Source: an uncultured Planctomycetia bacterium (GTDB lineage: Bacteria > Omnitrophota > Gorgyraeia > 2-01-FULL-45-10). From it: a stretch of 64,000 bases of DNA. Location of the stretch: NCBI GenBank assembly GCA_964433975.1, contig CAYSSS010000001.1, positions 7,989 to 71,988 of the forward strand, in the 5' to 3' direction. A program made the position numbers and the translations under genes. This document shows positions 1 to 64,000 of the stretch, piece after piece. Under the pieces are notes generated by a model. It was not told where the DNA came from, ran no database searches, and saw only the letters and a list, made by a program, of their open reading frames with translations. Each line of letters starts with the position of its first letter. Position 1 is the first letter of the stretch.

Positions 1-275
1 CATTTCATTGCATGGACGGAAACGGCCCCGTAGACGGTTTTCCCGTAAAGCTGGAAGCGGCAGTCGCGTCAACGGATGCCCTGAAAGCGGACGGGGTCGG
101 AGCCAGATTGATGGGCCTTCAGCCAGAGGATATAGGGTATCTCTATTACCTATATAAAGAGGGCATGGGGGATTATTCTATTAACGGCATGGTGGGGTAC
201 CCCATAAGCGATGTCGGGCGGAATTTCATGATGCACCCAACCTATAATATACAAAAAAACTGGAATTTGGCGTAA
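1..275 (+). CDS. DUF362-domain protein, C-terminal fragment (5' end lies outside the window)
   Basis: The frame is open from the window edge (codons at 3-11 carry no stop) to TAA at 273-275. The tail DGNGPVDGFPV...AVASTDALKADGVGARLMGLQPEDIGYL resembles the conserved C-terminal region of DUF362 proteins as I recall it. Confidence 0.5.
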   Translation, partial: FHCMDGNGPVDGFPVKLEAAVASTDALKADGVGARLMGLQPEDIGYLYYLYKEGMGDYSINGMVGYPISDVGRNFMMHPTYNIQKNWNLA

Positions 276-380
276 ATGTGGATGAATATGGCAGTAAAAA
301 ATGAATTTTCTTATATCGTGAGAGGATAAGACCAGCCAGGCCTGCGGCATTCATGGACCCTTCCCGAAAGTAGCTAAATC

Positions 381-408
381 TTGACTTTTATTACCGATTT
401 GGTACAAT
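381..408 (+). promoter_or_regulatory. Sigma70-type promoter: -35 TTGACT (381-386), 16-nt spacer, extended -10 TGgTACAAT (400-408)
   Basis: Read directly from the sequence. It scores 5/6 at -35 and 5/6 at -10 and has a TGn extension. It sits in the only sizeable non-coding gap (276-416). The predicted transcription start at about 414-416 lies just before ATG 417. Confidence 0.6.
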
Positions 409-411
409 AAT

Positions 412-426
412 GTTCAATGATTGAAC
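412..426. promoter_or_regulatory. Perfect inverted repeat GTTCAAT-g-ATTGAAC, candidate operator for the MarR regulator
   Basis: Two 7-bp arms flank one central base. The repeat lies immediately downstream of the -10 element and spans the ATG (417-419) of the MarR gene. This is the classical position for autorepression by a dimeric winged-helix protein. Confidence 0.5.
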
Positions 427-776
427 GTCCCCCAAAAGAAGAAATTCTGCATATGATAAAGGAAATAGACGGCAATTCCGCCACTACCCAGCGGACTATA
501 TCCAATAAGCTGGGTATTTCTCTAGGTAAGACGAATTATCTGCTAAACTCACTCATCGAAAAAGGCATAATCAAATACAAGAGCTTCTCCGATAATCCGG
601 GCAAGATCCGGAAGATCCAGTACAGCCTTACGAGCAAAGGGCTGGAAGAGAGAATGCGTCTAATGCGCCTTTTTTTAAAGATCAAGGAAGAGGAATATAA
701 CAAGTTAAAGCAGGAATGGGAAAGTATCTCTGCCAATAATGACAAGGGAGGCCTTTTAGATGAAAGCAGAAGATAA
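417..776 (+). CDS. MarR-family, EPS-locus-associated transcriptional regulator
   Basis: 119 aa. The winged-HTH core reads TQRTISNKLGISLGKTNYLLNSLIEKGIIK and the wing reads KIQYSLTSKG. Size and context resemble the EPS-associated MarR subfamily (TIGR04176-like, from memory). No Shine-Dalgarno sequence precedes ATG 417. Confidence 0.75.
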   Translation: MIERPPKEEILHMIKEIDGNSATTQRTISNKLGISLGKTNYLLNSLIEKGIIKYKSFSDNPGKIRKIQYSLTSKGLEERMRLMRLFLKIKEEEYNKLKQEWESISANNDKGGLLDESRR

Positions 777-1974
777 GAGCCGTTTTTCTTTCGACGTGGT
801 AATTGTGGGTGGTTTGGGGCATGTCGGGCTGCCTTTAGGCCTGGTCTTTGCCCAGAAAGGCCTCAAGACATGCCTATGCGACATCGATCCGGTCAAGGCA
901 GGCAGCGTAAAAAATGGCATTATGCCTTTTATGGAGCATGGAGCCGAATCCATCCTGAAGGAAGTTCTGAAAAATAAAAAGCTAAAAGTGTCGTTGGATG
1001 AAAAGGTTGTTTCAAAAGGGAAGTATGTCATCGTCGCCATAGGCACGCCCGTCGACGAACACCTGACCCCAAAAACTCGGGCTTTTTTGGAGCTTTTTCT
1101 TAAACTAAAAAAGTATTTAAATAAGGAGCAGGTTATCATAATCCGCAGTACGGTTTATCCGCACACCTGCCAGCAGGTTTTAAAGATATTGGGTCAGGAT
1201 GCCGGTTGGCGCGTAGCATATTGCCCGGAGAGAATCGTCCAGGGATACGCTGTTAAAGAATTAAATGAACTGCCTCAAATAGTCGCCGGCATGAGCGATG
1301 AAGCGGTTGATGAGGCGGCAAGGTTATTCGGTGTTATTTCGCCCAAGATTATAAAAACCTCTATAGGGGAGGCGGAGCTGGTTAAATTGTTCACTAATTC
1401 CTGGAGATATATGCAGTTTGCCATGACCAACCAGTTTTATATGATCACCAGGAATTTCGGAGTTGACTATAACAACGTGCGGCAGGCGATGATTGAAGGG
1501 TACGGGAGAATGGCAACTTTGCCGACTGCGGGTTTTGCCGCCGGACCGTGCCTCTTAAAAGACACGATGCAGCTGGCCGCGTTCAGCAGTAATAATTTTA
1601 TTTTGGGCCACGCGGCCATGATGATCAACGAAGGCCTGCCTAATTTTTTAGTGGAGAAATTAAGAGAAAAGCGCGACCTGCACAAGTCCAGGATAGGCAT
1701 ACTCGGGATGGCTTTCAAGGCCGATACCGATGATATAAGAGATTCGCTTTCGTATAAACTCGGTAAGATACTCAGATTCCACGGCGCCGATGTATACTAT
1801 TCCGACGAATACGCGAAAAACCCGGATTTTGTCACCAAAGAAAAGCTGTTAAAGTCCTGCGATGTGGTTATAGTCGGGGTCCCTCATTCCGCCTATAAAA
1901 AATTGTATATTCCGAAGAAAGTAGACGTTATTGATCTATGGGGAATTATTGAAAGAAAAAATGCAAAAGTATAA
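760..1974 (+). CDS. Nucleotide-sugar dehydrogenase (UDP-glucose/GDP-mannose dehydrogenase family; WbpA/WecC/Ugd-like, substrate unassigned)
   Basis: 404 aa. Motifs: Rossmann VVIVGGLGHVGLPLG, catalytic-Cys GFAAGPCLLKDT, and C-terminal GMAFKADTDDIRDS. The start overlaps the MarR stop by 17 nt. Confidence 0.85.
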   Translation: MKAEDKSRFSFDVVIVGGLGHVGLPLGLVFAQKGLKTCLCDIDPVKAGSVKNGIMPFMEHGAESILKEVLKNKKLKVSLDEKVVSKGKYVIVAIGTPVDEHLTPKTRAFLELFLKLKKYLNKEQVIIIRSTVYPHTCQQVLKILGQDAGWRVAYCPERIVQGYAVKELNELPQIVAGMSDEAVDEAARLFGVISPKIIKTSIGEAELVKLFTNSWRYMQFAMTNQFYMITRNFGVDYNNVRQAMIEGYGRMATLPTAGFAAGPCLLKDTMQLAAFSSNNFILGHAAMMINEGLPNFLVEKLREKRDLHKSRIGILGMAFKADTDDIRDSLSYKLGKILRFHGADVYYSDEYAKNPDFVTKEKLLKSCDVVIVGVPHSAYKKLYIPKKVDVIDLWGIIERKNAKV

Positions 1975-2734
1975 AAAAATACTCCTAACCGGGGCTTCCG
2001 GCCAGCTGGGGACGGCCATATTGAACATCGAGGACCGCGTCCGTTTTTTGACTCCGGCAATGGATATTTTAGATATAACGAAAACTTCTTCGATTGAAAG
2101 ATATTTCAAAAAACATAATTTTGATGCCGTTATACATTGCGCCGCTCTGGCGCGCATGACCGAATGTGAAAAAGATCCGATAACGACCATTGAAACAAAT
2201 ATCAAGGGGACGGCCAATCTCGTAGCGGCGGTGATAAGCAAAGAAGGCAAGCTTGAGAGGCCTATCAGATTCATGCACATTTCTACGGACGGGGTATATC
2301 CCGGCACAAAAGGTAACTATTCCGAAAAAGACGAAACGATTCCCTGTAATATTTATGGATGGACAAAGCTTGGCGCCGAATGCGCCGTTCATTTACTCAA
2401 AAATTTCTGTATTATACGCACCAGTTTTTTTAATCCGGACAAGATCAGATTTAATAATTCCGCCACGGATCTGTATTCATCCAAAGTTACAATAGACTAT
2501 TTGGCCGAGGCGGTCATCAGGCTTCTTGAAAGCGAATTTGTCGGCACAATAAATATCGGCGGGAAAAGGCAGTCTGATTATGAGAGGTATAAGAAATTCA
2601 AACCTTCCCTGCGGCCATGCAAAGGGATAGATATATCAAAAGGCATAGGCCTTAAGCTCGCGAAAGATGCTTCTTTAAATTACAGGCAATGGAAAAAAAT
2701 AGAGCGAGGGTTGTTAAAAACCACAAATGGATAG
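1961..2734 (+). CDS. RmlD-like NAD(P)-dependent sugar-nucleotide reductase/epimerase (short SDR)
   Basis: KKILLTGASGQLG glycine-rich loop and YGWTK (YxxxK). The size is typical of the dTDP-4-dehydrorhamnose reductase fold. I chose ATG 1961, but the ORF is also open from TTG 1931. Confidence 0.65.
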   Translation: MQKYKKILLTGASGQLGTAILNIEDRVRFLTPAMDILDITKTSSIERYFKKHNFDAVIHCAALARMTECEKDPITTIETNIKGTANLVAAVISKEGKLERPIRFMHISTDGVYPGTKGNYSEKDETIPCNIYGWTKLGAECAVHLLKNFCIIRTSFFNPDKIRFNNSATDLYSSKVTIDYLAEAVIRLLESEFVGTINIGGKRQSDYERYKKFKPSLRPCKGIDISKGIGLKLAKDASLNYRQWKKIERGLLKTTNG

Positions 2735-3461
2735 ATTAGATATAGTTATCCCGGTTTATAACGAAGGCGAAAATATCGCGACGGTTTTAAAGTCGCTGAA
2801 AAAAGATGTCTCTACGCCTTCCCGCGTTTTTATCTGTTACGATCGCGACGATGATAATACGTTGCCTGCGGCCAAAGATATCGGTGGAGAGCTGCCATAC
2901 GAGATGATATTCGTCAAAAATAACGCCGGTGGAGTCCATAACGCGGTTATGGCCGGATTCGCCGCCAGTGACGCGCCGGCGGTATTGGTCTTTCCGGCGG
3001 ATGACAAAGACAATGCCGGGATAATCGACAGGATGTATGAAAAATTTAAAGAGGGAAACGATATCGTCGCCGCCAGCCGTTTTATGAAGGGCGGCTGCAT
3101 GAAGGGCTGCCCCTGGTTAAAATCATTTCTGGTGCGGTCCGCTTCATTTACGCTCTATTGGTTGGCAAGCATCCCTATAAAAGACGCCTCGAACGGTTTC
3201 AGGTTATTCTCCAGAAAGATCCTTGATACGGTCCCCGTCGAATCGAGTCAGGGTTTTACGTATTCGCTGGAATTCTTAGTAAAATGCCACCGTTTGCGCT
3301 GGAAGATCGCCGAAGTACCGTCCTCCTGGCATCAGCGCGAAAAGGGGGAGAGCCATTTTCGTTTGTTTAAGTGGCTCCCGTATTATTTACGCTGGTATTT
3401 TTATGGGTTTATTACCAGGTATCTCAGAAAAGTTCCGGAAACTGTCAGGTTAAAAAGATAA
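2727..3461 (+). CDS. GT2 glycosyltransferase, Dpm1/polyprenyl-phosphate-sugar synthase-like (soluble)
   Basis: DIVIPVYNEGENI N-terminus, acidic motif FPADDKD, ASRF and NGFRLF segments. No TM helices are visible. Confidence 0.7.
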   Translation: MDRLDIVIPVYNEGENIATVLKSLKKDVSTPSRVFICYDRDDDNTLPAAKDIGGELPYEMIFVKNNAGGVHNAVMAGFAASDAPAVLVFPADDKDNAGIIDRMYEKFKEGNDIVAASRFMKGGCMKGCPWLKSFLVRSASFTLYWLASIPIKDASNGFRLFSRKILDTVPVESSQGFTYSLEFLVKCHRLRWKIAEVPSSWHQREKGESHFRLFKWLPYYLRWYFYGFITRYLRKVPETVRLKR

Positions 3462-3466
3462 TAATT

Positions 3467-4432
3467 ATGCCGAATAAAAAAGTGTCTGTGATCATACCGA
3501 TGTATAACGCCTCCGGCTGTATCGAGAATTGCCTATCTGCTGTATCGAAACAAACGGCCGGGGATCTTGAAGTTCTCCTGATAGACGATTGCTCTACGGA
3601 TGATACTGTCCAAAAAGCGCAAAGTTATCCTTTTAGGATAATCAGGACCGAAAAGCGCATTTCTCCGGCCAAGGTAAGGAATTATGGGGTAAAATTTGCT
3701 TCCGGAGATATTCTTGTATTTGTTGACGCCGATGTTGTGCTTAAGCCTGATTCGGCGAAGGAAATCATTAATGCGATATCCGCGCCCGGCACAGACGCGG
3801 TCTTTGGAATGTATGAAGAGGCTACCCCTCAGGCCGGTTTCTTTAGCCAGTTCCAAAACCTGTTCATAGTATACAGGTACGAAAGATTGCCCAGGTCTAC
3901 AGATATCACCTGCTCTTTTTTCTTCGCCATAAAAAAGAGCGTCTTTGAGGCTGTCGGGGGATATAACGAAGAGATGTCTTATTATGAGGATATCGAAATC
4001 GGTAAAAGGCTTTCTAAGGAAGGCTATCATTGTAAATTTGATCCCGGTCTCAAGGTAACGCATCTGAAGCGCTATAGCAACCTGAGCCTGATCAAAGACT
4101 ATTTTAGGAAGAGCGCCGAAGCAGGGCTTTATATAAAACGCGAGGGTTTCTCAAGAAAAATAAAGGATAATGCCTGGCCTCTTTCGATCAAGATAGCGGC
4201 ACTGTCAGGCCTTTGCCTTTTATCTTCCATCAGCCTGATCAGGATTACATTCATTCCTCTTTTACTGCTTTTCGGCATATATAATGTTTCAATAGTTCCT
4301 TTCCTGTCATATCTGGTTAAAAACAGAAATCTGGTTTTCGGTATAAAATCCTACTTAGTGTTATTTGAGATCTATCCGGCTTTTTTCACCGGGTTATCTT
4401 ATGGCATCCTGAAAAGAGGCGCTCGTGGCTGA
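3467..4432 (+). CDS. GT2 glycosyltransferase with C-terminal membrane anchor
   Basis: VSVIIPMYNASGCIENCLSAV, LIDDCSTDDT and VFVDADV (DxD). The last ~90 aa are hydrophobic (about 3 TM). ATG 3467 follows the stop of the upstream gene. The longer ORF from 3371 overlaps that gene out of frame. Confidence 0.8.
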   Translation: MPNKKVSVIIPMYNASGCIENCLSAVSKQTAGDLEVLLIDDCSTDDTVQKAQSYPFRIIRTEKRISPAKVRNYGVKFASGDILVFVDADVVLKPDSAKEIINAISAPGTDAVFGMYEEATPQAGFFSQFQNLFIVYRYERLPRSTDITCSFFFAIKKSVFEAVGGYNEEMSYYEDIEIGKRLSKEGYHCKFDPGLKVTHLKRYSNLSLIKDYFRKSAEAGLYIKREGFSRKIKDNAWPLSIKIAALSGLCLLSSISLIRITFIPLLLLFGIYNVSIVPFLSYLVKNRNLVFGIKSYLVLFEIYPAFFTGLSYGILKRGARG

Positions 4433-5492
4433 TTTACTAAAAGTTTTGCCCAGGATATTTTTCCCTAAAGGGGATCCGCTTCAATTTATTTTTTTCATTA
4501 CCGCCAAATGCAATCTCAGGTGCAGGCATTGTTTTTATCTCGAGAATATAGATGAACCAAAGGACGAATTATCCTTAAATGAGATAGAGAAGATTTCTCA
4601 TGGGATGGGCGATCTACTCTGGCTCTCCCTGACCGGCGGCGAACCATTTTTAAGAAAGGACATCGCTCAGATCGCGAAGATCTTTTATGTTAATAATAAA
4701 TTCAATCTTTTGACCATATGTACCAACGGTATTCTGCAGGATCAGATTATCCGGTCGGTCTCTGATATCTGTAGAACATGCAAGAAAGGGCACATCATAA
4801 TATATGTTTCACTGGATGGCATGAAGGAAACGCATGATCATCTCAGGGGCCTTCAGGGCGGATTTGAAACGGCCCTGGGTACGGTCCGAGAGCTTAAAAA
4901 ACTCAAAAAAGATTTTAAGAATCTAAATGTGGGAACCATTACTACCTGCAGCGCGGAGAATCAAAAGGATATGGGGAGATTAGCGTCATTCCTGAAGAGC
5001 GAGATTAAGCCGGATAATATTTCGATTAACCTTATACGAGGTAAGCCGCGTTCTACCAACCTGGGAGCGGTGGACCTGAAACATTATTTTGAATTCGTGA
5101 AAGTTCAAAAAGAGGGATGGGCCACCGGGGATTTCGGGCATTTTAATTTGTTCGGTAAGACCTTTATCAGGCGAAGGGAGTTGCTGCAGAAACAAGTCAT
5201 ATCTACCGTATTTAAAGAGGATAGATATGTAATTCCCTGCCTGGCAGGGAATATCAGCTGCGTAATGACGGAAACAGGAGATCTATACCCCTGTGAGATT
5301 CTTGATAAGAAAATAGGCAATATAAAAGAGACGGATTACGACTTTAAGAGGCTATGGCATTCTACGGAGGCGGCAAAGCTCAGGAGCTTTATCAAGGATA
5401 CCAAGTGCTATTGCACATACGAATGCGCCATCACGACTAATATTCTCTTTAATATGTCGCAGTTAACGAAGATGTTCACAGGGAGAGCTTAA
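4425..5492 (+). CDS. Radical SAM enzyme with SPASM-type C-terminal Cys cluster
   Basis: CNLRCRHC (CxxxCxxC) and the SLTGGEPF SAM-binding GGE motif. The C-terminal Cys-rich region reads CLAGNISCV...GDLYPCE...CYCTYEC. The GTG start overlaps the upstream stop by 8 nt. Confidence 0.8.
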   Translation: MADLLKVLPRIFFPKGDPLQFIFFITAKCNLRCRHCFYLENIDEPKDELSLNEIEKISHGMGDLLWLSLTGGEPFLRKDIAQIAKIFYVNNKFNLLTICTNGILQDQIIRSVSDICRTCKKGHIIIYVSLDGMKETHDHLRGLQGGFETALGTVRELKKLKKDFKNLNVGTITTCSAENQKDMGRLASFLKSEIKPDNISINLIRGKPRSTNLGAVDLKHYFEFVKVQKEGWATGDFGHFNLFGKTFIRRRELLQKQVISTVFKEDRYVIPCLAGNISCVMTETGDLYPCEILDKKIGNIKETDYDFKRLWHSTEAAKLRSFIKDTKCYCTYECAITTNILFNMSQLTKMFTGRA

Positions 5493-5496
5493 GGAC

Positions 5497-6462
5497 ATGA
5501 AATATTTGGTAACAGGCGGAACGGGTTTTATAGGCAGTGCTCTTGTCAGACGTCTGGTGGAAGAAGGTAACAGCGTCAGAGTCCTTGATAATAATTCGAG
5601 AGGCAGGTTTTCCCGTTTGAAAGATATAGCATCCAGTATACAGATGGTCAATGGAGATATCCGCAAGCCGGAAGATGTTCAAAAGGCATGTAAGGGCATG
5701 GACGCCGTATGCCATCTGGCATATTTGAACGGTACGGAATTTTTCTATACAAGACCTGAGCTTGTGCTTGAGATCGGGGTCAAGGGCATGATTAACGTTA
5801 TAGACGCTTGTATCAAAGAAGGCGTGCGTGAGTTAATAGTCGCGTCCAGCTCGGAAGTTTATCAGACTCCGCCTAAAACCCCGACTGACGAACAAGTTCC
5901 GTTAAGTATCCCAGATCCGACTAACCCGAGATATTCTTACGCCGGAGGAAAGATCATAAGCGAGCTTATGGCGATAAATTACGGACGGAAGCACTTTGAT
6001 AGAGTGGTTATATTCAGGCCGCATAATGTTTACGGGCCGGATATGGGTCGAGAGCATGTAATACCGCAGTTCATCCTGAGGATGAAGAAGCTTTGTCAAA
6101 AATCCGGGTCAAAACAGGCGCGTTTCCCGATACAGGGATCCGGTAACGAAACAAGGGCTTTTGTGTTTATCGATGACTTTATTGACGGACTTATGCTTGT
6201 GCTGAAAAAAGGCTCTCATCTCAATATTTACAACATCGGGACGATGGAGGAGATTACCATTCAGAAAGTGGTCCGGGAGGTGGGAAGGTATTTCGGGAAG
6301 AAGGTTATTATTGAGACCGGCAAGCTTGCGAAAGGCGGGACATTGCATCGCTGCCCCGATATTTCCAAATTAAGAAAAATGGGTTATAGGCCGAAAATCT
6401 CTTTTGCGAAAGGCCTGGGGATTACGGCCGCCTGGTACGATAAAAATAGGGGGAAAAATTGA
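5497..6462 (+). CDS. NAD-dependent sugar-nucleotide epimerase/dehydratase (extended SDR)
   Basis: MKYLVTGGTGFIGSALV, the SSSEVYQ serine region, and YAGGK (YxxxK). Confidence 0.8.
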   Translation: MKYLVTGGTGFIGSALVRRLVEEGNSVRVLDNNSRGRFSRLKDIASSIQMVNGDIRKPEDVQKACKGMDAVCHLAYLNGTEFFYTRPELVLEIGVKGMINVIDACIKEGVRELIVASSSEVYQTPPKTPTDEQVPLSIPDPTNPRYSYAGGKIISELMAINYGRKHFDRVVIFRPHNVYGPDMGREHVIPQFILRMKKLCQKSGSKQARFPIQGSGNETRAFVFIDDFIDGLMLVLKKGSHLNIYNIGTMEEITIQKVVREVGRYFGKKVIIETGKLAKGGTLHRCPDISKLRKMGYRPKISFAKGLGITAAWYDKNRGKN

Positions 6463-7727
6463 ACAAGTCTACTAATCTTGCTTTCAGGTCTGGATCAAGT
6501 GTAGTTGTAGAACGCTGCCAGGTATGCGATAGTCCAAACTTGGAGCCGGTATTATTTTTGGGCTACCTTCCGCCTGTGAATAAAATGCATAAGATCGGGG
6601 AAAAGCCGATGGAAGAAAGTGGATATCCTGCGCAATTGCTTTATTGTCTCAAGTGCCACTTAGTCCAGCTTGGACTAATTGTAGATCCAGCCATATTATT
6701 TCCCCCGGAATATCCATATACCAGCAGCACTACTAAAATATTGAGAGAAAATTTTGCCGAACTATACAAAGAGTGCTCGGGCCTCATAGATTTGAAATCC
6801 AGCGACCTGGTTGTAGATATCGGCTCCAACGATGGAAATCTTTTAAGTAATTTTAAAGGGCATTGCAATGTTCTTGGCGTCACTCCGGAAGAGATCGGTA
6901 AGATCGCTATTGATCGCGGCATACCGACCATCATTGATTATTTCAATCATGATGTTGTAGAAAATATTTTGAAGAAAGACGGGCAGGCAAAGATCATCAC
7001 TGCAACCAATGTTTTTGCGCACATAGAGAATGTCAATGAAATAGTTAAATGTATTTTGCAATTATTATCAAAAGATGGCGTATTTATTTCAGAGTCCCAT
7101 TATCTGTTTTCCCTGATCGAAACCCTGCAATACGATACCATCTATCACGAGCATCTTCGTTATTATTCTTTGCATAGCCTGCAGTACCTTCTTAAGTCCC
7201 ATGGCCTGGAGATATTCCACGCCAAGCGCATTCCAACCCACGGAGGTTCAATAAGAGTATATGCGGCAAGGAAGGGGCAATACAAGGTGAAGGATACGGT
7301 CGATAGGCTCCTGAAGGAAGAAGGGCCGGTTGTTCTTAGCAAAGAAAGCCTGATGAAATTCAGGGACAAGGTCGTGTTATCAAAGCTGGAATTGAATGCT
7401 TTACTGGGGGATATTAAAATGAAGGGCGAAAGGATATGCGGTATAAGCGCGCCTTCCAGGGCAAGCACTCTCATCAATTACGCAGGTATTGACGATGGCA
7501 TCCTTGATTGTGTTCTGGAGATCAAGGGTTCGCATAAGATAGGCAAGTATGTGCCGGGGACTCTCATACCCATACTTGAAGAATCATCGCTTTTTTTTGA
7601 TCAGCCTGAATATGCACTTTTACTTTCGTGGCATATAGCTGATGAATTAATGCCAAAGCTAAGAGCAAAGGGGTTTAAGGGAAAGTATATTGTGCCGTTG
7701 CCATCACCTAGAATAGCAGGAGAATAG
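6459..7727 (+). CDS. NDP-hexose C-methyltransferase-architecture enzyme (TylCIII-like): Zn-ribbon, class I SAM MTase and C-terminal domain
   Basis: CQVCDS...CLKCHLVQL (CxxC...CxxC), EYPYTSS, VVDIGSNDGNLL (motif I) and DTIYHEHLRYYS. The C-terminal domain reads GISAPSRASTLINYAGI. TTG start in a TTGA overlap, preceded by a GGGGG RBS. Confidence 0.75.
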   Translation: MNKSTNLAFRSGSSVVVERCQVCDSPNLEPVLFLGYLPPVNKMHKIGEKPMEESGYPAQLLYCLKCHLVQLGLIVDPAILFPPEYPYTSSTTKILRENFAELYKECSGLIDLKSSDLVVDIGSNDGNLLSNFKGHCNVLGVTPEEIGKIAIDRGIPTIIDYFNHDVVENILKKDGQAKIITATNVFAHIENVNEIVKCILQLLSKDGVFISESHYLFSLIETLQYDTIYHEHLRYYSLHSLQYLLKSHGLEIFHAKRIPTHGGSIRVYAARKGQYKVKDTVDRLLKEEGPVVLSKESLMKFRDKVVLSKLELNALLGDIKMKGERICGISAPSRASTLINYAGIDDGILDCVLEIKGSHKIGKYVPGTLIPILEESSLFFDQPEYALLLSWHIADELMPKLRAKGFKGKYIVPLPSPRIAGE

Positions 7728-7730
7728 TTA

Positions 7731-9812
7731 ATGGGATTTAATTTTTATGAAATCTTAAAGAAGATCGCTTGTTTTGTCCTGATAGTGCTCTGTGTCGGAT
7801 TGCCCGCTATCAGCGTATTCAGCTTTGTCATCATTTTCATCTCAGGCCTAGCGATAGTTAACGGAGCGGCAAAGCATTCTTTAAAGCGGCTGATAGCGGT
7901 GGTTTTAATAACGGTCTCGATCGTTATCGTTAAAAGCGTTCTTCCGCACGCCGCGATACAGGAAGGGCATAATATCTTTTTTACTAAAAGCGACGGAGAA
8001 GCATTGGAAAAGGGGCTACCTCCGGAGGCTTTTAATTTTATGAAACAGCGGTTTTTAATGCAGTATCCTCTGGATAAAAGGAATATTACCGATACCGGAT
8101 GCTGGCAAAGTCAGGCGCCACGATCTCTATTTGTCTTTTCGTCCGATTCGGCATTCTCAAAACCTAAATATAGCCGCATAGTGGACAGCGTGAACTTTGA
8201 CAATCTTACAGAATTCAGGGGCGGCTTTGCGAATGATAGCGCTTATGGCTGGTTTGGAGCCTCTGATATCAAGCGGGAGAGCATGCCGTTTTTTGTAATG
8301 TATGAGTTGTCGCCATCTTCCGTTGATAGTTCACTATACTGGACCGGGTATGTCTTGTGGGAAGGCGCGGACGGGCATTATCAAACCATCTACAACGAGA
8401 CCAGGGGTTGCAGAAAGATAACGGATTCGGATATCGGTAAAAAAGTTTTTGGAGTAGCGATAAATAATGAAGAACAATTGGGTTTTTGGGGCAGGTTTAA
8501 AGATTTAAAATCGAGAATAAGGCTTTTCCTGTCCGGCAAAAAGCCTGTTCATGCGTCGGAAGAAAGCAAAGAGACGTCTCTTTCCATAAGCCTGGCGTTG
8601 TCTCCTGTGCTAAAATTTTCGTACATTTTAAAAAGGATCCTGGAGGTCTTAGGGGTATTTTTTATACTTAACCTGATGGTTAAGATAAACCGGAAACGCT
8701 TTCTTATCGCTTGTACAATAATCGCGTCCGCGGCAATCATAGTTTATTTATATTGTCCACACTTGTTCGGCCAGTATTATATTCATGAAGGGGGCGAAGA
8801 CGGCCCGACCCATGAAACGTTAGGGCGGGGAATATTGGTTAATGCCGTGTCCGGGGATTGGAAACAGGCTCTCCGCGGAGGAGAGGATGTTTTCTGGAAT
8901 ACACCCGGATTCCGGTATTTCCGCGCGCTGGAAAAATTATTCTTTGGCGATACCGATTTCGGATATCTGGCTGTTGTTTTAATATTGCCGTATGTCCTTT
9001 TTGGATTTCTCGCGAATTTTATTTCAGAAAAATGGTCTTTCTGGATAACCGTGTTTTTTATATTCAGTGTCTTTTTGCATTCTCATTCGCTGGATTCCCT
9101 CGGCTTTACATATCATATTTATGTAATGGTGGTCCGTGGCGGCTGGCCCGATTCTTTGGCCTATACGGCTTTTCTCGGCGCCCTTACCCTACCCTTAAGA
9201 TATATAAAAAGGCGCGATGGGGCGTATTTATGGTACGGGCTTCTGGCGCACTTTTTATTTTTTATTGCGGTCTTCATGCGCCCGCAATTCTGTCTTACAG
9301 CCCTGATAGCAGTATTGTACTTTGCCGTGAGATTGTTCAGGGAGGGTAGGGTTAGGGAGATATTTCTTACATGGATAGGTTTTGTGCCTATCCTGTTTCC
9401 TCTCGCGCACAATTATTTCTTTGGCGGTAAACTCCATCTCTTTACAGGTTTTACCAGCATGGCTTTAAGCACGCCGCCTTCTATGTACTTCAATGCCTTA
9501 AAAGAGTTGCTGGCGGCGGATTTTTCTGGGCAGAACTTAAACAAAGTTGTCTTGCATCTAAAGAGTATGGTAGGCCCATGGTATCGGATTATCTTCCTTG
9601 GGATAGTCTTTTATGCGGCTTTTCTTAAACGAAAGATACCGGCTGATATGAGGATGGTGGCGATCCTCTGTTTAAGCCTGCATTTTGTCAACTTGTTTAT
9701 CTTTGCGGTCTATTTTAGATATGTTTTTCTGGCGTGGGCGTTGACGGTGGTAGTAGCGATATTTTTACTCTGGTTGAGGCTGGCTGGCCGGAAAGAGAGG
9801 GTTGTGCTATGA
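7731..9812 (+). CDS. Large polytopic membrane protein of unknown function; possible GT-C-type glycosyltransferase or polymerase
   Basis: 693 aa. It has 2-3 N-terminal TM helices, a ~230-aa non-hydrophobic domain (about residues 75-300), then 10 or more TM helices. The first loop of the TM bundle is acidic (HEGGEDGPTHE...GDWKQALRGGEDVFWNTPGFRYF), loosely like ArnT/PMT-type GT-C loops. The function is inferred only. Confidence 0.35.
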   Translation: MGFNFYEILKKIACFVLIVLCVGLPAISVFSFVIIFISGLAIVNGAAKHSLKRLIAVVLITVSIVIVKSVLPHAAIQEGHNIFFTKSDGEALEKGLPPEAFNFMKQRFLMQYPLDKRNITDTGCWQSQAPRSLFVFSSDSAFSKPKYSRIVDSVNFDNLTEFRGGFANDSAYGWFGASDIKRESMPFFVMYELSPSSVDSSLYWTGYVLWEGADGHYQTIYNETRGCRKITDSDIGKKVFGVAINNEEQLGFWGRFKDLKSRIRLFLSGKKPVHASEESKETSLSISLALSPVLKFSYILKRILEVLGVFFILNLMVKINRKRFLIACTIIASAAIIVYLYCPHLFGQYYIHEGGEDGPTHETLGRGILVNAVSGDWKQALRGGEDVFWNTPGFRYFRALEKLFFGDTDFGYLAVVLILPYVLFGFLANFISEKWSFWITVFFIFSVFLHSHSLDSLGFTYHIYVMVVRGGWPDSLAYTAFLGALTLPLRYIKRRDGAYLWYGLLAHFLFFIAVFMRPQFCLTALIAVLYFAVRLFREGRVREIFLTWIGFVPILFPLAHNYFFGGKLHLFTGFTSMALSTPPSMYFNALKELLAADFSGQNLNKVVLHLKSMVGPWYRIIFLGIVFYAAFLKRKIPADMRMVAILCLSLHFVNLFIFAVYFRYVFLAWALTVVVAIFLLWLRLAGRKERVVL

Positions 9813-10579
9813 AGGTGGTAATTCTTGCGGGCGGCGTCGGGACAAGATTAAGCGAAGAGACTAGCGTGATACCCAAGCCTATGGTCGAAGTTGGAGGCAA
9901 ACCGATCCTGTGGCATATCATGAAGATCTATTCGCATTTCGGTTTCAATGATTTTATAGTCTGTTTGGGGTACAAGGGCTACATTATCAAAGAATATTTT
10001 TCGCACTATTTTCTGCACAACAGCGACGTAACGATAGATATGAAAAAGAATAAGGTTAGCGTTCACTCTACCACTTCCGAGCCATGGAAGATTACATTGG
10101 TTGATACGGGTTTAGAGACGATAACCGGCGGACGGATAAAGAGAATCAAAAAGTATATCGGTAAAGAGTCATTCTTGATGACATACGGAGATGGCGTTGG
10201 CCGCATCGATATCAGGGAGCTTGTGCGTTTTCACCGAAAGCACAAGAAGATGGCCACGGTAACCGCTGTACAGCCGCTTGGCAGGTTCGGCAGTTTGGAT
10301 ATAGGAAGATCAAGCAAAGTTAGTTCATTTTTGGAAAAGCCGCAAGGAGATAATAACTGGATCAACGCCGGTTTTTTTGTCCTCGAGGCCGGTATCTTTG
10401 ATTACATTAAAGGCGATAGTACGCACTGGGAAAAGGAGCCGCTCGAAAATCTTGCGAAGAGCGATCAATTGGTAGCGTATAAACATACGGGATTTTGGAA
10501 GCCTATGGATACTTTGCGGGATAAACTGGAATTGGAGCGGTTATGGGATGCCAATAAAGCGCCATGGAAGATGTGGTAA
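9809..10579 (+). CDS. rfbF: Glucose-1-phosphate cytidylyltransferase
   Basis: 256 aa. MKVVILAGGVGTRLSEET, KPMVEVGGKPILWHIMK, GYKGYIIKEYF, and WINAGFFVLE...FWKPMDTLRDK. These motifs and the length are classic RfbF/DdhA. ATGA overlap with the upstream gene. Confidence 0.9.
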   Translation: MKVVILAGGVGTRLSEETSVIPKPMVEVGGKPILWHIMKIYSHFGFNDFIVCLGYKGYIIKEYFSHYFLHNSDVTIDMKKNKVSVHSTTSEPWKITLVDTGLETITGGRIKRIKKYIGKESFLMTYGDGVGRIDIRELVRFHRKHKKMATVTAVQPLGRFGSLDIGRSSKVSSFLEKPQGDNNWINAGFFVLEAGIFDYIKGDSTHWEKEPLENLAKSDQLVAYKHTGFWKPMDTLRDKLELERLWDANKAPWKMW

Positions 10580-10581
10580 AA

Positions 10582-11568
10582 ATGAATAAAAAGTTTTGGG
10601 ATAAAAAGAGCGTACTAGTAACCGGTTTTGAGGGCTTTCTCGGTTCAGGGCTTTCAAAGACGCTGCTGACAACAAAAGCAAAAGTTATAGGCCTCGATAT
10701 AAAGACATTTCGCAGGGAAACGATCCTTTGCTGCACTGACTACGAAAAGATGAAGGTGTATAAAGGTAGTGTTACTGAGTATAAACTTTTACATAGAATC
10801 TTGCGAAGACATTCAATAGATGTAATTTTTCATTTGGCAGCGGAGGCAATCGTCGGCAGCAGCCAGGAGAACCCTTTAAAAGCTTTCGAGTCCAACATAA
10901 GAGGGACCTGGACGGTTTTAGAAGCTGCCAGGCAGTATAATAAAATAAGAGCTATTGTTGTCGCGTCTAGCGATAAGGCATACGGCAGTCACAAGAAACT
11001 CCCGTATAAAGAAGATATGCCGCTTATTGCAAAACATCCATATGATGTTTCAAAAAGTTGCGCCGACCTTATTGCTCATAGTTATGCGCATACTTACGGA
11101 TTGCCCGTCGCGATAACCCGATGCGGTAATATTTATGGCCCCGGTGATTTTCACTTCTCCAGGATCGTTCCTGATGCAATACGTTGCGCATTGAGTGGTA
11201 AAACGCTTTTTATGCGTAGCAACGGTAAGTACATGCGGGATTACGTATATGTGGATGATATCGTTAGCGGATATATGCTGTTAGCCGAAAAGCTTACTGG
11301 CTCAAAGATATCAGGCGAGGCGTTTAATTTTAGCGACGAGAACCCCATTACTGTATTAAGAGTAGTAGATAAGGTCGCAAGAACTACGGGTAATAAGCTG
11401 CGGTACAAGATACTGGACAACGCAAAATATGAAATAAAAAATCAATATCTTAATTCTCGGAAATCAAAGGATGTCTTGAGGTGGCATCCCCGGCATTCCT
11501 TCGCCGAAGGGATTAATGAAACCATAAATTGGTTTAAGTCACCTTCAATTAGAGGTTGGTTAAAATGA
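10582..11568 (+). CDS. rfbG: CDP-glucose 4,6-dehydratase-like SDR
   Basis: FWDKKSVLVTGFEGFLGSGL N-terminus (RfbG-type FW..K..LVTG), SSDKAYG, and YDVSKSCADL (YxxxK). It follows rfbF directly. At 328 aa it is slightly shorter than canonical RfbG. Confidence 0.7.
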   Translation: MNKKFWDKKSVLVTGFEGFLGSGLSKTLLTTKAKVIGLDIKTFRRETILCCTDYEKMKVYKGSVTEYKLLHRILRRHSIDVIFHLAAEAIVGSSQENPLKAFESNIRGTWTVLEAARQYNKIRAIVVASSDKAYGSHKKLPYKEDMPLIAKHPYDVSKSCADLIAHSYAHTYGLPVAITRCGNIYGPGDFHFSRIVPDAIRCALSGKTLFMRSNGKYMRDYVYVDDIVSGYMLLAEKLTGSKISGEAFNFSDENPITVLRVVDKVARTTGNKLRYKILDNAKYEIKNQYLNSRKSKDVLRWHPRHSFAEGINETINWFKSPSIRGWLK

Positions 11569-12791
11569 ACTGCAGGTTTTGCGGTAAAGAACTTACGAAA
11601 TTGTTCGTATCTTTAGGGTCGGCGCCACTGTCGAACGCCTATCTAAAGAAAGAGCAATTAACCAAAAAAGAACCGTCTTATCCTCTTGACGTTTATGTCT
11701 GCGACGGCTGTTTTCTGGTTCAGCTGCCGGAATTTGAAAGTCCCGAGAGGATCTTCAGCGACTACGCATATTTTTCATCTTATTCTGAAACGTGGGTGAA
11801 ACATTGCGAAGAATATACCGATAAGATGTTTAAGAATTACGGGATCGGTAAAAGATCCCGCGTTGTCGAGATCGCGAGTAATGACGGCTGTCTGCTACAG
11901 CATTTTATAAAAAGGGGTATGGACGTACTGGGTATTGAACCAGCTATTAATGTAGCCGAAGTGGCCCGGAAGAAACACGTGCCTACCGAAGTGGCGTTTT
12001 TCGGGACTCGGACCGCAAATCGACTGTTGTCCGAAGGTAAAAGCGCGGATCTACTGATCGGAAATAATGTCCTGGCGCATGTGCCGGAGCTCAACGATTT
12101 CGTCGAAGGATTAAAAATTCTCCTTAGCCCGGACGGAATAATCACCATGGAGTTTCCGCATCTGGCCAGGTTGATCGAAGGCAGGCAGTTCGATACTATT
12201 TATCACGAACATTTTTCCTACTTCTCATTTTTAACGGTTAATAAAATTATTTCCGCTCATTCTCTCGTGATTTTTGATGTCGAGGAGATATCTACACATG
12301 GCGGTTCCCTGAGGATATACGCCCGGCATAAAAACGGCAATCCGGCAGCGATAAGCGAGCGCGTCGGTAAAATGCTGGACAAAGAAGATGAATTGGGTTT
12401 CGCCGATGTTAAAAACTATCTTGCTTTTGATGAACAGGTCAAAAAGGTAAAACGTGAACTTCTTAATTTTTTAGATCGGATAAAACAGGACGGAAAAACC
12501 ATTGTCGGATACGGGGCGGCAGCAAAAGGCAACACGATGCTTAACTACTGCGGTATAAAGGATGACTCGATAGATTATGTCGCGGATATAAGTCCGCATA
12601 AACAGGGGCGTTATCTGCCGGGCAGCCGTATCCCGATCGCGGCTCCTGACAGAATACGTAATACAAAGCCGGATTATGTCCTGATACTACCATGGAATAT
12701 CAAGGAAGAGATAATGGAGCAGCTCTCCTATATACGGGACTGGGGAGGGAAGTTCGTTATCCCTATCCCGGACCTGGAGGTTATAAGATGA
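11565..12791 (+). CDS. NDP-hexose C-methyltransferase-architecture enzyme (second TylCIII-like paralogue)
   Basis: CRFCGK...CDGCFLVQL zinc ribbon, DYAYFSSYS, VVEIASNDGCLL (motif I), DTIYHEHFSYFS, and C-terminal GYGAAAKGNTMLNYCGI. ATGA overlap with rfbG. Confidence 0.8.
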   Translation: MNCRFCGKELTKLFVSLGSAPLSNAYLKKEQLTKKEPSYPLDVYVCDGCFLVQLPEFESPERIFSDYAYFSSYSETWVKHCEEYTDKMFKNYGIGKRSRVVEIASNDGCLLQHFIKRGMDVLGIEPAINVAEVARKKHVPTEVAFFGTRTANRLLSEGKSADLLIGNNVLAHVPELNDFVEGLKILLSPDGIITMEFPHLARLIEGRQFDTIYHEHFSYFSFLTVNKIISAHSLVIFDVEEISTHGGSLRIYARHKNGNPAAISERVGKMLDKEDELGFADVKNYLAFDEQVKKVKRELLNFLDRIKQDGKTIVGYGAAAKGNTMLNYCGIKDDSIDYVADISPHKQGRYLPGSRIPIAAPDRIRNTKPDYVLILPWNIKEEIMEQLSYIRDWGGKFVIPIPDLEVIR

Positions 12792-13327
12792 TATTCAAGG
12801 AAACGAAGTTGAAGGGCGCCTATACCATAGAAATGGAAAAGACGGAAGATGAGCGCGGTTTCTTCGCTTATTCCTATTGTCAAAAGGAATTCCGCAAGAG
12901 AGGCATAGATTTCAATATAGTCCAGTGCAATGTCTCTTTTAATAAGACAAAAGGAACACTGCGCGGTATGCATTATCAGTCTTCTCCGTTTGAACAGGCC
13001 AAGCTGGTCAGTTGCATAAAGGGCAGGATATACGATGTCATAGTAGACCTGCGGAAAGAGTCAGACACGTACTGTTTGTCGCACGCCGTGGAATTAAGCG
13101 CCGAAGGCTATAAAATGCTCTATATCCCCAAAGGTTTTGCCCATGGGTACCAGACGCTTGAAGATAACTCGGTCGTCTTTTACCAGATGGCCGAATTTTA
13201 TCACCCTGAGTGCGCAACGGGCGTAAGATGGGACGACCCTTTATTCTCGATAAATTGGCCTCTTAAGGTTCGGGTGATATCGGAAAAAGATAAAGAACAA
13301 CGGTTATTTGCGGATAATACTTTATGA
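12788..13327 (+). CDS. NDP-4-keto-6-deoxyhexose 3,5-epimerase (RmlC-like cupin)
   Basis: 179 aa. DERGFF, GTLRGMHYQ, AKLVSCIKGRIYDVIVDLR, IPKGFAHGYQTL and WDDPLFSINWP. ATGA overlap with the upstream gene. Confidence 0.85.
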   Translation: MIFKETKLKGAYTIEMEKTEDERGFFAYSYCQKEFRKRGIDFNIVQCNVSFNKTKGTLRGMHYQSSPFEQAKLVSCIKGRIYDVIVDLRKESDTYCLSHAVELSAEGYKMLYIPKGFAHGYQTLEDNSVVFYQMAEFYHPECATGVRWDDPLFSINWPLKVRVISEKDKEQRLFADNTL

Positions 13328-14844
13328 AGACAGCGCCACGTGTAATGATATTGTTTCCCAATACCGGCAGCGACGGAGTGATCCCCCTGGCTGCAGGGAT
13401 ACTGTCTTCGATCGCAAAGAACGCCGGTTGCGAGGTGCGCTATATAGAAACAACTTTCTATAACAAAAGCAATACCGCTACCGAGGATCATGAATCTACC
13501 GGAGAGTTCAGGGCCGTAAAAGGGAGCAAAAAATCGGAATATCCTCCCTTAACGGATTTTTATGCAGATTTTGAGAATGCGTTAATATCGTTTCGTCCGG
13601 ATATCCTTGCCGTGCATGCCAACTCTTTGGAATGGGAGCTGCTCAGGACGATCATGGAAAATGTTTCGCTGCCCGTACCATCGCCATTTGTTGTTGTGGG
13701 AGGAGTGCATGCTACCATCGATCCGGATTCGGTTGTGGCCGAACCCTTTGTGAGCGCCGTATGTTCAGGTGAAGGAGAAGACGCGTGGGCAGAGCTGATA
13801 CACGCAATTCACCATGGCAATGACCTGTCCGGTATAGCGGGACTTTGGGTGCGCACGGGAAAAGAGATCCATAGAAATCAAAGGCGCCAGCTTATTGCGG
13901 CCGATCGGCTCTGGAATATCCATCCCGACTACTCCCTATTTGATGGGCGACACTTGCTAAAACCGTATGACGGCCGGATGCGCCGCCGCGCTCTTATTGA
14001 ATACTCCCGCGGGTGCCCGTTTTCCTGCAGTTATTGTGTAAACTCGGCGCTTAAGGACAGCTGTAAAGGACTCGGTCAATTCTTCCGGGTGCGTCCGTTT
14101 GAGAATTTCCAGCGCGGCGTACAACAGCTCATACAGATGGGTGCGGAGATAATGCAGCTTCAGGACGAGTGCTTCTTTTACAATACGGAAGGTGATATAG
14201 GACGATTTTGCGAATGGTACGGCGAAGAGATCCGCCTGCCGCTCATTCTGCAAACACGCCCGGAATCAATAACCGGAGAAAAAGTGCGCTTTGTTTCCGG
14301 CATGGGAATCCCGGTGCAGATCTCCATGGGCGTTGAATCCGGCAGTTCCAGGATATTGTCCGAGATATGTAATCGCCACATGACAATAGACTCCATACGC
14401 AACGCTTTCGAGCTTATACACCGTTATGGACTGCGCTCCAGCGCATATTGCATGATCGGCTTTCCTACCGAGACGCGTAAAGAGGCTTTTCAGACGATAG
14501 GATTGATCCGTGAGATACAACCTACAGTCGCGATAATGAGCGTTTTTTATCCTTTTCCCGGGGTCCCCTTAAGGAAGTTTTGCATAGATCATGGCTATAT
14601 GAACGGCGATGAACCGGCGCGCACTTTTACCGACAAAACTGTATTGCGCGGGCAACCGATGAGTCCCGACGAAATCGAGGGGATTCGCAGGTGTTTCAGA
14701 TTGTATACCAAGCTTCCGGAGAAATATCTGTCCCGGATCGAGCGCTGTGAACGCGATTTTGATAATAACCGGGAATTGTTTGCAGAGCTGGTTGAGCGTT
14801 CGTGGTCCAGAGAAGCGCTCGAATACTGCTGTGAGGGCGCATGA
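13324..14844 (+). CDS. Cobalamin-binding-domain (class B) radical SAM enzyme
   Basis: N-terminal Rossmann-like B12-type domain (VMILFPN...ILAVHAN...VVVGGVHATIDPD...CSGEGEDAW), then RGCPFSCSYC (CxxxCxxC). 506 aa. ATGA overlap with the upstream gene. Confidence 0.8.
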   Translation: MKTAPRVMILFPNTGSDGVIPLAAGILSSIAKNAGCEVRYIETTFYNKSNTATEDHESTGEFRAVKGSKKSEYPPLTDFYADFENALISFRPDILAVHANSLEWELLRTIMENVSLPVPSPFVVVGGVHATIDPDSVVAEPFVSAVCSGEGEDAWAELIHAIHHGNDLSGIAGLWVRTGKEIHRNQRRQLIAADRLWNIHPDYSLFDGRHLLKPYDGRMRRRALIEYSRGCPFSCSYCVNSALKDSCKGLGQFFRVRPFENFQRGVQQLIQMGAEIMQLQDECFFYNTEGDIGRFCEWYGEEIRLPLILQTRPESITGEKVRFVSGMGIPVQISMGVESGSSRILSEICNRHMTIDSIRNAFELIHRYGLRSSAYCMIGFPTETRKEAFQTIGLIREIQPTVAIMSVFYPFPGVPLRKFCIDHGYMNGDEPARTFTDKTVLRGQPMSPDEIEGIRRCFRLYTKLPEKYLSRIERCERDFDNNRELFAELVERSWSREALEYCCEGA

Positions 14845-15677
14845 TGCATTATACCGTACTTGGTTCCAATGGTTTTATAGGAAGACATGTGGCTGAAGCC
14901 TTGCGCCGCCGCGGCCATATCCCGTTCTGTCCCGCTAAGGGAGAGAATATATCGAACCGCGACCTGGGCCTGGCCTTCTATTGCATTGGTCTTACCGCTG
15001 ACTTCCGGCAAAAGCCGCTTGAAGCGGTTGAAGCGCATGTATGTGTACTGAATCGGGTGCTGCGCGAAGCAAGCTTCGACAGGCTTATTTATCTATCGTC
15101 CACCCGTGTATATGCCGGGCTTAGGGGCCCGGTTAACGAAGACGTTGTGCTGACCGTGAACCCGAACGATCCATCAGATCTTTACAATATCTCTAAACTT
15201 ATGGGTGAGTCGGCCTGTCTTAATTCCGGCCGCAGCACAGCTATCGCGCGTCTTTCTAACGTAGTCGGCCTGGACTTTCTTTCGGATAATTTCATCTCCG
15301 TTCTTATACGCGAGGCATACGATAATAAATTGATACAGCTTCATTCCGCGGCGGAAAGCGCCAAGGACTTTATATTATTGGAAGATGCCGTTCAGGCGAT
15401 CGTCGTCTTAGGCGAGCGTGCCGGTTCAAAACCTATATATAATATTGCTTCGGGTCGGAAATTGACCGGGGAGGAGATCTGTAAAGCGATTGCCGGGGTT
15501 GCAAATTGCAGCTGGGAAGTGGTGCCGGGCGCTCCGCTTTTGAGTTTTCCCGATATAGATATTTCCCGGGCACGTACGGATCTGGGGCTTGAGCCAGGCG
15601 ATGTTTTAGGGGCTTTAGGGGAATTGGTTCGCCTATACCGTGAAGAGAAAGGCGTGGAACATGGATATACGCATTAA
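14841..15677 (+). CDS. NAD(P)-dependent SDR, 4-ketoreductase/epimerase-like
   Basis: YTVLGSNGFIGRHV glycine loop, YLSSTRVY, and YNISK (YxxxK). 278 aa. Confidence 0.7.
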   Translation: MMHYTVLGSNGFIGRHVAEALRRRGHIPFCPAKGENISNRDLGLAFYCIGLTADFRQKPLEAVEAHVCVLNRVLREASFDRLIYLSSTRVYAGLRGPVNEDVVLTVNPNDPSDLYNISKLMGESACLNSGRSTAIARLSNVVGLDFLSDNFISVLIREAYDNKLIQLHSAAESAKDFILLEDAVQAIVVLGERAGSKPIYNIASGRKLTGEEICKAIAGVANCSWEVVPGAPLLSFPDIDISRARTDLGLEPGDVLGALGELVRLYREEKGVEHGYTH

Positions 15678-16422
15678 CGGCGACAATATTACAATAATTG
15701 AAAATGGAGCCGAGCGTAAGCTTGGTATCGGCACGCCCGAGGCGTTCAAACTGCTATCCGCTTTATGGTTACGGTCAGGTTGGGATAATAAGCACGTCTA
15801 CTCTTTTACTTGGATGGGCCGCCCCATAATACAGCTGCCAGAAGATATTATCCGTGTCCAGGAGGTCATCTATCGTGTGAAACCGGATGTACTGATAGAG
15901 ACCGGTATCGCTCATGGAGGCAGCCTGATATTCTATGCGAGCCTTTTTAAGGTTATGGGCAAAGGGCGGGTGATAGGCGTTGATATTGAGATTCGGGCGC
16001 ATAACCGCAAGGCCATCGAAGAGCATGATATGTGTCACCTTATTACCATGATTGAAGGGTCGTCTATTGATAATGGCGTAATTGGTAAGGTGCGCTCCCA
16101 GATAAAACGCGGCGAAAGAGGCCTGGTCATACTGGATTCCAACCATACGAAAGAGCACGTTCTGGCCGAATTACGGGCTTACTCCGAATTCGTAGCGGTC
16201 GATTCATACATCGTTGCCTGCGACGGGATCGCAAAAGAGGTCGTAGGGGCGCCGCGCACCAAGCCCGAATGGGCAACGGACAACCCGCAATCGGCCATTA
16301 AAGATTTTCTGTCGGAGCGGAATGATTTTGTTCAGGAAGAACCGGTATTTCAGTTTAATGAGGGCGAGATAAAAGAGCGCGTTACCTATTGGCCGGGCGC
16401 TTTTCTACGGCGTGTGAAGTGA
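15661..16422 (+). CDS. CmcI (cephalosporin hydroxylase)-family class I methyltransferase, sugar O-methyltransferase-like
   Basis: WMGRPIIQLPEDIIRVQEVIYRVKPDVLIETGIAHGGSLIFYA matches the CmcI/rhamnosyl O-methyltransferase family signature as I recall it. I chose ATG 15661; the ORF is also open from 15640. Confidence 0.7.
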   Translation: MDIRINGDNITIIENGAERKLGIGTPEAFKLLSALWLRSGWDNKHVYSFTWMGRPIIQLPEDIIRVQEVIYRVKPDVLIETGIAHGGSLIFYASLFKVMGKGRVIGVDIEIRAHNRKAIEEHDMCHLITMIEGSSIDNGVIGKVRSQIKRGERGLVILDSNHTKEHVLAELRAYSEFVAVDSYIVACDGIAKEVVGAPRTKPEWATDNPQSAIKDFLSERNDFVQEEPVFQFNEGEIKERVTYWPGAFLRRVK

Positions 16423-16426
16423 AAAT

Positions 16427-17425
16427 ATGAAAGATAAAAATAAACCTTTAGTCAGTATCGGCGTGCCTGTTTTTAACGGGGAAAAAGGGATTTGCCGCGC
16501 GCTGGATTCATTGCTTGAACAGGACTATCCATACCTGGAGATAATAATCTCGGATAACGCCTCGGATGACGCAACGCCGTCGATATGTGCAGAGTATGTC
16601 AAAAAAGACTCTCGGGTACGGTATTTCCGGTCTGAAAAGAACCATGAGATAATATGGAATTTCAGCCGTGTTTTCGAGCTTTCTTCCGGAAAGTATTTCA
16701 TGTGGGCCGCCCATGACGACCACAGGGAGCCGTCTTTTGTGAGCGCATGCGTTGACAAGATGGAGAGTTGTCCCGATGCCGTGCTGTGCCAGGCCCGCAC
16801 TTCTATATTCATTGACGGCAGCGAGGATATGTTATGTGTGGCCGGGCTTGATAGCTTCGAAGGTGCGACCGGACTAGTAGAGAGGTATAGAGAAACGCTG
16901 AAACGTTTTCCGGCGACTGTCATTTACGGCCTTTACCGATCATCGGCCATGCGCAAGACAAAGATGCTACAGAAGAACATGGCTACGGACCTAGCTTTTA
17001 TACAAGAGCTATCCATTTATGGGTCGTTCGTTCAGGTGCCAGAAACCCTTTTTACATATGTAGGCAGAAAAAAATGGAATTCTGTCCATAGAGAATATCG
17101 TGCCTCTGTCGGAAAAGATAAGAAGCCCTGGTGGTATCTGCCTTTTGCCGTGTTGTTCCTCAGTCATTGTAAAAGGGTGGCGCGTGCGCCGGTCCCTTTT
17201 TCAGATAAGTTCCGCCTGTGGGCTGTGTTGTTAGGGCATGAAACCGGCCGGATAACCATGAAGGCCATGGTCAAGGCGGCCGGGCCGCTTTGCCCGGGGA
17301 GATGGAAGGAAAAGTTGGGACGCGGAATATATCTGCGGTGGGTGCATAATCCCAACATGAAGATCTGTCGCGAGGACTTGTTTTTAGAGAGAATAATAAA
17401 GCCTACACTTGGCTGGTGGAGATAG
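16427..17425 (+). CDS. GT2 glycosyltransferase
   Basis: LVSIGVPVFNGEKGICRALDSLLEQDY, IIISDNASDD, and WAAHDDH (DxD-like). Confidence 0.8.
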   Translation: MKDKNKPLVSIGVPVFNGEKGICRALDSLLEQDYPYLEIIISDNASDDATPSICAEYVKKDSRVRYFRSEKNHEIIWNFSRVFELSSGKYFMWAAHDDHREPSFVSACVDKMESCPDAVLCQARTSIFIDGSEDMLCVAGLDSFEGATGLVERYRETLKRFPATVIYGLYRSSAMRKTKMLQKNMATDLAFIQELSIYGSFVQVPETLFTYVGRKKWNSVHREYRASVGKDKKPWWYLPFAVLFLSHCKRVARAPVPFSDKFRLWAVLLGHETGRITMKAMVKAAGPLCPGRWKEKLGRGIYLRWVHNPNMKICREDLFLERIIKPTLGWWR

Positions 17426-17429
17426 CAAT

Positions 17430-17999
17430 ATGTCAGAAGACATCGTAAAAGGTTACCAAGATCGCCTTGTTGATTGCATACAGTCCTTTGACTGGTTGCC
17501 GGTAAGACAACTTACAGAGAAGATTCTCTCTGTTCGTAAAGATGGCGGGAGAATATTTTTGTGCGGCAACGGCGGAAGCGCTGTCAACGCTATGCACATA
17601 GCGAATGACCTATTATGTCTTAGGTCAAAGACAGGTAAGGCAGGAGTTAACGCTGCTGCGTTATCGGCTAACCAGGCTATTTTGACTTGCTTGGCCAACG
17701 ATATCGGTTATGAGAATATCTTCTCTTTTCAATTAATGAATTCAGGTAAAAAGGGAGATATTCTTATAGTTCTTTCCGGAAGTGGCAATTCTCCCAATGT
17801 TTTAAATGCATTGAAAGCAGCTAAGGGGATAGGGATTTCAACATGTGCTATCTTAGGGTTTGACGGAGGCAAGTGCCTAAAATTAGCGGATATCGTTATG
17901 CATTTTCCAATAAACGATATGCAAATAGCAGAGGACCTGCAGCTTATAGCCGGACATATGTTAATGCAATGGCTTGCGAAGGATATGGCTGATGATTAA
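17430..17999 (+). CDS. gmhA: SIS-domain sedoheptulose-7-phosphate isomerase-like protein
   Basis: 189 aa. RIFLCGNGGSAVNAMHIANDL, NDIGYENIFSFQL, GDILIVLSGSGNSPNVLNALKAAK and GFDGGK, collinear with E. coli GmhA motifs. A GGTGGAG RBS lies 9 nt upstream. Confidence 0.75.
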   Translation: MSEDIVKGYQDRLVDCIQSFDWLPVRQLTEKILSVRKDGGRIFLCGNGGSAVNAMHIANDLLCLRSKTGKAGVNAAALSANQAILTCLANDIGYENIFSFQLMNSGKKGDILIVLSGSGNSPNVLNALKAAKGIGISTCAILGFDGGKCLKLADIVMHFPINDMQIAEDLQLIAGHMLMQWLAKDMADD

Positions 18000-18999
18000 G
18001 GTACGCGAAAAGATAGCTGTGTTAGGTAGCAACTCCTTTTCCGGGGCAAGTTTTGTGGCGCATTGCCTTTCTTTGGGAATAGAAATATTGGGCATAAGCC
18101 GCTCATGCCAGCCGGCGAAAGCATTCTTGCCGTACGAATGGGACAATATGAACAAGTCAGGCTTATTCAGGTTCGAACAGCTTGACATGAATCGCGATAC
18201 GGATAAGATCGCCGACGGCATAAATAAGTTTCATCCGGATTATATCATTAATTTTGCGGCGCAAGCCATGGTGGCTCAAAGCTGGGAGCATCCGGAGCAT
18301 TGGTATCAGACCAATGTTGTTGGTAACGTGAAGATTCATAATAAAATAAAGGATTTTAATTTTTTAAAGAAATATGTGCATGTTTCAACTCCGGAAGTAT
18401 ATGGCAATTGCGCAGGGAAAGTAACCGAATCGATGTCGTTTAATCCAAGCACGCCTTATGCCGCTTCAAAGGCAGCTTGCGATCTGCACCTGCGAACATT
18501 CTTTAATCATTATAAATTTCCGGTGGTTTTTACGCGCGCGGCGAATGTCTATGGGCCGGGGCAGCAGCTTTACAGAATAATCCCCCGAGCTATTCTTTGT
18601 ATAAAGCTTGGCAGGAAACTGCAGCTGCACGGCGGCGGGCATTCATCGCGTTCTTTTATTCATATAAGGGATGTGGCAACGGCCACTTTGAAGATCGCGC
18701 AAAAAGGGAATGTTGGAGAGATTTATCATATATCCACATGCTCGTATATTTCCATAAAGAAATTAGTGAAATTGATATGCGAAATCATGAAAGCGGATTT
18801 TACAAAACTTGTTAAAATTGCAGACGAGAGGCCGGGTAAAGACGCCGCATATTTATTGGATAGCGGTAAGCTGCGCAGGGAGTTAGGCTGGTCGGATATC
18901 ATAGGTTTAGAAGTCGGCATACGCGAGACCATAGATTGGGTAAATGATAATTTTGAAGAGTTGATAAAGCAACCCGTTGAATATGTTCATAAAGAATGA
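17992..18999 (+). CDS. Extended SDR, NDP-sugar 4,6-dehydratase-like
   Basis: KIAVLGSNSFSGASFV, HVSTPEVYG (TPE where RmlB-type dehydratases have TDE), YAASKAACDL (YxxxK), and NVYGPGQ. The ATG lies within the last codons of gmhA. Confidence 0.7.
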   Translation: MIKVREKIAVLGSNSFSGASFVAHCLSLGIEILGISRSCQPAKAFLPYEWDNMNKSGLFRFEQLDMNRDTDKIADGINKFHPDYIINFAAQAMVAQSWEHPEHWYQTNVVGNVKIHNKIKDFNFLKKYVHVSTPEVYGNCAGKVTESMSFNPSTPYAASKAACDLHLRTFFNHYKFPVVFTRAANVYGPGQQLYRIIPRAILCIKLGRKLQLHGGGHSSRSFIHIRDVATATLKIAQKGNVGEIYHISTCSYISIKKLVKLICEIMKADFTKLVKIADERPGKDAAYLLDSGKLRRELGWSDIIGLEVGIRETIDWVNDNFEELIKQPVEYVHKE

Positions 19000-19011
19000 A
19001 GGGAAGTAACA

Positions 19012-20553
19012 ATGCCAAGCGCAAATAAGAGTCTTCCGTTTCATGCGGCCCTACAAGTTTTTTCCAGGCTTAGGAGTGAAGGCAAAAAAATTGTCCAGTG
19101 CCACGGAACATTTGATCTCCTCCATCCCGGTCACATCGTTCATTTTGAAGAAGCGAAAGCCCTCGGTGATATATTAGTAGTGACTGTTACCTCGGAGAAA
19201 CATGTGAATAAGGGCCCGGGCCGCCCGTATTTTAATGATGAACTCAGGACAAAATATTTGTCATCCTTAGAATATATTGATTATGTGGTAGTAGTTCCTT
19301 TTCCTGCCGCCCGCGAAGCGATAGAGTGCGTCCGGCCGCATATATATTGTAAGGGCAAGGAGTATGAGGACCCCAAGATTGATATAACGGGCAATATTTA
19401 TGATGACATTCAAGTGGTGAAAAGATTAGGCGGCCGGGTGCATTATGTAGGCTCGGTTGTATTCAGCTCAACAAAGCTGCTCAATAACCATTTTGAAATT
19501 CATCCGTCACAAATGAAAGAATTCTGTAAAAAGTTGGCGGCCAAATATACGCCTGAGCGGTTCAGGGAGATAGTGGATGGTTTTAGAGATCTGAAAGTTT
19601 TGATCATCGGGGATACGATCTTTGACCGGTATTCTTCGGTCAAAGTTCAGGGGCTTACTTCTAAGAACCGTATCATCTCCACAAGATTTTTATTTGAAGA
19701 TATGCAGGCGGGGGGTGCCTTGGCGGTACTACGCCACGTAAAACAGTTCACACCTAACATTAAATTTATAAGCATGGTAGGCACAGAGGAATGGGTAGAG
19801 CCGGTTTTAGCGAAATATGTAAGCCTAGAAGAAGACGGAATAGTTCGCAGTCCCGATTTTACCACTATCATCAAGCAGCGCTTTGTTGAGCCGCTTCAAG
19901 AGGGGAAGGAGCTGTCCAAGCTCTTCTCTATTAATGTGATCAGAGAGCAGTATTCAAACGAAAAAACCATAACTTTGGCTTGTGATATTATCGATGGTTG
20001 TATAAAAGATTACGATTTAGTCATGGTAATGGATTTCGGGCACGGCTTTATGCAGGAAAGCGTTCGCGAGCTTGTTCAGAAGAAGGCACCCTTTCTCGCA
20101 CTTAATTGCCAGACCAATAGTTATAACCATGGTTTTAATATAATCGACAAGCAATACCGCCGCTCAGATTCATTCTCCCTGGATGAAACAGAACTGACCC
20201 TGTCTTGCGGCCAACGGAACATAAGTTTTTATGAAGAATTGAAAAAGCTGCATCATAGGCTCTCCGCCAATTATGGCTGGTTAACCCGTGGCGGCACAGA
20301 TACGATTGGCATAAAAACCGGTGAGCCGGAGTGTGAATGCATGTCTTTTGAGCAAACCGTTGTTGATACCGTGGGTGCCGGAGACGCCTTTTGTTCCGTA
20401 GCTTCTTTGGCGGCCGCAAAAGGCCTTCCTATAGACCTTGCTACTTTTATGGGGCAGCTGGCGGGAGCGCAGGCAGTCCGGATTATCGGCAACGCCGATT
20501 CTATCAAAAAGGACAAATTATTAAAAGGCGGGATGGCTTTACTTAGTTTCTAA
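19012..20553 (+). CDS. Bifunctional nucleotidyltransferase (N, cytidylyltransferase fold) / PfkB sugar kinase (C); HldE(RfaE)-like with inverted domain order
   Basis: N-terminus: CHGTFDLLHPGHIVHFEEAK (HxGH) and VVTVTSEKHVNKGPGRP. C-terminus: KVLIIGDTIFDRY, AGGALAV, and DTVGAGDAF (PfkB signature). 513 aa. Confidence 0.75.
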   Translation: MPSANKSLPFHAALQVFSRLRSEGKKIVQCHGTFDLLHPGHIVHFEEAKALGDILVVTVTSEKHVNKGPGRPYFNDELRTKYLSSLEYIDYVVVVPFPAAREAIECVRPHIYCKGKEYEDPKIDITGNIYDDIQVVKRLGGRVHYVGSVVFSSTKLLNNHFEIHPSQMKEFCKKLAAKYTPERFREIVDGFRDLKVLIIGDTIFDRYSSVKVQGLTSKNRIISTRFLFEDMQAGGALAVLRHVKQFTPNIKFISMVGTEEWVEPVLAKYVSLEEDGIVRSPDFTTIIKQRFVEPLQEGKELSKLFSINVIREQYSNEKTITLACDIIDGCIKDYDLVMVMDFGHGFMQESVRELVQKKAPFLALNCQTNSYNHGFNIIDKQYRRSDSFSLDETELTLSCGQRNISFYEELKKLHHRLSANYGWLTRGGTDTIGIKTGEPECECMSFEQTVVDTVGAGDAFCSVASLAAAKGLPIDLATFMGQLAGAQAVRIIGNADSIKKDKLLKGGMALLSF

Positions 20554-20572
20554 TTAATATAGAAAAGGGTAT

Positions 20573-21511
20573 ATGAAGATACTTGTTTTAGGAGGCTGTG
20601 GTTTTGTGGGAACAGTTTTAACTCATACACTTTTAGCCAAAGGGCATTGTGTTACTGTAGTAGATATACAGTGGTTTGGTAATTACTTGGCTGAGCATAA
20701 AAACCTCAAAGTTATTAAAGAAGATATACGCAATGTGAATAATATTCCGATGGAGGGTATAGATGCAGTTATACATCTAGCTAATATTGCCAATGATCCT
20801 TGTGGGGAATTAAATTCTAAATTGGTTTGGGAGGTTAATGTTTTAGCTACAATGCTTTTGGTGGAGCGGGCTATACGGCATAAAGTAAAACAGTTTATTT
20901 TTGCCAGTTCCGGCAGTGTTTACGGGGTTAAGGATAAGCCGGAAGTTACGGAAGATCTTTCTCTTGTGCCCATATCTGATTACAATAAGACTAAAATGAT
21001 AAGCGAGAGAGTGCTCATTAGTTATCGGGATAAGATACTGGTTCAGTGCTTAAGGCCGGCTACTGTATGCGGGTATTCTCCTCGAATGCGGCTGGACCTT
21101 TCGGTAAACATGCTGACTATCCAGGCTTTGGCTAATGGAAGAATAACAGTTTTAGGCGGAAAGCAGGTGCGCCCCAACATACATATCAAAGACATGATTG
21201 CGGTATATCTATATCTTCTCAAGGCCGGAGACAAGATAGAGGGTGTCTATAACGCAGGTTTTGAGAACATCTCCATCCTGGATATAGCAAAGAAGATAGT
21301 TAGGCAAGTACCGGCAGAGATTATCATTAGTGAGTCAAATGATCCCCGGTCATACAGGCTATGCTCAAAGAAGTTGCTTGCTACGGGGTTTAAGCAAAAA
21401 TACAGCGTTGATGATGCAATAAAAGAACTTGTAGATGAATTCCGTGCAGGCAATCTGAAAAACGAAGACAGATGGTATAATATCAGAACGATGAAGAAGC
21501 TTAAGCTATAA
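20573..21511 (+). CDS. NAD-dependent sugar-nucleotide epimerase/dehydratase (extended SDR)
   Basis: MKILVLGGCGFVGTVL, ASSGSVYG, and YNKTK (YxxxK). Confidence 0.8.
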   Translation: MKILVLGGCGFVGTVLTHTLLAKGHCVTVVDIQWFGNYLAEHKNLKVIKEDIRNVNNIPMEGIDAVIHLANIANDPCGELNSKLVWEVNVLATMLLVERAIRHKVKQFIFASSGSVYGVKDKPEVTEDLSLVPISDYNKTKMISERVLISYRDKILVQCLRPATVCGYSPRMRLDLSVNMLTIQALANGRITVLGGKQVRPNIHIKDMIAVYLYLLKAGDKIEGVYNAGFENISILDIAKKIVRQVPAEIIISESNDPRSYRLCSKKLLATGFKQKYSVDDAIKELVDEFRAGNLKNEDRWYNIRTMKKLKL

Positions 21512-21517
21512 TAAACC

Positions 21518-23029
21518 ATGAAAATAAAAAAAATAAAAAAGATAGTTTTAATTCAGCCGAATTATGCCTGGATGACAAAAAGAACCTGGTGCCATCCGCC
21601 TTATACATTAGCCCTTCTGAAGGCCGTAGTTAACGACCGTGCAGAAACGATAGTATTTGACCCTAATTTTGCGAATCTTTCCGAAGAAGATGTATCATTC
21701 GTGTTGAAAAAGATAAAGCCGGACCTCGTAGGCATCACATCTGTCTCTACGGAGTATTACAACACATCAAAATTACTTACTTCGCTTGTTAGAAGAGCGC
21801 TCCCTGAGGCTGTGATCATTTTTGGCGGTGTTATTCCGACAGTATTTTTGGAAGAGGCTATGAAAGATAAAAATATCGATTACTGGATGATCGGTGAGGG
21901 CGAGGTTTCTTTCCCAAAGCTGATAGATGAGTTGCAGAAAGAGAATCCGGAATTATCTACTATCAAGGGCCTTGCGTATTGGCAAAAAGGCAAGACCATA
22001 GTGAATGATAATGTTTTTTTAGAGGATCTGGATCAGGTACCGTTCCCTGACTATTCCAACATAATAGGTAGTAGAAAAATGAGCAAGGTTTCCATGCATG
22101 ATTATGGGAATGTAGTTTTTAAATACGCACCGGGTATTTTGGCTAAAAAATATCCATCAGCCATGACCATAACTACCCGTGGATGCCCTTTTAAATGTAT
22201 ATTCTGCGCAGGCAAGACCGTAAGCGGTCAGAGGGTACGATTCAGGAGCGCGGAAAACGTGCTTGCCGAGATAGATCTTTTATATAAACAGGGAATCAAA
22301 GAGATAATATTCCTTGATGATCATTTTCTAGCCAACAGAAAACGCGCCATGGATATTATGAACGGCATAATGGAAAGAAAGTATGATATGGCCTGGCGAT
22401 GCTGTAATGTAACAGCATGGTTATTGGACAAAGAGATATTGGAAGTTATGTATAAAAGCGGATGTGACTTTCTTTTGGTATCGCCTGAATCCGGCAATCA
22501 ATATGTTCTTGACAACATAGTGAAAAAACCGCTTAAATTAAATAGCCTTCCCGGGATTCTTAATATAGCCAAATCGATAGGCTTTAGCGTAATGGTAAAT
22601 TTCGTATTCGGGTTTCCGGGGGAGACATGGGACCAGATAAGAGATACAATCAAGTATGCTGAGAAACTCAATGTCGACATAGTCAATTTTCATATTGCCA
22701 CGCCACTGCCTAAGACCGAATTGATGGAAATATGCCTGCGCGAGAAGCTACTTCCCGGAGATTACGTTCGGAATGTATCAAAATATTCCGGATACGGCAA
22801 GGGGCTTATTACGACTAAGGAGTTTACTCCTGTTGAATTGGAGGTCTTAAGGTCTTTTGAATGGGATAGAATAAATTTTTCTTCAGAAGAGAGAAAGAAG
22901 TCCATTATGCGGCTTAATGGCATAACGAGGGAAGAGTTAGAAAACTGGAGGGTCAATACCCGACGCAATCTAGGCGTAAATAGCCTTATTAGAAATATTA
23001 TGCACACTTCGAGCATGAACAGTGCTTGA
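21518..23029 (+). CDS. Cobalamin-binding-domain (class B) radical SAM enzyme
   Basis: N-terminal B12-type domain (IVLIQPN...LVGITSVST...IIFGGVIPT...IGEGEVSF), then RGCPFKCIFC. 503 aa. Confidence 0.8.
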   Translation: MKIKKIKKIVLIQPNYAWMTKRTWCHPPYTLALLKAVVNDRAETIVFDPNFANLSEEDVSFVLKKIKPDLVGITSVSTEYYNTSKLLTSLVRRALPEAVIIFGGVIPTVFLEEAMKDKNIDYWMIGEGEVSFPKLIDELQKENPELSTIKGLAYWQKGKTIVNDNVFLEDLDQVPFPDYSNIIGSRKMSKVSMHDYGNVVFKYAPGILAKKYPSAMTITTRGCPFKCIFCAGKTVSGQRVRFRSAENVLAEIDLLYKQGIKEIIFLDDHFLANRKRAMDIMNGIMERKYDMAWRCCNVTAWLLDKEILEVMYKSGCDFLLVSPESGNQYVLDNIVKKPLKLNSLPGILNIAKSIGFSVMVNFVFGFPGETWDQIRDTIKYAEKLNVDIVNFHIATPLPKTELMEICLREKLLPGDYVRNVSKYSGYGKGLITTKEFTPVELEVLRSFEWDRINFSSEERKKSIMRLNGITREELENWRVNTRRNLGVNSLIRNIMHTSSMNSA

Positions 23030-23047
23030 TGTTTACAGCCGATAATT

Positions 23048-23656
23048 ATGACGAAGCATATAGGACTAGATTTCGATAATACGATCATTACCTATGATGA
23101 GGTATTTCATAAATACGCTCTTAAGTCAGAATTGATTTTAAATGAAGTGAAAAAGAATAAGCAGGTTATTCGTGACGCTATCAGGGCTTTGCCTGAAGGC
23201 AACGATAAGTGGACGGAGCTTCAGGGTTTTGTGTACGGCAAGCATGTGTGTGAGGCTCGACTGACCCGGGGTGTTGAAAGTTTTTTTGAGGCGTGCAAGA
23301 GAAATTCAGTCAAGGTCTCAATAATTAGCCACAAGACTTTGTATCCGGCCTCAGGGCCCCGCGTTAACCTTCATACGGCAGCAAAGAGATGGCTTAAGGA
23401 TATGGATTTTTTATCAAAGTTCGGCTTGATGGAAGGGGACATTGTATTTGAGGAAACCCTTGAAGGAAAATTGGGGCAGATCACCAGGAAAAAATGCGCC
23501 TATTTTATAGACGACCTGAAGGAAGTCTTGCTACATCCGGATTTTCCGAAAGGTGTCGGAAAGATACTTTACAGTGAAGAGGCGGACGATGCTCTTCCGG
23601 CGGATATTACGATTTTTAAGGATTGGGATGAAATCACTAAACACTTTTTTGGTTAA
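23048..23656 (+). CDS. HAD-superfamily hydrolase (probable sugar-phosphate phosphatase)
   Basis: Motif I IGLDFDNTI, ISHKT (motif II-like), and a late FIDD acidic motif. 202 aa. Confidence 0.6.
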   Translation: MTKHIGLDFDNTIITYDEVFHKYALKSELILNEVKKNKQVIRDAIRALPEGNDKWTELQGFVYGKHVCEARLTRGVESFFEACKRNSVKVSIISHKTLYPASGPRVNLHTAAKRWLKDMDFLSKFGLMEGDIVFEETLEGKLGQITRKKCAYFIDDLKEVLLHPDFPKGVGKILYSEEADDALPADITIFKDWDEITKHFFG

Positions 23657-24704
23657 TTCAAATAATGCCGGAGCGGATATCGCTGTTCTTTTTGACGGAT
23701 TATTAAAGGCGAAATTCAGCGAAAGCGTGGCAAGTGTAGATAAAATTCCAGGAGGCATCAATAGCGAGGCGTATAAGATCTTAACGGGTCAAGGTAATGA
23801 GTATTTCGGGAAGGTTTATCGGATCAGTAAAGGCGACAGCAGAGACAGGTTAGCTACAGAATTTTCGGGGCTTACTTATTTGTGGCAGAATGGCATTAAG
23901 AATATACCGGAACCTTTATTGGCAAGCGAAGAATACGGCTTTGCGATTTATAGATATATAAAAGGATCGAGTATAAAGCCCGGTGAGATAACCGCGGCCG
24001 ATATTGATGAAGCCGCTGAATTCGCAACCCGGATCCATTCGTTAACCCGCGTAGAATCTGCCGATAATCAGCCGGTTGCTTCCGAGGCATGCTTTAGTAT
24101 CCGGGAGTACATAGATTGTGTTAGTGGTCGGATAGATAAATTTAAGAAGGTTATTAAAAAAGATACCATCTCTGCTTCGCTTGGCGCATTTCTGGAAGAT
24201 GAATTCATACCTTTTTTTAGTGGCGTCAGGAAAGCGGCGGAAAGAAAAGCCGAAAAGTCCGGCATTGATATCGATGAAAAGCTTCATAAGAGCAAGCGGA
24301 CGTTAAGCGTATCTGATTTTGGATTCCATAATGCTGTAAGATCGGAGTCCGGCAAACTTTTTTTCTTCGATTTTGAATATTACGGGTGGGATGATCCCGC
24401 GAAGATGATAACTGATTTTTATCTTCAGCCGGCCGTCCCGGTCCCGTCAAGTTACAGAGAGCGCTTTTTTAAAGAAGTGCGAAAAAACTATCGCGAAGGG
24501 AATAGCCTGGATCTCCGGATTTCTATGATTTATCCGATACTGGGATTGAAATGGTGCCTTATAATGTTGAATGTCTTTCTTCGTATTGATGATCATGAGA
24601 GCAGTAAAGATGTACGCTTAGAAAATCTTGCGAAGGCGGTAACCAAGTTTCAAGAGATAAAGAATGAAATTGACATAAAAGCATTCCCCCTTTCTCTTGT
24701 ATGA
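23628..24704 (+). CDS. APH/choline-kinase-fold small-molecule kinase
   Basis: IPGGINSEAYKI nucleotide-loop region, catalytic-loop SDFGFHN (DxxxxN), and FFFDFEYYGWDDP (metal-binding D plus APH-type tail). The start is uncertain: ATG 23628 was chosen, and the ORF is open from 23553, overlapping the HAD gene. Confidence 0.65.
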   Translation: MKSLNTFLVNSNNAGADIAVLFDGLLKAKFSESVASVDKIPGGINSEAYKILTGQGNEYFGKVYRISKGDSRDRLATEFSGLTYLWQNGIKNIPEPLLASEEYGFAIYRYIKGSSIKPGEITAADIDEAAEFATRIHSLTRVESADNQPVASEACFSIREYIDCVSGRIDKFKKVIKKDTISASLGAFLEDEFIPFFSGVRKAAERKAEKSGIDIDEKLHKSKRTLSVSDFGFHNAVRSESGKLFFFDFEYYGWDDPAKMITDFYLQPAVPVPSSYRERFFKEVRKNYREGNSLDLRISMIYPILGLKWCLIMLNVFLRIDDHESSKDVRLENLAKAVTKFQEIKNEIDIKAFPLSLV

Positions 24705-24714
24705 GTAGAATTTT

Positions 24715-25545
24715 ATGGAGATTTTCATGGATTTGCAGAATCTGGATAAAAGGTCAATAGAATTCAGAAGGAAGATCCTCCGTATGATCGATCGCTCCCG
24801 CAGGGGGCACATCGGTTCGGCCTTTTCTATAGTGGAGATCGTGCGGGTTTTGTATGAAGAGGTGCTGCGCGTAGATCCGAAGAGACCCCTATGGGAAGAG
24901 AGAGACCGTTTCATATTGAGCAAAGGGCATGGTTGTCTTGCGCTGTATGTGGCCTTAGCCGAAAAAAAATTCATTAGTAACGCGGAACTTTCAAACTTTT
25001 GCGACTTCGATTCAATCCTCGGAGGTCACCCTCAATACGGGAAGGTTCTCGGGGTGGAGGCCTCTACAGGTTCTTTAGGACATGGACTATCCATCGGTGT
25101 GGGTATTGCCTTAAATGGGAAGATCGATAAGAGAGATTACAGGACTTTTGTTCTGCTTGGCGACGGTGAATGTAATGAGGGTTCGGTCTGGGAAGCTGCC
25201 ATGTGCGCCTCAAAACACAAACTTGATCGTTTGACAGCATTGATCGATTATAACAAGATGCAATGCTACGGCGCGACTTGCGAAGTGCAAAATCTCGAGC
25301 CTTTTGCCGACAAATGGCGCAGCTTTGGTTTTAGCGTGAAAGAGGTGGATGGGCACGACATGGCGGCGTTACACAATATTCTGAAGAATATCCCGTTCGA
25401 TACGGAAAAGCCGCAAGTCGTTATTTGTCATACTACTAAAGGCAGAGGGATACGCTCACTGGAAGGGCATGCGCCATCGCATCACAAGAGTAAGATAAGT
25501 GATGATGAGATCGAATTGTTCCTTAAGGAGCTGGAGAAAAATTAG
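24715..25545 (+). CDS. Transketolase, N-terminal (ThDP-binding) subunit
   Basis: RGHIGSAFS, FILSKGHGCLALY, TGSLGHGLS, and LGDGECNEGSVWEA...YNK (GDG...N ThDP motif). 276 aa, typical of a split transketolase. Confidence 0.85.
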   Translation: MEIFMDLQNLDKRSIEFRRKILRMIDRSRRGHIGSAFSIVEIVRVLYEEVLRVDPKRPLWEERDRFILSKGHGCLALYVALAEKKFISNAELSNFCDFDSILGGHPQYGKVLGVEASTGSLGHGLSIGVGIALNGKIDKRDYRTFVLLGDGECNEGSVWEAAMCASKHKLDRLTALIDYNKMQCYGATCEVQNLEPFADKWRSFGFSVKEVDGHDMAALHNILKNIPFDTEKPQVVICHTTKGRGIRSLEGHAPSHHKSKISDDEIELFLKELEKN

Positions 25546-26472
25546 ATGAGGAAAGCCTGCTTAAACGCAGTATATGAACTTGCCAGGCAAGATAAGAGGG
25601 TTCTATTTTTTGGATCTGATATAGCGGCCGGCACATTGGCGCAATTTCAGAAAGAGATGCCGGATAGGTATTTTATGGAAGGTGTTTCTGAAGCCAATAT
25701 CATAGGAGTGATGTCAGGCCTTGCCATGAACGGCAAAATACCGTATCTAAATACCATAGCCGTCTTTTCGACGCGCAGGTGTTATGAGCAGATCCTGCTT
25801 GACGCGGCGATGCATAATCTGAAGATTCGGATAATCGGTTCAGGCGGCGGGCTTGTATACGCGCCGCTGGGGCCCACACATCTTGCTTTTGAGGACATGT
25901 CTCTCATGAGAATCATACCTAATATGACTATAGTCGCTCCCTGCGATGCGGAAGAGATGAAACGGCTTATGCCCCGGACGCTTGATCATGAAGGGCCGAT
26001 GTATATCCGGCTTGGCAAGGGAGGGGACCCAATCGTGAGTTCTCCGGATAAGGATTTTAAGATTGGTAAAGCAATACTTATGCGTAAGGGCCGTGATGCG
26101 CTTGTTGTTAGTACGGGAGTAACGCTCAAATTGGTTTTGGATGCGGCGGAAGAATTGAAAACCAGAGGAGTGGAATTAAAAGTTCTTCACATGCATACGG
26201 TTAAGCCTATAGACCGCGCAGCCATTATGGAAGCAGCGTTTGGAGTAAAAACTATTATTACGGTGGAAGAGCATTCCGTTATCGGTGGACTCGGAAGCGC
26301 TGTGGCAGAGATCGTGGCAGAAGCCGGATTTTCGCCGGCCAAGAAATTCTTAAGGATCGGGCTTCCCGATCTATTTCCCGACAAATATGGTTCTCAAGAA
26401 AAATTAATGAATTTTTATGGTTTAACTAAAGAAAAAATAGTATCTGCTTTGTCAGGGTTCTTAAATACATAA
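25546..26472 (+). CDS. Transketolase, C-terminal (pyrimidine-binding plus C-terminal domain) subunit
   Basis: FFGSDI...FMEGVSEANIIGVMSGLA, GGLVYAPLGPTHLAFEDMSLMR, and TVEEHSVIGGLGSAV. It starts 1 nt after the N-subunit stop. Confidence 0.85.
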   Translation: MRKACLNAVYELARQDKRVLFFGSDIAAGTLAQFQKEMPDRYFMEGVSEANIIGVMSGLAMNGKIPYLNTIAVFSTRRCYEQILLDAAMHNLKIRIIGSGGGLVYAPLGPTHLAFEDMSLMRIIPNMTIVAPCDAEEMKRLMPRTLDHEGPMYIRLGKGGDPIVSSPDKDFKIGKAILMRKGRDALVVSTGVTLKLVLDAAEELKTRGVELKVLHMHTVKPIDRAAIMEAAFGVKTIITVEEHSVIGGLGSAVAEIVAEAGFSPAKKFLRIGLPDLFPDKYGSQEKLMNFYGLTKEKIVSALSGFLNT

Positions 26473-26488
26473 TAGGAGAATCAAGTAA

Positions 26489-27151
26489 ATGGCGAATATA
26501 GATTTTTTAAGCGTAATACACAAAAGTACGAAGCGCGATTATCTGGGCAGAGTAAACGAATATCCGAAAGCGGAGGCCATCAAGAAGGCGAAGCTGTACG
26601 ATCATGATTATTGGGACGGAGATCGTAAATTCGGATATGGCGGATACAGATATGACGGAAGATGGCGTAAGGTGGCCGACTCAATAGCTGCTCATTATAA
26701 TCTGAAGGCGGGCGATCGCATTCTCGATGTCGGAAGCGGCAAAGGATTCCTTTTGTACGATCTTACGCAAGCCGTGCCCGGCATAGAGGTGAAAGGTATT
26801 GATATTTCTAAATACGCGATTCAAAATTCTAAAGAGGAAGTCCGTTCTTTTCTAGACGAAGGGAACGCTATATCTTTGCCATACAGAGATAAAAGCTTCG
26901 ATCTGGTCATATCTATAAACGCGCTTCATAATTTGTACTGTTATGATGTGGTCAAAGCGCTGAAGGAGATAGAGAGGGTCGGTAAAAAGAATAAATATGT
27001 TGTCGTTGAATCATACAGAAATGAAGAAGAGAAGGTTAACCTTATGTATTGGGTGCTGACAGGCGAATGTTTCTTTTCGCCAGACGAATGGAAGTGGCTA
27101 TATGATCTTGCGGGTTATAAAGGTGACCATTCATTTATATATTTTGAATAG
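26489..27151 (+). CDS. Class I SAM-dependent methyltransferase
   Basis: Motif I RILDVGSGKGFLLYDL and post-I GIDIS. The N-terminal DHDYWDGDRKFGYGGYRYDGRW segment is typical of a glycan-locus MTase family. Confidence 0.75.
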   Translation: MANIDFLSVIHKSTKRDYLGRVNEYPKAEAIKKAKLYDHDYWDGDRKFGYGGYRYDGRWRKVADSIAAHYNLKAGDRILDVGSGKGFLLYDLTQAVPGIEVKGIDISKYAIQNSKEEVRSFLDEGNAISLPYRDKSFDLVISINALHNLYCYDVVKALKEIERVGKKNKYVVVESYRNEEEKVNLMYWVLTGECFFSPDEWKWLYDLAGYKGDHSFIYFE

Positions 27152-27162
27152 GAGTCATATAT

Positions 27163-28191
27163 ATGAAAGCGGCAATTTTAGTTGAGCAAAAAAAAGCACT
27201 CGTAATAGCTGATATTAATTTGCCATCAGAGCTTCAATACGGGCAAGTTTTGGTCAAGATTGTATGCAGCGGCGTGTGCGGTTCGCAAATAGGTGAGATA
27301 AACGGGATTAAGGGGCCGGATAAATTTCTGCCGCATTTACTTGGGCATGAAGGTGGAGGTGTAGTTTCCGACATAGGGCCTGGCGTTACTAAAGTTAAAA
27401 AAGACGATCACGTCGTTCTTCATTGGCGTAAGAGTACCGGCATTGAATCACCCGTACCAAAATATAAGTGGGGCAGCAAAATAGTGAATGCGGGATGGGT
27501 TACTACTTTTAACGAATATGCGGTGGTGTCGGAAAATAGGATCACTGCTATAGATAAGGATATTGATTTTGAAATAGCCGCATTAATGGGATGCGCAGTG
27601 ACAACGGGATTGGGCGTTATAACCAACGATGTTAAGCTTAGGACGGGCGAATCGATCGCTATATTTGGTTCCGGCGGCATAGGCCTGAATATGATCCAGG
27701 GCGCTTCGCTCGTTTCGGCAGATCCTATAATAGCGGTCGATATTTATGATCACAAACTTAAATTAGCAAAAGAATTCGGAGCCACTCATATTATAAATTC
27801 GTCAAAAACAGATGCTAAGAAAGAGATCTGTAATATTGTAGGCAGGTGCGGGGTAGACGCGGCGGTTGATAACACAGGTAATGTCAATGTGATAAATCAG
27901 GCCTATGAGGTAACGTCGGATACTGGCAGGACTGTTTTAGTCGGCGTTCCGCAAATCGGAGAGAAGATCAGTATTTACTCGCTTCCGTTACATTTTGAAA
28001 AGAAAATCTATGGCTCGCACGGTGGCGGAGCAAGCCCGTCCTTCGATATTCCGAGATATTTGAACCTTTATAAAAAAGGCGCATTGAAATTAAAAGGTAT
28101 GATAACGGATTCTTTCCGCTTAGATGAGATCAATAACGCTATAGCGGGAATAAGGAAGGGTAGTATCATAAAGTGTATAATAAAGATGTGA
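27163..28191 (+). CDS. Zinc-dependent medium-chain alcohol/polyol dehydrogenase
   Basis: CSGVCGSQ and GHEGGGVV (catalytic Zn ligands), and GSGGIGLNMIQ (NAD-binding GxGxxG). 342 aa. Confidence 0.8.
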   Translation: MKAAILVEQKKALVIADINLPSELQYGQVLVKIVCSGVCGSQIGEINGIKGPDKFLPHLLGHEGGGVVSDIGPGVTKVKKDDHVVLHWRKSTGIESPVPKYKWGSKIVNAGWVTTFNEYAVVSENRITAIDKDIDFEIAALMGCAVTTGLGVITNDVKLRTGESIAIFGSGGIGLNMIQGASLVSADPIIAVDIYDHKLKLAKEFGATHIINSSKTDAKKEICNIVGRCGVDAAVDNTGNVNVINQAYEVTSDTGRTVLVGVPQIGEKISIYSLPLHFEKKIYGSHGGGASPSFDIPRYLNLYKKGALKLKGMITDSFRLDEINNAIAGIRKGSIIKCIIKM

Positions 28192-28193
28192 AG

Positions 28194-29816
28194 ATGGGCA
28201 ATAAACCGTCACTGTTACTTATGACTTCGCGCTCTGCCGGTGGATTTAATATAGCGCCGCCGCTGGGTCTATATAGACTGAAAAACTTCATACAACAGGA
28301 TGTGTCGACCTGCGATATCCTGGATTTCGATCTGGAAAATGAAAATGAATATCTCGGTAAGGCAGAACAGGGAAAGTATGATATTATCGGCATGAGCGTA
28401 TCGCATATTAACATGGTAATGGATTTGGAAACGCTGGTGAGGTTTCGACATGCCGCACAGGTCAGTGGAAAACGAGTTTTATTTATTGCAGGAGGCCAAG
28501 AAGCAGCCCTCAATTATACCCAATGGCTTCAAAGCAATCTTGTCGATGTGATTTTTTTGGGTTTCGCAGAGCGCTCTCTTCAAAAATTTTGCTCTAATTT
28601 GGGCAGGATCGGGAAAGAGGCGCCGCTAAAAGATATAGCGAAAGACATTAAAGGTTTGTCATTTTGCGCAGAAACGGGCGAGGTATTGCATATACCATCC
28701 AATGTATTAACTGAAGAAGAATTTGAATTATTGTCTTTTGATAATGTCATGACAATGGATATTCCATATGAAATTTACTGGAATAAAATGCGTTTGGAAC
28801 GGGCAAGGATCAATACTAACACCGAATTTGTTTTTAAGACAGCTCGGCTTTACACCAGTAGTCACTGTCCAAGAAGATGCGGCTTTTGCAGTTCCCAATC
28901 CTTTATTACGTCTTCTCAAAAGAATGTCTCTCCCATATTTTCAATAACCGCTGAGCAAATTTATGAAATTGTTAAGCACTATGCCCGACGTTATGAAGCA
29001 GAAGGATTTCTTTTTAGCGACGACGATTTTCCCATAGGAACTCTTGATGGAATAGAGAGGGTTAGACGTTTTTGTAGACTAATTATTGACGCCAAACACA
29101 CAGGCAATCTTCCAGACAAGCTTAAATTTTTTTGCCAATCACGAGTTGCAGATTTTCTCGATAATAAAACAGTGAGGCATGATCTTATCAAGCTTATGAG
29201 AGAGGCGGGATTCGATAACACCGGTTTGGGCATCGAAACATTATCTAACCGCCTTCTAAAAGCTCCGTCTGTCAATAAAACAGGAGTTACCGTTTCTGAC
29301 TGCAAGGCAGTTATTGACGCACTTCTGGAAGAAGGAGTTATTCCCATAATCTTCATTATCATAGGCATACCGGAAAGTTCTGTTGGCGAGCTAGAGGAAA
29401 CCATATGTGAAGTCGCAGATTATATAAGAAAAGGTGTGGATGTTGCTGTTACAGCTAGGCTCAGAGTTAACCCAGGCTCTCCGCTCTGTGAATGTGGTAG
29501 TTATCCGATAAGTTCCACCGCATGGGTTAGTCCAGTCAATGGTAAAACCCTATTGGTAGCCGATTACTTTATTCCATGGAATCCAATAATCGAAATGATT
29601 ATTGGCAAAGTTCAGGAAAAAGCCGAAGAAGAAGTGCGGCTCCTCTGCGCCAAATATGGGTGGAATAAAAGCATGGCTCCTAAGACTATCGTAGGAATCG
29701 CGACACTTATTGCTACCGCAAGACTTATCAATAGAGAAGATATTGTCGAAAAATTCATTGTTTTACTGCGCGATATAGTTGATAATCAATCAAGCTTATT
29801 GAGAGAAAACAGATAG
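28194..29816 (+). CDS. Cobalamin-binding-like-domain (class B-like) radical SAM enzyme
   Basis: N-terminal Rossmann-like domain (LLLMTSRS...IIGMSVSH...LFIAGGQEA), then SHCPRRCGFC. 540 aa from ATG 28194, which lies 2 nt after the ADH stop. Confidence 0.7.
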   Translation: MGNKPSLLLMTSRSAGGFNIAPPLGLYRLKNFIQQDVSTCDILDFDLENENEYLGKAEQGKYDIIGMSVSHINMVMDLETLVRFRHAAQVSGKRVLFIAGGQEAALNYTQWLQSNLVDVIFLGFAERSLQKFCSNLGRIGKEAPLKDIAKDIKGLSFCAETGEVLHIPSNVLTEEEFELLSFDNVMTMDIPYEIYWNKMRLERARINTNTEFVFKTARLYTSSHCPRRCGFCSSQSFITSSQKNVSPIFSITAEQIYEIVKHYARRYEAEGFLFSDDDFPIGTLDGIERVRRFCRLIIDAKHTGNLPDKLKFFCQSRVADFLDNKTVRHDLIKLMREAGFDNTGLGIETLSNRLLKAPSVNKTGVTVSDCKAVIDALLEEGVIPIIFIIIGIPESSVGELEETICEVADYIRKGVDVAVTARLRVNPGSPLCECGSYPISSTAWVSPVNGKTLLVADYFIPWNPIIEMIIGKVQEKAEEEVRLLCAKYGWNKSMAPKTIVGIATLIATARLINREDIVEKFIVLLRDIVDNQSSLLRENR

Positions 29817-29826
29817 GAAAATAATC

Positions 29827-31044
29827 GTGCTAACAGGACAGAAATGCAAGCTTGCCCTTCACGGCGGCGCCCGAGTCCGCAAGAGGCCCATGCCTCCGCG
29901 CTTGGCTTTTGGCCCCGCCGAGCTCAGCGCCATTAATGCGTTGTTTAATCATTACAGGAGCAAGAAAGCGGATTTTGGGTATCAGGGGGAATACGAGCGG
30001 TTATATAACGAAGCCTTTGTACGCTACATGGGCGTGAAAGGTTTTAGCGACGCCGTTAATAGCGGTACATCCGCTTTATATGTAGCCATAGCCGCCCTGA
30101 ACCTGGCGCCTCGTAGCCATGTTATAGTTTCGCCGGTTACGGATCCGGGCACCATAAACGCTATTATCCTGAACCGGCTTATCCCGGTCATAGCGGACTC
30201 TAGCCCCCAATCTTACAATATCGGAGTCGAAGAATTTAAGGCAAGAATTTCGAAAAAAGTAAAAGGGGCTGTTATAGTTCATATCGGAGGAAAACCAGCT
30301 CCAATAGATAAAATCTGTAATACAGCCAGAAAGAATGGAATACGTGTGGTCGAAGATTGTTCTCAATCGCATGGCGCAAAATTGAATGGCGAGAAAGTCG
30401 GCACCTTTGGCGATATAGCTGCTTTTTCCACGATGTATAGAAAAGCTCACGCAACCGGCGGGTGTGGCGGAGTTATATTTACCCGAAATAAGGAATATTA
30501 CAACATGATAAGGGCCTACGCGGATAGAGGAAAACCTTTTTTCAAGCCCGGTTTTACCGAAAAGGATCCGTCATCATTTTTGTTTCCCGCCCTCAATTTG
30601 AATATCGATGAGATATCCTGTGCCATTGGCATCAAGACCCTGGAGAAGCTCGACATCGTAATAAGAAAAAGGATCGAATTTTTAACGAAACTCGGAAGTC
30701 ATATATCCAAAAATTCAAAAGTTTGCAGGTTGGCGCAAGTATCAGTAAACGATTCGCCGTTTTTTCAGCCGATAATTATCGACACTTTAAAGATCGGTTG
30801 CTCAAAAGAGGAGTTTGCTAACGCAGTTAGGGCGGAAGGAATAGATATTAATCCCGATTATAAATATGTTATCAGCGAATGGAAATGGGTCAAGCCATAT
30901 TTAGCCGATGATTATATGAGTGAGAACGCAATCAATTTTAGAAAGAGTTCATTTAACCTCCTTTTTAATGAAAACTACAAAGAGAGAGAGTTGGGGGATG
31001 TTATTAGCGCTATTTTAAAGGTTGAAGAATCATATGCTTTATAA
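29827..31044 (+). CDS. DegT/DnrJ/EryC1/StrS-family PLP aminotransferase (StsC/BtrS-like N-terminus)
   Basis: N-terminal LALHGGARVR, NSGTSALYVAI, EDCSQSHGA, and FSTMYRKAHATGGCGG (Schiff-base Lys region). GTG start preceded by AGGAAA. Confidence 0.75.
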   Translation: MLTGQKCKLALHGGARVRKRPMPPRLAFGPAELSAINALFNHYRSKKADFGYQGEYERLYNEAFVRYMGVKGFSDAVNSGTSALYVAIAALNLAPRSHVIVSPVTDPGTINAIILNRLIPVIADSSPQSYNIGVEEFKARISKKVKGAVIVHIGGKPAPIDKICNTARKNGIRVVEDCSQSHGAKLNGEKVGTFGDIAAFSTMYRKAHATGGCGGVIFTRNKEYYNMIRAYADRGKPFFKPGFTEKDPSSFLFPALNLNIDEISCAIGIKTLEKLDIVIRKRIEFLTKLGSHISKNSKVCRLAQVSVNDSPFFQPIIIDTLKIGCSKEEFANAVRAEGIDINPDYKYVISEWKWVKPYLADDYMSENAINFRKSSFNLLFNENYKERELGDVISAILKVEESYAL

Positions 31045-31062
31045 ATAGGAGATATGTAACCC

Positions 31063-31776
31063 ATGAAAAAATGTTTTAGCAACGCTTCATCCGTTCGCGC
31101 AAAAAGTATTTACAAGAACATCAAGATTGAAAAGCACGTGAAGGGGTTTATGCTCGGCGAATTCAATTCTTATCATTTGATATCCGATCCTAAACGTGTC
31201 GGTTTTCTTTTTGCCAGGTATAAATTTGTGGCAAAGATGCTGGAGGGATATGAACGCGTATTGGAGGTAGGCTGCCAGGAGGGGTTGGGGTCATTACTGG
31301 TCGCAAAGTCCGTCAAGAAGCTTGTTGCGACCGATTTTTATAAGCCACACATAGAGAGTTGCGTAGGAAATACAAGTAGTTTTGCTAAGAATATTGAATT
31401 CAGGTGGCACGATATTATCGGAGGGCCGATTGTAGAACATTTTGCAGGCGCCTATTCCTTGGATGTTTTGGAGCATATAGATCCCAAGCAAGAGGATTTA
31501 TATATGGCCAATGTTGCTTTAAGCCTTGAAGAAAAAGGCGTATTTATAATCGGAACGCCTTCTTTAGAATCTCAAAAGTATGCCTCTTCGGCATCAAAAG
31601 AGGGACATATAAATTGTAAGAGCGGAGAGGGGCTGCGCCTCTTTTGCCAGAACTATTTCTACAATGTTTTTATGTTTGGCATGAATGACGAAGTTATTCA
31701 TACGGGTTTTCTGCCCATGGCGCACTATCTGTTTGCCGTTTGCGTTGACCCAATAAAAGGGAAGATTAATAAATGA
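31063..31776 (+). CDS. Class I SAM-dependent methyltransferase
   Basis: Motif I VLEVGCQEGLGS, post-I ATDF, and LDVLEHI. 237 aa. Confidence 0.7.
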   Translation: MKKCFSNASSVRAKSIYKNIKIEKHVKGFMLGEFNSYHLISDPKRVGFLFARYKFVAKMLEGYERVLEVGCQEGLGSLLVAKSVKKLVATDFYKPHIESCVGNTSSFAKNIEFRWHDIIGGPIVEHFAGAYSLDVLEHIDPKQEDLYMANVALSLEEKGVFIIGTPSLESQKYASSASKEGHINCKSGEGLRLFCQNYFYNVFMFGMNDEVIHTGFLPMAHYLFAVCVDPIKGKINK

Positions 31777-32585
31777 AGGCCATTGTACCTTCCGATGTTT
31801 ATGAAGGATTTAAAAAATTAGGGATTGCAGGGGAAAGAGTTGTCATCCATTCTTCATTAAGCAGCTTCGGTGAGCTTAAGGGAGGGGCCGAAGCTCTTAC
31901 GGATGTCATTATCAGCTCCTTCAAGACGATTTTAATGCCCGTTTTTTGTTGGGATTCCGTCACGGTTCCGCCACGAGACGATAGGCCCGGGCAAAATGGA
32001 TGCGACTATTCGTTCTATGACGGTTGGGATAAGAAGCCCGTGCCATTTATAGTTGAAAATGCCGGAATAGAACGAAGCATGGGAGTTATCAGCCGCCACT
32101 TTCTTACTAAACCAAATGTCCTGCGAAGCGATCACCCTTGGCATTCATGGGCCGCCTACGGAGACAGGGCAGGGCAGCTGACCGAAGAATGCTCTTGGAA
32201 TGTGACCAATCTGCCCGTTGAGAGGTTGGCAAGTATTGGCGGACATGTTGTCTTGTTGGGAGTGGGATTAAACTCCTGCACAGCTGTTCATGTTGCTGAG
32301 GAAAAGGCCGGGCGGAATCCTTTTATCAGATGGGCGATTGATAGGAGCGGCGAAGTCAGGCGCGTAAGGGCATCGGGCTGCGCAAAGGGATTCAATAATC
32401 TTCTGCCTCTTTATGAAGACATATTCAAAAAGATATACGTGGGAGAGTGTTGTGTTTTGACAGCTCCCCTGAAGCCTTTTATTGAGCACACAAGATCGAT
32501 TATTCATTCAAATCCGGAAGTCACGCGGTGTTCTGCCAGCTGTATTAGATGCAATGACGCGATACTAGGAGGGCCGGTTGATTAG
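31773..32585 (+). CDS. AAC(3)-family (Antibiotic_NAT fold) N-acetyltransferase homologue
   Basis: VVIHSSLSSFGELKGGAEALTDVII, ILMPVF, GVISRHF, LRSDHPWHSWAAYG, and VVLLGVGLNSCTAVHVAEE, collinear with aminoglycoside 3-N-acetyltransferase motifs. ATGA overlap with the upstream MTase. Confidence 0.7.
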   Translation: MKAIVPSDVYEGFKKLGIAGERVVIHSSLSSFGELKGGAEALTDVIISSFKTILMPVFCWDSVTVPPRDDRPGQNGCDYSFYDGWDKKPVPFIVENAGIERSMGVISRHFLTKPNVLRSDHPWHSWAAYGDRAGQLTEECSWNVTNLPVERLASIGGHVVLLGVGLNSCTAVHVAEEKAGRNPFIRWAIDRSGEVRRVRASGCAKGFNNLLPLYEDIFKKIYVGECCVLTAPLKPFIEHTRSIIHSNPEVTRCSASCIRCNDAILGGPVD

Positions 32586-33747
32586 CCGTGAAGAAATGAG
32601 TTGTAAACTCTGTTCATCCGAAAAGATCGTTGAATTGGGAAAGGTAGGGTCTAAACCCGCATCGGTCACTTCGGATTCAAAACTGTGTGCGGTACAGGCC
32701 AGGGCCTATATTTGCCGGCGTTGCCGTCATATTCAAAAATTTAATCATGATGACGGGGAATCCGCCACGATTAATTCTGTTTATGAAAATTATGCGCCGC
32801 ACTATCTTTCGGGTGGTAACGAACAGCTCTTATTCCCGGAAGATCAACAACCGCGCCCACGGACCTTTCATGTTATTGAAAAGTGTATTAAGTTTTTACC
32901 AAAAACAGGAAAACTTCTGGATATAGGCACTGGTAATGGCGCTGTTTTAAAATCAGCGTCAAGGTTGTTGTCGGAATGGCAATTGCATGCTTTTGATATA
33001 GTGGACTCACATAGAGAAGAGGTGCTTAAGATTCCCCATGTGGAAAGTTTTTTCTGCGGCAAAATAGACGACATAGACCAGGCAAAATATGATTTGATCG
33101 TATTGTGGCATGCCCTGGAGCATATCTCTAGTCCTATGGAAATATTGATGAAGCTGAAAGATAAGATTACGGATGACGGTTACCTATTAGTGCAGGTTCC
33201 AGACGTCCAGCGGAATCCTTTCGATCTCGCCGTAATCGATCATTATTCGCATTTTACTTTTAAAAGACTGGCGGAATTTGTCCGTTCCCTAGGCTTTGTA
33301 ATCGTTGCCGACGGATATGAATGGACCCACAACTGCCTAACTGTATTACTCAAAAAGGACCACCCTACTTCCGAGGTCGCAACGGCATATTCTTGCGACA
33401 CCGAAGATATCAAGTCCGAGAGTTGCTTTTATTGGGTCAATGAAACGCTCGAATATTTTAAATGTGCCATAAATAATTTGGATTATGCTATTTTTGGGAC
33501 CGGCATGGCATCCATTTGGTTGTTATCGCAGCTGCCCAGGCCGCCGCTTTTTTTTATCGATGAGGATAACTTAAAGTCGTCAAATAAGATCGATAATATT
33601 CAGATTATTGGGCCCAAAGATTTACATCGGGGTGAGCTTAATATAATTATGCCATTCATAAAGCCCGTAGCCGCAAATATTAGTGGGAGAATAAAACGGC
33701 TGTATAAAAATTGCGGTTCATATAATTTTGTAATGGCAGAAAATTAG
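32578..33747 (+). CDS. Zn-ribbon class I SAM methyltransferase with C-terminal extra domain (divergent C-methyltransferase-like architecture)
   Basis: CKLCSS...CRRCRH (CxxC...CxxC), LLDIGTGNGAVL (motif I), and LWHALEHI. The C-terminal YAIFGTGMASIWLL...IIGPKDL resembles the TylCIII-type C-terminal domain. The start is TTG 32578 or ATG 32596. Confidence 0.6.
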   Translation: MISREEMSCKLCSSEKIVELGKVGSKPASVTSDSKLCAVQARAYICRRCRHIQKFNHDDGESATINSVYENYAPHYLSGGNEQLLFPEDQQPRPRTFHVIEKCIKFLPKTGKLLDIGTGNGAVLKSASRLLSEWQLHAFDIVDSHREEVLKIPHVESFFCGKIDDIDQAKYDLIVLWHALEHISSPMEILMKLKDKITDDGYLLVQVPDVQRNPFDLAVIDHYSHFTFKRLAEFVRSLGFVIVADGYEWTHNCLTVLLKKDHPTSEVATAYSCDTEDIKSESCFYWVNETLEYFKCAINNLDYAIFGTGMASIWLLSQLPRPPLFFIDEDNLKSSNKIDNIQIIGPKDLHRGELNIIMPFIKPVAANISGRIKRLYKNCGSYNFVMAEN

Positions 33748-33769
33748 CTGGTTTTGAAAGGGATATCTG

Positions 33770-34675
33770 ATGGGCATAGCCCCCGCGATGATCAAACTGC
33801 TTATGAGGGAGGGTAAACAAGAAGTTTTCTCAGGTCATGCCCTGACTATTGGCAGACAAAATATCTCTCCGATGACGATCCGCGACCTGGAAAAGTTGGC
33901 CAAAGAGATTAATTTTAAGTTAAGGCCTTTTCCGGGGAATACGCACTTGGACAATAAGACCGCGAAAAATAGCTTTGTTACCGATAAGGTGCTCTTTCTG
34001 TCCATGGGGTTTAACGGTATAGATAGTATCGATTATAGCGATTTCGAACAATGCGCTATAACGCATGATTTAAATACAAATGTTCCGGAGAACTTATACA
34101 ATAAGTACGATCTGATATTCGATGGGGGATCTACGGAGCATATATTCAATGTTCCAAAGGCGCTTGAGAACTATAATAAGATGTTAAAAATAGGCGGTAG
34201 GATAATACACGCCTTGCCGTCAAACGGTCTTGTAGATCACGGATTTTATATGTTTTCTCCTACTTTATTTTGGGATTATTATTTGGCAAATAGCTGGGAT
34301 ATAAAAGAAGCATTGTTTATAAGACATCCTAAGGATGCTGACAAAGGTCTATGGGATATATATTGTTATTCACCTCATTGTTTAGATATGCTTTCCTATC
34401 TTGGCCTGGATAAAAGTAAATACGCCATTTATTTTGTTGTTAAAAAAACAGATAAGTCGACTTTTAACGCTCCCGTTCAACAGGGATTCTATCTGGAAGC
34501 ATGGAATGGCATATCAAATACAAAGAATGTCAAATTTAAAACATTATATTCCGGAAGGAAAAAAATAGCGAATCTGCTGCCAGAAAGATTAAAAGTTATT
34601 CTGCGGCCCTTGTATCTATCTATTCTTTCAAGGATTCCCATAAGATTTTTTTTAAAAACAGTTGGCAAGTATTAA
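33770..34675 (+). CDS. Methyltransferase-like protein with degenerate SAM motif I
   Basis: DLIFDGGSTEHIFNVPKALENYNKMLKIGGRIIHALP resembles motifs II and III of class I MTases. The motif I position reads HALTIGRQN instead of GxGxG. Confidence 0.4.
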   Translation: MGIAPAMIKLLMREGKQEVFSGHALTIGRQNISPMTIRDLEKLAKEINFKLRPFPGNTHLDNKTAKNSFVTDKVLFLSMGFNGIDSIDYSDFEQCAITHDLNTNVPENLYNKYDLIFDGGSTEHIFNVPKALENYNKMLKIGGRIIHALPSNGLVDHGFYMFSPTLFWDYYLANSWDIKEALFIRHPKDADKGLWDIYCYSPHCLDMLSYLGLDKSKYAIYFVVKKTDKSTFNAPVQQGFYLEAWNGISNTKNVKFKTLYSGRKKIANLLPERLKVILRPLYLSILSRIPIRFFLKTVGKY

Positions 34676-34689
34676 GGGATTATAAACCG

Positions 34690-36105
34690 ATGAAAGCCGT
34701 TGTGAATAGTAATATAAAGATGCTACCTTCATTTAAAGAGATATCCTGTGCGCTGCTTCACAAGGTCGGGATCGATCGTGCGGTTTTTTTGGGGATACTA
34801 ACTAGATTATGGAGCATAGTTGCGGCGCCGTTTACGATATTGCTCATTGCTTATAAATTCTCCCCTCAGCTTCAGGGGTATTATTATACATTTTTCAGTA
34901 TAATTGCTTTCCAATTTTTAATAGAGCTGGGGCTCAGCAACATCATTATGCAGTTTGCAAGCCATGAATGGTCGAGATTGTCGCTCGATAAAACCGGACG
35001 GATTGTTGGTGAAAAAGAGGCTTTGTCGAGGTTACAAAGCTTGGCGCAACTATTTTTTCGTTGGTATTGTATCGGGAGCTTTGTGTTGACCGTAGGGTTA
35101 GGGGTGTGCGGAGTTTTTATTTTTTCGCAAAAAGTGGACACTAATATCAGTTGGATATTTCCATGGTTATCTCTTTGTATTTGTAATGGCGTAGTATTTT
35201 GCCTGATACCGATCTGGTCATTACTGGAAGGCTGTAATCAGATTTCAAAATTATATCTGTACAGATTTATCCAGGGCATATTTTTAAGCGTGTCCCTTTG
35301 GGCGAGTATATTTTTAGGCGCAAAACTATGGGCAGTGGCCATTTGTAATATAGTAACAATTGTCTGTGCAGGGGTATTTCTTTTATTTAAATGCAGGACT
35401 TTTTTAAAGACCTTATTCTTTTCTATCCCGGCCGACTCTTGTATTAATTGGCGGCAGGATATTTTACCGCTTCAATGGCGTACAACAATAACGTATCTAG
35501 TAGGCTCTTTTGCTTTTACGCTGTTCGTCCCAATTTTGTTTGCATATCATGGTTCTATAATTGCGGGCCAGATGGGTATGACGCTGAGCCTTATATGCGT
35601 AGTGTCGGCGATGCCATCCGCATGGCTTAATCCAAAAGTTCCTCAGTTTGGTATGTTAATCGCCAAGAAGAAATATAAAGAACTTGATGCACTTTTTTGG
35701 CGCACCACAAAGATTTTTGTTAGTATTTCTATTTTAGGAGCCGTCATGGCATGGCTTATTATCTATATCCTGAATGAGATAGGGCATCCTCTTGCGGGCC
35801 GCTTCCTGCCTCTATTGCCGACAGGGATCCTTTTATTGTCCTTGTTTATCTCGGTTATATCGGTACCATTCTCAACGTATTTGCGCATACATAAAAAAGA
35901 GCCGCTTTTATTTATATCGGTTCTAGCCGGCATTTTTACTGGATTATCTTCCTTTATTTTAGGTAAGCGTTATTCGGCCATGGGGATAGCGATAGGTTAT
36001 TTGTTAGTCAACATGATTTTAGTTCCCATCGCTTTTATCATCTGGTATCGCTGCAGAATAGAATGGCATGAAGATGAATGTGCTGAAGCAAAGGATGCAA
36101 ACTGA
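34690..36105 (+). CDS. Polytopic membrane protein, Wzx/MOP-type polysaccharide flippase-like
   Basis: 471 aa with about 12 hydrophobic segments. The SPQLQGYYYTFFSIIAFQFLIELGLSNIIMQFASHE segment is typical of MOP-family glycan-locus transporters. It sits next to GT2 and Wzy-like genes. Confidence 0.6.
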   Translation: MKAVVNSNIKMLPSFKEISCALLHKVGIDRAVFLGILTRLWSIVAAPFTILLIAYKFSPQLQGYYYTFFSIIAFQFLIELGLSNIIMQFASHEWSRLSLDKTGRIVGEKEALSRLQSLAQLFFRWYCIGSFVLTVGLGVCGVFIFSQKVDTNISWIFPWLSLCICNGVVFCLIPIWSLLEGCNQISKLYLYRFIQGIFLSVSLWASIFLGAKLWAVAICNIVTIVCAGVFLLFKCRTFLKTLFFSIPADSCINWRQDILPLQWRTTITYLVGSFAFTLFVPILFAYHGSIIAGQMGMTLSLICVVSAMPSAWLNPKVPQFGMLIAKKKYKELDALFWRTTKIFVSISILGAVMAWLIIYILNEIGHPLAGRFLPLLPTGILLLSLFISVISVPFSTYLRIHKKEPLLFISVLAGIFTGLSSFILGKRYSAMGIAIGYLLVNMILVPIAFIIWYRCRIEWHEDECAEAKDAN

Positions 36106-36106
36106 T

Positions 36107-37111
36107 ATGAAGCCGCCAAAACTATCTGTCATAATGCCAAATTATAACCATGCTAAATACATAGCGGAGGCTTTGGAGGCTGTTGTTACCCAGTCATTTG
36201 AGCCCTTTGAAGTTATTGTCTGTGATGATGGATCGACGGATAATAGCGTTGAAATTATCCAGCGATTTGTTGACAAATACCACTTTGTTCGCTTAATAAG
36301 GAATGAAACCAATCTCGGCGCAAATAAAACATCTAATAAACTGTTCACTTTAATTTCCGGAGATTACGTGTATGGCGCCGCCGCTGATGATAAGGTCTTA
36401 CCGGGATTTTTCGAAAAATCAATGAACTTATTACAAAAATATCCTCAGGCAGGACTTTGCTCCACATTAGCCAGGCTTATCGATGAAAACGGTAACCATA
36501 AAGACGTTCGTTTAGGAATAACTCTTACTATAAACGATAGTTTTATTGAGAGCAACAGAGCAAAAATCGCATTATATAAATACGGAAGTTGGATCGGAGG
36601 CGGCACGACAATTTTTAAACGCAGCGCCTTGATTGAAAATGGCGGATTTATTGAGAAATTACATTCTTATAGTGATAGTTTTATAGAGCAGGTAATAGCT
36701 GTTAAGTATGGAGTTTGTTTTGTTCCCGAAGCGCTGATGTGCTGGAGAGTTCTGTATGACGGTTATGGCATGGCGACCAGGAGAAACTTTGATGTCAGGA
36801 TGGAAACTATAAAGAATGTAACTGATCTTATGAAAGGTATATTTCCCGCCGCCTATATTAGCAAGTGGAGAATAAATGAATTGTTCTCTCTTAAGAAGGA
36901 CGAACTTTTATCTTATAGAGAACGCGATTTATCAAATATTGAGAAGAATGATTCCGGGAGTCTTTCAAAAATAATAGATAAGTTCAGGGTGAATATTGTT
37001 TTCGTCTCTCTATTTTTAGGTATTTTGACATACTTTATGCTGAGATACGGCAGATATTTTAATATCGTTACCAAAATATACTATAGATACCAAAAACACA
37101 AAATTGTATAG
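36107..37111 (+). CDS. GT2 glycosyltransferase
   Basis: KLSVIMPNYNHAKYIAEALEAVVTQ, VIVCDDGSTDNS, and AAADD (DxD-like). ATG 36107 lies 1 nt after the flippase stop. Confidence 0.8.
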   Translation: MKPPKLSVIMPNYNHAKYIAEALEAVVTQSFEPFEVIVCDDGSTDNSVEIIQRFVDKYHFVRLIRNETNLGANKTSNKLFTLISGDYVYGAAADDKVLPGFFEKSMNLLQKYPQAGLCSTLARLIDENGNHKDVRLGITLTINDSFIESNRAKIALYKYGSWIGGGTTIFKRSALIENGGFIEKLHSYSDSFIEQVIAVKYGVCFVPEALMCWRVLYDGYGMATRRNFDVRMETIKNVTDLMKGIFPAAYISKWRINELFSLKKDELLSYRERDLSNIEKNDSGSLSKIIDKFRVNIVFVSLFLGILTYFMLRYGRYFNIVTKIYYRYQKHKIV

Positions 37112-37148
37112 TTGCAGATCACCTTAGATTAGAATTCGAGGACTTGTT

Positions 37149-38549
37149 GTGCAAGATATAAAAAATAGGAGATTTGCCGTGATGCTAAGCCATCTTTTTG
37201 GAGTGTTAAGAAAAATAAGTTTGACCGAGAAATTATTATATTTATTTATTTTTCTGATCCCCGTCATGAGGGTGCCAGCCTTGCCGTTAGTTAACCAGAA
37301 GATACAATATTCCGATCTTGTTTTCGCTTTTTTATTCGGTATCTGGCTGGTGCAGCTCTTTCGCGGCGGGAAAACTTTTCGCCGCGTGCCTTTGGCGTTT
37401 CCACTGGGGTGTATGCTGATATTATTCCTATTTTCATTTACTCATACGGATTCCTGGCTAAAGAGCGGCATTGAATACCTGGGCTTATTATATTTGGTAG
37501 CTATATATATGCTGTTATTCCAGCTAATTGATTCGCCGGAGATGTGGTGGAGGGTGGTCGCCTGTTGGTGTGCCATCAGCGCATTACTTGCGATAACTGG
37601 TATCGGCGCGTATCTTCTATTTGCAATAGGAGGATATAGTAATCCATTGATGGTTGTTTACGACTGCTATAACAATGTAAATCAACAACTAGTCTATCGT
37701 CTCGCCTCCGCTTTCCGTCATCCCGCCATGCTGGCCATGTTCCTTCATGTCGGCATCGTATTTGGCTTTATTTTTGCGGCTCGTTATAAAAATAGCAAAG
37801 ACAGCATATGGGGTTACGCAATAGTCGTCTTATGTTTTATAGCCGCTATCTTGACAAAAACAAGATGCGCCGCTGGAATTGCCATCACGTTGTTTTTTGT
37901 ATTGGTCTCCATGCCTAAGAAAAACATTTTTCTTTCTTTCGCCCGGTACGCGTCTTTTATTTATGCCGTAGTCCTTTCCCTGGCCGTCATCATTATAACC
38001 GTCTGGTGGATTGTCCCTGTCCGTATCCAAAAAGACCCCGTGCAACAAAAAATTTCTGTTGAATTCAGTACGGTGCATCAGATCTATTTCATCCATCATT
38101 GGGCTGAGGCGAATATGTTAAAAGACTATCCGTGGGTAGGTACCGGCCTCGGGATGTATAACGCAAAGTCGGCTAAGTATATTGATTGGCGCGAAGTTGA
38201 GAAGCCTTATCACATGATCTTTCCAGATATAAAAGAAGTCGAGATAGACCGGTATAAAACAGGCGTGGATCCCCACTCTCTATATTTGGGTGCTGGCGCT
38301 GAAGCAGGATTGTTGGGCTTGGGAGGTCTATTATTCTTTTTTGTGCAAACGATCCGTCTACTTTTTAAAAAGGCACGGCAGATGAGTGATGCCAGTGAGA
38401 AGTATATCATCAGGATTTTTTTGGCGGGAATCGCGGGCTTCCTGTTCAATGGTTTATATGTCGATATTTTGACCGTACGTTCTCTTTGGGTCCTGATCGC
38501 CATGAGCTTGATTTATGTATGTATGCATGAACCTAAAAAGGCCGCATAA
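37149..38549 (+). CDS. O-antigen ligase/polymerase family (Wzy_C-type) membrane protein
   Basis: 466 aa with 10 or more TM helices. TKTRCAAGIAI marks the Wzy_C region. The periplasmic loop is followed by DPHSLYLGAGAEAGLLGLGG (H-x-x-Y-L...E-x-G signature). GTG start with a GAGGA RBS 8 nt upstream. Confidence 0.7.
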   Translation: MQDIKNRRFAVMLSHLFGVLRKISLTEKLLYLFIFLIPVMRVPALPLVNQKIQYSDLVFAFLFGIWLVQLFRGGKTFRRVPLAFPLGCMLILFLFSFTHTDSWLKSGIEYLGLLYLVAIYMLLFQLIDSPEMWWRVVACWCAISALLAITGIGAYLLFAIGGYSNPLMVVYDCYNNVNQQLVYRLASAFRHPAMLAMFLHVGIVFGFIFAARYKNSKDSIWGYAIVVLCFIAAILTKTRCAAGIAITLFFVLVSMPKKNIFLSFARYASFIYAVVLSLAVIIITVWWIVPVRIQKDPVQQKISVEFSTVHQIYFIHHWAEANMLKDYPWVGTGLGMYNAKSAKYIDWREVEKPYHMIFPDIKEVEIDRYKTGVDPHSLYLGAGAEAGLLGLGGLLFFFVQTIRLLFKKARQMSDASEKYIIRIFLAGIAGFLFNGLYVDILTVRSLWVLIAMSLIYVCMHEPKKAA

Positions 38550-38569
38550 GTCTTTGTAAGGAGGTTGAT

Positions 38570-39574
38570 ATGAAGGTTGTAGTAATTGGTTCGCAAGGTT
38601 TTATAGGGGGATATGTATGCGGCCGTTTTATTAAAGAGGGATGGAGCGTGATAGGAATTGATAATATCAACATGTACAAACCCGATAATTACGATCTGTT
38701 CCTCAGGCATTATGAGCTGCGTCAGAAGACTCAATTATGTAAATTGAACGCTTTTTACCGTTGTGACGCAAGCCGCGGAACAGAGGTCGCCAGGATTATC
38801 AGAAAGCACAGCCCTGAGATTGTGATAAATGTTGCGGGCACATCCATTGCGGACGTGTGCAAAAAGAACACGGAAGAAGCGGTGCAATCTATATATAATC
38901 TGAGTGCAAATATCCTAGAAGCAATAAAAGATTATGGAAAACTGGATCGTTATGTTTTTATATCTTCCAGCATGGTTTATGGCGACTTCCTATGTGACAG
39001 TCCGGATGAGGAATCTCTGAAGAACCCCAAAGATCCGTACGGTGCTATAAAACTTGGAGCGGAACTTTTAATACAGTCTTTTGATAGGCAATTTGGGTTG
39101 CCCTACACGATTATACGTCCTTCAGCCGTATATGGGCCCCTAGATTCCAATATGCGCGTAACCGGAATATTTTTAATGAATGCACATATAGGCAAACCTT
39201 TAAGGGTGGAAAATGTAGATGAAAAACTGGATTTTACCTACATAGATGACACAACAGAAGGCATATTTCTTGCCGCTACTCACAAAAATGGAGCGAACGA
39301 GGTATTTAATATAACGCGAGGAGAAGGAAGGACCATATTGGAGTTGGCCGAAGAGATAAGAACGCATTATCCGAATATAACGATAGTTAAAAATACTGCC
39401 GGCGAACATATGGAAGGGCTTATCAGGCCGGTTAGAGGAGCCCTTGGCATCAATAAAGCGCGTAGGCTGCTGGGTTATTCGCCCAAGTATTCATTGAAGG
39501 AAGGAGTTGCTTTATATGCAAGAGAGTGGAAAAAAATTTATGGCGACACATCGTGTACCGCTGTGCAAGCCTGA
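38570..39574 (+). CDS. NAD-dependent sugar-nucleotide epimerase/dehydratase/decarboxylase-type SDR
   Basis: MKVVVIGSQGFIGGYV, ISSSMVYG, and YGAIKLGAELL (YxxxK). It sits directly upstream of the arnB/C/A/D-like genes. Confidence 0.75.
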   Translation: MKVVVIGSQGFIGGYVCGRFIKEGWSVIGIDNINMYKPDNYDLFLRHYELRQKTQLCKLNAFYRCDASRGTEVARIIRKHSPEIVINVAGTSIADVCKKNTEEAVQSIYNLSANILEAIKDYGKLDRYVFISSSMVYGDFLCDSPDEESLKNPKDPYGAIKLGAELLIQSFDRQFGLPYTIIRPSAVYGPLDSNMRVTGIFLMNAHIGKPLRVENVDEKLDFTYIDDTTEGIFLAATHKNGANEVFNITRGEGRTILELAEEIRTHYPNITIVKNTAGEHMEGLIRPVRGALGINKARRLLGYSPKYSLKEGVALYAREWKKIYGDTSCTAVQA

Positions 39575-40670
39575 TATAGGAAAAGAAGAATTACGGGTTT
39601 TAGCCGAAATTTTTGAGCAAGGCTCTGTTTCCCATGGGCCGCAAGTGAGCGAGTTGGAGGCTGTATTTACAAAAAGAATAGGGGCTCAACATGCTATTGC
39701 TGTAAATTCATGCACTTCGGGATTATTTCTTCTGTGTTCATATATTCGCGAGCATTTTGGAGCCGGAGAGATCATAGTGCCGTCCTTTACTTTTGTGGCA
39801 TCCGCAAATTCTATTGTATGCGTCGGCATGACACCCAGGTTTGTGGACGTTGATTGGAATACAGCGGAAGTTACCGCGGATCTTATCGAACCCGCTATAA
39901 ACAAAAATACAAAAGCCATTATGGTCGTTCACTATGCGGGCCGCCCGTGCGCCATGACGGAAATAATGGATTTAGCCGCCAGGCACGATCTTCCGGTTAT
40001 TGAAGACAGCGCTGAATGTCTTGGAGCGCGCGTAAACGGGAAAGAAGCGGGAAGCTTTGGCTGGGGGGTATTCTCTTTTTACGGAACAAAAAATATTACT
40101 ACAGGCGAGGGCGGCATGATTACCTTCAATGATGATGATCTGGGGAAATGGCTCCGCCTACGGGTTGCGCATGGCGTATCAAAAAGATCATACTCAAGAT
40201 ATAATATAGCGCGCAGGTGGTACAGAAACGCCATAGTTGCAGGGTATAATTTTCGTTTATCGAATCTGCAGGCTGCTATAGGGCTTGTGCAAATGAAGAA
40301 GCTGGATAAGATGAATAAACACAGATACGATATAGCGAAAAAATATTATGATTCCTTGTCGAATATTCCCGGATTAAAATGCGCGGAGCTATTAACCGAT
40401 CATGAGCACAGTTATCAGATGTACCCGATCAGAGTTCCGGAAAAGGTGCGGGATAGCATGCTGTTATATTTAAATGAGCAGGGCGTTGGAGCTTCTGTTC
40501 ATTTTGACCCGCCGGTGCATTGGCAAAGCGCGTATATCGATAAAAGAGTAATATTGCCTGTAACGGAGAGACTGGCTCGTTCGACAATTACTTTGCCGAT
40601 CTCTTCGGTTCAGACGGATGCGGAAACGGATTATGTTATATACCGTATTAAGGAGGCGTTGAACCGATGA
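39540..40670 (+). CDS. DegT-family PLP aminotransferase (ArnB-like)
   Basis: VPLCKPDIGKEELRVL, NSCTSGLFL, EDSAECLGA, and FSFYGTKNITTGEGGM (catalytic Lys). I chose ATG 39540, which overlaps the SDR tail by 35 nt. Confidence 0.85.
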   Translation: MATHRVPLCKPDIGKEELRVLAEIFEQGSVSHGPQVSELEAVFTKRIGAQHAIAVNSCTSGLFLLCSYIREHFGAGEIIVPSFTFVASANSIVCVGMTPRFVDVDWNTAEVTADLIEPAINKNTKAIMVVHYAGRPCAMTEIMDLAARHDLPVIEDSAECLGARVNGKEAGSFGWGVFSFYGTKNITTGEGGMITFNDDDLGKWLRLRVAHGVSKRSYSRYNIARRWYRNAIVAGYNFRLSNLQAAIGLVQMKKLDKMNKHRYDIAKKYYDSLSNIPGLKCAELLTDHEHSYQMYPIRVPEKVRDSMLLYLNEQGVGASVHFDPPVHWQSAYIDKRVILPVTERLARSTITLPISSVQTDAETDYVIYRIKEALNR

Positions 40671-41698
40671 AAAAAGATAAAACAGTAGGTATATTCATAC
40701 CATGTTACAACGAGTCCTCTATTATCGCGGAGACAATTTTCACCGTTCAGAGATATATTGAATCCGAGAAATTCCCTTACAAGGGAGTGATAATAGTGGT
40801 GGATGACGGTTCAGATGATGATTCATATGCAGTCGCGAGGAGGGCGGGCGCGGACGTACTCTATAGACATGTCACAAATAGGGGGCTTGGAGCGGCTACG
40901 CGGTCCGGAATGGAGATAGCTCATTTTATAGGATGTGACGCATTCGCCAAATTCGATGCTGACCTACAACATGATATAAACGACATTTACGCCGCCGTAG
41001 CGCCGCTGGTTGAAAATAAAGCGGATATTTTATATGCATCGCGGTTTTCCGGAAAGATAAATTATAAAATGCCGTTGATACGGTTTTTGGGAAACAAATT
41101 TTTTACAGGGCTGATGCGTATTGTGACAGGCTGGAAAATAACCGACGCTCAAACAGGATTGATGTGCTTCAGCAGGCGTTATCTTACCATCTTTGAGATG
41201 CCGGGCGTATATAACCCTCCTCAGCAGGCACTATTTGACGCTTCGCGGAAAGGCATGAGATACGCTGAAGTTCCCGCACAATTTTCCAGGCGGAAGACCG
41301 GAAGGTCATTCGTAAACTTTAAATATATTTATAATGTCCTGATCGATCTGGGGAAGATATCGTTCTATCAATATTGTTTTGAGGCATTTACTATTCTGGG
41401 AATCACGTTGTTGATAATCGGCTCGGCTGTTATAGTCATGGGATTGTATAACTATTTTACACTGCACTCCCTCTCTTATGCCCCGAATAATACCTTGATA
41501 ATATTTTCAATGGGCACCGGTTTACTGGCTATCCTATTAGGCTTGCAATCTTATGCTCAGATTCACCGTATGAGTTTCATCCGAAACGGCCACAACTACC
41601 GGTATGTTATCATCGAGGATATTTTTATTCGCTCTCCTGAAAAGATTGATTTAAAATTGCGCGGGCCTAAGCTGGCGAAAGCAGGAGCGCTTTTTTGA
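40667..41698 (+). CDS. GT2 polyprenyl-phosphate glycosyltransferase (ArnC/GtrB/Dpm1-like) with two C-terminal TM helices
   Basis: VGIFIPCYNES, VVDDGSDDDS, KFDADLQHD (ArnC/GtrB-type DxD), and ASRF. Two C-terminal hydrophobic helices. ATGA overlap with the upstream gene. Confidence 0.8.
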   Translation: MKKDKTVGIFIPCYNESSIIAETIFTVQRYIESEKFPYKGVIIVVDDGSDDDSYAVARRAGADVLYRHVTNRGLGAATRSGMEIAHFIGCDAFAKFDADLQHDINDIYAAVAPLVENKADILYASRFSGKINYKMPLIRFLGNKFFTGLMRIVTGWKITDAQTGLMCFSRRYLTIFEMPGVYNPPQQALFDASRKGMRYAEVPAQFSRRKTGRSFVNFKYIYNVLIDLGKISFYQYCFEAFTILGITLLIIGSAVIVMGLYNYFTLHSLSYAPNNTLIIFSMGTGLLAILLGLQSYAQIHRMSFIRNGHNYRYVIIEDIFIRSPEKIDLKLRGPKLAKAGALF

Positions 41699-42444
41699 TG
41701 AGGGTAAAAATGAAGACAAAAGAATTGATAGAAGGAAGCTCTTTTTTGATAAGTGCGCTCGATAATTATAATGGATGGCTCGCAAAGCAGCTGGGCAGGA
41801 CAGGTCCTATCAGCGGTACGGTGCTTGAATTTGGGTGCGGAAGCGGAGGCCTGACCCGAGCATTGGCGTCTTTACCCGAAGTCAGTAAGGTAATAGCCAA
41901 TGATATTTCGCCTCACGTAAAAGATTTCTGGTTTGAAAAATTTCGGAACTCAAAAAAAATTGAGTTCAGTAATGCGAACATTTTCGAGTCCCCTCATCTT
42001 TTTGCGGATATGCGTTATGATATAGCGGTGTCATCAAATACTTTGGAACATATAGAGGATGATGTCACCGCTTTAAAAAGAGTAGTTGAATATTCCAGGC
42101 TCAAGACAGCCATATTGCTGGTGCCGGCGTTAAATTGCTTGTATGGAACATGTGACCGCGTCGGCGGGCATTACAGGCGCTATTCAAAGAAGAGCTTTAA
42201 AAACCTTGCCGAGAAATGCGGCCTGGCGGTCGAAGAATTATTCTATTTCAATATGCTTGGAGCTCTGTGCTGGTGGTTTCAGTATGTGTTACTGCGCGCA
42301 AAAGATCATACATCCTGTTCCCATGCGCTGCACTACTCATTTTTTGATCGATTTGTGGTGCCGATATATTCGAAGTTGGAAAGAATACTGTATTGCCCTT
42401 TTGGTTTATCGCTCGTAGCTCGTGTTACAAAATTGAATAAGTGA
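41698..42444 (+). CDS. Class I SAM-dependent methyltransferase
   Basis: Motif I VLEFGCGSGGLT, post-I ANDIS, and SNTLEHIEDD. ATG 41698 shares one base with the upstream TGA (TGATG). Confidence 0.75.
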   Translation: MRVKMKTKELIEGSSFLISALDNYNGWLAKQLGRTGPISGTVLEFGCGSGGLTRALASLPEVSKVIANDISPHVKDFWFEKFRNSKKIEFSNANIFESPHLFADMRYDIAVSSNTLEHIEDDVTALKRVVEYSRLKTAILLVPALNCLYGTCDRVGGHYRRYSKKSFKNLAEKCGLAVEELFYFNMLGALCWWFQYVLLRAKDHTSCSHALHYSFFDRFVVPIYSKLERILYCPFGLSLVARVTKLNK

Positions 42445-42457
42445 AGGAGCGGCCGGT

Positions 42458-43270
42458 ATGGGTTCGGAGAAGCGTTCGAATTTAGTTTGGAAAACGGAAC
42501 ATGAATTTCAGGCAGAATACCTCGGTGACTATGACTTTTTGTATAGAGATTGGATCTATCCATGGGCCTATGAGGATTTCAAAGACAAGGAAGTCCTTGA
42601 CGCAGGAAGCGGCCCCGGCATTCAGGCGCGCCTGATCGCCCGATACGCGAAACATGTTATCGCGGTAGACCTCGATGCCATAGATACAACGCGTAAACAG
42701 ACGGCAGATATATCCGATAAGGTGGATTACGTGAGGGCCGATATAGGCACAATGGATCTTGGCAGACAGTTCGATTTTGTTAATTGTGTAGGCACTATCC
42801 ATCATACGGATGATCCCGATAAAACTTTCCGAAATCTTCTTAAACATGTGAGGCCCGGAGGCAAGCTGATTATTTGGACCTATGCTCATGAAGGAAACCA
42901 GTTAATGCGTTGTTTTGTCGAGCCTATGCGCAAAGCGCTTCTTGATAAAGCGTCGCATGAGATATTATGGGCCTTATCCGGCCTGCTTAACGCTGTTTTG
43001 TATATTCCCACTTATACCTTATATCATTTGCCGCTAAAATGGTTGCCATACTATGAATATCTTGAGAATGCGCGACGGATGTCATTTCGCAGAAACGCTC
43101 TAAATATATATGATAAACTCAATGCGCCACAGACACATTTTATTACCGAAAAACAGATAAGGTCCTGGTTTAATACGGACCATTTTGAAGATATACACAT
43201 AAGCATGTATAAGGGTGTCTCCTGGCGCGGTTCAGGAACAAAGAGATGGTCGGAAAAAGAGGAAATATGA
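42458..43270 (+). CDS. Class I SAM-dependent methyltransferase
   Basis: Motif I VLDAGSGPGIQA, post-I AVDL, and GTIHHTDDP...GGKLIIW. Confidence 0.75.
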   Translation: MGSEKRSNLVWKTEHEFQAEYLGDYDFLYRDWIYPWAYEDFKDKEVLDAGSGPGIQARLIARYAKHVIAVDLDAIDTTRKQTADISDKVDYVRADIGTMDLGRQFDFVNCVGTIHHTDDPDKTFRNLLKHVRPGGKLIIWTYAHEGNQLMRCFVEPMRKALLDKASHEILWALSGLLNAVLYIPTYTLYHLPLKWLPYYEYLENARRMSFRRNALNIYDKLNAPQTHFITEKQIRSWFNTDHFEDIHISMYKGVSWRGSGTKRWSEKEEI

Positions 43271-44157
43271 GATATGCAGTTTATGTAAAAGGCGAAAGAG
43301 GTTTTTATTCATTAAAAGGATTGCTGGCGCGCAAACTGATACCGGTTGTATGTGTCGGTGAAGAGCGCGAACGCGCAATAGCAAAATTATGCAAGAAATC
43401 CAAAATCCCGTACATTATTGAAAAGAGTCCCGGGACAAAGGCGCACATCGTCGTTACTAATAAGCGTAAGCTGGATCTTCTCGTATGCGCCGGCTATAGC
43501 CGCATTCTTCCGGAAGAGCTCTTTTTGAGCCTCCGCTACGGCGCCATTAACTGCCATGGTGGGAGGCTGCCTCAATATCGGGGGGCTTCTCCGATACCAT
43601 GGCAAATTATTAACGGAGAGACCTACGGTATAGCATATGTTATTAAGATGACAAAAGATATTGACAATGGGCCGATGCTCGCGCAAGAGCGCTACGAAAT
43701 TAAAGAAAATGACACGGCGCGCAATATTACCGATAAAGTTACAAAGATTTTTTATAGGATCGTGCCGAAAGTCGTTAAATTATATGCTAGTGATAATCCG
43801 CCTAAAGGGGCTCCTCAAGACGAAAGAGATGCTTGCCGTTGGACACGGCGTTACCCTGATGACGGAATTATTGCCTGGAACAGGCTTACAGCAAAGCAGG
43901 TTGTTAATCTTATCAGAGCACTGGACGATCCTTATCCCGGCGCATTTCTTCTGCGTAAAAAGGAGAAGGTCGTTATTAGGCGGGCAAGAGTTTTTGATAA
44001 ATTGGTGATGGGGATACCGGGCCGTTTTATAGGCAGGACTTCGCATGGCGCGCTGATTCTCGCCACGGATGGAGCCGTAGAAGTCCTGGAGTTCGCTTAT
44101 AAAGGGAAGCATTTTCCGGGAAACGAGTTTCCCGGAAGGTATGGAGAAACATATTAG
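43267..44157 (+). CDS. Formyltransferase (Fmt/ArnA-N-terminal-domain-like sugar N-formyltransferase)
   Basis: LLVCAGYSRILPEELF, INCHGGRLPQYRGASPIPWQIINGE (N/H catalytic motif), IDNGPML (catalytic Asp), and a C-terminal Fmt-type OB-like domain. ATGA overlap with the upstream gene. Confidence 0.8.
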   Translation: MRYAVYVKGERGFYSLKGLLARKLIPVVCVGEERERAIAKLCKKSKIPYIIEKSPGTKAHIVVTNKRKLDLLVCAGYSRILPEELFLSLRYGAINCHGGRLPQYRGASPIPWQIINGETYGIAYVIKMTKDIDNGPMLAQERYEIKENDTARNITDKVTKIFYRIVPKVVKLYASDNPPKGAPQDERDACRWTRRYPDDGIIAWNRLTAKQVVNLIRALDDPYPGAFLLRKKEKVVIRRARVFDKLVMGIPGRFIGRTSHGALILATDGAVEVLEFAYKGKHFPGNEFPGRYGETY

Positions 44158-44160
44158 AAT

Positions 44161-44823
44161 ATGAAAAGTGCCGATCAGAAGATATATTGGGAAGAGAGGA
44201 TAGACAGGTTCGATGTCATCTATGACGACAATAAGGGATTAAGGGAAATAACTTTTTTGTCTAAAATCGTTGAGCCTTTTCGGAAGAAGAGCCTGAGAGA
44301 GCGATTCGAATATGCCGTCATGTACTTACAGGAAGCCGGAATCAAAGATAAAACATTTATTGACGGGGGATGCGGAACGGGCAGGTTTACCGAATTTCTG
44401 CTATCAGGTGGGGCTGCGGAGGTTTATGCTATTGACATAACAGAAAGAGCAATTGAACTAGCAAAAGCGAGAATAGCGAAAAGCTGCCCGGACAAGATCA
44501 AGGATGCGCACTTTATTGTCGGAGATGTAACACGGGTTGTCTTACCGCGCACAGATTACTTTATCGGCCTGGGATTGGTAGAATATTTGGAAGATATCCA
44601 CGCGTTTCTTAAGAATATAAAGAGCAGATTCATTATCCTCAATTATCCGCATAAATATCATTGGAAGCGGATCATAAGGATGGTTGTTGAGTATTTTGAA
44701 AAATCGACGCGGCATTACTATTCTGCCGCCGAAATGAAGAAGGTGTTTCAACAAAATCATTTTGAACTGCAAAAACGAATTTCGTTCGGCGCAAGTATTT
44801 TGGAAATATACGAAAGAACATGA
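44161..44823 (+). CDS. Class I SAM-dependent methyltransferase
   Basis: Motif I FIDGGCGTGRFTEFL, post-I AIDIT, and GLGLVEYLED. Confidence 0.75.
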   Translation: MKSADQKIYWEERIDRFDVIYDDNKGLREITFLSKIVEPFRKKSLRERFEYAVMYLQEAGIKDKTFIDGGCGTGRFTEFLLSGGAAEVYAIDITERAIELAKARIAKSCPDKIKDAHFIVGDVTRVVLPRTDYFIGLGLVEYLEDIHAFLKNIKSRFIILNYPHKYHWKRIIRMVVEYFEKSTRHYYSAAEMKKVFQQNHFELQKRISFGASILEIYERT

Positions 44824-44826
44824 GCG

Positions 44827-45741
44827 ATGCAGAATAACAAAAATTTGGGTTTAAGAGTAGACGTTGATTTCGAAGTGGGCCTATTGAAAGGCGTGCCTTA
44901 TTTATTAGATCTCTTTTCGAAAAATGGTATCAAGGCCACATTTTATGTGGCCATGGGGCCCGACGGGTTTTGCCGTCATAGGCATAGAATTAAAACGGAC
45001 GGTTATATGAAACGTATTACGACACTTAACCCATGTAAGATGATTTTTAATTTGGGTATTCCTTATATTGCCAAGCAATTTATCGGCCGTGCCGGCAATG
45101 TGGGGCAGGATCATCCCGCAATACTAAAGAGTATTTTAGCGCAAGGACATGAACTGGCTGTGCATGGATACGATCATTTTTGGTGGGCGGAGCATATTTG
45201 GGACTGCGAAGATAGTAAAACTGAGATCGATATGAAAATGAGTTTGGCGGCATTTAAGCGGATTGTGGGTGTTGATTCGAGCACATGGGCTTCGCCTAAT
45301 TGGCGCTGTTCTACAGCATCTCTGAAACTCGTCGATTCGTATAATTTCTCATACGCGGCAGATTGCCGCGGGAAGTCTCCTTTTTTCCCTCGCATTAGTA
45401 ACTGGCAGGCAAAGACAATACAGCTTCCTGTTACATTACCTTGCTTACACGAAATAAAAGGTTATCTAAAGAACGGGGATCGCGATTCTGTTATTTCAGA
45501 ATTTATGTCACGTCTCAGTGATACATTCAATATCTGGTGCATCCATGATTATTATGAAGGGATTCTCGAGAGGAGGCTCTTTTCAGGCACAGTAAGCAAC
45601 ATCATGTCGAAGGGTTATAAATTAATCCCGGTAAAGGAGTTGTTGAGCGCTGTCAACTTGAAAGACGTCGCTTCCTGTGAAGTTATAAGGCATAAATTAC
45701 CCGGAGGCAGGGGGGAAGTAAGCTGCCAAAATGAAACATAA
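44827..45741 (+). CDS. ArnD-like polysaccharide deacetylase-fold deformylase
   Basis: LGLRVDVDFEVGLLKGVPYLLDLFSKNGIKATFYVAMGPD, HGYDH, ADCRGKSPFFP, and IQLPVTLP. These are collinear with E. coli ArnD (GLRIDVD...GVPRLL...VGPD...SDCRG..PF.P...PVTLP, recalled from memory). Confidence 0.75.
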   Translation: MQNNKNLGLRVDVDFEVGLLKGVPYLLDLFSKNGIKATFYVAMGPDGFCRHRHRIKTDGYMKRITTLNPCKMIFNLGIPYIAKQFIGRAGNVGQDHPAILKSILAQGHELAVHGYDHFWWAEHIWDCEDSKTEIDMKMSLAAFKRIVGVDSSTWASPNWRCSTASLKLVDSYNFSYAADCRGKSPFFPRISNWQAKTIQLPVTLPCLHEIKGYLKNGDRDSVISEFMSRLSDTFNIWCIHDYYEGILERRLFSGTVSNIMSKGYKLIPVKELLSAVNLKDVASCEVIRHKLPGGRGEVSCQNET

Positions 45742-45758
45742 ACGATTGGATTGAATAT

Positions 45759-47660
45759 ATGTGCGGTGTATGCGGTATTATTGATTTTTCCGGTAAAAAG
45801 GTTGATCCATCGCGTATTCGTAAGATGGCCACTCTCTTGGAACACCGCGGCCCGGACGATGAAGGCATTTTCTGTAAAGACAATGTAGGTATTGGGCACC
45901 GCAGGCTGGCAATCCTTGATTTAACGCAAGCCGGTCACCAGCCCATGACCAACGAAGACAATACGATTTGGATAGTTTTTAATGGGGAAATTTATAATTT
46001 TAATGAGTTGAAAACCAAATTGACACATTTGGGACATAAATTTAAGTCTTGTTCCGACACAGAAGTTATTATTCACGGATATGAGGAGTGGGGTACGTCG
46101 TGTTGGGAGAAATTGGATGGTATGTTCGCGTTTGCATTATGGGATGAGCGCAAGGAAGAGTTGTATCTTGTCCGGGACCCATTTGCCATTAAGCCGCTTT
46201 ATTGGACGCAGCAAAATAATGCAATAATTTTTGCGTCGGAGATAAAAAGTATTTTGGGCTCCGGCATGGTGGATCGCCGCGTTAATTACTCGACGCTTTC
46301 CAATTTCTTTACGTATTTTTATACCCCGGGCCCGGAAACGATGATTGAGGATGTTTTTCATGTTAAGCCGGGCAGGGCTATTACATTCAGCAAAAAAAAT
46401 GTGTCGGAGCATCGTTATTGGCGCCTAAGGCCGAACGAGTCCTTGAAATCGGTAAAGTTTGACGATCTGCTTGATATGTTAAAAGCTGAATGCAGGCACG
46501 CTGTAAAAAAATCCCTGGTTTCAGATGTTCCGGTCGGGTTGCTGCTTTCGAGTGGCCTCGATTCCAATATTATACTGAGTGAATTGTTGAATTTAAAATG
46601 CCGCGATCTCCAGACAATAACCGTGGGCTTCAGGGAATCTTCTTTTGACGAAGCTTCTCTGGTGAAAAAAACAGTTGGAAATCTCGGAATCAAAAGCCAT
46701 ATCGTATATACGGAAGACCACGATATTCCGGCTGTTTTTGATCATATGGTTTATCATCAGGATTCTTTAAACGCGAACGTCGCTAATCTTCCCGAGTATC
46801 TTATCGTAAAAGCTGCTTCGAAATACGCGAAGGTTGTTCTGGCAGGGGCAGGCAATGACGAACTTTTTGCGGGCTATTCAACATACATGGCGGATAAAAT
46901 TCGGCCATACTATCTTTTATTTCCGCGTTTTATCAGGAATTTAATCGGCAAATTGGCAGGACGACTGCCGCAGAGGGAATATAAATACAGCTTAGATTAC
47001 CTCTTCCGCAAATTTGTTGAAGGAGCGGAGTATTCTCCCCAAAAAAGCCACTACTGGTGGCGTACTATTTTTACGGATGAAGCAAAGAAAGAGCTCTTTG
47101 CCGGCCATGCTTCATTATCCACAACCGCGAGTGACAGCTTTTTGATCTATAAGCGGTACTATGATGAAGTCGAAAAGGAGTTTAGTTTCAGCGCGCAATC
47201 GTTATACGCGGACTTCTTCCTATTCTGTAATGAAAACGCAAATATGATGGTGGATAATCTTAGCATGGCATTTTCTCTGGAAGTAAGGCCGCCATTTTTG
47301 ACAAAACGGTTTGTTGAATTTGCTTTTAACATCCCGTACAATATTAAGCTAAAGGGTAATATCACAAAATACTGTCTCAGGAAAGCTTATAGTAAAAATT
47401 TATCCAAGCGTATTGTCAACAGCAAAAAATCCGGATTGGTATCTCCTGTTTCGCAGCTGATACGGGGCCCATTAAAGGATATGATTTACGATACATTTGC
47501 GGGCGCGTCAAAGTACGGTTATTTAAATAAGCCATATATTGACAGGTTATTATCGGACCATATGTCAGGCAGAAAGAATTACGCGTTCCATATATACCTG
47601 CTATTTACATTTATGAGGTGGCATGAGATCTTTATCAGTTCAACATCTGAGTGTACTTAG
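45759..47660 (+). CDS. Asparagine synthase (glutamine-hydrolysing) family amidotransferase, paralogue 1
   Basis: MCGVCG (Cys2 nucleophile), GHRRLAILD, GHQPM, FNGEIYNF, and the PP-loop LLSSGLDSN. 633 aa. Confidence 0.85.
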   Translation: MCGVCGIIDFSGKKVDPSRIRKMATLLEHRGPDDEGIFCKDNVGIGHRRLAILDLTQAGHQPMTNEDNTIWIVFNGEIYNFNELKTKLTHLGHKFKSCSDTEVIIHGYEEWGTSCWEKLDGMFAFALWDERKEELYLVRDPFAIKPLYWTQQNNAIIFASEIKSILGSGMVDRRVNYSTLSNFFTYFYTPGPETMIEDVFHVKPGRAITFSKKNVSEHRYWRLRPNESLKSVKFDDLLDMLKAECRHAVKKSLVSDVPVGLLLSSGLDSNIILSELLNLKCRDLQTITVGFRESSFDEASLVKKTVGNLGIKSHIVYTEDHDIPAVFDHMVYHQDSLNANVANLPEYLIVKAASKYAKVVLAGAGNDELFAGYSTYMADKIRPYYLLFPRFIRNLIGKLAGRLPQREYKYSLDYLFRKFVEGAEYSPQKSHYWWRTIFTDEAKKELFAGHASLSTTASDSFLIYKRYYDEVEKEFSFSAQSLYADFFLFCNENANMMVDNLSMAFSLEVRPPFLTKRFVEFAFNIPYNIKLKGNITKYCLRKAYSKNLSKRIVNSKKSGLVSPVSQLIRGPLKDMIYDTFAGASKYGYLNKPYIDRLLSDHMSGRKNYAFHIYLLFTFMRWHEIFISSTSECT

Positions 47661-47702
47661 ATGGTGAAAAACTGATTTCTAACGATCAGCAGACAGGAAA
47701 GC

Positions 47703-49244
47703 ATGAAAGTAGCATTAGTTAGCCCTATTATGAGTAAATTAAGGACTGGCAACTTACCTATCCCGCAGGGTATTCTTTCGTTGAGCGCGATGGTAAAAAG
47801 CAAAAAATGCCAGTGCGATATTCTGGACTACAATAAATACGATTATGGGGTTGAGAAATTAAAGAAGTATGACCTCGTAGGCCTTTCGGTTCTTACAGGC
47901 CAATTGCCACATGCCACGTATCTTGCAAATGCGATTATTAAAAATACAAAAATTGTATGGGGCGGTATCCACTGTTTGTTCGACCCGCTTTCAATACTGC
48001 GCAGCTATCCCGGCACCTTTGTTATTTCCGGAGAAGGAGAGGTCCCGCTTTCAAATTTAATAGATCACTTGTCCGGCTATCAGCCGGATATAGACGGCAT
48101 AGCCGGATTATCTTACTCCGATGTAAGAGAATTTAAAGTTAAAAAACCGTTTTTTTTAGAAGATATTAATGTCCTGCCGGATGTTGATTACTACGACCTG
48201 CCTTATCTTGAAAAGTACTTGAATGGCGATCTACAGTATTTTGGAAGAAGAGTTAGAACGCTGGAGGTCGTTACAAGCAGAGGCTGCTGCTGGGATTGCA
48301 GTTTTTGCATAAATTCGATCTTCAGGAAGCACAAGGCATTTCATCGGTCCAAGACATTCGAGAAGATCAGAAGAGAGGTAGAGAAGCCCATCAAGGATTT
48401 TAAGATAGAGGCACTTCTTCCGGCCGATGATGATTTTTTCGCAAACAAGAAGCTTTTGTCAGACTGGTCATCTTACACAAGAGAGAAAGGTCTTTTATGG
48501 CGGGGGAATTGCAGATATAACTATCTGGGTAGGCCTAGCTTAATGCCGGAAGATCTCAAGAGGCTTGCCGGTTCAGGCCTTTTTGAGGTTGCTATGAGCA
48601 TTGAAGCCGCGGATGAGGGGATGAGAAACATGCTGCTGAATAAGGTCCTCAAGGATATCGATATAATAAAAGGCGTCAATGTGATGAAGGAGAGCAAGAC
48701 AGACATAGTGGTAAATACGAGTTTCATATCGTACTTCCCCGGAGATACAGGGGAAAATAGGATCAAGATGATCAAGATGATGGATTATTTAAGTAAAAAT
48801 CTCAACATCGTCTTTTCTGGCCCGCAGGTCTACAGAATATATCCGGGAAGTAAGATGTCCAATATCGAAAATGATAAGGTTGCGAATGACCTGCACTATT
48901 ATCTGGATAACCTGACGTTTGATGGTTGGTTAAAATCCGAATTGAAAGAAGATGAGGATGAGTTGCTGTTCTTTTCGATAGTGTTGGCTCACTTTTTTAA
49001 TACCAGATTTAGTTTTATAGAGAGGTCCGGGAGCAATGAAGTGAGAAAAACTGTTTCCAAAAAAGACGGTTTGTTGGTAAGGCTGATCATGTCCGTGTTG
49101 ATGGTCACAGTTACCATCAGGTTGAGGACCAATTTTTGGGGGTTCTTTATCGAACCGCGTTACATAGGTAAATTGTATCGTTGGATAAGAAGCATAGGCA
49201 GATTTCTCACGAATTCTTCCGAAGCGGCGGTGAATTATTCATGA
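47703..49244 (+). CDS. Cobalamin-binding-domain (class B) radical SAM enzyme
   Basis: N-terminal B12-type domain (VALVSP...LVGLSVLT...IVWGGIHC...ISGEGEVPL), then SRGCCWDCSFC. 513 aa. Confidence 0.8.
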   Translation: MKVALVSPIMSKLRTGNLPIPQGILSLSAMVKSKKCQCDILDYNKYDYGVEKLKKYDLVGLSVLTGQLPHATYLANAIIKNTKIVWGGIHCLFDPLSILRSYPGTFVISGEGEVPLSNLIDHLSGYQPDIDGIAGLSYSDVREFKVKKPFFLEDINVLPDVDYYDLPYLEKYLNGDLQYFGRRVRTLEVVTSRGCCWDCSFCINSIFRKHKAFHRSKTFEKIRREVEKPIKDFKIEALLPADDDFFANKKLLSDWSSYTREKGLLWRGNCRYNYLGRPSLMPEDLKRLAGSGLFEVAMSIEAADEGMRNMLLNKVLKDIDIIKGVNVMKESKTDIVVNTSFISYFPGDTGENRIKMIKMMDYLSKNLNIVFSGPQVYRIYPGSKMSNIENDKVANDLHYYLDNLTFDGWLKSELKEDEDELLFFSIVLAHFFNTRFSFIERSGSNEVRKTVSKKDGLLVRLIMSVLMVTVTIRLRTNFWGFFIEPRYIGKLYRWIRSIGRFLTNSSEAAVNYS

Positions 49245-51478
49245 AAGCTATTCTAGTTCTCGACATGTCCTACACTCTTAAGATGTTCAGGGAGAGGCAT
49301 ATGAAAAAGGCCCTGGATAGTAGAAAGCTGGGTGGGTATTTTGAAAGGGTGATTTCGGTGCACCCGTTAGCCGGATTGTTCGAGTCAGGGGATACTAGAT
49401 TTGGTGATCCCGTGATCACTGAACTTGATGATTCACATGTGTTTGTAGAAGGCAAGATCGGCCTTAGCCGGACATGGAGATTTGTACCCCCATTGAATTT
49501 ACTTTTGGCGCAGATTAGGCTCTTTCGGTTGTTGTTAAAGATGTCTAGGAAGGTAAAAGTAGACGTTGTGCGCATTGGAGATCCGTATTATTTGGGGTTA
49601 ATGGGGTTGTTTTTGGCGAGAATGATAAGGGTCCCTTTAGCAATCCGCGTCTGTCTTAGGTACGATGAAATATTTAAAGTAACAGGCAAGCCCGTGATGC
49701 CGCGTTTGTTCAGATTTCGTTGGGTTGAAAAAGTTGTTGAAAGGTTCGTATTTAAACATTGCGATTTAATCGCTGGGGCAAACGAGGACAATATGAATTA
49801 TGCTCTGGAGAATGGGGGGCGATCTGATGTTGCAACAGTTTTCCGGTATGGCAATTTGATACATACGGACCACTGGCAGGAACCGAGTAAGCGTGCTAAT
49901 GCAGATAAACAGCTTGTTGAGCTTGGGCTGGCAGATAAAAAATTTATAGCAACGGTAGCCCGGTTAGAACCAATGAAAAGAACGGAAGATGTAATTCGTG
50001 TTGTTGCCGAACTTATTCGACGAGGACACCCTATTAAGTGTCTCATTGTTGGGGATGGAACATCGAGGAAAGGGTTGGAGGGTTTGACAGCCACATTGGG
50101 GGTGGAGGATGCGGTAATCTTTGCTGGTAATCGAAACCAGGAATGGATCGCCACCATCCTGCCAAGAGCCGCAGTCATTATTTCACCACATATGGGAAGA
50201 GCGTTAACGGAAGCGGCGCTTGCCGGAGTGCCTATAATCGCTTACGATTATGACTGGCAAAGAGAGATTGTTTTCAGTGGGCAAACCGGCTATTTGGTGC
50301 CGAATAAAGATTGGGCGGAATTATTGGACAAAACAGAAAGTATACTAAATAATCCTGCCAGTGCGAAAAAAATGGGAGAGAATGCGCGCGCAAAAATACT
50401 AAATATGATGGATCCTGAAAAATTGGAAATCCATGAAAAAAATGAATATTCGAAAACAGCAAATAGATTTTCTATGAAAAAAGTGTTTCACTTTGTACCC
50501 TCGATGGACATAGGGGGTGTCGAGATAGCAATTAGTAAATCATTGCCAGATCTTAAGCAAAGGCTAGATATTAGTGTTTTTTATGTAAAGTGTCGTGGAA
50601 ACTTGGATGTTGGTCAGATGCCATGGTGGAGATCCTTTAAAAATATTTTTTATGCCAGACCAGATGTCGTTATCACCTCGCTCTGGTGGGCTCATCCATT
50701 TGGTTTTTTATTCAGATTAGCTGGCATAAGGTGGATCTGTTTTATGCATAGTTCACAATCCATCCATTTTATTGATCAGCTGGTATGCGTTCTAGCCATA
50801 TGGTTTTCGAGCGAGATTGCGACCGATTCCGATCAGGCAACGGCCTTTGTCCGCTCGATCAAGAAAACAGCAAATGTTCATATAGTCCCTTATATATTCT
50901 CCCTGCCTCCTGAGGTAAGGAGAGTTGAGCGTGTCAAAAACGCATTCATTTATGTGGGGCGAAGTACAAAAGAAAAGCGCATGGATCTTGTCTCCGGGTT
51001 TTTTAGGTATCTTTTAGAAACATTACCCACCGTTACTTGCAGATTCGTGATTGCAGGCAACATTCCAACGGATGTTTTAAATTTAATAGATACTTTTGGA
51101 AAGCGCGTTGTTGTTGATTTGAATATATCAAACAGCGACGTACTGCAACGGCTATGCCAATCAGAATACTTCGTGGTGCTTTCGGATCTTGAAGGTTTTT
51201 GCATGGCCGCATACGAGGCAGTTCAGGCCGGATGTTTTATCATATACAGAGATGCGGGTGAAATTAAAAACTATGTTCTTCCTGAACAGTCCTTAAAGGT
51301 GACGGATCCTGGAAATTTTTATAATCAATTTGACAAGATCTTAACAAAAAGAAATAAGATTAATCCTAGAGATGTCCAGGGTGCTGAGCTGAAATTACGA
51401 AACAATGTCAGCGCCACATATATCTCTCACTTTATGGCCTTAGTAGAAAATAAGCGAGAACATTGTAAGGACGATTGA
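49241..51478 (+). CDS. Tandem-fused double GT4 (GT-B fold) glycosyltransferase
   Basis: 745 aa. The first module carries ARLEPMKRTEDVI...GRALTEAALAGVPIIAYD. The second carries VGRSTKEKRMDLV...EGFCMAAYEAVQAGCFII. Both show the GT4 E-x7-E region. ATGA overlap with the upstream gene. The ORF is also open from 49181. Confidence 0.75.
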   Translation: MKAILVLDMSYTLKMFRERHMKKALDSRKLGGYFERVISVHPLAGLFESGDTRFGDPVITELDDSHVFVEGKIGLSRTWRFVPPLNLLLAQIRLFRLLLKMSRKVKVDVVRIGDPYYLGLMGLFLARMIRVPLAIRVCLRYDEIFKVTGKPVMPRLFRFRWVEKVVERFVFKHCDLIAGANEDNMNYALENGGRSDVATVFRYGNLIHTDHWQEPSKRANADKQLVELGLADKKFIATVARLEPMKRTEDVIRVVAELIRRGHPIKCLIVGDGTSRKGLEGLTATLGVEDAVIFAGNRNQEWIATILPRAAVIISPHMGRALTEAALAGVPIIAYDYDWQREIVFSGQTGYLVPNKDWAELLDKTESILNNPASAKKMGENARAKILNMMDPEKLEIHEKNEYSKTANRFSMKKVFHFVPSMDIGGVEIAISKSLPDLKQRLDISVFYVKCRGNLDVGQMPWWRSFKNIFYARPDVVITSLWWAHPFGFLFRLAGIRWICFMHSSQSIHFIDQLVCVLAIWFSSEIATDSDQATAFVRSIKKTANVHIVPYIFSLPPEVRRVERVKNAFIYVGRSTKEKRMDLVSGFFRYLLETLPTVTCRFVIAGNIPTDVLNLIDTFGKRVVVDLNISNSDVLQRLCQSEYFVVLSDLEGFCMAAYEAVQAGCFIIYRDAGEIKNYVLPEQSLKVTDPGNFYNQFDKILTKRNKINPRDVQGAELKLRNNVSATYISHFMALVENKREHCKDD

Positions 51479-51529
51479 CAATAACGGGTTAGAGGGATTT
51501 TTAGCATTAATAACTTAAGGTGTTAAATT

Positions 51530-53512
51530 ATGTGCGGTATAACGGGATTCTGGAAATTCGGTAATTTTTCCTCAAGCGCTGCCAAAGCTGTCGCGGCGCA
51601 GATGGCCGATCGCATTGCCCACCGCGGCCCGAATGATGCGGGCGTTTGGATGGATGAAGGCGCGGGTATTGTGCTTGCGCATCGCCGCCTGTCCATACTT
51701 GAACTTTCTCCGGCCGGTCATCAGCCGATGATGTCCGCGTCAGGGCGCTATGTGATCATTTTTAACGGTGAGATTTACAATCATCTGGAGATCAGGAAAC
51801 ACCTGATTAAAAATTGGCGCGGCCATTCGGATACAGAAACGCTTTTGGCGGGATTTGAGGCCTGGGGCATGGAAGAGACGCTTAAAAGAGCCGTAGGGAT
51901 GTTCGCGATTGCGCTTTGGGATTGCAAGGAAAAGACGCTTACGCTTGCACGGGACCGGATTGGTGAAAAGCCGCTTTATTATGGGTTTCAGAAAGATGTA
52001 TTTATTTTTGGCTCTGAACTGAAGGCGATTAGTGCGCATCCGGACTTTATAGGCGAAATTGACCGAGATGTTCTTTGTCTATATCTGAGGCATTGCTGTA
52101 TTCCTGCGCCATATTCTGTTTACAAGGGCATATTCAAACTTCTACCGGGCCATTATATCCGGTTTTCGGCTGCAAGGGGGCACGATGCAATACGTTTGGC
52201 GAAGCCGAAAGCTTACTGGAGCCTGGCTGAAGTAGCGGCACAGGGTATCGCTAAGCCATTCGACGGGGACGATGCGGATGCGATAGCCGCACTAGAGGGG
52301 CTATTAAAGCGCACCATAGGCCTGCATATGGTAGCGGATGTACCCTTAGGCGTTTTCTTGTCAGGCGGGGTAGATTCTTCGACGGTCGCTGCATTGATGC
52401 AGGCCCAATCTTCCCGGCCGGTCAAAACGTTTTCCGTAGGGTTTTCAGAAACGGGTTATAACGAAGCTGAATACGCAAAGGCCGTTGCGCAGCATCTCGG
52501 CACGGATCATACCGAACGCTATGTGTCGTCGGCGGAGGCCATGAAAGTCATTCCTAATCTGGGAAGTATGTATGACGAGCCGTTCGCAGACTCTTCGCAG
52601 ATACCTACTTTTCTGATCTCTCAGACGGCGCGCAGGGATGTCACGGTATCTTTGTCCGGTGATGCTGGCGATGAGCTATTTTGCGGATATAACCGCTACG
52701 CATTAGCAGACATGTGGGGCAAGGCTTCCAAGGTCCCTTTCGCTATCAGGAAGTCGGCCGGGCGTTTAATAAAGACCGTTGCGTCGTCAGCTTGGAACGA
52801 TATCTTTAGATATGCCGGCAAGTTTTTTGCGTTACCAGCCAATATGGGCGATAAACTGGAAAAACTTTCTGTGCGCCTGGAGCATGTTGACAGTATTGAG
52901 TCCCTTTACTATAGCCTAGTGTCTGAGATCGCCGATCCTGGCCGGGTAGTTATTGATGCCAAGGAACCAAGTACCTGGCTCACCGAAACAGGATTAAATC
53001 GGCAATTTGCGGATCCCAAGATCCAGATGATGTATATGGACAGCATGACTTATTTGCCGGATGACATATTGGTCAAGGTCGACCGTGCGGCCATGTTCAA
53101 CAGTCTTGAAACACGGATACCATTTCTTGATCACAGAATTATTGGACTGGTATGGTCTCTGCCGCTATCAATGAAAATGCGTAATGGTTGGACCAAATGG
53201 ATATTAAGGCAGATTTTATACAGATATGTACCTAGAGAACTAATAGAACGGCCCAAAATGGGTTTTGGCATTCCCGTGGGGGACTGGATACGCGGCCCAC
53301 TCAAGGACTGGGCAGAGGCATTGCTGGATGAGTCCCGTTTGCGGCAGGAAAGGTTCTTTGACGCGCAGTTTATACGCTTGCGGTGGCAGGAGCATCTTTC
53401 CGGCAAACGAAATTGGCAGCATTTTCTATGGTCCGTGCTGATGTTTCAGGAGTGGCTGGAAGAACAAAAACAAGCACGGGTATCAGGAGCGGTGCGGGAG
53501 ATTATTTGCTGA
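51530..53512 (+). CDS. Asparagine synthase (glutamine-hydrolysing) family amidotransferase, paralogue 2
   Basis: MCGITG (Cys2), AHRRLSILE, GHQPM, FNGEIYNH, and the PP-loop FLSGGVDSS. 660 aa. It is visibly more GC-rich than its neighbours. Confidence 0.85.
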   Translation: MCGITGFWKFGNFSSSAAKAVAAQMADRIAHRGPNDAGVWMDEGAGIVLAHRRLSILELSPAGHQPMMSASGRYVIIFNGEIYNHLEIRKHLIKNWRGHSDTETLLAGFEAWGMEETLKRAVGMFAIALWDCKEKTLTLARDRIGEKPLYYGFQKDVFIFGSELKAISAHPDFIGEIDRDVLCLYLRHCCIPAPYSVYKGIFKLLPGHYIRFSAARGHDAIRLAKPKAYWSLAEVAAQGIAKPFDGDDADAIAALEGLLKRTIGLHMVADVPLGVFLSGGVDSSTVAALMQAQSSRPVKTFSVGFSETGYNEAEYAKAVAQHLGTDHTERYVSSAEAMKVIPNLGSMYDEPFADSSQIPTFLISQTARRDVTVSLSGDAGDELFCGYNRYALADMWGKASKVPFAIRKSAGRLIKTVASSAWNDIFRYAGKFFALPANMGDKLEKLSVRLEHVDSIESLYYSLVSEIADPGRVVIDAKEPSTWLTETGLNRQFADPKIQMMYMDSMTYLPDDILVKVDRAAMFNSLETRIPFLDHRIIGLVWSLPLSMKMRNGWTKWILRQILYRYVPRELIERPKMGFGIPVGDWIRGPLKDWAEALLDESRLRQERFFDAQFIRLRWQEHLSGKRNWQHFLWSVLMFQEWLEEQKQARVSGAVREIIC

Positions 53513-54222
53513 TGAAAAAAATTTATTTAAAATCGCTATTGATTGTGGGTATATTCACACTAATCATATGTGGTCTGAATGTGCGCGTAACTACCAAGCA
53601 GGGGATCAATTATCAGGTGCATGAAATAAGACTGCCCTTGTACCTTAAAATGCTGGATTTTATAGATAGAAGCTATAATTACAGAAATTTAATAGCGAAT
53701 ATTCTCGGAGACACAAAAGATGACAACGCCAAAACAATAAAAATATTCAATTGGGTCGTAGACAATATACGCAAACAGCCCAGGGAGTTGCCTATCATTG
53801 ACGATCACCCGCTCAATATATTAATAAGGGGCTATGGTGTGCAGGACCAGTTCGAAGATATTTTTACAATATTATGTACCTATGCCGGGATGGAGGCATT
53901 TTTTAAAATGTTTAAGAACCATTCCGACAATGTTTATTTTATATCATTTGTGAAGATCAAAGGAAAGTGGTGTCCTTTCTCGGCATTTGGAGGCGTGTAT
54001 TCAATAAAAAACGGCGCCGTCGCTTCAGTAGATGATATCTTACTCGACAAAAAACTTTTGATCCCATTTTCATCGAATTTATCCGATTTCGAAACGGACA
54101 TTTTTTTAAAAGAGATAAATAGCATGGATTTTAAGTCAGATTCCGTCAGGGTCAAGGGTCAAAGCCCCGCGGGCAGAGCATTGCGTTTTATCAAAGACAT
54201 GTTTCACCGTAAGTCCAGATGA
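53512..54222 (+). CDS. Signal-anchored hypothetical protein, possibly a transglutaminase-like fold lacking the catalytic Cys
   Basis: 236 aa. N-terminal TM helix (LKSLLIVGIFTLIICGL). IKIFNWVVDNIRKQP...LIRGYGVQDQFEDIFTILCTYAGMEAFF resembles the TGase-like core layout, but with Q/D where the Cys normally sits. The ATG shares one base with the upstream TGA. Confidence 0.3.
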   Translation: MKKIYLKSLLIVGIFTLIICGLNVRVTTKQGINYQVHEIRLPLYLKMLDFIDRSYNYRNLIANILGDTKDDNAKTIKIFNWVVDNIRKQPRELPIIDDHPLNILIRGYGVQDQFEDIFTILCTYAGMEAFFKMFKNHSDNVYFISFVKIKGKWCPFSAFGGVYSIKNGAVASVDDILLDKKLLIPFSSNLSDFETDIFLKEINSMDFKSDSVRVKGQSPAGRALRFIKDMFHRKSR

Positions 54223-54246
54223 TGTTTTATAAAAAAGGAGCGGAAA

Positions 54247-55830
54247 GTGAAACCTAGCATAAACCCGCATAATAAATCCATAGGGGTTATAGGCCTGGGA
54301 TATTGGGGAAAAAATATATTCCGCAATCTTTACGAGATGGGTATGATAAGGACCGCATGCGATCTGGATCCCGCGGTGATAAAAGAGTATAGAAAGAGAT
54401 TTCGCGATATTCGTTACACTTTATCCATAGAGGAGATACTATCAGATCCGGCGGTTAAGGCGGTTTCTCTCGCAACGCCCGCTGTCACTCATTATGAGAT
54501 GGCTAAGAAGTTCTTGCTTGCGGGCAAAGATGTTTTTGTCGAAAAACCTCTTGCGATGACGAGCGGTGAAGGAAAGGAACTTATGGAACTTGCCGCGAAG
54601 CGAAAAAGGATCCTAATGGTCGGGCATATATTACAATATCATCCAGCTATCATAAAACTGAAGGAGATGATAAAATCTGGCAAATTAGGCAAAATACAAT
54701 ATATCTATTCCAACAGGCTGAATATCGGTAGATTAAGGACTGAGGAAAATATTCTCTGGAGTTTTGCGCCTCATGATATTTCCGCCATCCTTATGTTCCT
54801 GGGTGAAGAGCCGGTAAAGGTATCGGCTTTCGGCAACGATTCGTTAGGCAACGGAGTATATGATACCACGGTTACCAGCCTGGAATTTAAGACCGGCATA
54901 AAGGGCCACATATTTGTAAGCTGGCTTCATCCCTATAAAGACCAGAAACTTATTATTGTGGGGTCAAAGGCAATGGCGGTATTTGACGATATCAGTAAAG
55001 AGAAGTTATTTTTTTATCCTCATAAGGTTGAATGGAAAAAAGGTTTTAAGCCGTCTGCGTTAAAGGCCGAGTATGAAGTGATCCCAGTGGCAACAGGTGA
55101 GCCCTTGCATCTCGAGCTCGAACACTTCGTAGAATGCGTTCAAAAAAGGAGTAAGCCAAAAACAGATGCATCAGAGGGGGTGAAGGTATTGAAGATCATA
55201 GAATCTGCGGAAAAGGACCTTGCGGGATCCTCCGCAAGGGTTGCCATATCCTCTGTAACAAAGGGCGCCCAGATTCACGAAAGTTGTTATGTAGATGAAA
55301 GCGTTGTTATAGGTGAAGGCACGAAAATTTGGCATTTCTCTCATGTATTAAAGAACTCAAAGATAGGCAAAGATTGTATTGTGGGCCAAAATGTATCAAT
55401 AGGGCCGAATGCCGTGGTAGGAAACAGGTGCAAGATCCAAAATAATGTCTCTATCTATAAAGGGGTGGTTCTTGAAGATGAGGTTTTCTGCGGCCCGTCA
55501 TGCGTATTTACCAATGTTTATAACCCCCGCGCTTCTATAGAACGCAAGGATGAATTCCGGCCTACTATAGTGAAAAAAGGCGCTACAATAGGCGCAAATG
55601 CAACAATTGTCTGCGGCGCGGTGATAGGCACTTATGCATTTGTCGGTGCCGGGGCTGTTGTTAAGGGGGATATCCCGGCGTACGCCCTTGTAGCAGGCGT
55701 ACCCGCAAGGCAGATAGGATGGGTTTGCAGATGCGGTGTAAGCTTAAAGAATGTAAAAAATAAGAAAACCGCTTGTGCCTCATGCGGCAAAGAATATAAA
55801 ATTAACAATAATTCTCTCGAGGCCATTTAG
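54247..55830 (+). CDS. Fusion of a Gfo/Idh/MocA oxidoreductase (WbpB/WlbA-like) and a left-handed beta-helix N-acetyltransferase (WbpD/WlbB-like), with a C-terminal CxC...CxxC tail
   Basis: N-terminus: [25 protein letters not shown], and GHILQYHP. C-terminus: hexapeptide repeats ([42 protein letters not shown]). Tail: CRCGVSL...[11 protein letters not shown] start with an AGGAG RBS 7 nt upstream. Confidence 0.75.
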
Positions 55831-55850
55831 GATCGAATATCAGGACGATC

Positions 55851-56693
55851 ATGAAGTTTCAAAAATATCCGAATCGAATTGTCATTGAATTGACGCCAGA
55901 ATGCAATCTGAGTTGCCAGGTTTGCCCGCGTAAATATATGGCGCAAAAGAAAGGGCATATTTTAAAGGATCTATGGGTCAAACTTATTAATGAAGTGGCC
56001 GAGTGTTCGCCGGGAGCGGTAATAATTCCTTTCTGGAGAGGGGAATCCCTTACTCACCCCGGCTTTTGCGATTTAATGGAACTTGCGCTTAAGAATTCAC
56101 TGCGCATTCATATTTCCACGAACGGGATATTGGCAGATGGCAAATATTTTCGGTTGTTGGCTAGGTGCGAATTTGTTACTTTCAGCATTCATACGATCGC
56201 GGGTTATCATAATGCGAGGAGTTTCCTGAAATTTAGAAACGCGAAACAGCCGGTCACCCAAATTTCGTTTGTAGAGGGCGAGGAGTCCGTGGGGGATATC
56301 TGTTCATCTGTGGTTAACTCGCCTGACCTAGAAGGATTTGATAACGTAAGGATATATGCGCAGCATAGTAAGGATGGTGTTTTCGGAAGTTCAGGTAAGA
56401 ATGCAGGCGCAAAGAGAGTTTTTTGCCCAAAGTTGCAGGGTACCCTGGTGATCGCTTATGATGGGACGGTTTCCAGATGTAATCATATGTGGGAAACAGA
56501 GAAAGAAGTAAATGTTAAGGATATGAGCATACGCAACGCCTGGGATTCGGATTGCCTTAAGCGGATACGACAAGATTATCCCGACTCCAAATGCGGGCCT
56601 TGTGGACAATGGGCCGGGCATACGTGCGGCGACTCATGGAAAAACGAAAACGGGAAGATAGTGCATAACCATTTCCGCGCGGGAAATCAATAA
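55851..56693 (+). CDS. Radical SAM enzyme with SPASM-like C-terminal Cys cluster
   Basis: PECNLSCQVC (CxxxCxxC). C-terminal Cys cluster: CPKL...GTVSRCNH...CLKRI...SKCGPCGQWAGHTC. 280 aa. Confidence 0.75.
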   Translation: MKFQKYPNRIVIELTPECNLSCQVCPRKYMAQKKGHILKDLWVKLINEVAECSPGAVIIPFWRGESLTHPGFCDLMELALKNSLRIHISTNGILADGKYFRLLARCEFVTFSIHTIAGYHNARSFLKFRNAKQPVTQISFVEGEESVGDICSSVVNSPDLEGFDNVRIYAQHSKDGVFGSSGKNAGAKRVFCPKLQGTLVIAYDGTVSRCNHMWETEKEVNVKDMSIRNAWDSDCLKRIRQDYPDSKCGPCGQWAGHTCGDSWKNENGKIVHNHFRAGNQ

Positions 56694-56694
56694 C

Positions 56695-57843
56695 ATGAAT
56701 AAAAAACGGAATATTTCAATTGCTGTGCCATACATAGGCGAGAGGGAAATAGAGGCGATAAAAAAGCCTTTATTAAGCGGTTGGTTAACGCAGGGCCCTT
56801 ACGTTTCGGATTTTGAAAAAAAATTCGCAAAAATGCATGGTGTCCGGCACGCGGTTGCCGCCAGCAGCTGTACCACCGCGCTCCATTTAGCGCTTGTCGC
56901 TTTAGGAATTGGGCCGGGGGACGAAGTCATCGTACCGTCCTTTACCTGGGTTGCCACTGCAAACGCCGTAGAATACATAGGCGCTCATCCCATTTTTTGC
57001 GATGTAGACCGGGATACTTATAATATCTCCGCTAAAGGTATAGAGGCGGTTGTAAATAAGCGCACCAGGGCTATCATACCGGTGCATCTGTTCGGGCTTT
57101 GTGCAGATATGAACAGGATAATGGCTATATGCAAACGGTATGGGTTGAGTATCATTGAGGATGCGGCATGCGCTGTCGGCGCATCCATTAATGGAAAAAA
57201 AGCGGGTTCTTTCGGTGACATCGGATGTTTTTCTTTCCATCCCCGTAAAATTATAACTACGGGGGAAGGCGGCATGTGCACGACAAATAATAAAAAACTC
57301 GCGCAGACCCTGATCTCGTTACGTAATCACGGAGCCTCTGTCCCGGAGGGAGTACGTCATTCGGGGTATAAGCCGTATATGATGCCCGATTTTAAAATAT
57401 TGGGATACAACTACAGGATGACAGATCTGCAAGGAGCCATAGGGCTGGCCCAGCTGTCGCGGCTTGCTTCTCTTATACTGGAGCGGCAAAAATGGGCCGA
57501 GTGGTATAGAAAAGAATTAAAGGATTTGGAATGGCTTATAACGCCTCGTGCGCCTAAGGGATTCCAGCACAGCTATCAGTCGTTTGTCTGCTATGTTGAT
57601 GAGGATAAAGCGCCTATGCCGCGCAACGAGATCATGAAAAGATTGTATTTGGAAGGCGTAGACACCCGTGTTGGGACCATAGCGGTCCATATGCAGGATT
57701 ACTATACCCGTAAATATGGTATTGATCCGGATTCGTTTCCGGTTTCGAAGGATTGCGATTTTAAATCACTGGCGATCCCTCTTCATAACAGGATGTCACC
57801 GGATGACTATGAATATGTTGTTAACATCTTGAAAGGTATTTAA
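56695..57843 (+). CDS. DegT-family PLP aminotransferase (WbpE/WlbC-like)
   Basis: ISIAVPYIGEREIEAI, SSCTTALHLAL, EDAACAVGA, and FSFHPRKIITTGEGGM (catalytic Lys). Confidence 0.85.
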   Translation: MNKKRNISIAVPYIGEREIEAIKKPLLSGWLTQGPYVSDFEKKFAKMHGVRHAVAASSCTTALHLALVALGIGPGDEVIVPSFTWVATANAVEYIGAHPIFCDVDRDTYNISAKGIEAVVNKRTRAIIPVHLFGLCADMNRIMAICKRYGLSIIEDAACAVGASINGKKAGSFGDIGCFSFHPRKIITTGEGGMCTTNNKKLAQTLISLRNHGASVPEGVRHSGYKPYMMPDFKILGYNYRMTDLQGAIGLAQLSRLASLILERQKWAEWYRKELKDLEWLITPRAPKGFQHSYQSFVCYVDEDKAPMPRNEIMKRLYLEGVDTRVGTIAVHMQDYYTRKYGIDPDSFPVSKDCDFKSLAIPLHNRMSPDDYEYVVNILKGI

Positions 57844-57846
57844 TAT

Positions 57847-59724
57847 ATGTGCGGAATAGCGGGAATATTTAACCTTAACGGCAGCCCCGTCTCCCCGGTT
57901 TTATTAAGGAAGATGACAGACGCGATAGCCCATCGCGGCCCCGATGGAGAAGGATTTTATGTCGATAGTTTTATCGGATTGGGGCACCGCCGTTTAGCCA
58001 TAATAGATCTTTCTCCCGCAGGGCACCAGCCTATGATCACCGAAGATAAACAATACGCGCTTACGTATAACGGCGAGATATATAATTTTCAGGAATTGAA
58101 GGCGGAATTAGAGAGGTTGGGCTATAGATTCAGGTCAAAAACAGATTCGGAGGTAGTTCTCTATTCCTATGTTCAATGGGGAGAGAAATGTCTGGATCGT
58201 TTTAACGGCATGTTCGCTTTTGCTGTTTGGGACAAATCAAAACAGCAGCTTTTTATCGCCCGGGATCGTTATGGGATAAAACCTTTATACTATTGCGTTC
58301 AGGATAAAAAGTTGATGTTCGCCTCCGAATCCAAGGCGTTTTTGACACAGCCTGACTTTAAACGTGAACTGGATTTTGAGGCATTGTACGAATATTTTAC
58401 GTTTCAGAATATATTTACCGATAAAACTTTTTTTAAGGACGTTCGGCTGCTTCCCGCCGGCTCTTATCTAAAAGTACGTTTAAACGGCCTTAGCGCTCTC
58501 CCAAAGTCGATTCAGTACTGGGATTTTAATTTTTCTGATCCGGCGAAACCTCTTAGTGAAAAGGAATATCTCTCTGAAATCGACCGTCTTTTCCGCCAGG
58601 CGGTAAATCGCCAATTAATAAGCGATGTGGAAATAGGCGCATATTTAAGCGGCGGCATGGATTCGGGCTCTATTACCGCTATAGCCGCAAAACAGCTGCC
58701 GTATATAAAAACATTTACCTGCGGGTTTGATTTGAGTTCGGCCTCAGGATTGGAGATGGGGTTTGATGAAAGAGAAAAGGCCGAATACATGTCCAACCTT
58801 TTTAAAACAGAGCATTACGAGATGGTATTGAAGGCAGGGGACATGGAAAGGGCGCAGCCGGGACTTGCCTGGCACCTGGAAGAACCGCGGGTTGGCCAAA
58901 GCTACCCCAACTATTATATCGCGCGCCTTGCTTCAAAATTCGTAAAAGTAGTTCTATCGGGGGCCGGTGGAGATGAGTTATTTGGTGGTTATCCATGGAG
59001 ATATTACCGGGCAACGATCAATAATGATTTTGAAGATTATATAGATAAGTACTATCTATTCTGGCAAAGACTTATACCGAATAGCTCATTAAAAGAAATA
59101 TTCAGTCCTGTTGCAGATAAAGTAAACGGTGTCTGGACCAGGGATATTTTTAAGGATGTTTTTAAGAAAAAAAACATATCGTTAACGCGCCCCGAGGATT
59201 ACATAAATTATTCATTGTATTTTGAAGCAAAGACATTTCTTCACGGTTTATTGGTAGTCGAAGATAAGCTAAGCATGGCGAATGGCCTTGAGGTAAGGAT
59301 GCCGTTTCTGGACAACGACCTTGTGGATTTTGCAATGAAAATACCGGTTCATATGAAATTAGATAATCTCGGAGAAATTATAAAATTAAATGAAAACGAC
59401 ATCGGCCCTAAGAAAGAAAAATATTTCCAAAAAACAAAAGACGGAAAGACGATCTTGCGTAAAGCGATGAAAAAATATATACCGTCGCAAATAACAGGGG
59501 CCATTAAACAGGGTTTCTCTGCGCCAGATGCGTCATGGTTTAGGGGGGAGAGCATGGAGTATGTTAAGAAGGTGATATTTAATGATCGCGCCAGGATTTA
59601 TGATTTTTTTGATCATAAAGTTGTTCAACGGCTGGTCGAAGAGCACTTAACCGGCAGGCAGAATAGAAGATTATTTATCTGGTCCCTGTTAAGTTTTGAA
59701 CACATGTGCGAAAAGTATATGTAG
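57847..59724 (+). CDS. Asparagine synthase (glutamine-hydrolysing) family amidotransferase, paralogue 3
   Basis: MCGIAG (Cys2), GHRRLAIID, GHQPM, YNGEIYNF, and the PP-loop YLSGGMDSG. 625 aa. Confidence 0.85.
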   Translation: MCGIAGIFNLNGSPVSPVLLRKMTDAIAHRGPDGEGFYVDSFIGLGHRRLAIIDLSPAGHQPMITEDKQYALTYNGEIYNFQELKAELERLGYRFRSKTDSEVVLYSYVQWGEKCLDRFNGMFAFAVWDKSKQQLFIARDRYGIKPLYYCVQDKKLMFASESKAFLTQPDFKRELDFEALYEYFTFQNIFTDKTFFKDVRLLPAGSYLKVRLNGLSALPKSIQYWDFNFSDPAKPLSEKEYLSEIDRLFRQAVNRQLISDVEIGAYLSGGMDSGSITAIAAKQLPYIKTFTCGFDLSSASGLEMGFDEREKAEYMSNLFKTEHYEMVLKAGDMERAQPGLAWHLEEPRVGQSYPNYYIARLASKFVKVVLSGAGGDELFGGYPWRYYRATINNDFEDYIDKYYLFWQRLIPNSSLKEIFSPVADKVNGVWTRDIFKDVFKKKNISLTRPEDYINYSLYFEAKTFLHGLLVVEDKLSMANGLEVRMPFLDNDLVDFAMKIPVHMKLDNLGEIIKLNENDIGPKKEKYFQKTKDGKTILRKAMKKYIPSQITGAIKQGFSAPDASWFRGESMEYVKKVIFNDRARIYDFFDHKVVQRLVEEHLTGRQNRRLFIWSLLSFEHMCEKYM

Positions 59725-59761
59725 AAAAAATATTTTTAATCGAAAATTAAGAAGGCGAAAA

Positions 59762-60547
59762 ATGGATCTTAAAGAAGTAAGGAAGCATTGGGAAAGGGCA
59801 AGCAAAAGATTTTCTCTTAAAGAGGACACGACCCCAACATCACGGGACCCTTATTTGGGGCAACTCGAGGAAGAAGGCATACTAAGATACCTTGATAAAA
59901 ATAAAACTGTTCTGGAGATAGGCTGCGGAGACGCCTCCCATACGGTCAGGTACGCCAAAAAAGTAAAACGGCTTTCAGCCATTGATATTACAAAAAGTTT
60001 GATCGATATTGCGGAGAAAAAAGCGACCGCCGGCGAAATTAAGAACGCAGATTTTATCATCGGTTCCGCTTTAAGTATAAAAGAAATATATAAAGGCACG
60101 CGGTTTAACTGCGTTGTGTCGCAGAGATGCTTGATAAATCTTTCCAGTTGGAAGCATCAAAAAGATTGCATTTTACAGATTCATGGTCTTTTGCATAGAA
60201 GGGGGTTATGCTTACTTACAGAGGGTTTTCAGGACGAGCTAAACAACCTCAATGTATTTAGAAGAAGGATGGGGTTGTCTAAAATAAGGGTTGTCCCCTA
60301 TAACAAAAACTTACGGCACAAAAATTTTGATAAATTCATAAAAACGTATTTCGACATTGTCGATATCCATCACTACGGCCTATACTTATTTCTATCTCGT
60401 GTTTTATATCCTTTCGCGATTATGCCTCTTGAGCCGAAGCATACTTCGCGGTTTAATGAAGCGGCATTGAAGGCCTCGCAAGTTATGGATGCGTCGGATT
60501 TCAAAAAATATAGCTACAATTTATTATATGTGTTGCGAAAAAAATGA
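59762..60547 (+). CDS. Class I SAM-dependent methyltransferase
   Basis: Motif I VLEIGCGDASHT, post-I AIDIT, and SQRCLINL. ATG 59762 has an AAGAAGG RBS upstream. The ORF is open from 59696, but that stretch overlaps the asnB tail. Confidence 0.7.
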   Translation: MDLKEVRKHWERASKRFSLKEDTTPTSRDPYLGQLEEEGILRYLDKNKTVLEIGCGDASHTVRYAKKVKRLSAIDITKSLIDIAEKKATAGEIKNADFIIGSALSIKEIYKGTRFNCVVSQRCLINLSSWKHQKDCILQIHGLLHRRGLCLLTEGFQDELNNLNVFRRRMGLSKIRVVPYNKNLRHKNFDKFIKTYFDIVDIHHYGLYLFLSRVLYPFAIMPLEPKHTSRFNEAALKASQVMDASDFKKYSYNLLYVLRKK

Positions 60548-60571
60548 TCTTAAAATAGAAAGAAACGTAGA

Positions 60572-61321
60572 ATGATTAAAAAAAGCAAAGTTGCCATAAC
60601 AATAGACACGGATTGGGTGTCGGATGAGGTCATTGAGTATACTCTTGCCCTGTTGCTTAAATATAACGCTAAGGCCACATGGTTTATTACTCACGATTCT
60701 AATGCTATCAAGCGGCTTTTTGATTGCAATGACATGTTTGAGATAGGAATACATCCTAATTTTCTATCTAACTCTACACAGGGGTCTACAGTGTCAGAGG
60801 TGATGTCGAATCTTTTAAGTATTCATCCGGAAGCTAAAATTATGAGGACGCACTCTTTATATCAGTCCTCTCTGATGTTCGAAACGATATTAAAAAAATA
60901 CCCCGGGATAAAGGCCGATGTTTCGTTATTCCTGCCGTACGAAGAACATGTAAGGCCGCACAGGTACTATGCCATGTCCGCGAACAAGATGAATTATATT
61001 ACGAGAATACCCTATGTTTGGGAAGATGATTATGAGATGTACTTACCAAAACCAAACTTCAAATTCGACATAGGAAGATTTAGTGGGACGGGCATAAAAA
61101 TATTTGATTTTCATCCTATCCATATTGCGCTTAATAGCGTTACGATTGATTCCTATGCCAGATTAAAAAGTAGTAGTGCATCCGGAATACCAAAATTAAA
61201 GCTGAAAGATGTTTTTAGGTTCAGGCAGACCAAGTGCGCAGGGGTTGAAGATTTTTTAAAAGGTCTATTATGCGATAAAAAGGCGCAATTTGTGAACATA
61301 AAGGAAAAGACAAGAATATGA
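60572..61321 (+). CDS. Polysaccharide deacetylase-fold protein (WbmS-like)
   Basis: VAITIDTDWVSDEVIEYTLALLLKYNAKATWFITHDS and EIGIHPNF. 249 aa. The layout resembles the small deacetylase family found in Bordetella-type O-antigen loci (from memory). Confidence 0.55.
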   Translation: MIKKSKVAITIDTDWVSDEVIEYTLALLLKYNAKATWFITHDSNAIKRLFDCNDMFEIGIHPNFLSNSTQGSTVSEVMSNLLSIHPEAKIMRTHSLYQSSLMFETILKKYPGIKADVSLFLPYEEHVRPHRYYAMSANKMNYITRIPYVWEDDYEMYLPKPNFKFDIGRFSGTGIKIFDFHPIHIALNSVTIDSYARLKSSSASGIPKLKLKDVFRFRQTKCAGVEDFLKGLLCDKKAQFVNIKEKTRI

Positions 61322-62217
61322 AAGTCGTTGCCATAGGAAGAACTTCGATGCTCTATAATTCCGTATTAAAATTATCAGAAGACGCTCACGAGGTAAAAAC
61401 GATAATTACAGCGAAGTCAGCGCATGAATATACAAGGAACGAAGAAGAATTCAAGGCGTTGGCGAAGGAAACGCACGCGTCGTTTTTTTTAACAAACCGG
61501 TTAGATAAGCCAGAGATCATGCGGGCAATAAAAGGTTCCGATATAGCGATCAGTGTTAATTGGGTGTCACTCTTTATCAAAAAGCAGATCGATTGTTTTA
61601 AGATAGGGATCCTAAATGCGCACATGGGTGATTTGCCAAAATACAGGGGTAACGCATGCCCGAATTGGGCTATCCTGAACAGCGAGAAAGAGATTGTTAT
61701 TTCAATCCATTTGGTGGAAGCCGGCAAATTAGATTGCGGCAGGGTAATCGTTCAGGATAGGTTAGCGATTTCGCAAACTACCTATATAGGGGATGTTTAC
61801 GCCTGGGCGGAAACCACTATTCCGGATTTATTTGTAAAAGCATTGGCTATACTACGTAAGGATCCGGACTATGAATTAAAATACGCTGATGCGGACGCCG
61901 CGGAATCTTTCAGATGTTATCCTAGAAGACCGGAAGACAGTAAGATTGAATGGACGTCTTCCACCGAAAAGATACATAGGCTCATACGGGCTTCCGGTAA
62001 GCCTTTTAGCGGGGCCTATGGTTTTTTGGACGGAAAAAAGCTCATTGTTTGGAAAGCGGAGCCATGCAGCGGTAATGAACGCTATACCGCGGTCCCCGGT
62101 CAGATCTGTGAGATCGGACAACAATATTTTGTTGTTGCTACCGGAGAAGGCAAGCTCAAGATAACAGAGTGGGAGTGCGGTGCCAGAATAAAAACGATTC
62201 GGCAAAGATTGCAATAA
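61318..62217 (+). CDS. Formyltransferase (Fmt-like), second copy
   Basis: ILNAHMGDLPKYRGNACPNWAILN (N/H motif), KLDCGRVI (Asp), and a C-terminal Fmt-type domain. ATGA overlap with the deacetylase. Confidence 0.75.
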   Translation: MKVVAIGRTSMLYNSVLKLSEDAHEVKTIITAKSAHEYTRNEEEFKALAKETHASFFLTNRLDKPEIMRAIKGSDIAISVNWVSLFIKKQIDCFKIGILNAHMGDLPKYRGNACPNWAILNSEKEIVISIHLVEAGKLDCGRVIVQDRLAISQTTYIGDVYAWAETTIPDLFVKALAILRKDPDYELKYADADAAESFRCYPRRPEDSKIEWTSSTEKIHRLIRASGKPFSGAYGFLDGKKLIVWKAEPCSGNERYTAVPGQICEIGQQYFVVATGEGKLKITEWECGARIKTIRQRLQ

Positions 62218-62250
62218 CCACCGACGAAAATAATATCTTTCTTAAAAAAT

Positions 62251-63303
62251 ATGAGAATTCGTATAAAACAAAGTTTAAAATGGCTATTAGGTATAACAAA
62301 AGCTCTCATCGCTATTGTCAAGGGGCAAAGAGGGGCAAGTGAGCACCTTCTTGCTACATGGTCTTTTTTTATCAAGTCAGACTATGCTTTTGGCAAACCG
62401 GTTAATGTTACTATTGAACCGACCAATGCTTGCAATCTCTTCTGTCCTGTTTGCGAGACAGGCGCTGGTGTGCTGAGCAGGGAAAAAAAGACGATGACAT
62501 TAGACGAATTTAAGATTATCGCGGATAAGATAGCGCTTTTTACAAATACGCTAATGTTGTATTTTATGGGTGAGCCGTTTTTGAATAATGATTTATACGA
62601 GATGGTAAAGTATGCAAAGGGAAAAGGGATATCCTTCATAACGGCCTGCACCAACGGTACTTTTATAGACCCTGAGAAGATTGTCGGGTCAGGCATAGAT
62701 GAGATAAATTTTCAATTATCCGGATTAACCAAAGATACACATGAAATATACCGGATCGGCAGCGACCTCAACTCGATCATGGACAACCTGAAAAATACCA
62801 TCAAGGTGCGCAATGAACGCATGTCTAAGATGCGCATCGTCTGTGGTTTCATTTTGATGAAACAGAATGAGCATCAGGCAGGAGATGTTAAGAGATACAT
62901 GAAGCAGATAGGGGTAGATAAGACAGTAATGATCGATCTCTGCGTCAGGACCTTAGAACAAGGTAGAAGGTTTTTGCCTTCAAATAGAAATCACTGGATA
63001 TATGACCCGGTATCTTTTGAAAAAGGCAAGCTCAAGCCCAGGATAAGCTCGAAGAATGGATGTTCGTGGATGTATTATTCTGTCGTGATACAGGTTAACG
63101 GGGATGTAGTACCATGCTGCAGAGACGTGAATGGCGATTTTATAATGGGGAATATTTTGAAACAGGGATTTAATGATATTTGGAATGGGGCTAATTTTAG
63201 GAATTTCAGAAAAAAAATACACTGTAAAAAGAATGAAGTAAATATTTGCAGCTTATGTTCCGGATATGGGTTAGCACAGTTAAAAAATAATATCAATGGG
63301 TAA
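62251..63303 (+). CDS. Radical SAM enzyme with SPASM-type C-terminal Cys cluster
   Basis: TNACNLFCPVC (CxxxCxxC) and YFMGEPF. C-terminal Cys cluster: CSWMY...GDVVPCCRD...CSLCSGYG. 350 aa. Confidence 0.8.
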   Translation: MRIRIKQSLKWLLGITKALIAIVKGQRGASEHLLATWSFFIKSDYAFGKPVNVTIEPTNACNLFCPVCETGAGVLSREKKTMTLDEFKIIADKIALFTNTLMLYFMGEPFLNNDLYEMVKYAKGKGISFITACTNGTFIDPEKIVGSGIDEINFQLSGLTKDTHEIYRIGSDLNSIMDNLKNTIKVRNERMSKMRIVCGFILMKQNEHQAGDVKRYMKQIGVDKTVMIDLCVRTLEQGRRFLPSNRNHWIYDPVSFEKGKLKPRISSKNGCSWMYYSVVIQVNGDVVPCCRDVNGDFIMGNILKQGFNDIWNGANFRNFRKKIHCKKNEVNICSLCSGYGLAQLKNNING

Positions 63304-63308
63304 ACATA

Positions 63309-64000
63309 TTGAATAAGCATACGCGGCATTTTATATTATTTTCCTTAGCAAAGGCTGTCACTCTTTTGACATTATTTCTTAATTCGGCTTTGATCGGCCG
63401 TATTTTAGGTGCCAGCGGGTTCGGCCAATGGGCAATGATCATAGCCGCAGCAAGTATTATTCATAACGTTTGTTTTAACTGGACATATGCTTCAGGAATA
63501 AGATTTGGTTGTGAGGAATGGTTAAAAGATGGCACGATCAGCCGTACATTGGCAGCAAGGCTTCCGTTGGTTATAATCGGGCTGCTGATTGCGCTTATCC
63601 TGCTGGTTTTACAGCCGCTTAATTGGCTATTCGTATTATTCTCTATTAAAGGAAACTTATGGTGGCTAGTGGGGGCGTATTCAGTCGGTTTATGGTTGAT
63701 GAATGAACTGCAGACTACTTTGCAGGCATCAGGTCAAATGAACTTATTGGCCTTACTTTCTCCGGTAATCACAATATTTTTTACTATATTTCTATTATTG
63801 ATTTTTCTCATACCGCGCGAAGTAAATACGCCTGAATGGATTGTGGCTGGGCAGATGGCGATTACATTTATTATATGTATCGGAATATGGCTTAGAAAAC
63901 AAAAAAAGAAACTATTTTATTTGCGTATACCTGTTTATGAAGACATAAAACGTCACTTACGCTTTGGATGGCCTCTATTGCCGTCATTTCTAGTTGGCAA
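63309..64000 (+). CDS. Second Wzx/MOP-type polysaccharide flippase-like membrane protein, 5' part (runs off the window)
   Basis: Not in the supplied ORF track. My own translation from TTG 63309 is open to the window end: (M)NKHTRHFILFSLAKAVTLLTLFLNSALIGRILGASGFGQWAMIIAAASIIHNV..., with successive hydrophobic helices. The N-terminal pattern is typical of PF01943-type flippases. The exact start is uncertain. Confidence 0.6.
   Translation, partial: MNKHTRHFILFSLAKAVTLLTLFLNSALIGRILGASGFGQWAMIIAAASIIHNVCFNWTYASGIRFGCEEWLKDGTISRTLAARLPLVIIGLLIALILLVLQPLNWLFVLFSIKGNLWWLVGAYSVGLWLMNELQTTLQASGQMNLLALLSPVITIFFTIFLLLIFLIPREVNTPEWIVAGQMAITFIICIGIWLRKQKKKLFYLRIPVYEDIKRHLRFGWPLLPSFLVG

Follow-up and report, generated by a model that had tools for sequence, protein, structure and literature searches.

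Three twitch-like radical SAM enzymes with a probable role in sugar tailoring in a putative surface-polysaccharide gene cluster

Organization of the Gene Cluster

The window (the whole 64-kb stretch of DNA analyzed) comprised 58 genes on the same strand, with only two intergenic gaps longer than 40 nt (42 and 51 nt). The three ORFs with CxxxCxxC motifs reported in the initial annotation were recovered at 4425-5492 (R1, 355 aa, CNLRCRHC), 55851-56693 (R2, 280 aa, CNLSCQVC), and 62251-63303 (R3, 350 aa, CNLFCPVC). The gaps to the adjoining genes measured -8 and 4 nt for R1, 20 and 1 nt for R2, and 33 and 7 nt for R3, within the limit of 33 nt given there. Four further radical SAM genes of the window, all B12-binding, had been overlooked (13324-14844, 21518-23029, 28173-29816, and 47703-49244). 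The relevant features are listed below.

2727..3461, +, GT2 glycosyltransferase, polyprenyl-phosphate sugar synthase-like (PF00535, 1.1e-16)
3371..4432, +, membrane-anchored GT2, conserved partner of R1 (PF00535, 5e-32; PF13641; PF13506)
4425..5492, +, R1, radical SAM with twitch-like auxiliary domain (invariant Cys 29/33/36 and 272/290/328/330/334)
5497..6462, +, extended SDR (NAD-dependent epimerase/dehydratase) directly 3' of R1 (PF01370, 1.2e-49)
6459..7727, +, NDP-hexose C-methyltransferase-like, TylCIII type (PF08484, PF08421, PF13489)
7731..9812, +, 693-aa polytopic membrane protein (about 10 hydrophobic segments)
47703..49244, +, B12-binding radical SAM directly 5' of GT4 (PF02310, PF04055)
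54247..55830, +, fusion of GFO/IDH/MocA sugar 3-dehydrogenase (WbpB-like) and hexapeptide N-acetyltransferase (WbpD-like) (PF01408, PF22725, PF00132)
55851..56693, +, R2, 280-aa twitch radical SAM, candidate BtrN-like sugar dehydrogenase (invariant Cys 18/22/25 and 192/210/248/251)
56695..57843, +, DegT/DnrJ/EryC1 sugar aminotransferase (DegT#2), proposed user of the R2 product (PF01041, 4e-122)
57847..59724, +, AsnB-like glutamine amidotransferase, proposed uronamide or amidine former (PF00733, PF13537)
59696..60547, +, SAM-dependent methyltransferase (PF13847, PF13649)
60572..61321, +, WbmS-like protein, polysaccharide deacetylase fold (PF22537, 3.9e-57)
61318..62217, +, sugar N-formyltransferase (PF00551, PF02911)
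62251..63303, +, R3, twitch radical SAM with basic hydrophobic N-terminal helix (invariant Cys 61/65/68 and 271/289/333/336, extra 133/231/290)
63311..64000, +, start of a Wzx-like flippase continuing beyond the window (459 aa in full on this contig, L001)

The sugar-enzyme flanks proposed earlier held for R1 (GT2 and SDR) and R3 (formyltransferase and Wzx-like flippase), but the acetyltransferase placed upstream of R2 proved to be the dehydrogenase-acetyltransferase fusion, with DegT downstream. The best NCBIfam models, all below cut-off, were PpgS, PgfS, AglJ, and dolichyl-phosphate hexose transferase for the GT2 at 2727..3461, LegB, RmlB, and GalE for the SDR, UDP-GlcNAc 3-dehydrogenase (160 bits) for the fusion, and TIGR03108 (480 bits) for the AsnB-like protein. 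AsnB orthologues adjoining DegT#2 in related loci scored 700-1170 bits. The 459-aa Wzx-like product showed 27% identity (BLASTP, E=4e-52) to a PF01943 protein. The B12-binding radical SAM gene at 47703..49244, in module A, occupies the position that R3 has in module B. Genes of related loci were labeled by phmmer with the window proteins as queries, unlabeled genes being simply unclassified.

Domain Composition and Conserved Cysteines of R1, R2, and R3

The HMM assignment proposed in the initial annotation placed all three proteins above the Pfam gathering cut-offs for PF04055 Radical_SAM (50, 36.6, and 50.7 bits for R1, R2, and R3, respectively; cut-off 29.5) and PF13186 SPASM (25.9, 30.5, and 59.8 bits; cut-off 21.5). 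These assignments are not due to chance. No NCBIfam equivalog cut-off was reached by any of the three, and the families are mutually distant (approximately 18-19% identity).

The C-terminal region, previously described as SPASM or twitch, belongs to the SPASM domain family but departs from the canonical 7-Cys SPASM motif. The family alignments, with only four conserved C-terminal Cys residues in R2, four plus two to three extra ones in R3, and five in R1, indicate a twitch-like domain with a single auxiliary cluster. Each enzyme is predicted to combine a radical SAM core with such a domain carrying one auxiliary [4Fe-4S] cluster. Absence of auxiliary ligands had been named as evidence against the original proposal; Cys residues at the ligand positions were conserved, and those aligned in R2 and R3 with the four auxiliary-cluster Cys of BtrN were invariant. 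Besides its four cluster ligands, R3 has three invariant Cys (C133, C231, and C290). No invariant non-ligand Cys was found in R2, C106 being absent in 2 of 22 sequences.

In profile searches, the best solved relative was BtrN for R2 (1.3e-8) and R3 (4.4e-18), and SkfB for R1 (6e-18). Foldseek searches with AF2 models ranked BtrN first among PDB entries for R2; for R3 the first was the uronate decarboxylase BlsE (E=3e-13, TM 0.60/0.63). TM-scores overall were only 0.5-0.65, and the peptide-modifying SuiB, SkfB, and EpeE scored nearly as high.

Sugar or Peptide Substrates

The majority of characterized SPASM-domain enzymes modify peptides or proteins, and the nearest structures include SkfB, SuiB, CteB, and anSME. 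At least one of R1, R2, and R3 might be a protein or peptide maturase, for instance of the anSME type or acting on a glycosylated surface protein, with its substrate encoded elsewhere and a glycan location reflecting co-regulation only; the R2 orthologue of Helicobacter rodentium, adjoining flagellin and Maf genes, would fit. We consider this highly improbable. No RRE/PqqD domain was found in R1, R2, or R3, and the first Cys of CxxxCxxC is residue 18 of R2 and residue 29 of R1. The initial annotation had pointed to a co-varying small ORF or sulfatase as the observation that would speak for such a substrate: the surroundings of R2 in 23 loci and of R3 in 32 contained no conserved small ORF, neither such an ORF nor a sulfatase gene accompanied R1, R2, or R3, and the anSME model gave 58 bits against a cut-off of 349 bits. 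SkfB, anSME, SuiB, PqqE, and MftC share with R1-R3 the superfamily and the PF13186 domain family, but the loci studied here have no precursor peptide gene, RRE, sulfatase, or full 7-Cys SPASM. Their neighborhoods consist entirely of sugar enzymes, among which the operon place is constant, and fusions with DegT and GT2 are known.

The glycan-gene neighborhoods of R1, R2, and R3 were kept across phyla. This conservation, the lack of a small ORF, the relationship to BtrN, the fusion of an R2-like domain with DegT, and the alternation of R2 with C4-acting SDRs in one operon slot make the carbohydrate-directed role originally suggested well supported as far as the substrate class is concerned. The fuller reading, in which R1, R2, and R3 are sugar-tailoring enzymes with the roles proposed below in a giant surface-polysaccharide cluster with Wzx/Wzy export, seems to us fairly probable. 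All substrates and reactions are those that we infer from the observed domain content, conserved Cys, gene order, slot alternation, and fusions.

R2 as a Candidate Sugar Dehydrogenase

Orthologues of R2 were found in 23 loci. DegT lay immediately downstream in 16 of the 21 with a visible downstream gene, DegT or GFO/hexapeptide genes lay upstream in 11 loci, and AsnB was at most five genes away in 14. The usual order was GFO-Hexapep-DegT#1-R2-DegT#2-AsnB (L105, L111, and L115). A natural 675-aa protein, P0510, present on two separately assembled contigs, joins an R2-like domain to a complete DegT. In L018, L025, L045, L046, and L052 the slot of R2, 5' of orthologous DegT#2-AsnB, was taken by an SDR of about 330 aa, for which GalE was the best model, followed by LegB, RmlB, and TviC. 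C4-acting NAD-dependent extended SDRs (GalE, TviC, the ArnA C-terminal domain, 4,6-dehydratases) and R2 hence alternate in otherwise syntenic loci, with the same predicted regiochemistry and the same place before a 4-aminotransferase-like DegT. The SDRs have a Rossmann fold and use NAD+ whereas R2 has a radical SAM core and two [4Fe-4S] clusters, a case of functional analogy rather than homology. The best NCBIfam models of DegT#2, the 4-aminotransferases PseC (335 bits) and ArnB (306 bits), and of the formyltransferase, the ArnA formyltransferase domain, were below cut-off and point to C4-amino chemistry.

The best reading of these data is that R2 acts as a BtrN-like dehydrogenase supplying a keto (probably 4-keto) UDP-diacetamido-uronate for transamination. 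The 5'-deoxyadenosyl radical would take a carbinol hydrogen from UDP-2,3-diacetamido-2,3-dideoxy-hexuronate or its amide, supplied by the neighboring WbpB/WbpD-like fusion and an aminotransferase, and the auxiliary cluster would accept an electron. The keto sugar, most likely 4-keto, would be transaminated by the downstream DegT, and the AsnB-like amidotransferase, methyltransferase, and formyltransferase would amidate, methylate, and N-formylate the sugar, giving a 2,3,4-triamino-type uronamide. In the related loci the NAD-dependent GalE-like SDR would perform the step of R2.

BtrN is the 2-deoxy-scyllo-inosamine dehydrogenase of butirosin biosynthesis, whose ketone is taken by the DegT-family aminotransferase BtrS. 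Like R2 (280 aa), BtrN is a short protein (250 aa) that combines radical SAM and twitch domains, and its substrate is carbohydrate-like. Among solved structures it matches R2 and R3 best by sequence and ranks first by fold for R2, and the hand-over of its ketone to a DegT-family enzyme mirrors the R2-DegT adjacency and fusion. Identity is only about 15%, however, with no NCBIfam or orthology relationship, and BtrN acts on a free aminocyclitol of an antibiotic pathway whereas the predicted substrate of R2 is a UDP-amino-uronate in a surface-glycan or flagellin-glycan pathway. R3 differs from BtrN further in an extra N-terminal helical segment and its three extra invariant Cys.

The DesII-like deaminase role suggested initially gained no specific support. 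DesII (with DesI) is a radical SAM TDP-4-amino-4,6-dideoxyglucose deaminase/dehydrogenase of about 480 aa without a twitch/SPASM auxiliary cluster. It acts on a nucleotide sugar, is encoded beside a DegT-family aminotransferase, and was among the fold matches, but it works after the aminotransferase and removes the amine, whereas the conserved aminotransferase of the R2 loci is downstream and their products appear to keep amino groups, given the formyl- and acetyltransferases. The argument from an oxygen-independent route does not discriminate, as the NAD+ SDR and GFO enzymes for the same job are oxygen-independent too.

Several observations weigh against a dehydrogenase. The SDRs in the slot are at least as epimerase-like (GalE, TviC) as keto-sugar-releasing, so the displacement argument fixes C4 chemistry better than net oxidation. 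The module in the window has one DegT beside two candidate oxidases, and a 4-keto-hexuronate decarboxylates readily. In Sedimenticola (L007), R2 follows WbpA-B-D-E, where a WbpI-type epimerase is expected, and the second aminotransferase is absent.

The slot SDRs and the Sedimenticola locus, where R2 holds the usual place of the 2-epimerase, favor radical SAM epimerases similar to the aminoglycoside enzymes NeoN and HygY, an unlikely though still serious alternative for R2, R3, or both. Here the 5'-deoxyadenosyl radical would strip the UDP-diacetamido-uronate of a ring hydrogen (at C4, C5, or C2), which a protein donor would replace from the other side of the ring; another enzyme would make the keto sugar used by the second aminotransferase. 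The extra Cys of R3 might donate the hydrogen, the fold matches include the epimerase EpeE, and a uronamide C5-H would yield a stabilized radical. R2, however, has no comparable Cys; its adjacency to DegT and the fusion are predicted by an oxidation-transamination pair and not by an epimerase, and in loci with two DegT genes the GFO enzyme is the sole other dedicated oxidase.

Decarboxylation by R2 or R3, either BlsE-like or oxidative in place of the ArnA C-terminal domain, appears quite improbable. It would turn UDP-diacetamido-hexuronate into a pentose with a 4-keto or 4-hydroxy group, with amination and N-formylation as in the Ara4N pathway, the expected product being a 2,3,4-triamino-pentose as in the Psychrobacter cryohalolentis O-antigen. 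BlsE (cytosylglucuronate decarboxylase, PDB 7VOB), a member of the SPASM/twitch clade with a uronic acid glycoside as the substrate, ranked sixth for R2 in addition to being first for R3 and was also detected by sequence; the likeness of DegT#2 and the formyltransferase to ArnB and ArnA-N and the natural occurrence of triacetamido-arabinose (PMC8040287) point the same way. On the other hand, TM-scores do not separate the candidates, identity to BlsE is about 16%, and BlsE belongs to a nucleoside-antibiotic pathway. Moreover, no partner of DegT#2 is conserved more strongly than the AsnB-type amidotransferase. Its conservation argues against loss of the carboxyl carbon and fits retention of the carboxyl group in amide form, as found in the Bordetella GalN3N4NAN cap (PMC2615507).

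R3 in a Possible Late, Membrane-Proximal Step

Among 31 loci with R3 orthologues, GT4 was the next gene in 15 and followed an intervening B12-binding radical SAM gene in four more (L029, L031, L034, and L044). AsnB was at most five genes away in 19 loci and a methyltransferase in 18, and Wzx-like and Wzy-like membrane families recurred. R3 may act late, at or near the membrane, with the GT4 glycosyltransferase, and might epimerize the amino-uronate at C5 or C4, dehydrogenate it, or decarboxylate it. A few R3 loci lack amino-sugar genes, which counts against the main reading: in L015/L024 R3 occurs with an unknown protein of 925 aa, and in L041 it lies among heptose genes.

R1 and Its Membrane GT2 Partner

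The start of R1 overlaps the stop of the GT2 at 3371..4432 by 8 nt. This GT2 has a single predicted TM helix (residues 283-301), and its real start probably lies some 100 nt 3' of position 3371. In six of seven contexts, from Omnitrophota-like bacteria, Patescibacteria, Nitrospinota, and DPANN archaea, the gene immediately 5' of the R1 relative encoded an orthologous GT2, and its stop frequently overlapped the start of the R1 relative; in a nanoarchaeon the pair formed an isolated two-gene unit. GT-C type proteins (PMT_2, GT87, DUF2079) and flippase-like membrane proteins were encoded nearby, and one relative was fused to PF03706. The 693-aa membrane protein at 7731..9812, without a match in Pfam or NCBIfam, may serve the R1 module as its transferase or polymerase.

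For R1 the initial proposal is weaker: since the constant partner of R1 is a membrane GT2 and not an NDP-sugar enzyme, the substrate is more likely the product of the coupled GT2, possibly lipid-linked. R1 and the GT2 would jointly act on this product, which is probably a sugar bound to a lipid. In hopanoid cyclitol ether synthesis, HpnI/HpnJ form a GT2 and radical SAM pair acting on membrane glycoconjugates, and DprE1/DprE2 epimerize decaprenyl-phospho-ribose. R1 resembles these systems in the coupling of a GT21-like membrane GT2 to a radical SAM enzyme with an SDR next to it and GT-C transferases and flippase-like proteins nearby. The likeness is an analogy: HpnJ is a B12-domain radical SAM enzyme whereas R1 is a twitch enzyme, no match of R1 to HpnJ was obtained in the NCBIfam search, and the HpnH model gave only 54 bits. 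One option for R1 would be to oxidize the sugar, which the adjacent SDR would then reduce to an epimer. An SDR was also 3' of R1 in the Patescibacteria locus L009.

Gene Content and Packing of the Island

The three ORFs singled out in the initial annotation as SPASM-type radical SAM enzymes were found at the positions claimed, each with its cluster motif (CNLRCRHC in R1, CNLSCQVC in R2 and CNLFCPVC in R3). A six-frame scan of the window for CxxxCxxC revealed four more radical SAM genes, each with an N-terminal B12-binding domain (class B type), so the window encodes seven radical SAM enzymes. The best NCBIfam models for the B12-binding proteins were of the HpnJ, BchE, PhpK and AprD4 types, all scoring far under cut-off.

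Radical SAM genes of the window
4425–5492, +, R1
13324–14844, +, B12-binding radical SAM
21518–23029, +, B12-binding radical SAM
28173–29816, +, B12-binding radical SAM
47703–49244, +, B12-binding radical SAM, directly before a GT4 gene, mirroring the position of R3
55851–56693, +, R2
62251–63303, +, R3

The window (43.5% G+C) carries about 58 genes, every one of them on the + strand. Essentially all ORFs were scanned against Pfam and NCBIfam, and the picture is that of a single giant sugar/polysaccharide island.

Contents of the window
Sugar-nucleotide conversion: nucleotide-sugar dehydrogenase, many extended SDRs, RmlC-like epimerase
Carbon skeleton: two TylCIII-like C-methyltransferases, heptose genes, split transketolase
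Nitrogen functions: three DegT aminotransferases, three AsnB-like amidotransferases, two formyltransferases
Other: numerous methyltransferases, GT2 and GT4 transferases, a Wzy-like protein, Wzx-like membrane proteins

The sugar-gene neighbors proposed for R1, R2 and R3 were confirmed, with two labels refined. The gene before R2 (54247–55830) encodes a WbpB-like GFO/IDH/MocA sugar dehydrogenase fused to a WbpD-like hexapeptide acetyltransferase, and the gene that follows R3 codes for a Wzx-like protein, the complete sequence of which, taken from the same contig, matches a PF01943 protein (E = 4e-52).

The whole stretch (1–64000) forms an unusually long, densely packed operon-like array on a single strand, in which two parallel modules can be recognized. 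Module A (38570–51478) runs SDR, DegT, GT2, two methyltransferases, formyltransferase, methyltransferase, deacetylase, AsnB, B12-binding radical SAM and GT4; module B (54247–63303) runs GFO/Hexapep, R2, DegT, AsnB, methyltransferase, WbmS, formyltransferase, R3 and Wzx. Module A thus has an SDR in the place of R2 and a B12-binding radical SAM gene in the place of R3. A further group at 23553–28191, adjoining a B12-binding radical SAM gene and a DegT gene, comprises an APH-like kinase, a transketolase split into separate genes for its N and C halves, a methyltransferase and a Zn-dependent alcohol dehydrogenase; it may serve to make a sugar with a two-carbon branch or side chain. The ORFs at 23048–23656, 33770–34675 and 53383–54222 had no Pfam match, the last being called on the source contig as a shorter, 236-aa gene.

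Family Assignment and Auxiliary Cysteines

All three proteins scored above the PF04055 gathering cut-off of 29.5 bits (50, 36.6 and 50.7 bits for R1, R2 and R3, respectively), and the radical SAM CxxxCxxC motif was invariant in each family alignment, as was the glycine-rich, SAM-binding GGE-type motif that comes after strand 2 (TGGEP in R1, WRGES in R2 and MGEP in R3). The SPASM label held in part. PF13186 was matched with 25.9, 30.5 and 59.8 bits (cut-off 21.5), but the full seven-cysteine motif (PF13186/TIGR04085: CX9-15GX4C...CX2CX5CX3C...C, ligating two auxiliary clusters) was absent, the CX2CX5CX3C block being missing from the family alignments of R1, R2 and R3.

Beyond the triad of the SAM cluster, the R2 family has exactly four invariant cysteines (C192, C210, C248 and C251), whereas the R3 family has C271, C289, C333 and C336 plus three extra ones (C133, C231 and C290). 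In both cases, the domain aligns with the twitch domain of BtrN and the four cysteine positions coincide; a twitch domain, as in BtrN, MoaA and SkfB, is a shortened version with the form CX~17C...CX2C that binds a single auxiliary [4Fe-4S] cluster. The invariant cysteines of the R1 family besides the triad (C272, C290, C328, C330 and C334) give CX17C...CXCX3C, a twitch-like pattern that departs from this form. Judged from the alignments, the C-terminal domains of all three are twitch-like, with one auxiliary cluster predicted for R2 and R3 and, less surely, for R1.

None of the three reached an NCBIfam equivalog cut-off (best scores 60–89 bits against 380–500), and the names AhbD, NirJ and tungsten-enzyme maturase do not apply because the scores lie far under these thresholds. 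Recent paralogy was also rejected, as profile–profile alignments gave pairwise identities of 18–19%. The three families are each well populated (719, 178 and 769 matches) and well preserved, with orthologues 45–57% identical across phyla. By sequence, R2 and R3 are radical SAM proteins of the twitch type and R1 is a radical SAM protein with a twitch-like pattern; none is a member of a named family.

Among solved structures, BtrN was the best profile match for both R2 (1.3e-8) and R3 (4.4e-18), with the four twitch ligand positions aligned; the best matches for R1 were SkfB, anSME and MoaA. The AlphaFold models (pLDDT 82 for R2 and 89 for R3) retrieved BtrN and BlsE, respectively, as the top Foldseek PDB match, at TM-scores of just 0.5–0.65 and with peptide maturases close behind. 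BlsE is a cytosylglucuronate decarboxylase, i.e., a radical uronate decarboxylase, and R3 matched it at a TM-score of only 0.60, 16% identity and a sequence E-value of 1.4e-7 over the core alone. In its presumed mode of action, R3 is likened to the carbohydrate-directed twitch enzymes in general, BtrN and BlsE as well as SpeY, HygY and NeoN.

Search for Peptide or Protein Substrates

The initial annotation had argued that no adjacent precursor gene could exist. The gaps flanking R1 (−8 and 4 nt), R2 (20 and 1 nt) and R3 (33 and 7 nt) indeed leave no space for one, and since only two intergenic gaps in the window exceed 40 nt (42 and 51 nt), there is no room anywhere in it for a free-standing precursor gene. 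A scan for small ORFs (at least 20 aa) around R2 yielded only ones that overlap longer genes. Across 23 loci with R2 and 32 with R3, independent loci had no small intergenic ORF in common near these genes, and the intergenic small ORFs near orthologues clustered only between duplicate copies of the same genome. Two small genes (46 and 34 aa) lying 2.4 kb upstream of an R1 relative (L180) were considered as peptides and dismissed, being lysine-rich, cysteine-poor and not conserved elsewhere.

No PqqD/RRE domain was detected by Pfam in R1, R2 or R3. With the cluster motif beginning at residue 18 (R2) or 29 (R1), the N-termini of these two proteins are too short for an RRE, which counts against a peptide substrate; the R3 core is preceded by only about 45 helical residues. 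As for a protein substrate of the sulfatase kind, no sulfatase domain was present in the window or the annotated loci, and an anSME identity (TIGR03942) was rejected for R1, which scored 58.5 bits against a cut-off of 349 and had no sulfatase. A distant, unlinked peptide or protein substrate is unlikely because the genes keep fixed operon positions and occur in fusions. Taking sequence, predicted structure and gene context together, R1, R2 and R3 very probably act on carbohydrates. The oxygen-independent chemistry put forward as the selective rationale does not discriminate, since the alternative SDR and GFO enzymes are equally oxygen-independent.

R2 as a Proposed Partner of DegT Aminotransferases

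Related loci were annotated by phmmer with the Pfam-labeled window proteins as queries, so that labels depend on likeness to these proteins, and the locus counts include some near-duplicates (L013/L033 and L114/L115). Among 23 loci with an R2 orthologue, DegT came immediately after R2 in 16 of the 21 in which a downstream gene was visible. Directly before R2 stood another DegT gene in seven loci and a GFO or hexapeptide gene in four, and an AsnB-like amidotransferase lay within five genes in 14. The fullest order, GFO-Hexapep-DegT#1-R2-DegT#2-AsnB followed by methyl- and formyltransferases, was seen in three loci (L105, L111 and L115); in the window, DegT#2 is the aminotransferase directly after R2 (56695–57843). 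In Sedimenticola, R2 comes after a canonical WbpA-WbpB-WbpD-WbpE set.

The strongest clue came from a displacement. In five loci found via R3 (L018, L025, L045, L046 and L052), the slot of R2, with GFO/Hexapep/DegT#1 on one side and the orthologous pair DegT#2-AsnB on the other, was filled by an extended SDR of about 330 aa. These SDRs scored best against GalE, then LegB, RmlB and TviC, enzymes that all oxidize a nucleotide sugar at C4, either transiently or permanently. When 1.84 billion representative proteins were searched, they also yielded a natural fusion of an R2-like twitch domain with a complete DegT (P0510, 675 aa), a partial copy of which occurs on a second, separately assembled contig (P0375). 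DegT#2 resembles the C4-amino enzymes PseC and ArnB, and the formyltransferase resembles ArnA-N.

The DegT adjacency, the slot exchange, the fusion and the resemblance to C4-amino enzymes together indicate that R2 supplies the next aminotransferase with its substrate or prepares that substrate, in the role that a C4-acting SDR would otherwise have. The displacement by SDRs taken alone does not separate net oxidation from C4 epimerization. Enzymes of the BtrN type turn a secondary alcohol on a sugar or cyclitol into a ketone and form 5'-dA in the process. The coupling to DegT expected of a BtrN-type dehydrogenase was, among the three enzymes, found for R2 only, in the 16 of 21 adjacencies and the P0510 fusion. 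The simplest chemistry would be a BtrN-like dehydrogenation to a 4-keto sugar: R2 would oxidize C4 of a UDP-2,3-diacetamido-uronate in a radical, NAD-independent reaction, and DegT#2 would then carry out a second transamination of the ketone, toward 2,3,4-triamino uronamide-type sugars. BtrN and BtrS work on the principle of oxidizing, then transaminating, and R2 would be alike in this respect. On sequence, structure prediction and gene context, we consider the chances evenly balanced that R2 is a dehydrogenase, specifically, whose product goes to DegT.

The pathway is predicted to end in a hexuronamide of the 2,3-diacetamido-4-formamido type. Sugars of this class are known: the Bordetella O-antigen is capped by a 2,3,4-triamino-2,3,4-trideoxy-galacturonamide, and its locus also contains several AsnB-type amidotransferases (PMC2615507). 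Psychrobacter carries 2,3,4-triacetamido-arabinose, a decarboxylated relative of the predicted sugar (PMC8040287).

In Helicobacter rodentium (L003–L006), a set of R2, DegT, AsnB, methyltransferase, acetyltransferase, formyltransferase, sulfotransferase and WbmS genes adjoins flagellin and a Maf gene, and is therefore a flagellin-glycosylation island; this suggests an unusual non-nonulosonate flagellin glycan in this species. In two proteins outside the window (P0508 and P0414), an R2/R3-like radical SAM domain is joined to a cytidylyltransferase-like domain at the N terminus, an architecture of the spiro-SPASM type.

In anaerobes and uncultured phyla, the loci for surface polysaccharides and flagellin glycosylation commonly include genes whose only label is "radical SAM/SPASM protein". 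A full-text literature search, covering few subscription journals, found no prior characterization of the R1, R2 or R3 families and no paper connecting a radical SAM enzyme with sugar pathways of the Wbp type or with those for O-antigens or flagellin glycans. Twitch radical SAM enzymes directed at carbohydrates are known as a kind; what is new is one concrete hypothesis, a precise and testable proposal for the R2 family. If true, it would carry BtrN-type chemistry over from antibiotic pathways to the nucleotide sugars of cell-envelope glycans, provide a clean case in which a radical SAM enzyme takes the place of an SDR and improve the annotation of hundreds of homologues, including some from Helicobacter and Campylobacter relatives.

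R1 and Its GT2 Partner

Six of the seven distinct R1 contexts had a GT2 gene directly upstream, coding for about 317–334 aa with GT21-like features and usually with overlapping stop and start codons.

Contexts of R1 with an upstream GT2
the window (GT2 at 3371–4432, +)
a Patescibacteria MAG
a Diapherotrites archaeon
two bacterial contigs, one of them Nitrospinota
a Nanoarchaeota contig (L185:5000–7083)

In the nanoarchaeal contig, the GT2-R1 pair, again with overlapping stop and start codons, stands alone among a seryl-tRNA synthetase gene, an IF-2B-like gene and other housekeeping genes, and is therefore a functional unit. It would be a self-contained two-gene module ranging from DPANN archaea and Patescibacteria to Omnitrophota-like bacteria.

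The GT2 partner in the window has a C-terminal hydrophobic helix, and a 693-aa protein downstream of R1 has about ten hydrophobic segments. Membrane proteins of the PMT_2, GT87 or DUF2079 type and a flippase-like protein (PF03706) are encoded near R1 relatives, and one R1 relative is itself fused to PF03706; distant GT2::rSAM::rSAM fusions of about 1150 aa (P0486 and P0498) also exist. The GT2 pairing, hydrophobic segments, GT-C/flippase-type neighbors and fusions point to a membrane-bound glycoconjugate, probably lipid-linked, rather than a free NDP-sugar as the likely substrate of R1. GT2-R1 might then be a radical SAM counterpart of DprE1/DprE2-type or HpnJ-type remodeling. To our knowledge, such remodeling of lipid-linked sugars has not yet been described for twitch enzymes.

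The seventh context (L183:386–3772), the sole one without an upstream GT2, has three radical SAM genes in tandem, one of which encodes a distant relative of R1 (38% identity); they are followed by genes for two proteins of about 600 aa of no known family, a polysaccharide deacetylase and a GT2.

R3 and Its Proposed Late Role in Glycan Assembly

A scan of species-representative genomes gave 239 R3 relatives. In 15 of 31 orthologous loci, a GT4 gene came directly after R3, and in four more a B12-binding radical SAM gene lay between them. Within five genes, AsnB was present in 19 of the 31 loci and a methyltransferase in 18, while the gene just upstream typically encoded a methyltransferase, formyltransferase or acetyltransferase. 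Recurrent unlabeled neighbors turned out to be membrane proteins resembling Wzx and Wzy, together with additional GT4s and methyltransferases. A soluble family of about 540 aa without a Pfam match recurred in 11 R3 glycan loci (e.g., L013:3967–5587, L018, L020, L027, L028, L039 and L050).

R2 and R3 share one operon in the window and in one related locus (L021), and R3 would therefore work at a late step of a pathway of this kind, beside the transferase. Its N-terminal segment of about 25 residues is hydrophobic, basic (median net charge +3) and moderately amphipathic, which weakly suggests that R3 is membrane-associated through it. The alignment-mapped extra cysteines (C133, C231 and C290) would suit an epimerase, which needs a hydrogen donor. 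With its methyltransferase-like and GT4 neighbors, R3 might instead contribute to a higher-carbon or branched amino sugar, a TunB-like option. That GT2-R1 performs radical remodeling of a membrane-anchored lipid-linked sugar and, at the same time, R3 does something besides redox chemistry or epimerization, such as TunB-like C–C coupling, is a combination we find rather improbable.

Several large proteins are encoded near R3, of 925 aa in a Lindowbacteria genome (L015/L024) and of 767–877 aa in L026, L030 and L037, none of them with a Pfam match. In this Lindowbacteria genome (L015/L024:8001–12037), the R3 orthologue (52% identity) is not part of a glycan cluster and is paired only with the 925-aa protein. 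In another locus (L041), R3 was found among heptose genes.

What the first reader, a model, noticed from the sequence alone, without database searches (positions are those of the whole stretch)
23048..28191. Split transketolase embedded in a glycan pathway with a HAD phosphatase, an APH-fold kinase, a methyltransferase and a Zn-ADH
Seen: contiguous genes for a HAD hydrolase, an APH/ChoK-fold kinase (SDFGFHN, FDFEYYGWDDP), transketolase N and C subunits (GDG...N ThDP motif; stop and start adjacent at 25545/25546), a SAM methyltransferase and a Zn-dependent ADH.

Established: ThDP enzymes install two-carbon branches on NDP-keto sugars (YerE for yersiniose, E1-like AviB1/AviB2 for eurekanate). 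In lincosamide biosynthesis a transaldolase, a GmhA-like isomerase, a kinase, a phosphatase and a nucleotidyltransferase build an NDP-octose.

Two competing inferences:
- The transketolase transfers a dihydroxyethyl unit onto a keto or aldehyde sugar to give a branched-chain sugar, whose side chain the ADH then reduces.
- The transketolase extends a hexose or heptose phosphate into an octulose or nonulose phosphate, which is processed by the adjacent gmhA/HldE-like module.

Either would be undescribed for a transketolase in surface-glycan synthesis.
Basis: partly seen in the sequence, partly recalled or inferred. Interest (0 to 1): 0.65.

Follow-up and report, generated by a model that had tools for sequence, protein, structure and literature searches.

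The report
Sugar-tailoring split transketolase cassette
A two-piece transketolase with a remodelled substrate pocket, always encoded beside a phosphatase, a kinase and a methyltransferase, sits in the heptose part of a giant surface-sugar gene cluster, recurs in hundreds of bacterial species, and most likely adds two carbons to an activated sugar rather than serving central metabolism.

Summary
The six genes are real and at the stated coordinates: HAD, APH-fold kinase, transketolase N and C, SAM methyltransferase, Zn-ADH. This is not a housekeeping transketolase. The catalytic core is intact, but four of the five residues that bind the sugar-phosphate tail in canonical enzymes are replaced, and all 120 nearest homologues share the change. 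HAD-APH-TKN-TKC-MT is conserved in at least 582 species-level genomes from more than 15 phyla. It usually follows a domain-swapped HldE-like enzyme, a GmhA-like isomerase and an SDR whose best solved relative is, I believe, the heptose C4-dehydrogenase Cj1427. In related loci the same slot, between that SDR and MT-ADH, holds E1alpha/beta (AviB1/B2-like) pairs, other transketolase paralogues, or nothing. HAD and APH are fused in about a quarter of family representatives. My best reading (about 0.4) is that the transketolase adds a hydroxyacetyl unit to an NDP-4-keto-heptose, with HAD-APH handling a transient phosphate. The main rival (about 0.22) is two-carbon extension of a released sugar phosphate that GmhA/HldE then re-activate. 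Split transketolases have been proposed, but never shown, to do this in miharamycin and amipurimycin biosynthesis. So this is a new, much wider variant of a proposed kind.

The parts
17409..17999 (+). GmhA-like SIS isomerase (ketose-phosphate/aldose-phosphate)
   Evidence: Pfam SIS_2 70 bits. NCBIfam gmhA 128 bits, below the 209 cut-off. Found in 33 of 59 cassette loci with enough flank.
17974..18999 (+). SDR resembling NDP-sugar 4,6-dehydratases
   Evidence: Pfam GDP_Man_Dehyd 164 bits. NCBIfam dTDP-glucose 4,6-dehydratase 217 bits, below the cut-off.
19012..20553 (+). HldE-like bifunctional enzyme with reversed domain order (nucleotidyltransferase at the N-terminus, PfkB kinase at the C-terminus)
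   Evidence: Pfam CTP_transf_like at residues 31-97 and PfkB at 420-497. NCBIfam rfaE domain II at 18-156 and domain I at 191-495, both below cut-off. The HxGH and GAGD motifs are present. Found in 48 of 59 cassette loci.
20573..21511 (+). SDR, probably an NDP-heptose C4-dehydrogenase (Cj1427-like) that makes the 4-keto sugar
   Evidence: Best solved relative is 6vo6/6vo8 at 123.7 bits; the next hit scores 71.5. I recall 6VO6 as Cj1427, but did not verify this with tools. Cj1427 function is documented in PMC10680097. This SDR is the usual upstream neighbour of the ThDP slot.
21518..23029 (+). B12-binding radical SAM enzyme (probable C-methylase), inserted between the SDR and the cassette
   Evidence: Pfam B12-binding plus Radical_SAM. 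75-77% identical copies lie in the same place in L004 and L009.
23048..23656 (+). HAD-superfamily phosphatase of an unnamed family (C1-capped), partner of the kinase
   Evidence: HAD motifs. AlphaFold and Foldseek give HAD-IA-like neighbours. No Pfam or NCBIfam model matches. 1,584 family representatives; 35 of the best 150 are fused to the kinase.
23628..24704 (+). APH/choline-kinase-fold kinase of unknown substrate; overlaps the HAD gene by 29 nt
   Evidence: Pfam APH. Invariant K62, D230, H234, N235, D248 and E250. Fold neighbours are LicA, ethanolamine kinase and APH(9). Gene start as called on the identical contig L001.
24727..25545 (+). Transketolase N subunit (ThDP/PP domain), catalytic histidines intact
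   Evidence: PF00456 162 bits. 45% identical to the Carboxydothermus split transketolase 6yak. Equivalents of human His37, His77, His110 and His258 and the GDG...N motif are conserved.
25546..26472 (+). Transketolase C subunit (Pyr and C domains) with a remodelled acceptor pocket
   Evidence: PF02779 and PF02780. Changes in E. coli numbering: His461->Gly, Asp469->Leu, Ser385->Gly, Arg520->Lys; Arg358 is kept. The motif G[SN]GGG[LV]VYAPLG.TH is present in all 120 nearest homologues.
26489..27151 (+). Class I SAM methyltransferase, fixed downstream partner of the transketolase C subunit
   Evidence: Pfam Methyltransf_31/11/25. Present in 57 of 70 loci. PDB neighbours are generic.
27163..28191 (+). 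NAD-type Zn-dependent alcohol dehydrogenase (class I/III-like, no structural-zinc cysteines); a variable tailoring step
   Evidence: Pfam ADH_N and ADH_zinc_N. PDB class P/III ADHs at 163 bits. Catalytic Cys39, His62 and Cys144 are kept. Present in 43 of 70 loci; radical SAM enzymes take its place in others.
28188..29816 (+). Second B12-binding radical SAM enzyme, overlapping the ADH stop
   Evidence: Pfam. Gene call on L001.
29827..31044 (+). DegT-family sugar aminotransferase (uses a keto sugar)
   Evidence: PF01041 185 bits. In 18 related loci a DegT gene lies between the SDR and the HAD gene.

Best explanation
The cassette is a tailoring module of a heptose-type nucleotide-sugar pathway.

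1. Inferred from homology: the GmhA-like isomerase and the domain-swapped HldE-like kinase/nucleotidyltransferase make an NDP-heptose from sedoheptulose 7-phosphate.
2. Inferred from the closest solved relative: the Cj1427-like SDR oxidises C4 to give an NDP-4-keto-heptose.
3. Shown: the split transketolase keeps all the ThDP and ketol-transfer machinery but has lost the residues that hold a normal sugar-phosphate tail.
4. Inferred: it transfers a two-carbon hydroxyacetyl (glycolaldehyde) unit, from hydroxypyruvate or a ketose donor, onto that carbonyl. The product is a 4-C-glycolyl-branched, nine-carbon sugar.
5. Inferred, with order unknown: the methyltransferase, the ADH (or a radical SAM enzyme in other genomes), the aminotransferase and the B12-radical SAM enzymes then modify the product.
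6. Speculative: the HAD-APH pair puts on and takes off a transient phosphate on the transketolase substrate, most simply at O7 of the heptose. The tail C4(=O)-C5-C6-C7-OP would then mimic erythrose 4-phosphate. The retained Arg358 and Lys520 would hold the phosphate. Leu would replace Asp469 because C5 carries the ring oxygen rather than a hydroxyl. Gly461 and Gly385 would make room for the ring and nucleotide.
For: - **Catalytic core intact.** The GDG...N motif, the four PP-domain histidines, the cofactor Glu and the His473 equivalent are all present.
- **Pocket changed.** His461Gly, Asp469Leu, Ser385Gly and Arg520Lys are conserved in all 120 nearest homologues.
- **Cassette conserved.** At least 582 confirmed loci were found. 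In 77 species-level loci, TKN is present in 68/69, APH in 65/69, HAD in 62/69 and MT in 57/70.
- **Upstream SDR.** Its best match is 6vo6, which I recall as Cj1427, the heptose C4-dehydrogenase: 123.7 bits against 71.5 for the next hit (function in PMC10680097). In the cultured Solidesulfovibrio carbinolicus plasmid, the gene pair just upstream of the HAD is pseB-pseC, and PseB also forms a 4-keto sugar.
- **Interchangeable slot.** A reciprocal scan with the HldE-like protein shows that the slot between this SDR and MT-ADH can hold the cassette, other transketolase paralogues that also lack His461 and Asp469, E1alpha/E1beta pairs, or nothing. E1 pairs (AviB1/B2, Pau11/12) are the proposed installers of C4 two-carbon branches (PMC4753412).
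- **Single activation step.** The window encodes one HldE-type nucleotidyltransferase and one RmlA-type enzyme, and no extra activating enzyme for a re-activated product.
- **Phosphorylated substrate.** HAD-APH fusions exist. Lys at the Arg520 position tracks with the presence of HAD-APH among paralogues. Both point to a phosphorylated transketolase substrate.
- **Precedent.** Split-gene transketolases have been proposed for exactly this chemistry in miharamycin and amipurimycin (PMC12247030).
Against: - No biochemical data exist for any member.
- Transketolases rarely accept ketones, and the miharamycin precedent is itself unproven.
- The role of HAD-APH is guessed. A kinase and phosphatase fit small sugar phosphates more naturally than NDP-sugars.
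- MT-ADH occur without any ThDP enzyme, so they need not act on the new side chain.
- In 18 loci a DegT aminotransferase lies between the SDR and the HAD gene and would compete for the 4-keto group.
- The link between PDB entry 6vo6 and Cj1427 rests on my memory.
- The donor is unknown.
Confidence: 0.4

Rival explanations
1. Reducing-end chain extension. A tailored NDP-sugar or sugar 1-phosphate is deblocked by the HAD, as RifM does. The APH kinase phosphorylates the free sugar on its terminal hydroxyl, as RifN does. The transketolase adds two carbons at C1, giving an octulose or nonulose phosphate. The GmhA-like isomerase, the HldE-like kinase/nucleotidyltransferase and a phosphatase then re-activate it, as LmbN/P/K/O do for the lincosamide octose.
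For: - Gene order SDR-(DegT)-HAD-APH-TKN-TKC matches the order of the RifL/K/M/N-isomerase-transketolase reactions (PMC8788734).
- HAD-APH fusions with the HAD at the N-terminus suit consecutive steps.
- Arg358 and Lys520 are retained.
- GmhA-like and HldE-like genes need a ketose phosphate and are usually adjacent (48/59 and 33/59 loci). Both score below the curated gmhA and hldE cut-offs.
Against: - E1alpha/beta pairs occupy the same slot in sister loci. Their products could not feed a GmhA-type isomerase.
- The HldE and GmhA genes do not co-evolve with the cassette. In L002 and L009 the transketolase is 80% identical but HldE only 34-35%. The window-type HldE is found with E1 pairs or with no ThDP enzyme.
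- GmhA is no more frequent with the cassette than without it.
- This route needs a first activation by a housekeeping nucleotide sugar, which is not evident here.
Confidence: 0.22
2. The HAD-APH-TK-MT unit makes a small, O-methylated two- to four-carbon hydroxy-carbonyl building block, such as a glyceroyl- or erythrulose-type unit. This is later attached as a substituent to an amino sugar or nonulosonic acid, not built into the sugar skeleton.
For: - In S. carbinolicus the cassette lies in a flagellin-glycosylation-type island with pseB/C/F, a NeuB-family synthase, an ATP-grasp ligase and a Maf-like transferase.
- The kinase's nearest folds are choline and ethanolamine kinases.
- The HAD's nearest folds are small-molecule phosphatases.
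- The pocket has lost the residues for long sugar phosphates.
Against: - The cassette has a strong and repeated position inside NDP-heptose operons, directly after the 4-oxidase-like SDR.
- No conserved ligase or acyl-activating enzyme travels with the cassette.
Confidence: 0.1
3. A Rif15-like cleaving role. The transketolase uses a modified ketose phosphate as donor, made by HAD, APH and the SIS isomerase from a tailored sugar. It removes C1-C2 to give a shortened, modified aldose phosphate for further assembly.
For: - The same enzyme classes act in the aminoshikimate front end.
- An SIS isomerase is present.
- In S. carbinolicus a NeuB-family (PEP-condensing) gene sits next to the HldE-like and SIS genes.
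Against: - No PEP-condensing enzyme is present in the window or in most loci.
- Building a heptose only to shorten it is uneconomical.
- The slot is shared with E1 pairs.
Confidence: 0.06
4. An ordinary split transketolase that merely boosts the supply of sedoheptulose 7-phosphate for heptose synthesis, or the organism's only housekeeping transketolase lying in the cluster by chance.
For: - It scores well against a short-type transketolase NCBIfam model (272 + 212 bits).
- It is 45% and 37% identical to a characterised split transketolase.
- Sedoheptulose 7-phosphate is the precursor for GmhA.
Against: - Four of the five distal substrate-binding residues are replaced, including Asp469 and His461, across the whole clade.
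- The enzyme is linked to HAD-APH-MT in about 90% of loci.
- It is plasmid-borne in S. carbinolicus, next to a second split transketolase with the canonical motif.
- Central-metabolism context is never seen.
Confidence: 0.05

Closest known systems
Split-gene transketolases of the miharamycin and amipurimycin clusters, plus 13 Streptomyces candidates (Krug et al. 2024), as summarised in PMC12247030
   Same: Split N and C subunits. They lie in a sugar-tailoring cluster next to an oxidoreductase thought to create a keto sugar. The proposed reaction is transfer of a hydroxyacetyl unit to that ketone.
   Different: Those are in actinomycete antibiotic clusters and are all still uncharacterised in vitro. 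This family sits in surface-glycan clusters of more than 15 mostly uncultured phyla, is tied to a HAD-APH pair and a heptose module, and is far more numerous.
AviB1/AviB2 and Pau11/Pau12 (E1alpha/beta-like ThDP pairs) and YerE (AHAS-like ThDP enzyme)
   Same: ThDP enzymes that add a two-carbon unit to C4 of an NDP-4-keto sugar (PMC4753412, PMC12247030). E1alpha/beta pairs occupy the very same slot in sister loci. YerE-like genes occur in L004 and L006.
   Different: They are different ThDP superfamilies. They use pyruvate and give acetyl or hydroxyethyl branches. They have no kinase or phosphatase partners.
Aminoshikimate front end: RifL, RifK, RifM (phosphatase), RifN (kinase), isomerase, and the split transketolase Orf15A/B
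   Same: The same set of enzyme classes: NDP-sugar oxidoreductase, aminotransferase, HAD phosphatase, sugar kinase, sugar-phosphate isomerase and split transketolase.
   Different: There the transketolase cleaves aminofructose 6-phosphate, and the pathway ends in an aromatic amino acid. From my own knowledge, RifN is a ROK/glucokinase-type kinase and not APH-fold. Here the context is glycan assembly with glycosyltransferases and Wzy.
Lincosamide octose pathway (LmbR, LmbN, LmbP, LmbK, LmbO) and the ADP/GDP-heptose pathways (GmhA, HldE or HddA, GmhB, HddC)
   Same: A ketose phosphate made by C-C transfer is isomerised by a GmhA-type enzyme, phosphorylated at the anomeric position, dephosphorylated and nucleotidylated.
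   Different: LmbR is a transaldolase that transfers three carbons. Here the HldE-like enzyme has reversed domain order. The cassette HAD is not GmhB-like: it is C1-capped, and some loci carry a separate GmhB.
Carboxydothermus hydrogenoformans split transketolase (PDB 6yak/6yaj) and canonical transketolases
   Same: Closest solved structures (241 and 220 bits). Same fold, cofactor motifs and catalytic histidines.
   Different: The canonical His461, Asp469, Ser385 and Arg520 are replaced here, and the genomic context is entirely different.

Membership tests
Transketolase superfamily (ThDP-dependent, PF00456 + PF02779 + PF02780) | Pfam domains above gathering thresholds on both subunits | tested here: met
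   162, 110 and 96 bits against cut-offs of 22, 27 and 25.9.
Transketolase superfamily (ThDP-dependent, PF00456 + PF02779 + PF02780) | ThDP/metal motif GDG-X(25-30)-N and the cofactor-activating glutamate | tested here: met
   LLGDGECNEG...LIDYN in TKN. Glu49 of TKC is invariant and aligns with human Glu366.
Transketolase superfamily (ThDP-dependent, PF00456 + PF02779 + PF02780) | Catalytic histidines that bind the ketol C1-OH/C2 (human His37, His77, His110, His258; E. coli His473) | tested here: met
   All are conserved in the window and in 14 family members. His112 of TKC is invariant.
Canonical pentose-phosphate transketolase (EC 2.2.1.1) | Distal substrate residues Arg358, Ser385, His461, Asp469 and Arg520 (E. 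coli numbering) | tested here: not met
   Only Arg358 is kept. The others are Gly, Gly, Leu and Lys. The same holds in 120 of 120 nearest homologues.
Canonical pentose-phosphate transketolase (EC 2.2.1.1) | Score above a curated NCBIfam equivalog cut-off | tested here: inconclusive
   NF004559 gives 271.8 bits for the N subunit and 212.1 for the C subunit. The cut-off is 488 for a full-length model, and the gene is split.
Canonical pentose-phosphate transketolase (EC 2.2.1.1) | It is the genome's housekeeping copy | not testable with these tools
   Only the 64-kb window is available, and it holds no other transketolase. In S. carbinolicus the cassette is plasmid-borne beside a second split transketolase.
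Keto-sugar-branching split-gene transketolases (proposed; miharamycin/amipurimycin type) | Split gene next to an enzyme that makes an NDP-keto sugar | tested here: met
   Stop and start are adjacent. A Cj1427-like SDR lies upstream, or pseB in S. carbinolicus.
Keto-sugar-branching split-gene transketolases (proposed; miharamycin/amipurimycin type) | Ketone of an NDP-sugar is the acceptor | not testable with these tools
   This needs enzymology. It is unproven even for the founding members.
Keto-sugar-branching split-gene transketolases (proposed; miharamycin/amipurimycin type) | Sequence clade shared with the Mih/Amc transketolases | not tested
   Reference sequences were not obtainable with the tools.
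HAD superfamily phosphatase | Motifs I-IV (DxDxT, S/T, K, DD) and a Rossmannoid fold | tested here: met
   Motifs. The model has pLDDT 89.7 and Foldseek hits to HAD-IA members.
GmhB (heptose 1,7-bisphosphate phosphatase) | Capless HAD-IIIA type matching Hydrolase_like/PNK3P profiles | tested here: not met
   No such Pfam hits. The model shows a C1 cap. A separate GmhB-like gene coexists with the cassette in six loci, e.g. L037:5519-6136.
APH/choline-kinase-fold small-molecule kinases (PF01636) | ATP-binding Lys, catalytic loop D-x-x-x-H-N, metal-binding D-F-E, bilobal fold | tested here: met
   K62, D230, H234, N235, D248 and E250 are invariant. Pfam 36 bits. Foldseek probability 1.0 to LicA, EtnK and APH(9). 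The substrate is not deducible.
HldE (bifunctional heptose kinase/adenylyltransferase) | Both domains present, kinase at the N-terminus, score above the equivalog cut-off | tested here: not met
   Both domains are present and the catalytic motifs are intact. But the order is reversed, and scores are 94 and 78 bits against cut-offs of 181 and 345.
Zn-dependent medium-chain alcohol dehydrogenase | Catalytic zinc ligands and a Rossmann NAD site | tested here: met
   Cys39, His62 and Cys144, GSGGIG and Asp in AVDIYD are present. The structural-zinc cysteines are absent.

The most novel reading that the evidence does not exclude
A widespread, previously unrecognised route to a nine-carbon sugar of bacterial surfaces. 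A transketolase recognises an NDP-4-keto-heptose that carries a temporary 7-phosphate, because that tail mimics erythrose 4-phosphate. It adds a hydroxyacetyl branch at C4. A dedicated kinase-phosphatase pair, often fused, installs and removes the phosphate handle. This would be the first demonstrated ketone-accepting transketolase and the first transketolase-dependent step in surface-glycan synthesis. It would be present in hundreds of species across more than 15 phyla.
Probability: 0.2. Interest if true: 0.8.

Novelty: new variant of a known kind. Interest (0 to 1): 0.62.

Why it matters
- If a transketolase adds two carbons to an activated sugar, that extends the known chemistry of one of the best-studied central-metabolism enzymes. 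It would give biocatalysis a natural ketone- or bulky-acceptor transketolase, which the 2025 review names as missing.
- The cassette defines three protein families with no curated model: the variant transketolase clade, a HAD family with 1,584 representatives, and its kinase partner.
- It predicts an undescribed branched or extended heptose on the surfaces of many environmental bacteria, including Omnitrophota, Planctomycetota, Verrucomicrobiota, Acidobacteriota, Nitrospirota and filamentous cyanobacteria.
- A cultured carrier, Solidesulfovibrio carbinolicus DSM 3852 with plasmid pDCAR1, makes the hypothesis directly testable.

Tried and rejected
- **Housekeeping or S7P-supply transketolase.** Rejected as the main reading because of the pocket substitutions and the conserved synteny.
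- **HAD as GmhB.** Rejected.
- **ADH as a TarJ-like ketose-phosphate reductase, or a specific side-chain reductase.** Not supported. The ADH is class I/III-like, is replaced by radical SAM enzymes, and occurs without any ThDP enzyme.
- **Kinase substrate from structure.** Sequence and fold searches gave only generic APH/choline-kinase neighbours.
- **Methyltransferase.** PDB neighbours are uninformative.
- **Formaldehyde, 5-deoxyribose, 7-deoxysedoheptulose or phosphocholine-type pathways.** I considered these, but found no supporting gene content.
- **Organism.** Exact-sequence look-ups gave only an unnamed 295,816-bp contig and SRR8437217, so the organism stays unidentified. The closest cassette is in an Omnitrophota MAG, with 78% identity for TKC.
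- **Literature.** Searches found no paper that describes a transketolase in an O-antigen, capsule, heptose or flagellin-glycosylation cluster.
- **Papers not held.** I could not retrieve the Cj1427 structure papers or the amipurimycin cluster paper.

Full report
**Observation**

The window is one long run of + strand genes for glycan synthesis.

- HAD, 23048-23656. It matches no Pfam or NCBIfam model. It does carry the four HAD motifs, and its model is a C1-capped HAD fold (pLDDT 89.7).
- Kinase. The likely start is 23628, as called on an identical public contig, which overlaps the HAD gene by 29 nt. It has the APH/choline-kinase fold with all catalytic residues.
- Transketolase. The N subunit ends with TAG at 25545 and the C subunit starts with ATG at 25546.
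- Methyltransferase and Zn-ADH follow with gaps of 16 and 11 nt.
- The ADH keeps its catalytic zinc ligands and an NAD-type site, but lacks the structural-zinc cysteines. Its closest solved relatives are class I/III alcohol dehydrogenases.

**The transketolase is real but not canonical**

- The closest solved structure is the split transketolase of Carboxydothermus hydrogenoformans, at 45% (N subunit) and 37% (C subunit) identity.
- The ThDP/metal motif, the four PP-domain histidines, the cofactor glutamate and the His473 equivalent are all conserved. Transfer of a dihydroxyethyl (ketol) unit is therefore expected.
- The residues that hold the distal part of a normal sugar phosphate are changed. 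In E. coli numbering these are His461 to Gly, Asp469 to Leu, Ser385 to Gly and Arg520 to Lys. Only Arg358 is kept.
- The resulting motif G[SN]GGG[LV]VYAPLG.TH is present in every one of the 120 nearest homologues, down to 60% identity.

**The cassette is widely conserved**

- Neighbourhood look-ups for homologues at 81, 75, 70 and 65% identity all returned the same block: HAD, APH, TKN, TKC, MT, ADH.
The 80 best come from Omnitrophota, Margulisiibacteriota, Nitrospirota, Planctomycetota, Verrucomicrobiota, Acidobacteriota, Chloroflexota, cyanobacteria, Latescibacterota and others.
- In 77 non-redundant loci, counting only those with enough flanking sequence:

| Gene | Loci with the gene |
|---|---|
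| TKN (adjacent) | 68 of 69 |
| APH | 65 of 69 |
| HAD | 62 of 69 |
| MT | 57 of 70 |
| ADH | 43 of 70 |
| HldE-like (within 10 kb) | 48 of 59 |
| GmhA-like (within 10 kb) | 33 of 59 |

- Where the ADH is missing, a radical SAM enzyme, a B12-radical SAM enzyme or an unknown 288-residue protein follows the methyltransferase.
- HAD and APH are fused, with the HAD first, in several loci and in 35 of the 150 best representatives of the HAD family. That family has 1,584 representatives at E below 1e-10.

**A cultured carrier**

Plasmid pDCAR1 of Solidesulfovibrio carbinolicus DSM 3852 carries pseB-pseC-HAD-APH-TKN-TKC-MT-radical SAM-MT-RmlD-like. This lies inside an island with pseF, a NeuB-family synthase, a Maf-like protein and glycosyltransferases. 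An HldE-like gene and an SIS gene lie 15 kb away. A second split transketolase on the same plasmid has the canonical motif.

**What lies around the cassette**

- HldE-like protein. It has both HldE domains with intact motifs, but in reversed order and below the curated cut-offs.
- The SDR upstream of the cassette. Its best solved relative is PDB 6vo6/6vo8, by a wide margin (123.7 against 71.5 bits).
[quoted passage not shown] Its function is documented. I could not verify the link to the PDB code with the tools.
- Cassette HAD. It is not a GmhB: it is C1-capped, and six loci carry a separate GmhB-like gene.
- Nucleotidyltransferases. The window has only the HldE-like enzyme and one RmlA-like enzyme.

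**Reciprocal test**

I scanned metagenomes with an alignment of the HldE-like protein. The HldE-like gene and the Cj1427-like SDR form a base module. After it comes a variable slot, and then usually MT-ADH. The slot holds one of four things:

- the present cassette;
- other split transketolase paralogues, which also lack His461 and Asp469 and have no HAD-APH. Radical SAM or FAD oxidoreductases lie just upstream of some of them;
- E1alpha/E1beta pairs, confirmed by Pfam in L093, L097 and L117;
- nothing.

E1 pairs of this kind (AviB1/B2, Pau11/12) and YerE are the accepted or proposed installers of two-carbon branches at C4 of NDP-4-keto sugars.

HldE and GmhA do not co-evolve with the cassette. 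In L002 and L009 the transketolase is about 80% identical to the window's, but HldE only 34-35%.

Among the paralogues, a lysine at the Arg520 position goes with the presence of HAD-APH (the present clade, L096, L108). Thr, Gly or Glu at that position goes with their absence (L103, L106, L093). One exception (L112) and one undecidable case (L150) remain.

**Interpretation**

The best-supported reading is that the transketolase is a tailoring enzyme. It adds a hydroxyacetyl unit to the carbonyl of an NDP-4-keto-heptose, in the way proposed but never demonstrated for the split-gene transketolases of miharamycin and amipurimycin.

The kinase-phosphatase pair, its frequent fusion and the retained Arg358 and Lys520 all argue that the substrate carries a phosphate during the transketolase step. 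A 7-phosphate on the heptose would make the tail C4(=O)-C5-C6-C7-OP resemble erythrose 4-phosphate, and would explain each substitution. This last point is inference only.

It gains from the close parallel with RifL/K/M/N plus transketolase and with the lincosamide octose route. In this reading the HAD deblocks a tailored sugar, APH phosphorylates it, the transketolase extends it at C1, and GmhA/HldE re-activate it. Three observations weigh against it: the E1 pairs in the same slot, the lack of co-evolution with HldE and GmhA, and the single activation module.

A small-substituent pathway, a Rif15-like cleaving role and a plain supply of sedoheptulose 7-phosphate are less likely.

**Novelty and limits**

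- I found no paper describing a transketolase in a surface-glycan cluster. The library lacks most subscription journals, so this is not proof of absence.
- The concept of a keto-sugar-branching split transketolase exists for 15 or so actinomycete antibiotic clusters, and it is unproven there.
- New here are the clade-defining pocket, the obligate HAD-APH-MT partners, the link to a heptose 4-oxidase and a reversed HldE, the interchangeable ThDP slot, and the very wide distribution.
- Nothing here is biochemical. The donor, the acceptor, the site of phosphorylation and the order of steps are all inferred.

Noticed in passing
window 19012-20553: The HldE-like protein has its two domains in reversed order (nucleotidyltransferase first, PfkB kinase second) and scores below the hldE cut-offs. 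Two sequence types, only about 35% identical, pair with near-identical transketolase cassettes in different genomes.
   Followed up: partly
L093 3582-5638; L117 14752-16795; L097 11590-13716: E1alpha/E1beta (pyruvate-dehydrogenase-like) pairs sit between the Cj1427-like SDR or the HldE-like gene and MT-ADH, in the slot the transketolase cassette occupies in the window. YerE-like ThDP enzymes occur in L004 (2067-3854) and L006.
   Followed up: partly
L165 4006-5247; L155 12505-13739; L138 17068-18260: A further transketolase paralogue is reduced to an N subunit plus a 163-residue Pyr-domain protein with no transketolase C-terminal domain. It is still found next to the HldE-like gene and the SDR.
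   Followed up: no
window 13324-14844, 21518-23029, 28188-29816, 47703-49244; also 4425-5492, 55851-56693, 62251-63303: The window holds four B12-binding radical SAM enzymes and three radical SAM/SPASM enzymes, with well over a dozen methyltransferases, including two Methyltransf_14 C-methyltransferases. This is an unusually heavy load of methylation chemistry for one glycan cluster.
   Followed up: no
window 45759-47660, 51530-53512, 57847-59724: Three asparagine-synthase-like amidotransferase paralogues lie in the distal part of the cluster, with two formyltransferases (43246-44157, 61318-62217) and polysaccharide deacetylase-like genes. These suggest amidated or N-formylated sugars.
   Followed up: no
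window 7731-9812 and 34690-36105: Two large proteins (693 and 471 residues) have no Pfam match. A 62% identical copy of the 471-residue protein sits directly upstream of the HAD gene in L004 (6881-8320).
   Followed up: partly
window 54247-55830: A fusion of a GFO/IDH/MocA oxidoreductase with a hexapeptide-repeat acyltransferase, in one 527-residue protein.
   Followed up: no
window 1931-2734 and 14841-15677: Two SDR-type ORFs match only part of their Pfam profiles: RmlD_sub_bind positions 2-150 of 287, and Epimerase positions 97-240 of 240. They may be truncated, frameshifted or very divergent.
   Followed up: no
L089-L091 (NZ_CP026539.1, S. carbinolicus pDCAR1): The plasmid carries a large flagellin-glycosylation-type island with two different split transketolases, many radical SAM enzymes, an AAC(3)-family acetyltransferase like window 31773-32585, and a NeuB-family synthase next to the HldE-like and SIS genes.
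   Followed up: partly
L085 (DATDTA010000015.1): One cassette locus is on a contig labelled Candidatus Nanoarchaeia. This may be a binning error or a transfer into archaea.
   Followed up: no

What the first reader, a model, noticed from the sequence alone, without database searches (positions are those of the whole stretch)
27163..34675. Aminoglycoside-toolkit homologues, including an AAC(3)-family acetyltransferase, working inside a cell-surface glycan locus
Seen within about 11 kb:
- An APH-fold kinase (23628).
- A Zn-ADH (27163).
- A class B-like radical SAM enzyme (28194).
- A DegT aminotransferase with an StsC/BtrS-like LALHGG N-terminus (29827).
- A protein collinear with aminoglycoside 3-N-acetyltransferases (31773-32585; HSSLSSFG, LRSDHPWHSWAAYG, LLGVGLNSCTAVHVAEE).
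- Three methyltransferase-type genes.

Established: the AAC(3)/Antibiotic_NAT fold is known almost exclusively as a resistance determinant. Glycan N-acetylation normally uses GNAT or hexapeptide-repeat enzymes.

Inference: here the fold has a housekeeping role, N-acetylating an amino sugar made by the neighbouring aminotransferase. The gene would therefore be a candidate proto-resistance enzyme.
Basis: partly seen in the sequence, partly recalled or inferred. Interest (0 to 1): 0.6.

Follow-up and report, generated by a model that had tools for sequence, protein, structure and literature searches.

The report
AAC(3)-fold acetyltransferase in a surface-glycan pathway
A relative of aminoglycoside-resistance acetyltransferases is a fixed part of a widespread, uncharacterised bacterial surface-sugar pathway, where it most likely acetylates an amino sugar rather than defending against antibiotics.

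Summary
ORF 31773-32585 is a confident Antibiotic_NAT/AAC(3)-fold protein: Pfam 107.9 bits, AlphaFold pLDDT 96, TM 0.7-0.8 to solved members, and an intact TxΦHΦAE His/Glu motif. It sits in a tightly packed operon inside a 64-kb, single-strand glycan locus.

It is not a clinical-type AAC(3). It fails NCBIfam's AAC_3 cut-off (75 vs 270 bits) and is about 32% identical to aac(3)-II. It forms its own clade with an extra insert, four invariant cysteines and a neutral-to-basic charge.

In 17 of 19 independent loci, from at least six phyla by record title, this clade lies just downstream of one orthologous DegT aminotransferase. That aminotransferase belongs to a conserved set: methyltransferase, split transketolase, DegT.

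In sister loci the same position holds a hexapeptide-repeat acetyltransferase or a formyltransferase. This supports a role as the N-acylating enzyme for the aminotransferase product.

"Aminoglycoside toolkit" is a superficial resemblance, because no cyclitol synthase is present. "Proto-resistance" is untested. The sugar made is unknown. The module's transketolase has a remodelled acceptor pocket.

Verdict: a new variant of a known kind, of moderate-to-good interest.

The parts
31773..32585 (+). AAC(3)/Antibiotic_NAT-fold acetyltransferase, 270 aa, 'core clade'. Catalytic T170-x-x-H173-x-A175-E176. Clade-specific NGC insert (residues 75-77), RSDHPWHSW, and four invariant Cys (C203, C253, C257, C260).
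   Evidence: Pfam 107.9 bits. PDB phmmer hits BA2930, FrbF and YokD. AF2 pLDDT 96.4. Foldseek TM 0.69-0.79. Alignment invariants.
29827..31044 (+). DegT-family PLP aminotransferase ('DegT405'), the conserved partner that probably makes the amine substrate.
   Evidence: Pfam 185 bits. Catalytic Lys present. Orthologs at 49-63% identity lie upstream of the AAC(3)-like gene in 17 of 19 loci. At least 586 relatives in metagenomes.
31063..31776 (+). SAM methyltransferase (MT237) between DegT and the acetyltransferase. Its stop overlaps the AAC(3)-like start.
   Evidence: Pfam. Conserved at this position in L003, L006-8, L010, L012, L014, L019 and L056. 4-bp overlap.
32578..33747 (+). SAM methyltransferase (MT389; the start may be 32596). 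It frequently lies immediately downstream of the AAC(3)-like gene.
   Evidence: Pfam. Adjacent ortholog in L003, L010, L013, L014, L016, L017 and L022.
33770..34675 (+). Weak methyltransferase-like protein (MT301).
   Evidence: Pfam, below cut-off.
24715..26472 (+). Split transketolase (N subunit 24715-25545, C subunit 25546-26472). ThDP and donor residues are intact, but the acceptor pocket is remodelled: EcTktA H461G, D469L, R520K.
   Evidence: Pfam and NCBIfam. Residue mapping. Upstream of DegT405 in 25 of 31 metagenome loci.
26489..27151 (+). UbiE/MetW-like methyltransferase (MT220), a constant companion of the transketolase and DegT405.
   Evidence: Pfam. 41-65% orthologs next to the TK in most loci.
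27163..28191 (+). Zn-dependent alcohol dehydrogenase, an accessory member of the module.
   Evidence: Pfam. Orthologs in L010, L011, L107, L120, L128 and L134.
28173..29816 (+). B12-binding radical SAM enzyme #2, a probable C-methyltransferase.
   Evidence: Pfam B12-binding + Radical_SAM.
21518..23029 (+). B12-binding radical SAM enzyme #1.
   Evidence: Pfam.
23048..23656 (+). HAD-superfamily phosphatase, assigned by motif only (DFDNT...FIDD).
   Evidence: Sequence. No Pfam, NCBIfam or PDB hit. Orthologs with APH in L008, L010, L011, L120 and L132.
23628..24704 (+). APH-fold kinase.
   Evidence: Pfam PF01636, 36 bits. No NCBIfam or PDB match.
17409..21511 (+). Sugar-phosphate activation set: GmhA-like SIS isomerase (17409-17999), dTDP-glucose-4,6-dehydratase-like SDR (17974-18999), HldE-like nucleotidyltransferase + PfkB kinase with reversed domain order (19012-20553), and an SDR epimerase/reductase (20573-21511).
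   Evidence: Pfam and NCBIfam, all below equivalog cut-offs. Co-occur with the module in L003, L010, L015, L017, L051, L084, L120 and L128-L132.
34690..38549 (+). Assembly genes: a 12-TM protein without Pfam hit (34690-36105), GT2 with a C-terminal TM segment (36068-37111), and a Wzy_C-like polytopic protein (37149-38549).
   Evidence: Pfam. Hydropathy.

Best explanation
ORF 31773-32585 is most likely an acetyl-CoA-dependent N-acetyltransferase of the Antibiotic_NAT (AAC(3)) fold recruited for glycan biosynthesis.

Proposed chemistry (inferred from the family mechanism):
- His173, polarised by Glu176, deprotonates a sugar amine.
- The amine attacks the acetyl-CoA thioester.
- Thr170 stabilises the tetrahedral intermediate.

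Proposed substrate (inferred from gene context): the amino sugar made by the co-conserved DegT aminotransferase (29827-31044), probably nucleotide-activated.

Proposed upstream steps:
- A non-canonical split transketolase, together with GmhA-like, HldE-like and HAD enzymes, would build and activate a heptose-like sugar.
- A 4,6-dehydratase-like SDR and/or the Zn-ADH would create the keto group.

Proposed downstream steps:
- The acetamido sugar would be O- or C-methylated by the flanking SAM and B12-radical-SAM methyltransferases.
- It would then be transferred by the GT2 and exported or polymerised by the 12-TM and Wzy-like proteins.

What is shown: fold, catalytic motif, operon membership, conserved synteny and slot replacement. 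What is inferred: the substrate, the acyl donor and the order of steps.
For: Fold and catalytic machinery:
- PF02522 scores 107.9 bits.
- The AF2 model has pLDDT 96.4 and pTM 0.92.
- Foldseek gives TM 0.69-0.79 to BA2930, AAC(3)-IVa, FrbF and YokD.
- T170, A171, H173, A175 and E176, plus S28, G33, R118 and H121, are invariant or nearly invariant family-wide. The motif's role is taken from PMC8956665.

Native operon member:
- A 4-bp start/stop overlap and ordinary GC content.

Conserved linkage:
- A DegT405 ortholog lies just upstream in 17 of 19 core-clade loci. By record title these include Cyanobacteria, Myxococcota, Nitrospirota, Verrucomicrobiota, Acidobacteriota and Desulfobacterota.
- A second Antibiotic_NAT lineage is linked to the same DegT/TK/MT module in 17 of 41 metagenome loci.

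Slot replacement:
- L128 and L102 carry a Hexapep acetyltransferase directly after DegT405.
- L120 carries a formyltransferase in an otherwise collinear module.

No competing acyltransferase:
- Core-type loci have no LbH or formyltransferase within about 6 kb of the pair.
- No GNAT is listed in the precomputed Pfam tables of L001, L003, L005 or L051.

Charge:
- The clade's median pI is 8.1, against 5.5 for AAC(3)-II. This fits an anionic nucleotide-sugar better than a polycationic drug.

Glycan setting:
- GT2, Wzy-like and 12-TM genes follow.
- One relative is fused to a GT2 domain (P0189).
Against: - No biochemical data exist for any clade member.
- In the second (alpha-type) lineage the Antibiotic_NAT gene is nearly always paired with an LbH acyltransferase. 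There the LbH could be the N-acetyltransferase, and the AAC(3)-fold enzyme could do something else.
- One sub-branch (L016, L018, L022) has the AAC(3)-like gene with a methyltransferase and GT2 but no DegT in the sequence available upstream: 10 kb in L016, 3.3 kb in L018, and only 187 bp in L022, which is therefore not evaluable.
- 18 of 41 DegT405 loci show no recognisable acyltransferase at all.
- The four invariant cysteines have no counterpart in characterised members. They hint at an extra, unknown property.
- The identity of the sugar, and whether the amine is nucleotide-linked, are unknown.
Confidence: 0.66

Rival explanations
1. The enzyme belongs to the glycan pathway but does not acetylate the DegT405 amine. 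It could acylate a different nucleophile, such as a second amine, a hydroxyl, or the lipid-linked or polymerised glycan. It could also use another acyl-CoA. The Cys4 site might give it an additional role.
For: - Alpha-type loci carry both an LbH and an Antibiotic_NAT gene next to DegT405.
- The L016 branch lacks DegT nearby and keeps only rSAM/SPASM, AAC3, MT and GT2.
- There is a fusion to GT2 (P0189).
- Four invariant Cys with CX3CX2C spacing are absent from clinical AAC(3)-II, and the C-terminal 81 aa match no PDB sequence.
Against: - Core-type loci have no other acyltransferase near DegT405.
- LbH or formyltransferase occupy the same slot where the AAC(3)-like gene is missing.
- The family's amine-activating His/Glu dyad is intact.
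Confidence: 0.2
2. It is an antibiotic-modifying (resistance or detoxification) enzyme that merely resides in, or was inserted into, the glycan locus.
For: - It is a family member with an intact catalytic motif.
- Distant Cys4-type relatives are fused to ANT(2'')-like or NTP_transf_2 domains (P0181, P0162), or sit next to an MFS transporter (L052).
Against: - Synteny with DegT405 is conserved across phyla.
- The gene is translationally coupled to its neighbours.
- It fails the NCBIfam AAC_3 cut-off, 75.5 against 270 bits.
- It is only 31.7% identical to aac(3)-IId/IIe over 69% of its length.
- It forms a separate clade.
- It has a non-acidic pI.
- Its best profile matches are the members without aminoglycoside activity.
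Confidence: 0.06
3. The locus is a secondary-metabolite (aminoglycoside-like) gene cluster, and the acetyltransferase is a tailoring or self-resistance enzyme for a secreted small molecule.
For: The gene set (B12-radical SAM, DegT, Zn-ADH, APH-fold kinase, methyltransferases) superficially parallels gentamicin- and butirosin-type clusters (and my own knowledge of those pathways).
Against: - No cyclitol synthase (DHQ-synthase-like) or inositol-phosphate synthase occurs among the window ORFs of at least 150 aa, all of which were scanned.
- Wzy-like, 12-TM, GT2 and GT4 genes are present, together with WbpB/D/E-like, AsnB-like and RmlC/D genes.
- Relatives sit beside Wzm/Wzt-like ABC transporters.
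- A similar gene quartet lies in a Wzx/Wzy EPS cluster of Actinoplanes (PMC13390465).
Confidence: 0.05

Closest known systems
FrbF (FR-900098 phosphonate biosynthesis, PDB 3SMA)
   Same: - Same Antibiotic_NAT fold and TxΦHΦAE motif.
- It is a biosynthetic enzyme rather than a resistance enzyme, with no aminoglycoside activity.
- From my own knowledge, its substrate is a nucleotide-linked (CMP) amine. That is analogous to a nucleotide-sugar amine.
   Different: - Identity is about 22%.
- There are no phosphonate genes here.
- FrbF was not seen to share the NGC insert or the C-terminal Cys motif: profile alignments stop at about residue 188.
- The context here is glycan assembly.
BA2930 (B. anthracis) and YokD (B. 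subtilis), structural-genomics members of the fold
   Same: They are the best sequence and profile matches (E 6e-30 and 1e-27) and share the catalytic His (the H183A/G mutant entries). They have no aminoglycoside activity.
   Different: Their physiological substrates are unknown. Identity is 22-24%. No evidence of a glycan-locus context was examined for them here.
Clinical AAC(3)-II, -III, -IV, -VI and -X aminoglycoside 3-N-acetyltransferases
   Same: Same fold and catalytic dyad.
   Different: - The window protein fails the NCBIfam equivalog cut-offs.
- It is 31.7% identical to AAC(3)-II over 69% of its length.
- It forms a separate clade.
- Clinical enzymes are acidic (pI 5.5), whereas this clade is neutral to basic.
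- Clinical enzymes are mobile-element borne, whereas this gene is operon-embedded.
LbH and GNAT nucleotide-sugar N-acetyltransferases (e.g. PglD, WbpD, QdtC, WecD) and N-formyltransferases (e.g. the ArnA N-domain)
   Same: They share the inferred job: acylating the amine left by a DegT aminotransferase. LbH or formyltransferase genes occupy the same slot in sister modules L128, L102 and L120. The window itself has a WbpB/WbpD-like LbH fusion at 54247-55830.
   Different: The fold and catalytic mechanism are unrelated. To my knowledge, no characterised sugar N-acetyltransferase has the Antibiotic_NAT fold, and literature searches found none.
Actinoplanes missouriensis wps-2 EPS cluster (AMIS_56700-56730)
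   Same: Same order of methyltransferase, transketolase-N, transketolase-C and DegT, within a Wzx/Wzy cluster (PMC13390465).
   Different: It is described by domains only. Orthology was not checked here. The acyltransferase there is a GNAT domain fused to the initiating transferase, and no Antibiotic_NAT gene is reported.

Membership tests
Antibiotic_NAT / AAC(3) fold (PF02522) | Pfam model above the gathering score | tested here: met
   107.9 bits against a cut-off of 25, covering residues 25-241.
Antibiotic_NAT / AAC(3) fold (PF02522) | TxΦHΦAE motif with the catalytic His/Glu dyad | tested here: met
   T170-A-V-H173-V-A175-E176. T170, H173 and E176 are kept in all 76 aligned family sequences except one T170S, and A175 is nearly invariant. 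The motif definition comes from PMC8956665.
Antibiotic_NAT / AAC(3) fold (PF02522) | Three-dimensional fold | tested here: met
   AF2 pLDDT 96.4. Foldseek probability 1.00 and TM 0.69-0.79 to BA2930, AAC(3)-IVa, FrbF, YokD and AAC(3)-IIIa/VIa/Xa.
Antibiotic_NAT / AAC(3) fold (PF02522) | Acetyl-CoA-dependent N-acetylation | not testable with these tools
   Needs an enzyme assay.
Aminoglycoside-resistance AAC(3) classes (NCBIfam AAC_3 and subclasses) | Score above the curated equivalog cut-off | tested here: not met
   AAC_3: 75.5 against 270. AAC_3_II: 67 against 480. AAC_3_IV: 51 against 420. VIII: 47 against 560. VIa: 28 against 675.
Aminoglycoside-resistance AAC(3) classes (NCBIfam AAC_3 and subclasses) | Groups with clinical classes in a tree | tested here: not met
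   In an NJ tree, the core clade and its Cys4 relatives separate from AAC(3)-IId/IIg and from generic members. The tree is distance-based without bootstrap, and only AAC(3)-II sequences stood in for the clinical classes.
Aminoglycoside-resistance AAC(3) classes (NCBIfam AAC_3 and subclasses) | Acidic protein or cleft suited to polycationic drugs | tested here: inconclusive
   Whole-protein pI is 7.06 and the clade median is 8.1, against 5.5 for AAC(3)-II.
Aminoglycoside-resistance AAC(3) classes (NCBIfam AAC_3 and subclasses) | Confers aminoglycoside resistance | not testable with these tools
   Needs MIC testing.
Aminoglycoside biosynthetic gene cluster | Cyclitol-forming enzyme (2-deoxy-scyllo-inosose synthase or inositol-phosphate synthase) | tested here: not met
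   No such Pfam family occurs among the 59 window ORFs of at least 150 aa, all of which were scanned.
Cell-surface glycan (Wzx/Wzy- or ABC-type) locus | Glycosyltransferases plus polymerase, flippase or exporter genes beside sugar-nucleotide genes | tested here: met
   GT2 genes, Wzy_C-like and 12-TM proteins. RmlC/D, UGDH, WbpB/D/E-like, GT4 and AsnB-like genes. ABC_tran and ABC2_membrane in relatives.
NDP-heptose pathway (GmhA / HldE / GmhB) | Equivalog-level matches to GmhA, HldE and GmhB | tested here: inconclusive
   gmhA scores 128 against 209. The HldE domains score 94 against 181 and 78 against 345, in reversed order. The HAD phosphatase is assigned by motif only. This is a related pathway and may use a different sugar.
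Canonical transketolase | ThDP and donor-site residues (EcTktA H26, H66, H100, D155, N185, H261, E411, H473) | tested here: met
   All are conserved.
Canonical transketolase | Acceptor and phosphate-site residues H461, D469 and R520 | tested here: not met
   H461G, D469L and R520K in the window, in 12 genome loci and in nearly all of 36 metagenome module TKs. The split TK 6YAJ and human TK keep H461 and D469. The role of D469, R520 and S385 in acceptor specificity is taken from PMC5073344.

The most novel reading that the evidence does not exclude
The AAC(3)-fold enzyme may be the N-acylating step of a widespread but undescribed sugar pathway. In this reading, a transketolase with a remodelled acceptor pocket builds a non-canonical ketose phosphate that is chain-extended, deoxy or C2-branched. 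HldE-, GmhA- and HAD-like enzymes activate it. It is then aminated, acetylated and heavily O- and C-methylated, giving a new class of higher-carbon acetamido sugars on bacterial surfaces. This would also establish Antibiotic_NAT as a third fold for sugar N-acetyltransferases. That fold would carry a Cys4 (Zn or Fe-S) site unknown in the family.
Probability: 0.3. Interest if true: 0.8.

Novelty: new variant of a known kind. Interest (0 to 1): 0.58.

Why it matters
Sugar N-acetyltransferases in glycan biosynthesis are, to my knowledge, all of the LbH or GNAT fold. An Antibiotic_NAT enzyme doing this job would add a third fold. It would also give the AAC(3) family a physiological role beyond FrbF, which bears on where aminoglycoside acetyltransferases came from.

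Annotation pipelines currently label these genes "aminoglycoside 3-N-acetyltransferase". That inflates environmental resistome counts, and the clade signature can flag such cases: the NGC insert, RSDHPWHSW, and CX3CX2C plus C203.

The linked quartet of methyltransferase, split transketolase and DegT has at least 586 relatives in metagenomes. With its atypical transketolase, it points to an uncharacterised family of surface sugars.

Tried and rejected
- Literature searches found nothing for AAC(3)-type genes in O-antigen or glycan clusters, or for transketolase in glycosylation islands or O-antigen loci. One search failed on syntax. The FrbF paper is not held.
- The DegT405 search against plasmids found only 31-32% relatives in Rhizobium, so no annotated cultured example came from there.
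- The 202-aa and APH-fold proteins gave no PDB or NCBIfam match.
- Model coordinates are not exposed to scripts. I therefore could not measure Cys-Cys distances or pocket electrostatics.
- The source organism could not be named. Cluster look-up returned no names, and the window's own species is absent from the genome collection.
- ORFs downstream of DegT405 in loci lacking any acyltransferase mostly had no Pfam hit. I could not show further displacement, for example by GNAT.
- I considered the DegT being specifically StsC/BtrS-like and rejected it.
- I considered a phosphonate (FrbF-like) pathway and rejected it: no PEP-mutase-like family appeared in any scan.
- I considered the transketolase being an ordinary pentose-phosphate enzyme supplying sedoheptulose-7-P. 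The conserved H461G, D469L and R520K changes make this unlikely.

Full report
**1. What is there**

The window is a single-strand array of 59 ORFs of at least 150 aa. Almost all of them are sugar-nucleotide, tailoring or glycan-assembly genes.

The calls are:
- APH fold, 23553/23628-24704: PF01636, 36 bits.
- Zn-ADH, 27163-28191.
- B12-binding radical SAM, 28173-29816.
- DegT, 29827-31044: 185 bits.
- Antibiotic_NAT protein, 31773-32585: PF02522, 107.9 bits against a cut-off of 25.
- Four methyltransferase-type genes at 26489, 31063, 32578 and 33770.

The quoted peptide motifs are in the translation, and 'KLALHGG' is at DegT residues 8-14.

Genes are separated by -38 to +37 bp. The acetyltransferase start overlaps the upstream stop by 4 bp. 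Its GC content (0.48) is within the range of its neighbours.

The functional unit is larger than the reported span. Upstream lie:
- a GmhA-like SIS isomerase (17409);
- a 4,6-dehydratase-like SDR (17974);
- an HldE-like protein with reversed domain order (19012);
- an SDR (20573);
- another B12 radical SAM enzyme (21518);
- a HAD phosphatase recognisable only by its DxDxT and DD motifs (23048);
- a split transketolase (24715-26472).

Downstream lie a 12-TM protein, a GT2 and a Wzy-like protein.

**2. The acetyltransferase is a true member of the fold but not a clinical-type AAC(3)**

Sequence matches in the PDB are BA2930 (E 1.4e-19), FrbF and YokD, followed by the clinical AAC(3) enzymes. With a profile of the clade, BA2930, YokD and FrbF score best, at 6e-30 to 2e-26. 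Clinical enzymes score 1e-22 to 1e-13.

An AlphaFold model built on 35 clade sequences is very confident (pLDDT 96.4, pTM 0.92). It superposes on all solved members with TM 0.69-0.79 at 17-24% identity.

The family's catalytic motif TxΦHΦAE (PMC8956665) is T170-A-V-H173-V-A-E176. It is conserved, together with S28, G33, R118 and H121, across 76 aligned family sequences.

Several results separate the protein from resistance enzymes:
- It fails every NCBIfam AAC(3) cut-off; AAC_3 scores 75.5 against 270.
- It is 31.7% identical to plasmid aac(3)-IId/IIe over 69% of its length.
- It forms its own clade in a distance tree.

The clade has clear signatures:
- an insert containing N75-G76-C77;
- the motif RSDHPWHSW;
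- four invariant cysteines, C203 plus C253-x3-C257-x2-C260.

The last 81 residues match no PDB sequence even at E ≤ 10. The clade is neutral to basic (median pI 8.1), whereas AAC(3)-II is acidic (pI 5.5).

**3. Distribution**

A search of 5.8 billion proteins found about 66 close clusters at 44-100% identity. Scores then drop sharply to generic family members.

An exhaustive profile search of 1.84 billion representatives gave 5,234 family hits. Of these, 292 scored E ≤ 1e-30.

Among the top 150 representatives, 131 keep the four cysteines, but only 5 carry the core 'WHSW' signature. The glycan-linked clade is therefore a small branch of a larger Cys4-type group.

That outer group sits in other contexts:
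- next to LacI, DUF6198 and MFS genes;
- on a Streptomyces plasmid;
- fused to ANT(2'')-like or NTP_transf_2 domains;
- in one case fused to a GT2 domain.

**4. Conserved gene context**

I examined 19 independent core-clade loci with enough upstream sequence. In 17 of them, an ortholog of the window's DegT (49-63% identity) lies just upstream.

By record title, the loci come from Microcoleus, Anaeromyxobacter, Nitrospirota, Verrucomicrobiota, Vicinamibacterales, Desulfobacteraceae and others. The DegT is either adjacent to the acetyltransferase or separated only by a methyltransferase and/or a SPASM radical SAM gene.

I then searched from the DegT side. Metagenomes hold at least 586 relatives. 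In the best 80 loci:
- The usual order is MT220, (SDR), TK-N, TK-C, DegT. The transketolase is present in 25 of 31 loci with enough upstream DNA.
- Of 41 loci evaluable downstream, 4 have the core-type acetyltransferase.
- 17 have a second, Cys-less Antibiotic_NAT lineage, usually as a NUDIX, LbH, Antibiotic_NAT trio.
- 2 have only an LbH enzyme.
- 18 have nothing recognisable.

Three modules that are otherwise collinear with the window fill the slot after DegT differently:
- L128 has a Hexapep acetyltransferase.
- L102 has a Hexapep acetyltransferase.
- L120 has a formyltransferase.

Core-type loci have no LbH or formyltransferase within about 6 kb of the pair. No GNAT appears in the precomputed Pfam tables.

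This pattern is non-orthologous displacement. It is the strongest computational support available for the role of N-acylating the DegT product.

**5. Mechanism proposed**

*Shown:* the fold, the catalytic dyad, operon membership, the conserved pairing and the slot replacement.

*Inferred:*
- Acetyl-CoA is the donor.
- His173, polarised by Glu176, deprotonates the sugar amine, with Thr170 stabilising the intermediate. This is the family mechanism.
- The substrate is a nucleotide-activated amino sugar made by DegT405.
- Methylation, GT2 transfer and Wzy-type assembly follow.

The precursor is probably heptose-like. GmhA-like, HldE-like and HAD genes accompany the module in many loci. All of them score below equivalog cut-offs.

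**6. The transketolase is odd**

The enzyme keeps every ThDP-site and donor-site residue. The acceptor site differs from the E. coli enzyme: H461 is Gly, D469 is Leu (with E468 as Pro or Thr), and R520 is Lys.

This holds in the window, in 12 genome loci and in nearly all of 36 metagenome module copies. The canonical split transketolase 6YAJ and the human enzyme keep H461 and D469.

Engineering work shows that D469, R520 and S385 control acceptor specificity (PMC5073344). The enzyme is therefore unlikely to be a plain pentose-phosphate transketolase. There are two candidate roles:
- It may make an unusual ketose phosphate for activation. I slightly prefer this, because R358 and K520 remain and the GmhA/HldE/HAD set is linked.
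- It may extend or branch a sugar, creating the ketone that DegT aminates.

I could not decide between these.

**7. Comparison with what is known**

The closest mechanistic precedent is FrbF. It has the same fold and is a biosynthetic enzyme, and from my own knowledge it acts on a nucleotide-linked amine.

The functional analogues are the LbH and GNAT sugar N-acetyltransferases and the ArnA-type formyltransferases. The window itself contains:
- a WbpB/WbpD-like LbH fusion with a WbpE-like DegT (54247-57843);
- two formyltransferases.

The AAC(3)-fold enzyme is therefore an additional, dedicated acylase.

A methyltransferase, TK-N, TK-C, DegT quartet has been noted, by domains only, in the Actinoplanes missouriensis wps-2 EPS cluster (PMC13390465). 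Its deletion gave no sporangium phenotype.

I found no paper describing an Antibiotic_NAT enzyme in glycan biosynthesis.

**8.

The central inference, a housekeeping N-acetylation of the neighbour's amino sugar, is supported by comparative genomics but remains unproven.

The premise that the fold is almost exclusively a resistance determinant is overstated.

The 'aminoglycoside toolkit' framing does not hold. There is no cyclitol synthase, and the DegT is no closer to BtrR/StsC-type enzymes than to perosamine synthase or KdnA.

'Proto-resistance' is neither supported nor excluded. The clade is remote from clinical enzymes, but ANT-fused relatives exist in the wider Cys4 group.

**9. Caveats**

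- The tree is neighbour-joining without support values, and only AAC(3)-II sequences stood in for the clinical classes.
- MAG taxon labels come from record titles, and some are clearly mis-binned.
- The alpha-type lineage's constant pairing with an LbH enzyme leaves room for a role other than acetylating the DegT amine.
- The L016 branch lacks a nearby DegT.
- The cysteine cluster's function is unknown.

Noticed in passing
window 25546-26472 (with 24715-25545): The split transketolase of the module has a remodelled acceptor pocket: EcTktA H461 to Gly, E468/D469 to Pro/Thr + Leu, and R520 to Lys. ThDP and donor residues are kept. The changes are conserved in about 48 module copies, while the canonical split TK 6YAJ keeps H461, D469 and R520.
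   Followed up: partly
window 32379-32552 (codons C203, C253, C257, C260 of ORF 31773-32585): Four invariant cysteines with CX3CX2C spacing plus a remote Cys. The motif is absent from clinical AAC(3)-II and from the alpha-type lineage, and the C-terminal 81 aa match no PDB sequence. A Zn or Fe-S site is possible.
   Followed up: partly
window 19012-20553: HldE-like bifunctional protein with reversed domain order: nucleotidyltransferase at the N-terminus and PfkB kinase at the C-terminus. Both domains score well below the HldE cut-offs. The same 510-514 aa architecture recurs in L003 and L051 and in many DegT405 loci.
   Followed up: partly
L039 8740-10678; also L074, L083, L085, L118, L130: A second Antibiotic_NAT lineage (27% identical, no Cys motif) forms a recurrent NUDIX, LbH acyltransferase, Antibiotic_NAT trio beside the same DegT/transketolase/MT220 module.
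   Followed up: partly
proteins P0189, P0181, P0162 (from the search of protein representatives): Cys4-type relatives occur as fusions. P0189 is Antibiotic_NAT + GT2 + DUF218 (775 aa). P0181 is Antibiotic_NAT + an ANT(2'')-like Aminoglyc_resit domain. P0162 is Antibiotic_NAT + NTP_transf_2 + DUF4037.
   Followed up: partly
L050 1-10044 (Streptomyces sp. NBC_00597 plasmid): An AAC(3)-family gene sits inside a cluster of YcaO, TfuA, peptidase and GNAT genes that resembles a RiPP (ribosomally synthesised peptide) pathway. This is another non-resistance context for the fold.
   Followed up: no
window 43246-62217: A separate, conventional amino-sugar section: a WbpB/WbpD-like GFO + LbH fusion (54247-55830) with a WbpE-like DegT (56695-57843), two formyltransferases (43246, 61318), three AsnB-like amidotransferases (45759, 51530, 57847), and WbmS-like and other deacetylases.
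   Followed up: partly
window 13324-14844, 21518-23029, 28173-29816, 47703-49244; 4425-5492, 55851-56693, 62251-63303: An unusually high load of radical SAM enzymes in one glycan locus: four B12-binding and three SPASM-type. There are also two TylC3-like C-methyltransferases (6459, 11556). This implies heavy C-methylation or epimerisation.
   Followed up: no
window 7731-9812 and 34690-36105: Two large polytopic membrane proteins (693 aa and 471 aa, the latter with about 12 TM segments) have no Pfam match. They are candidate flippases, polymerases or GT-C enzymes.
   Followed up: no
L016, L018, L022: Contigs labelled Akkermansia muciniphila or Bifidobacterium MAGs carry a compact cassette of rSAM/SPASM, AAC(3)-like, MT389 and GT2. 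No DegT was found in the upstream sequence available (10 kb in L016, 3.3 kb in L018; L022 has only 187 bp upstream and is not evaluable). L016 shows many overlapping ORFs, as a high-GC contig would, so at least that label looks mis-binned; GC itself was not computed.
   Followed up: partly
Actinoplanes missouriensis AMIS_56700-56730 (PMC13390465): A published Wzx/Wzy EPS cluster (wps-2) shows the same order of methyltransferase, TK-N, TK-C and DegT. It could be a cultured, genetically tractable host for studying the module. Orthology was not verified.
   Followed up: no
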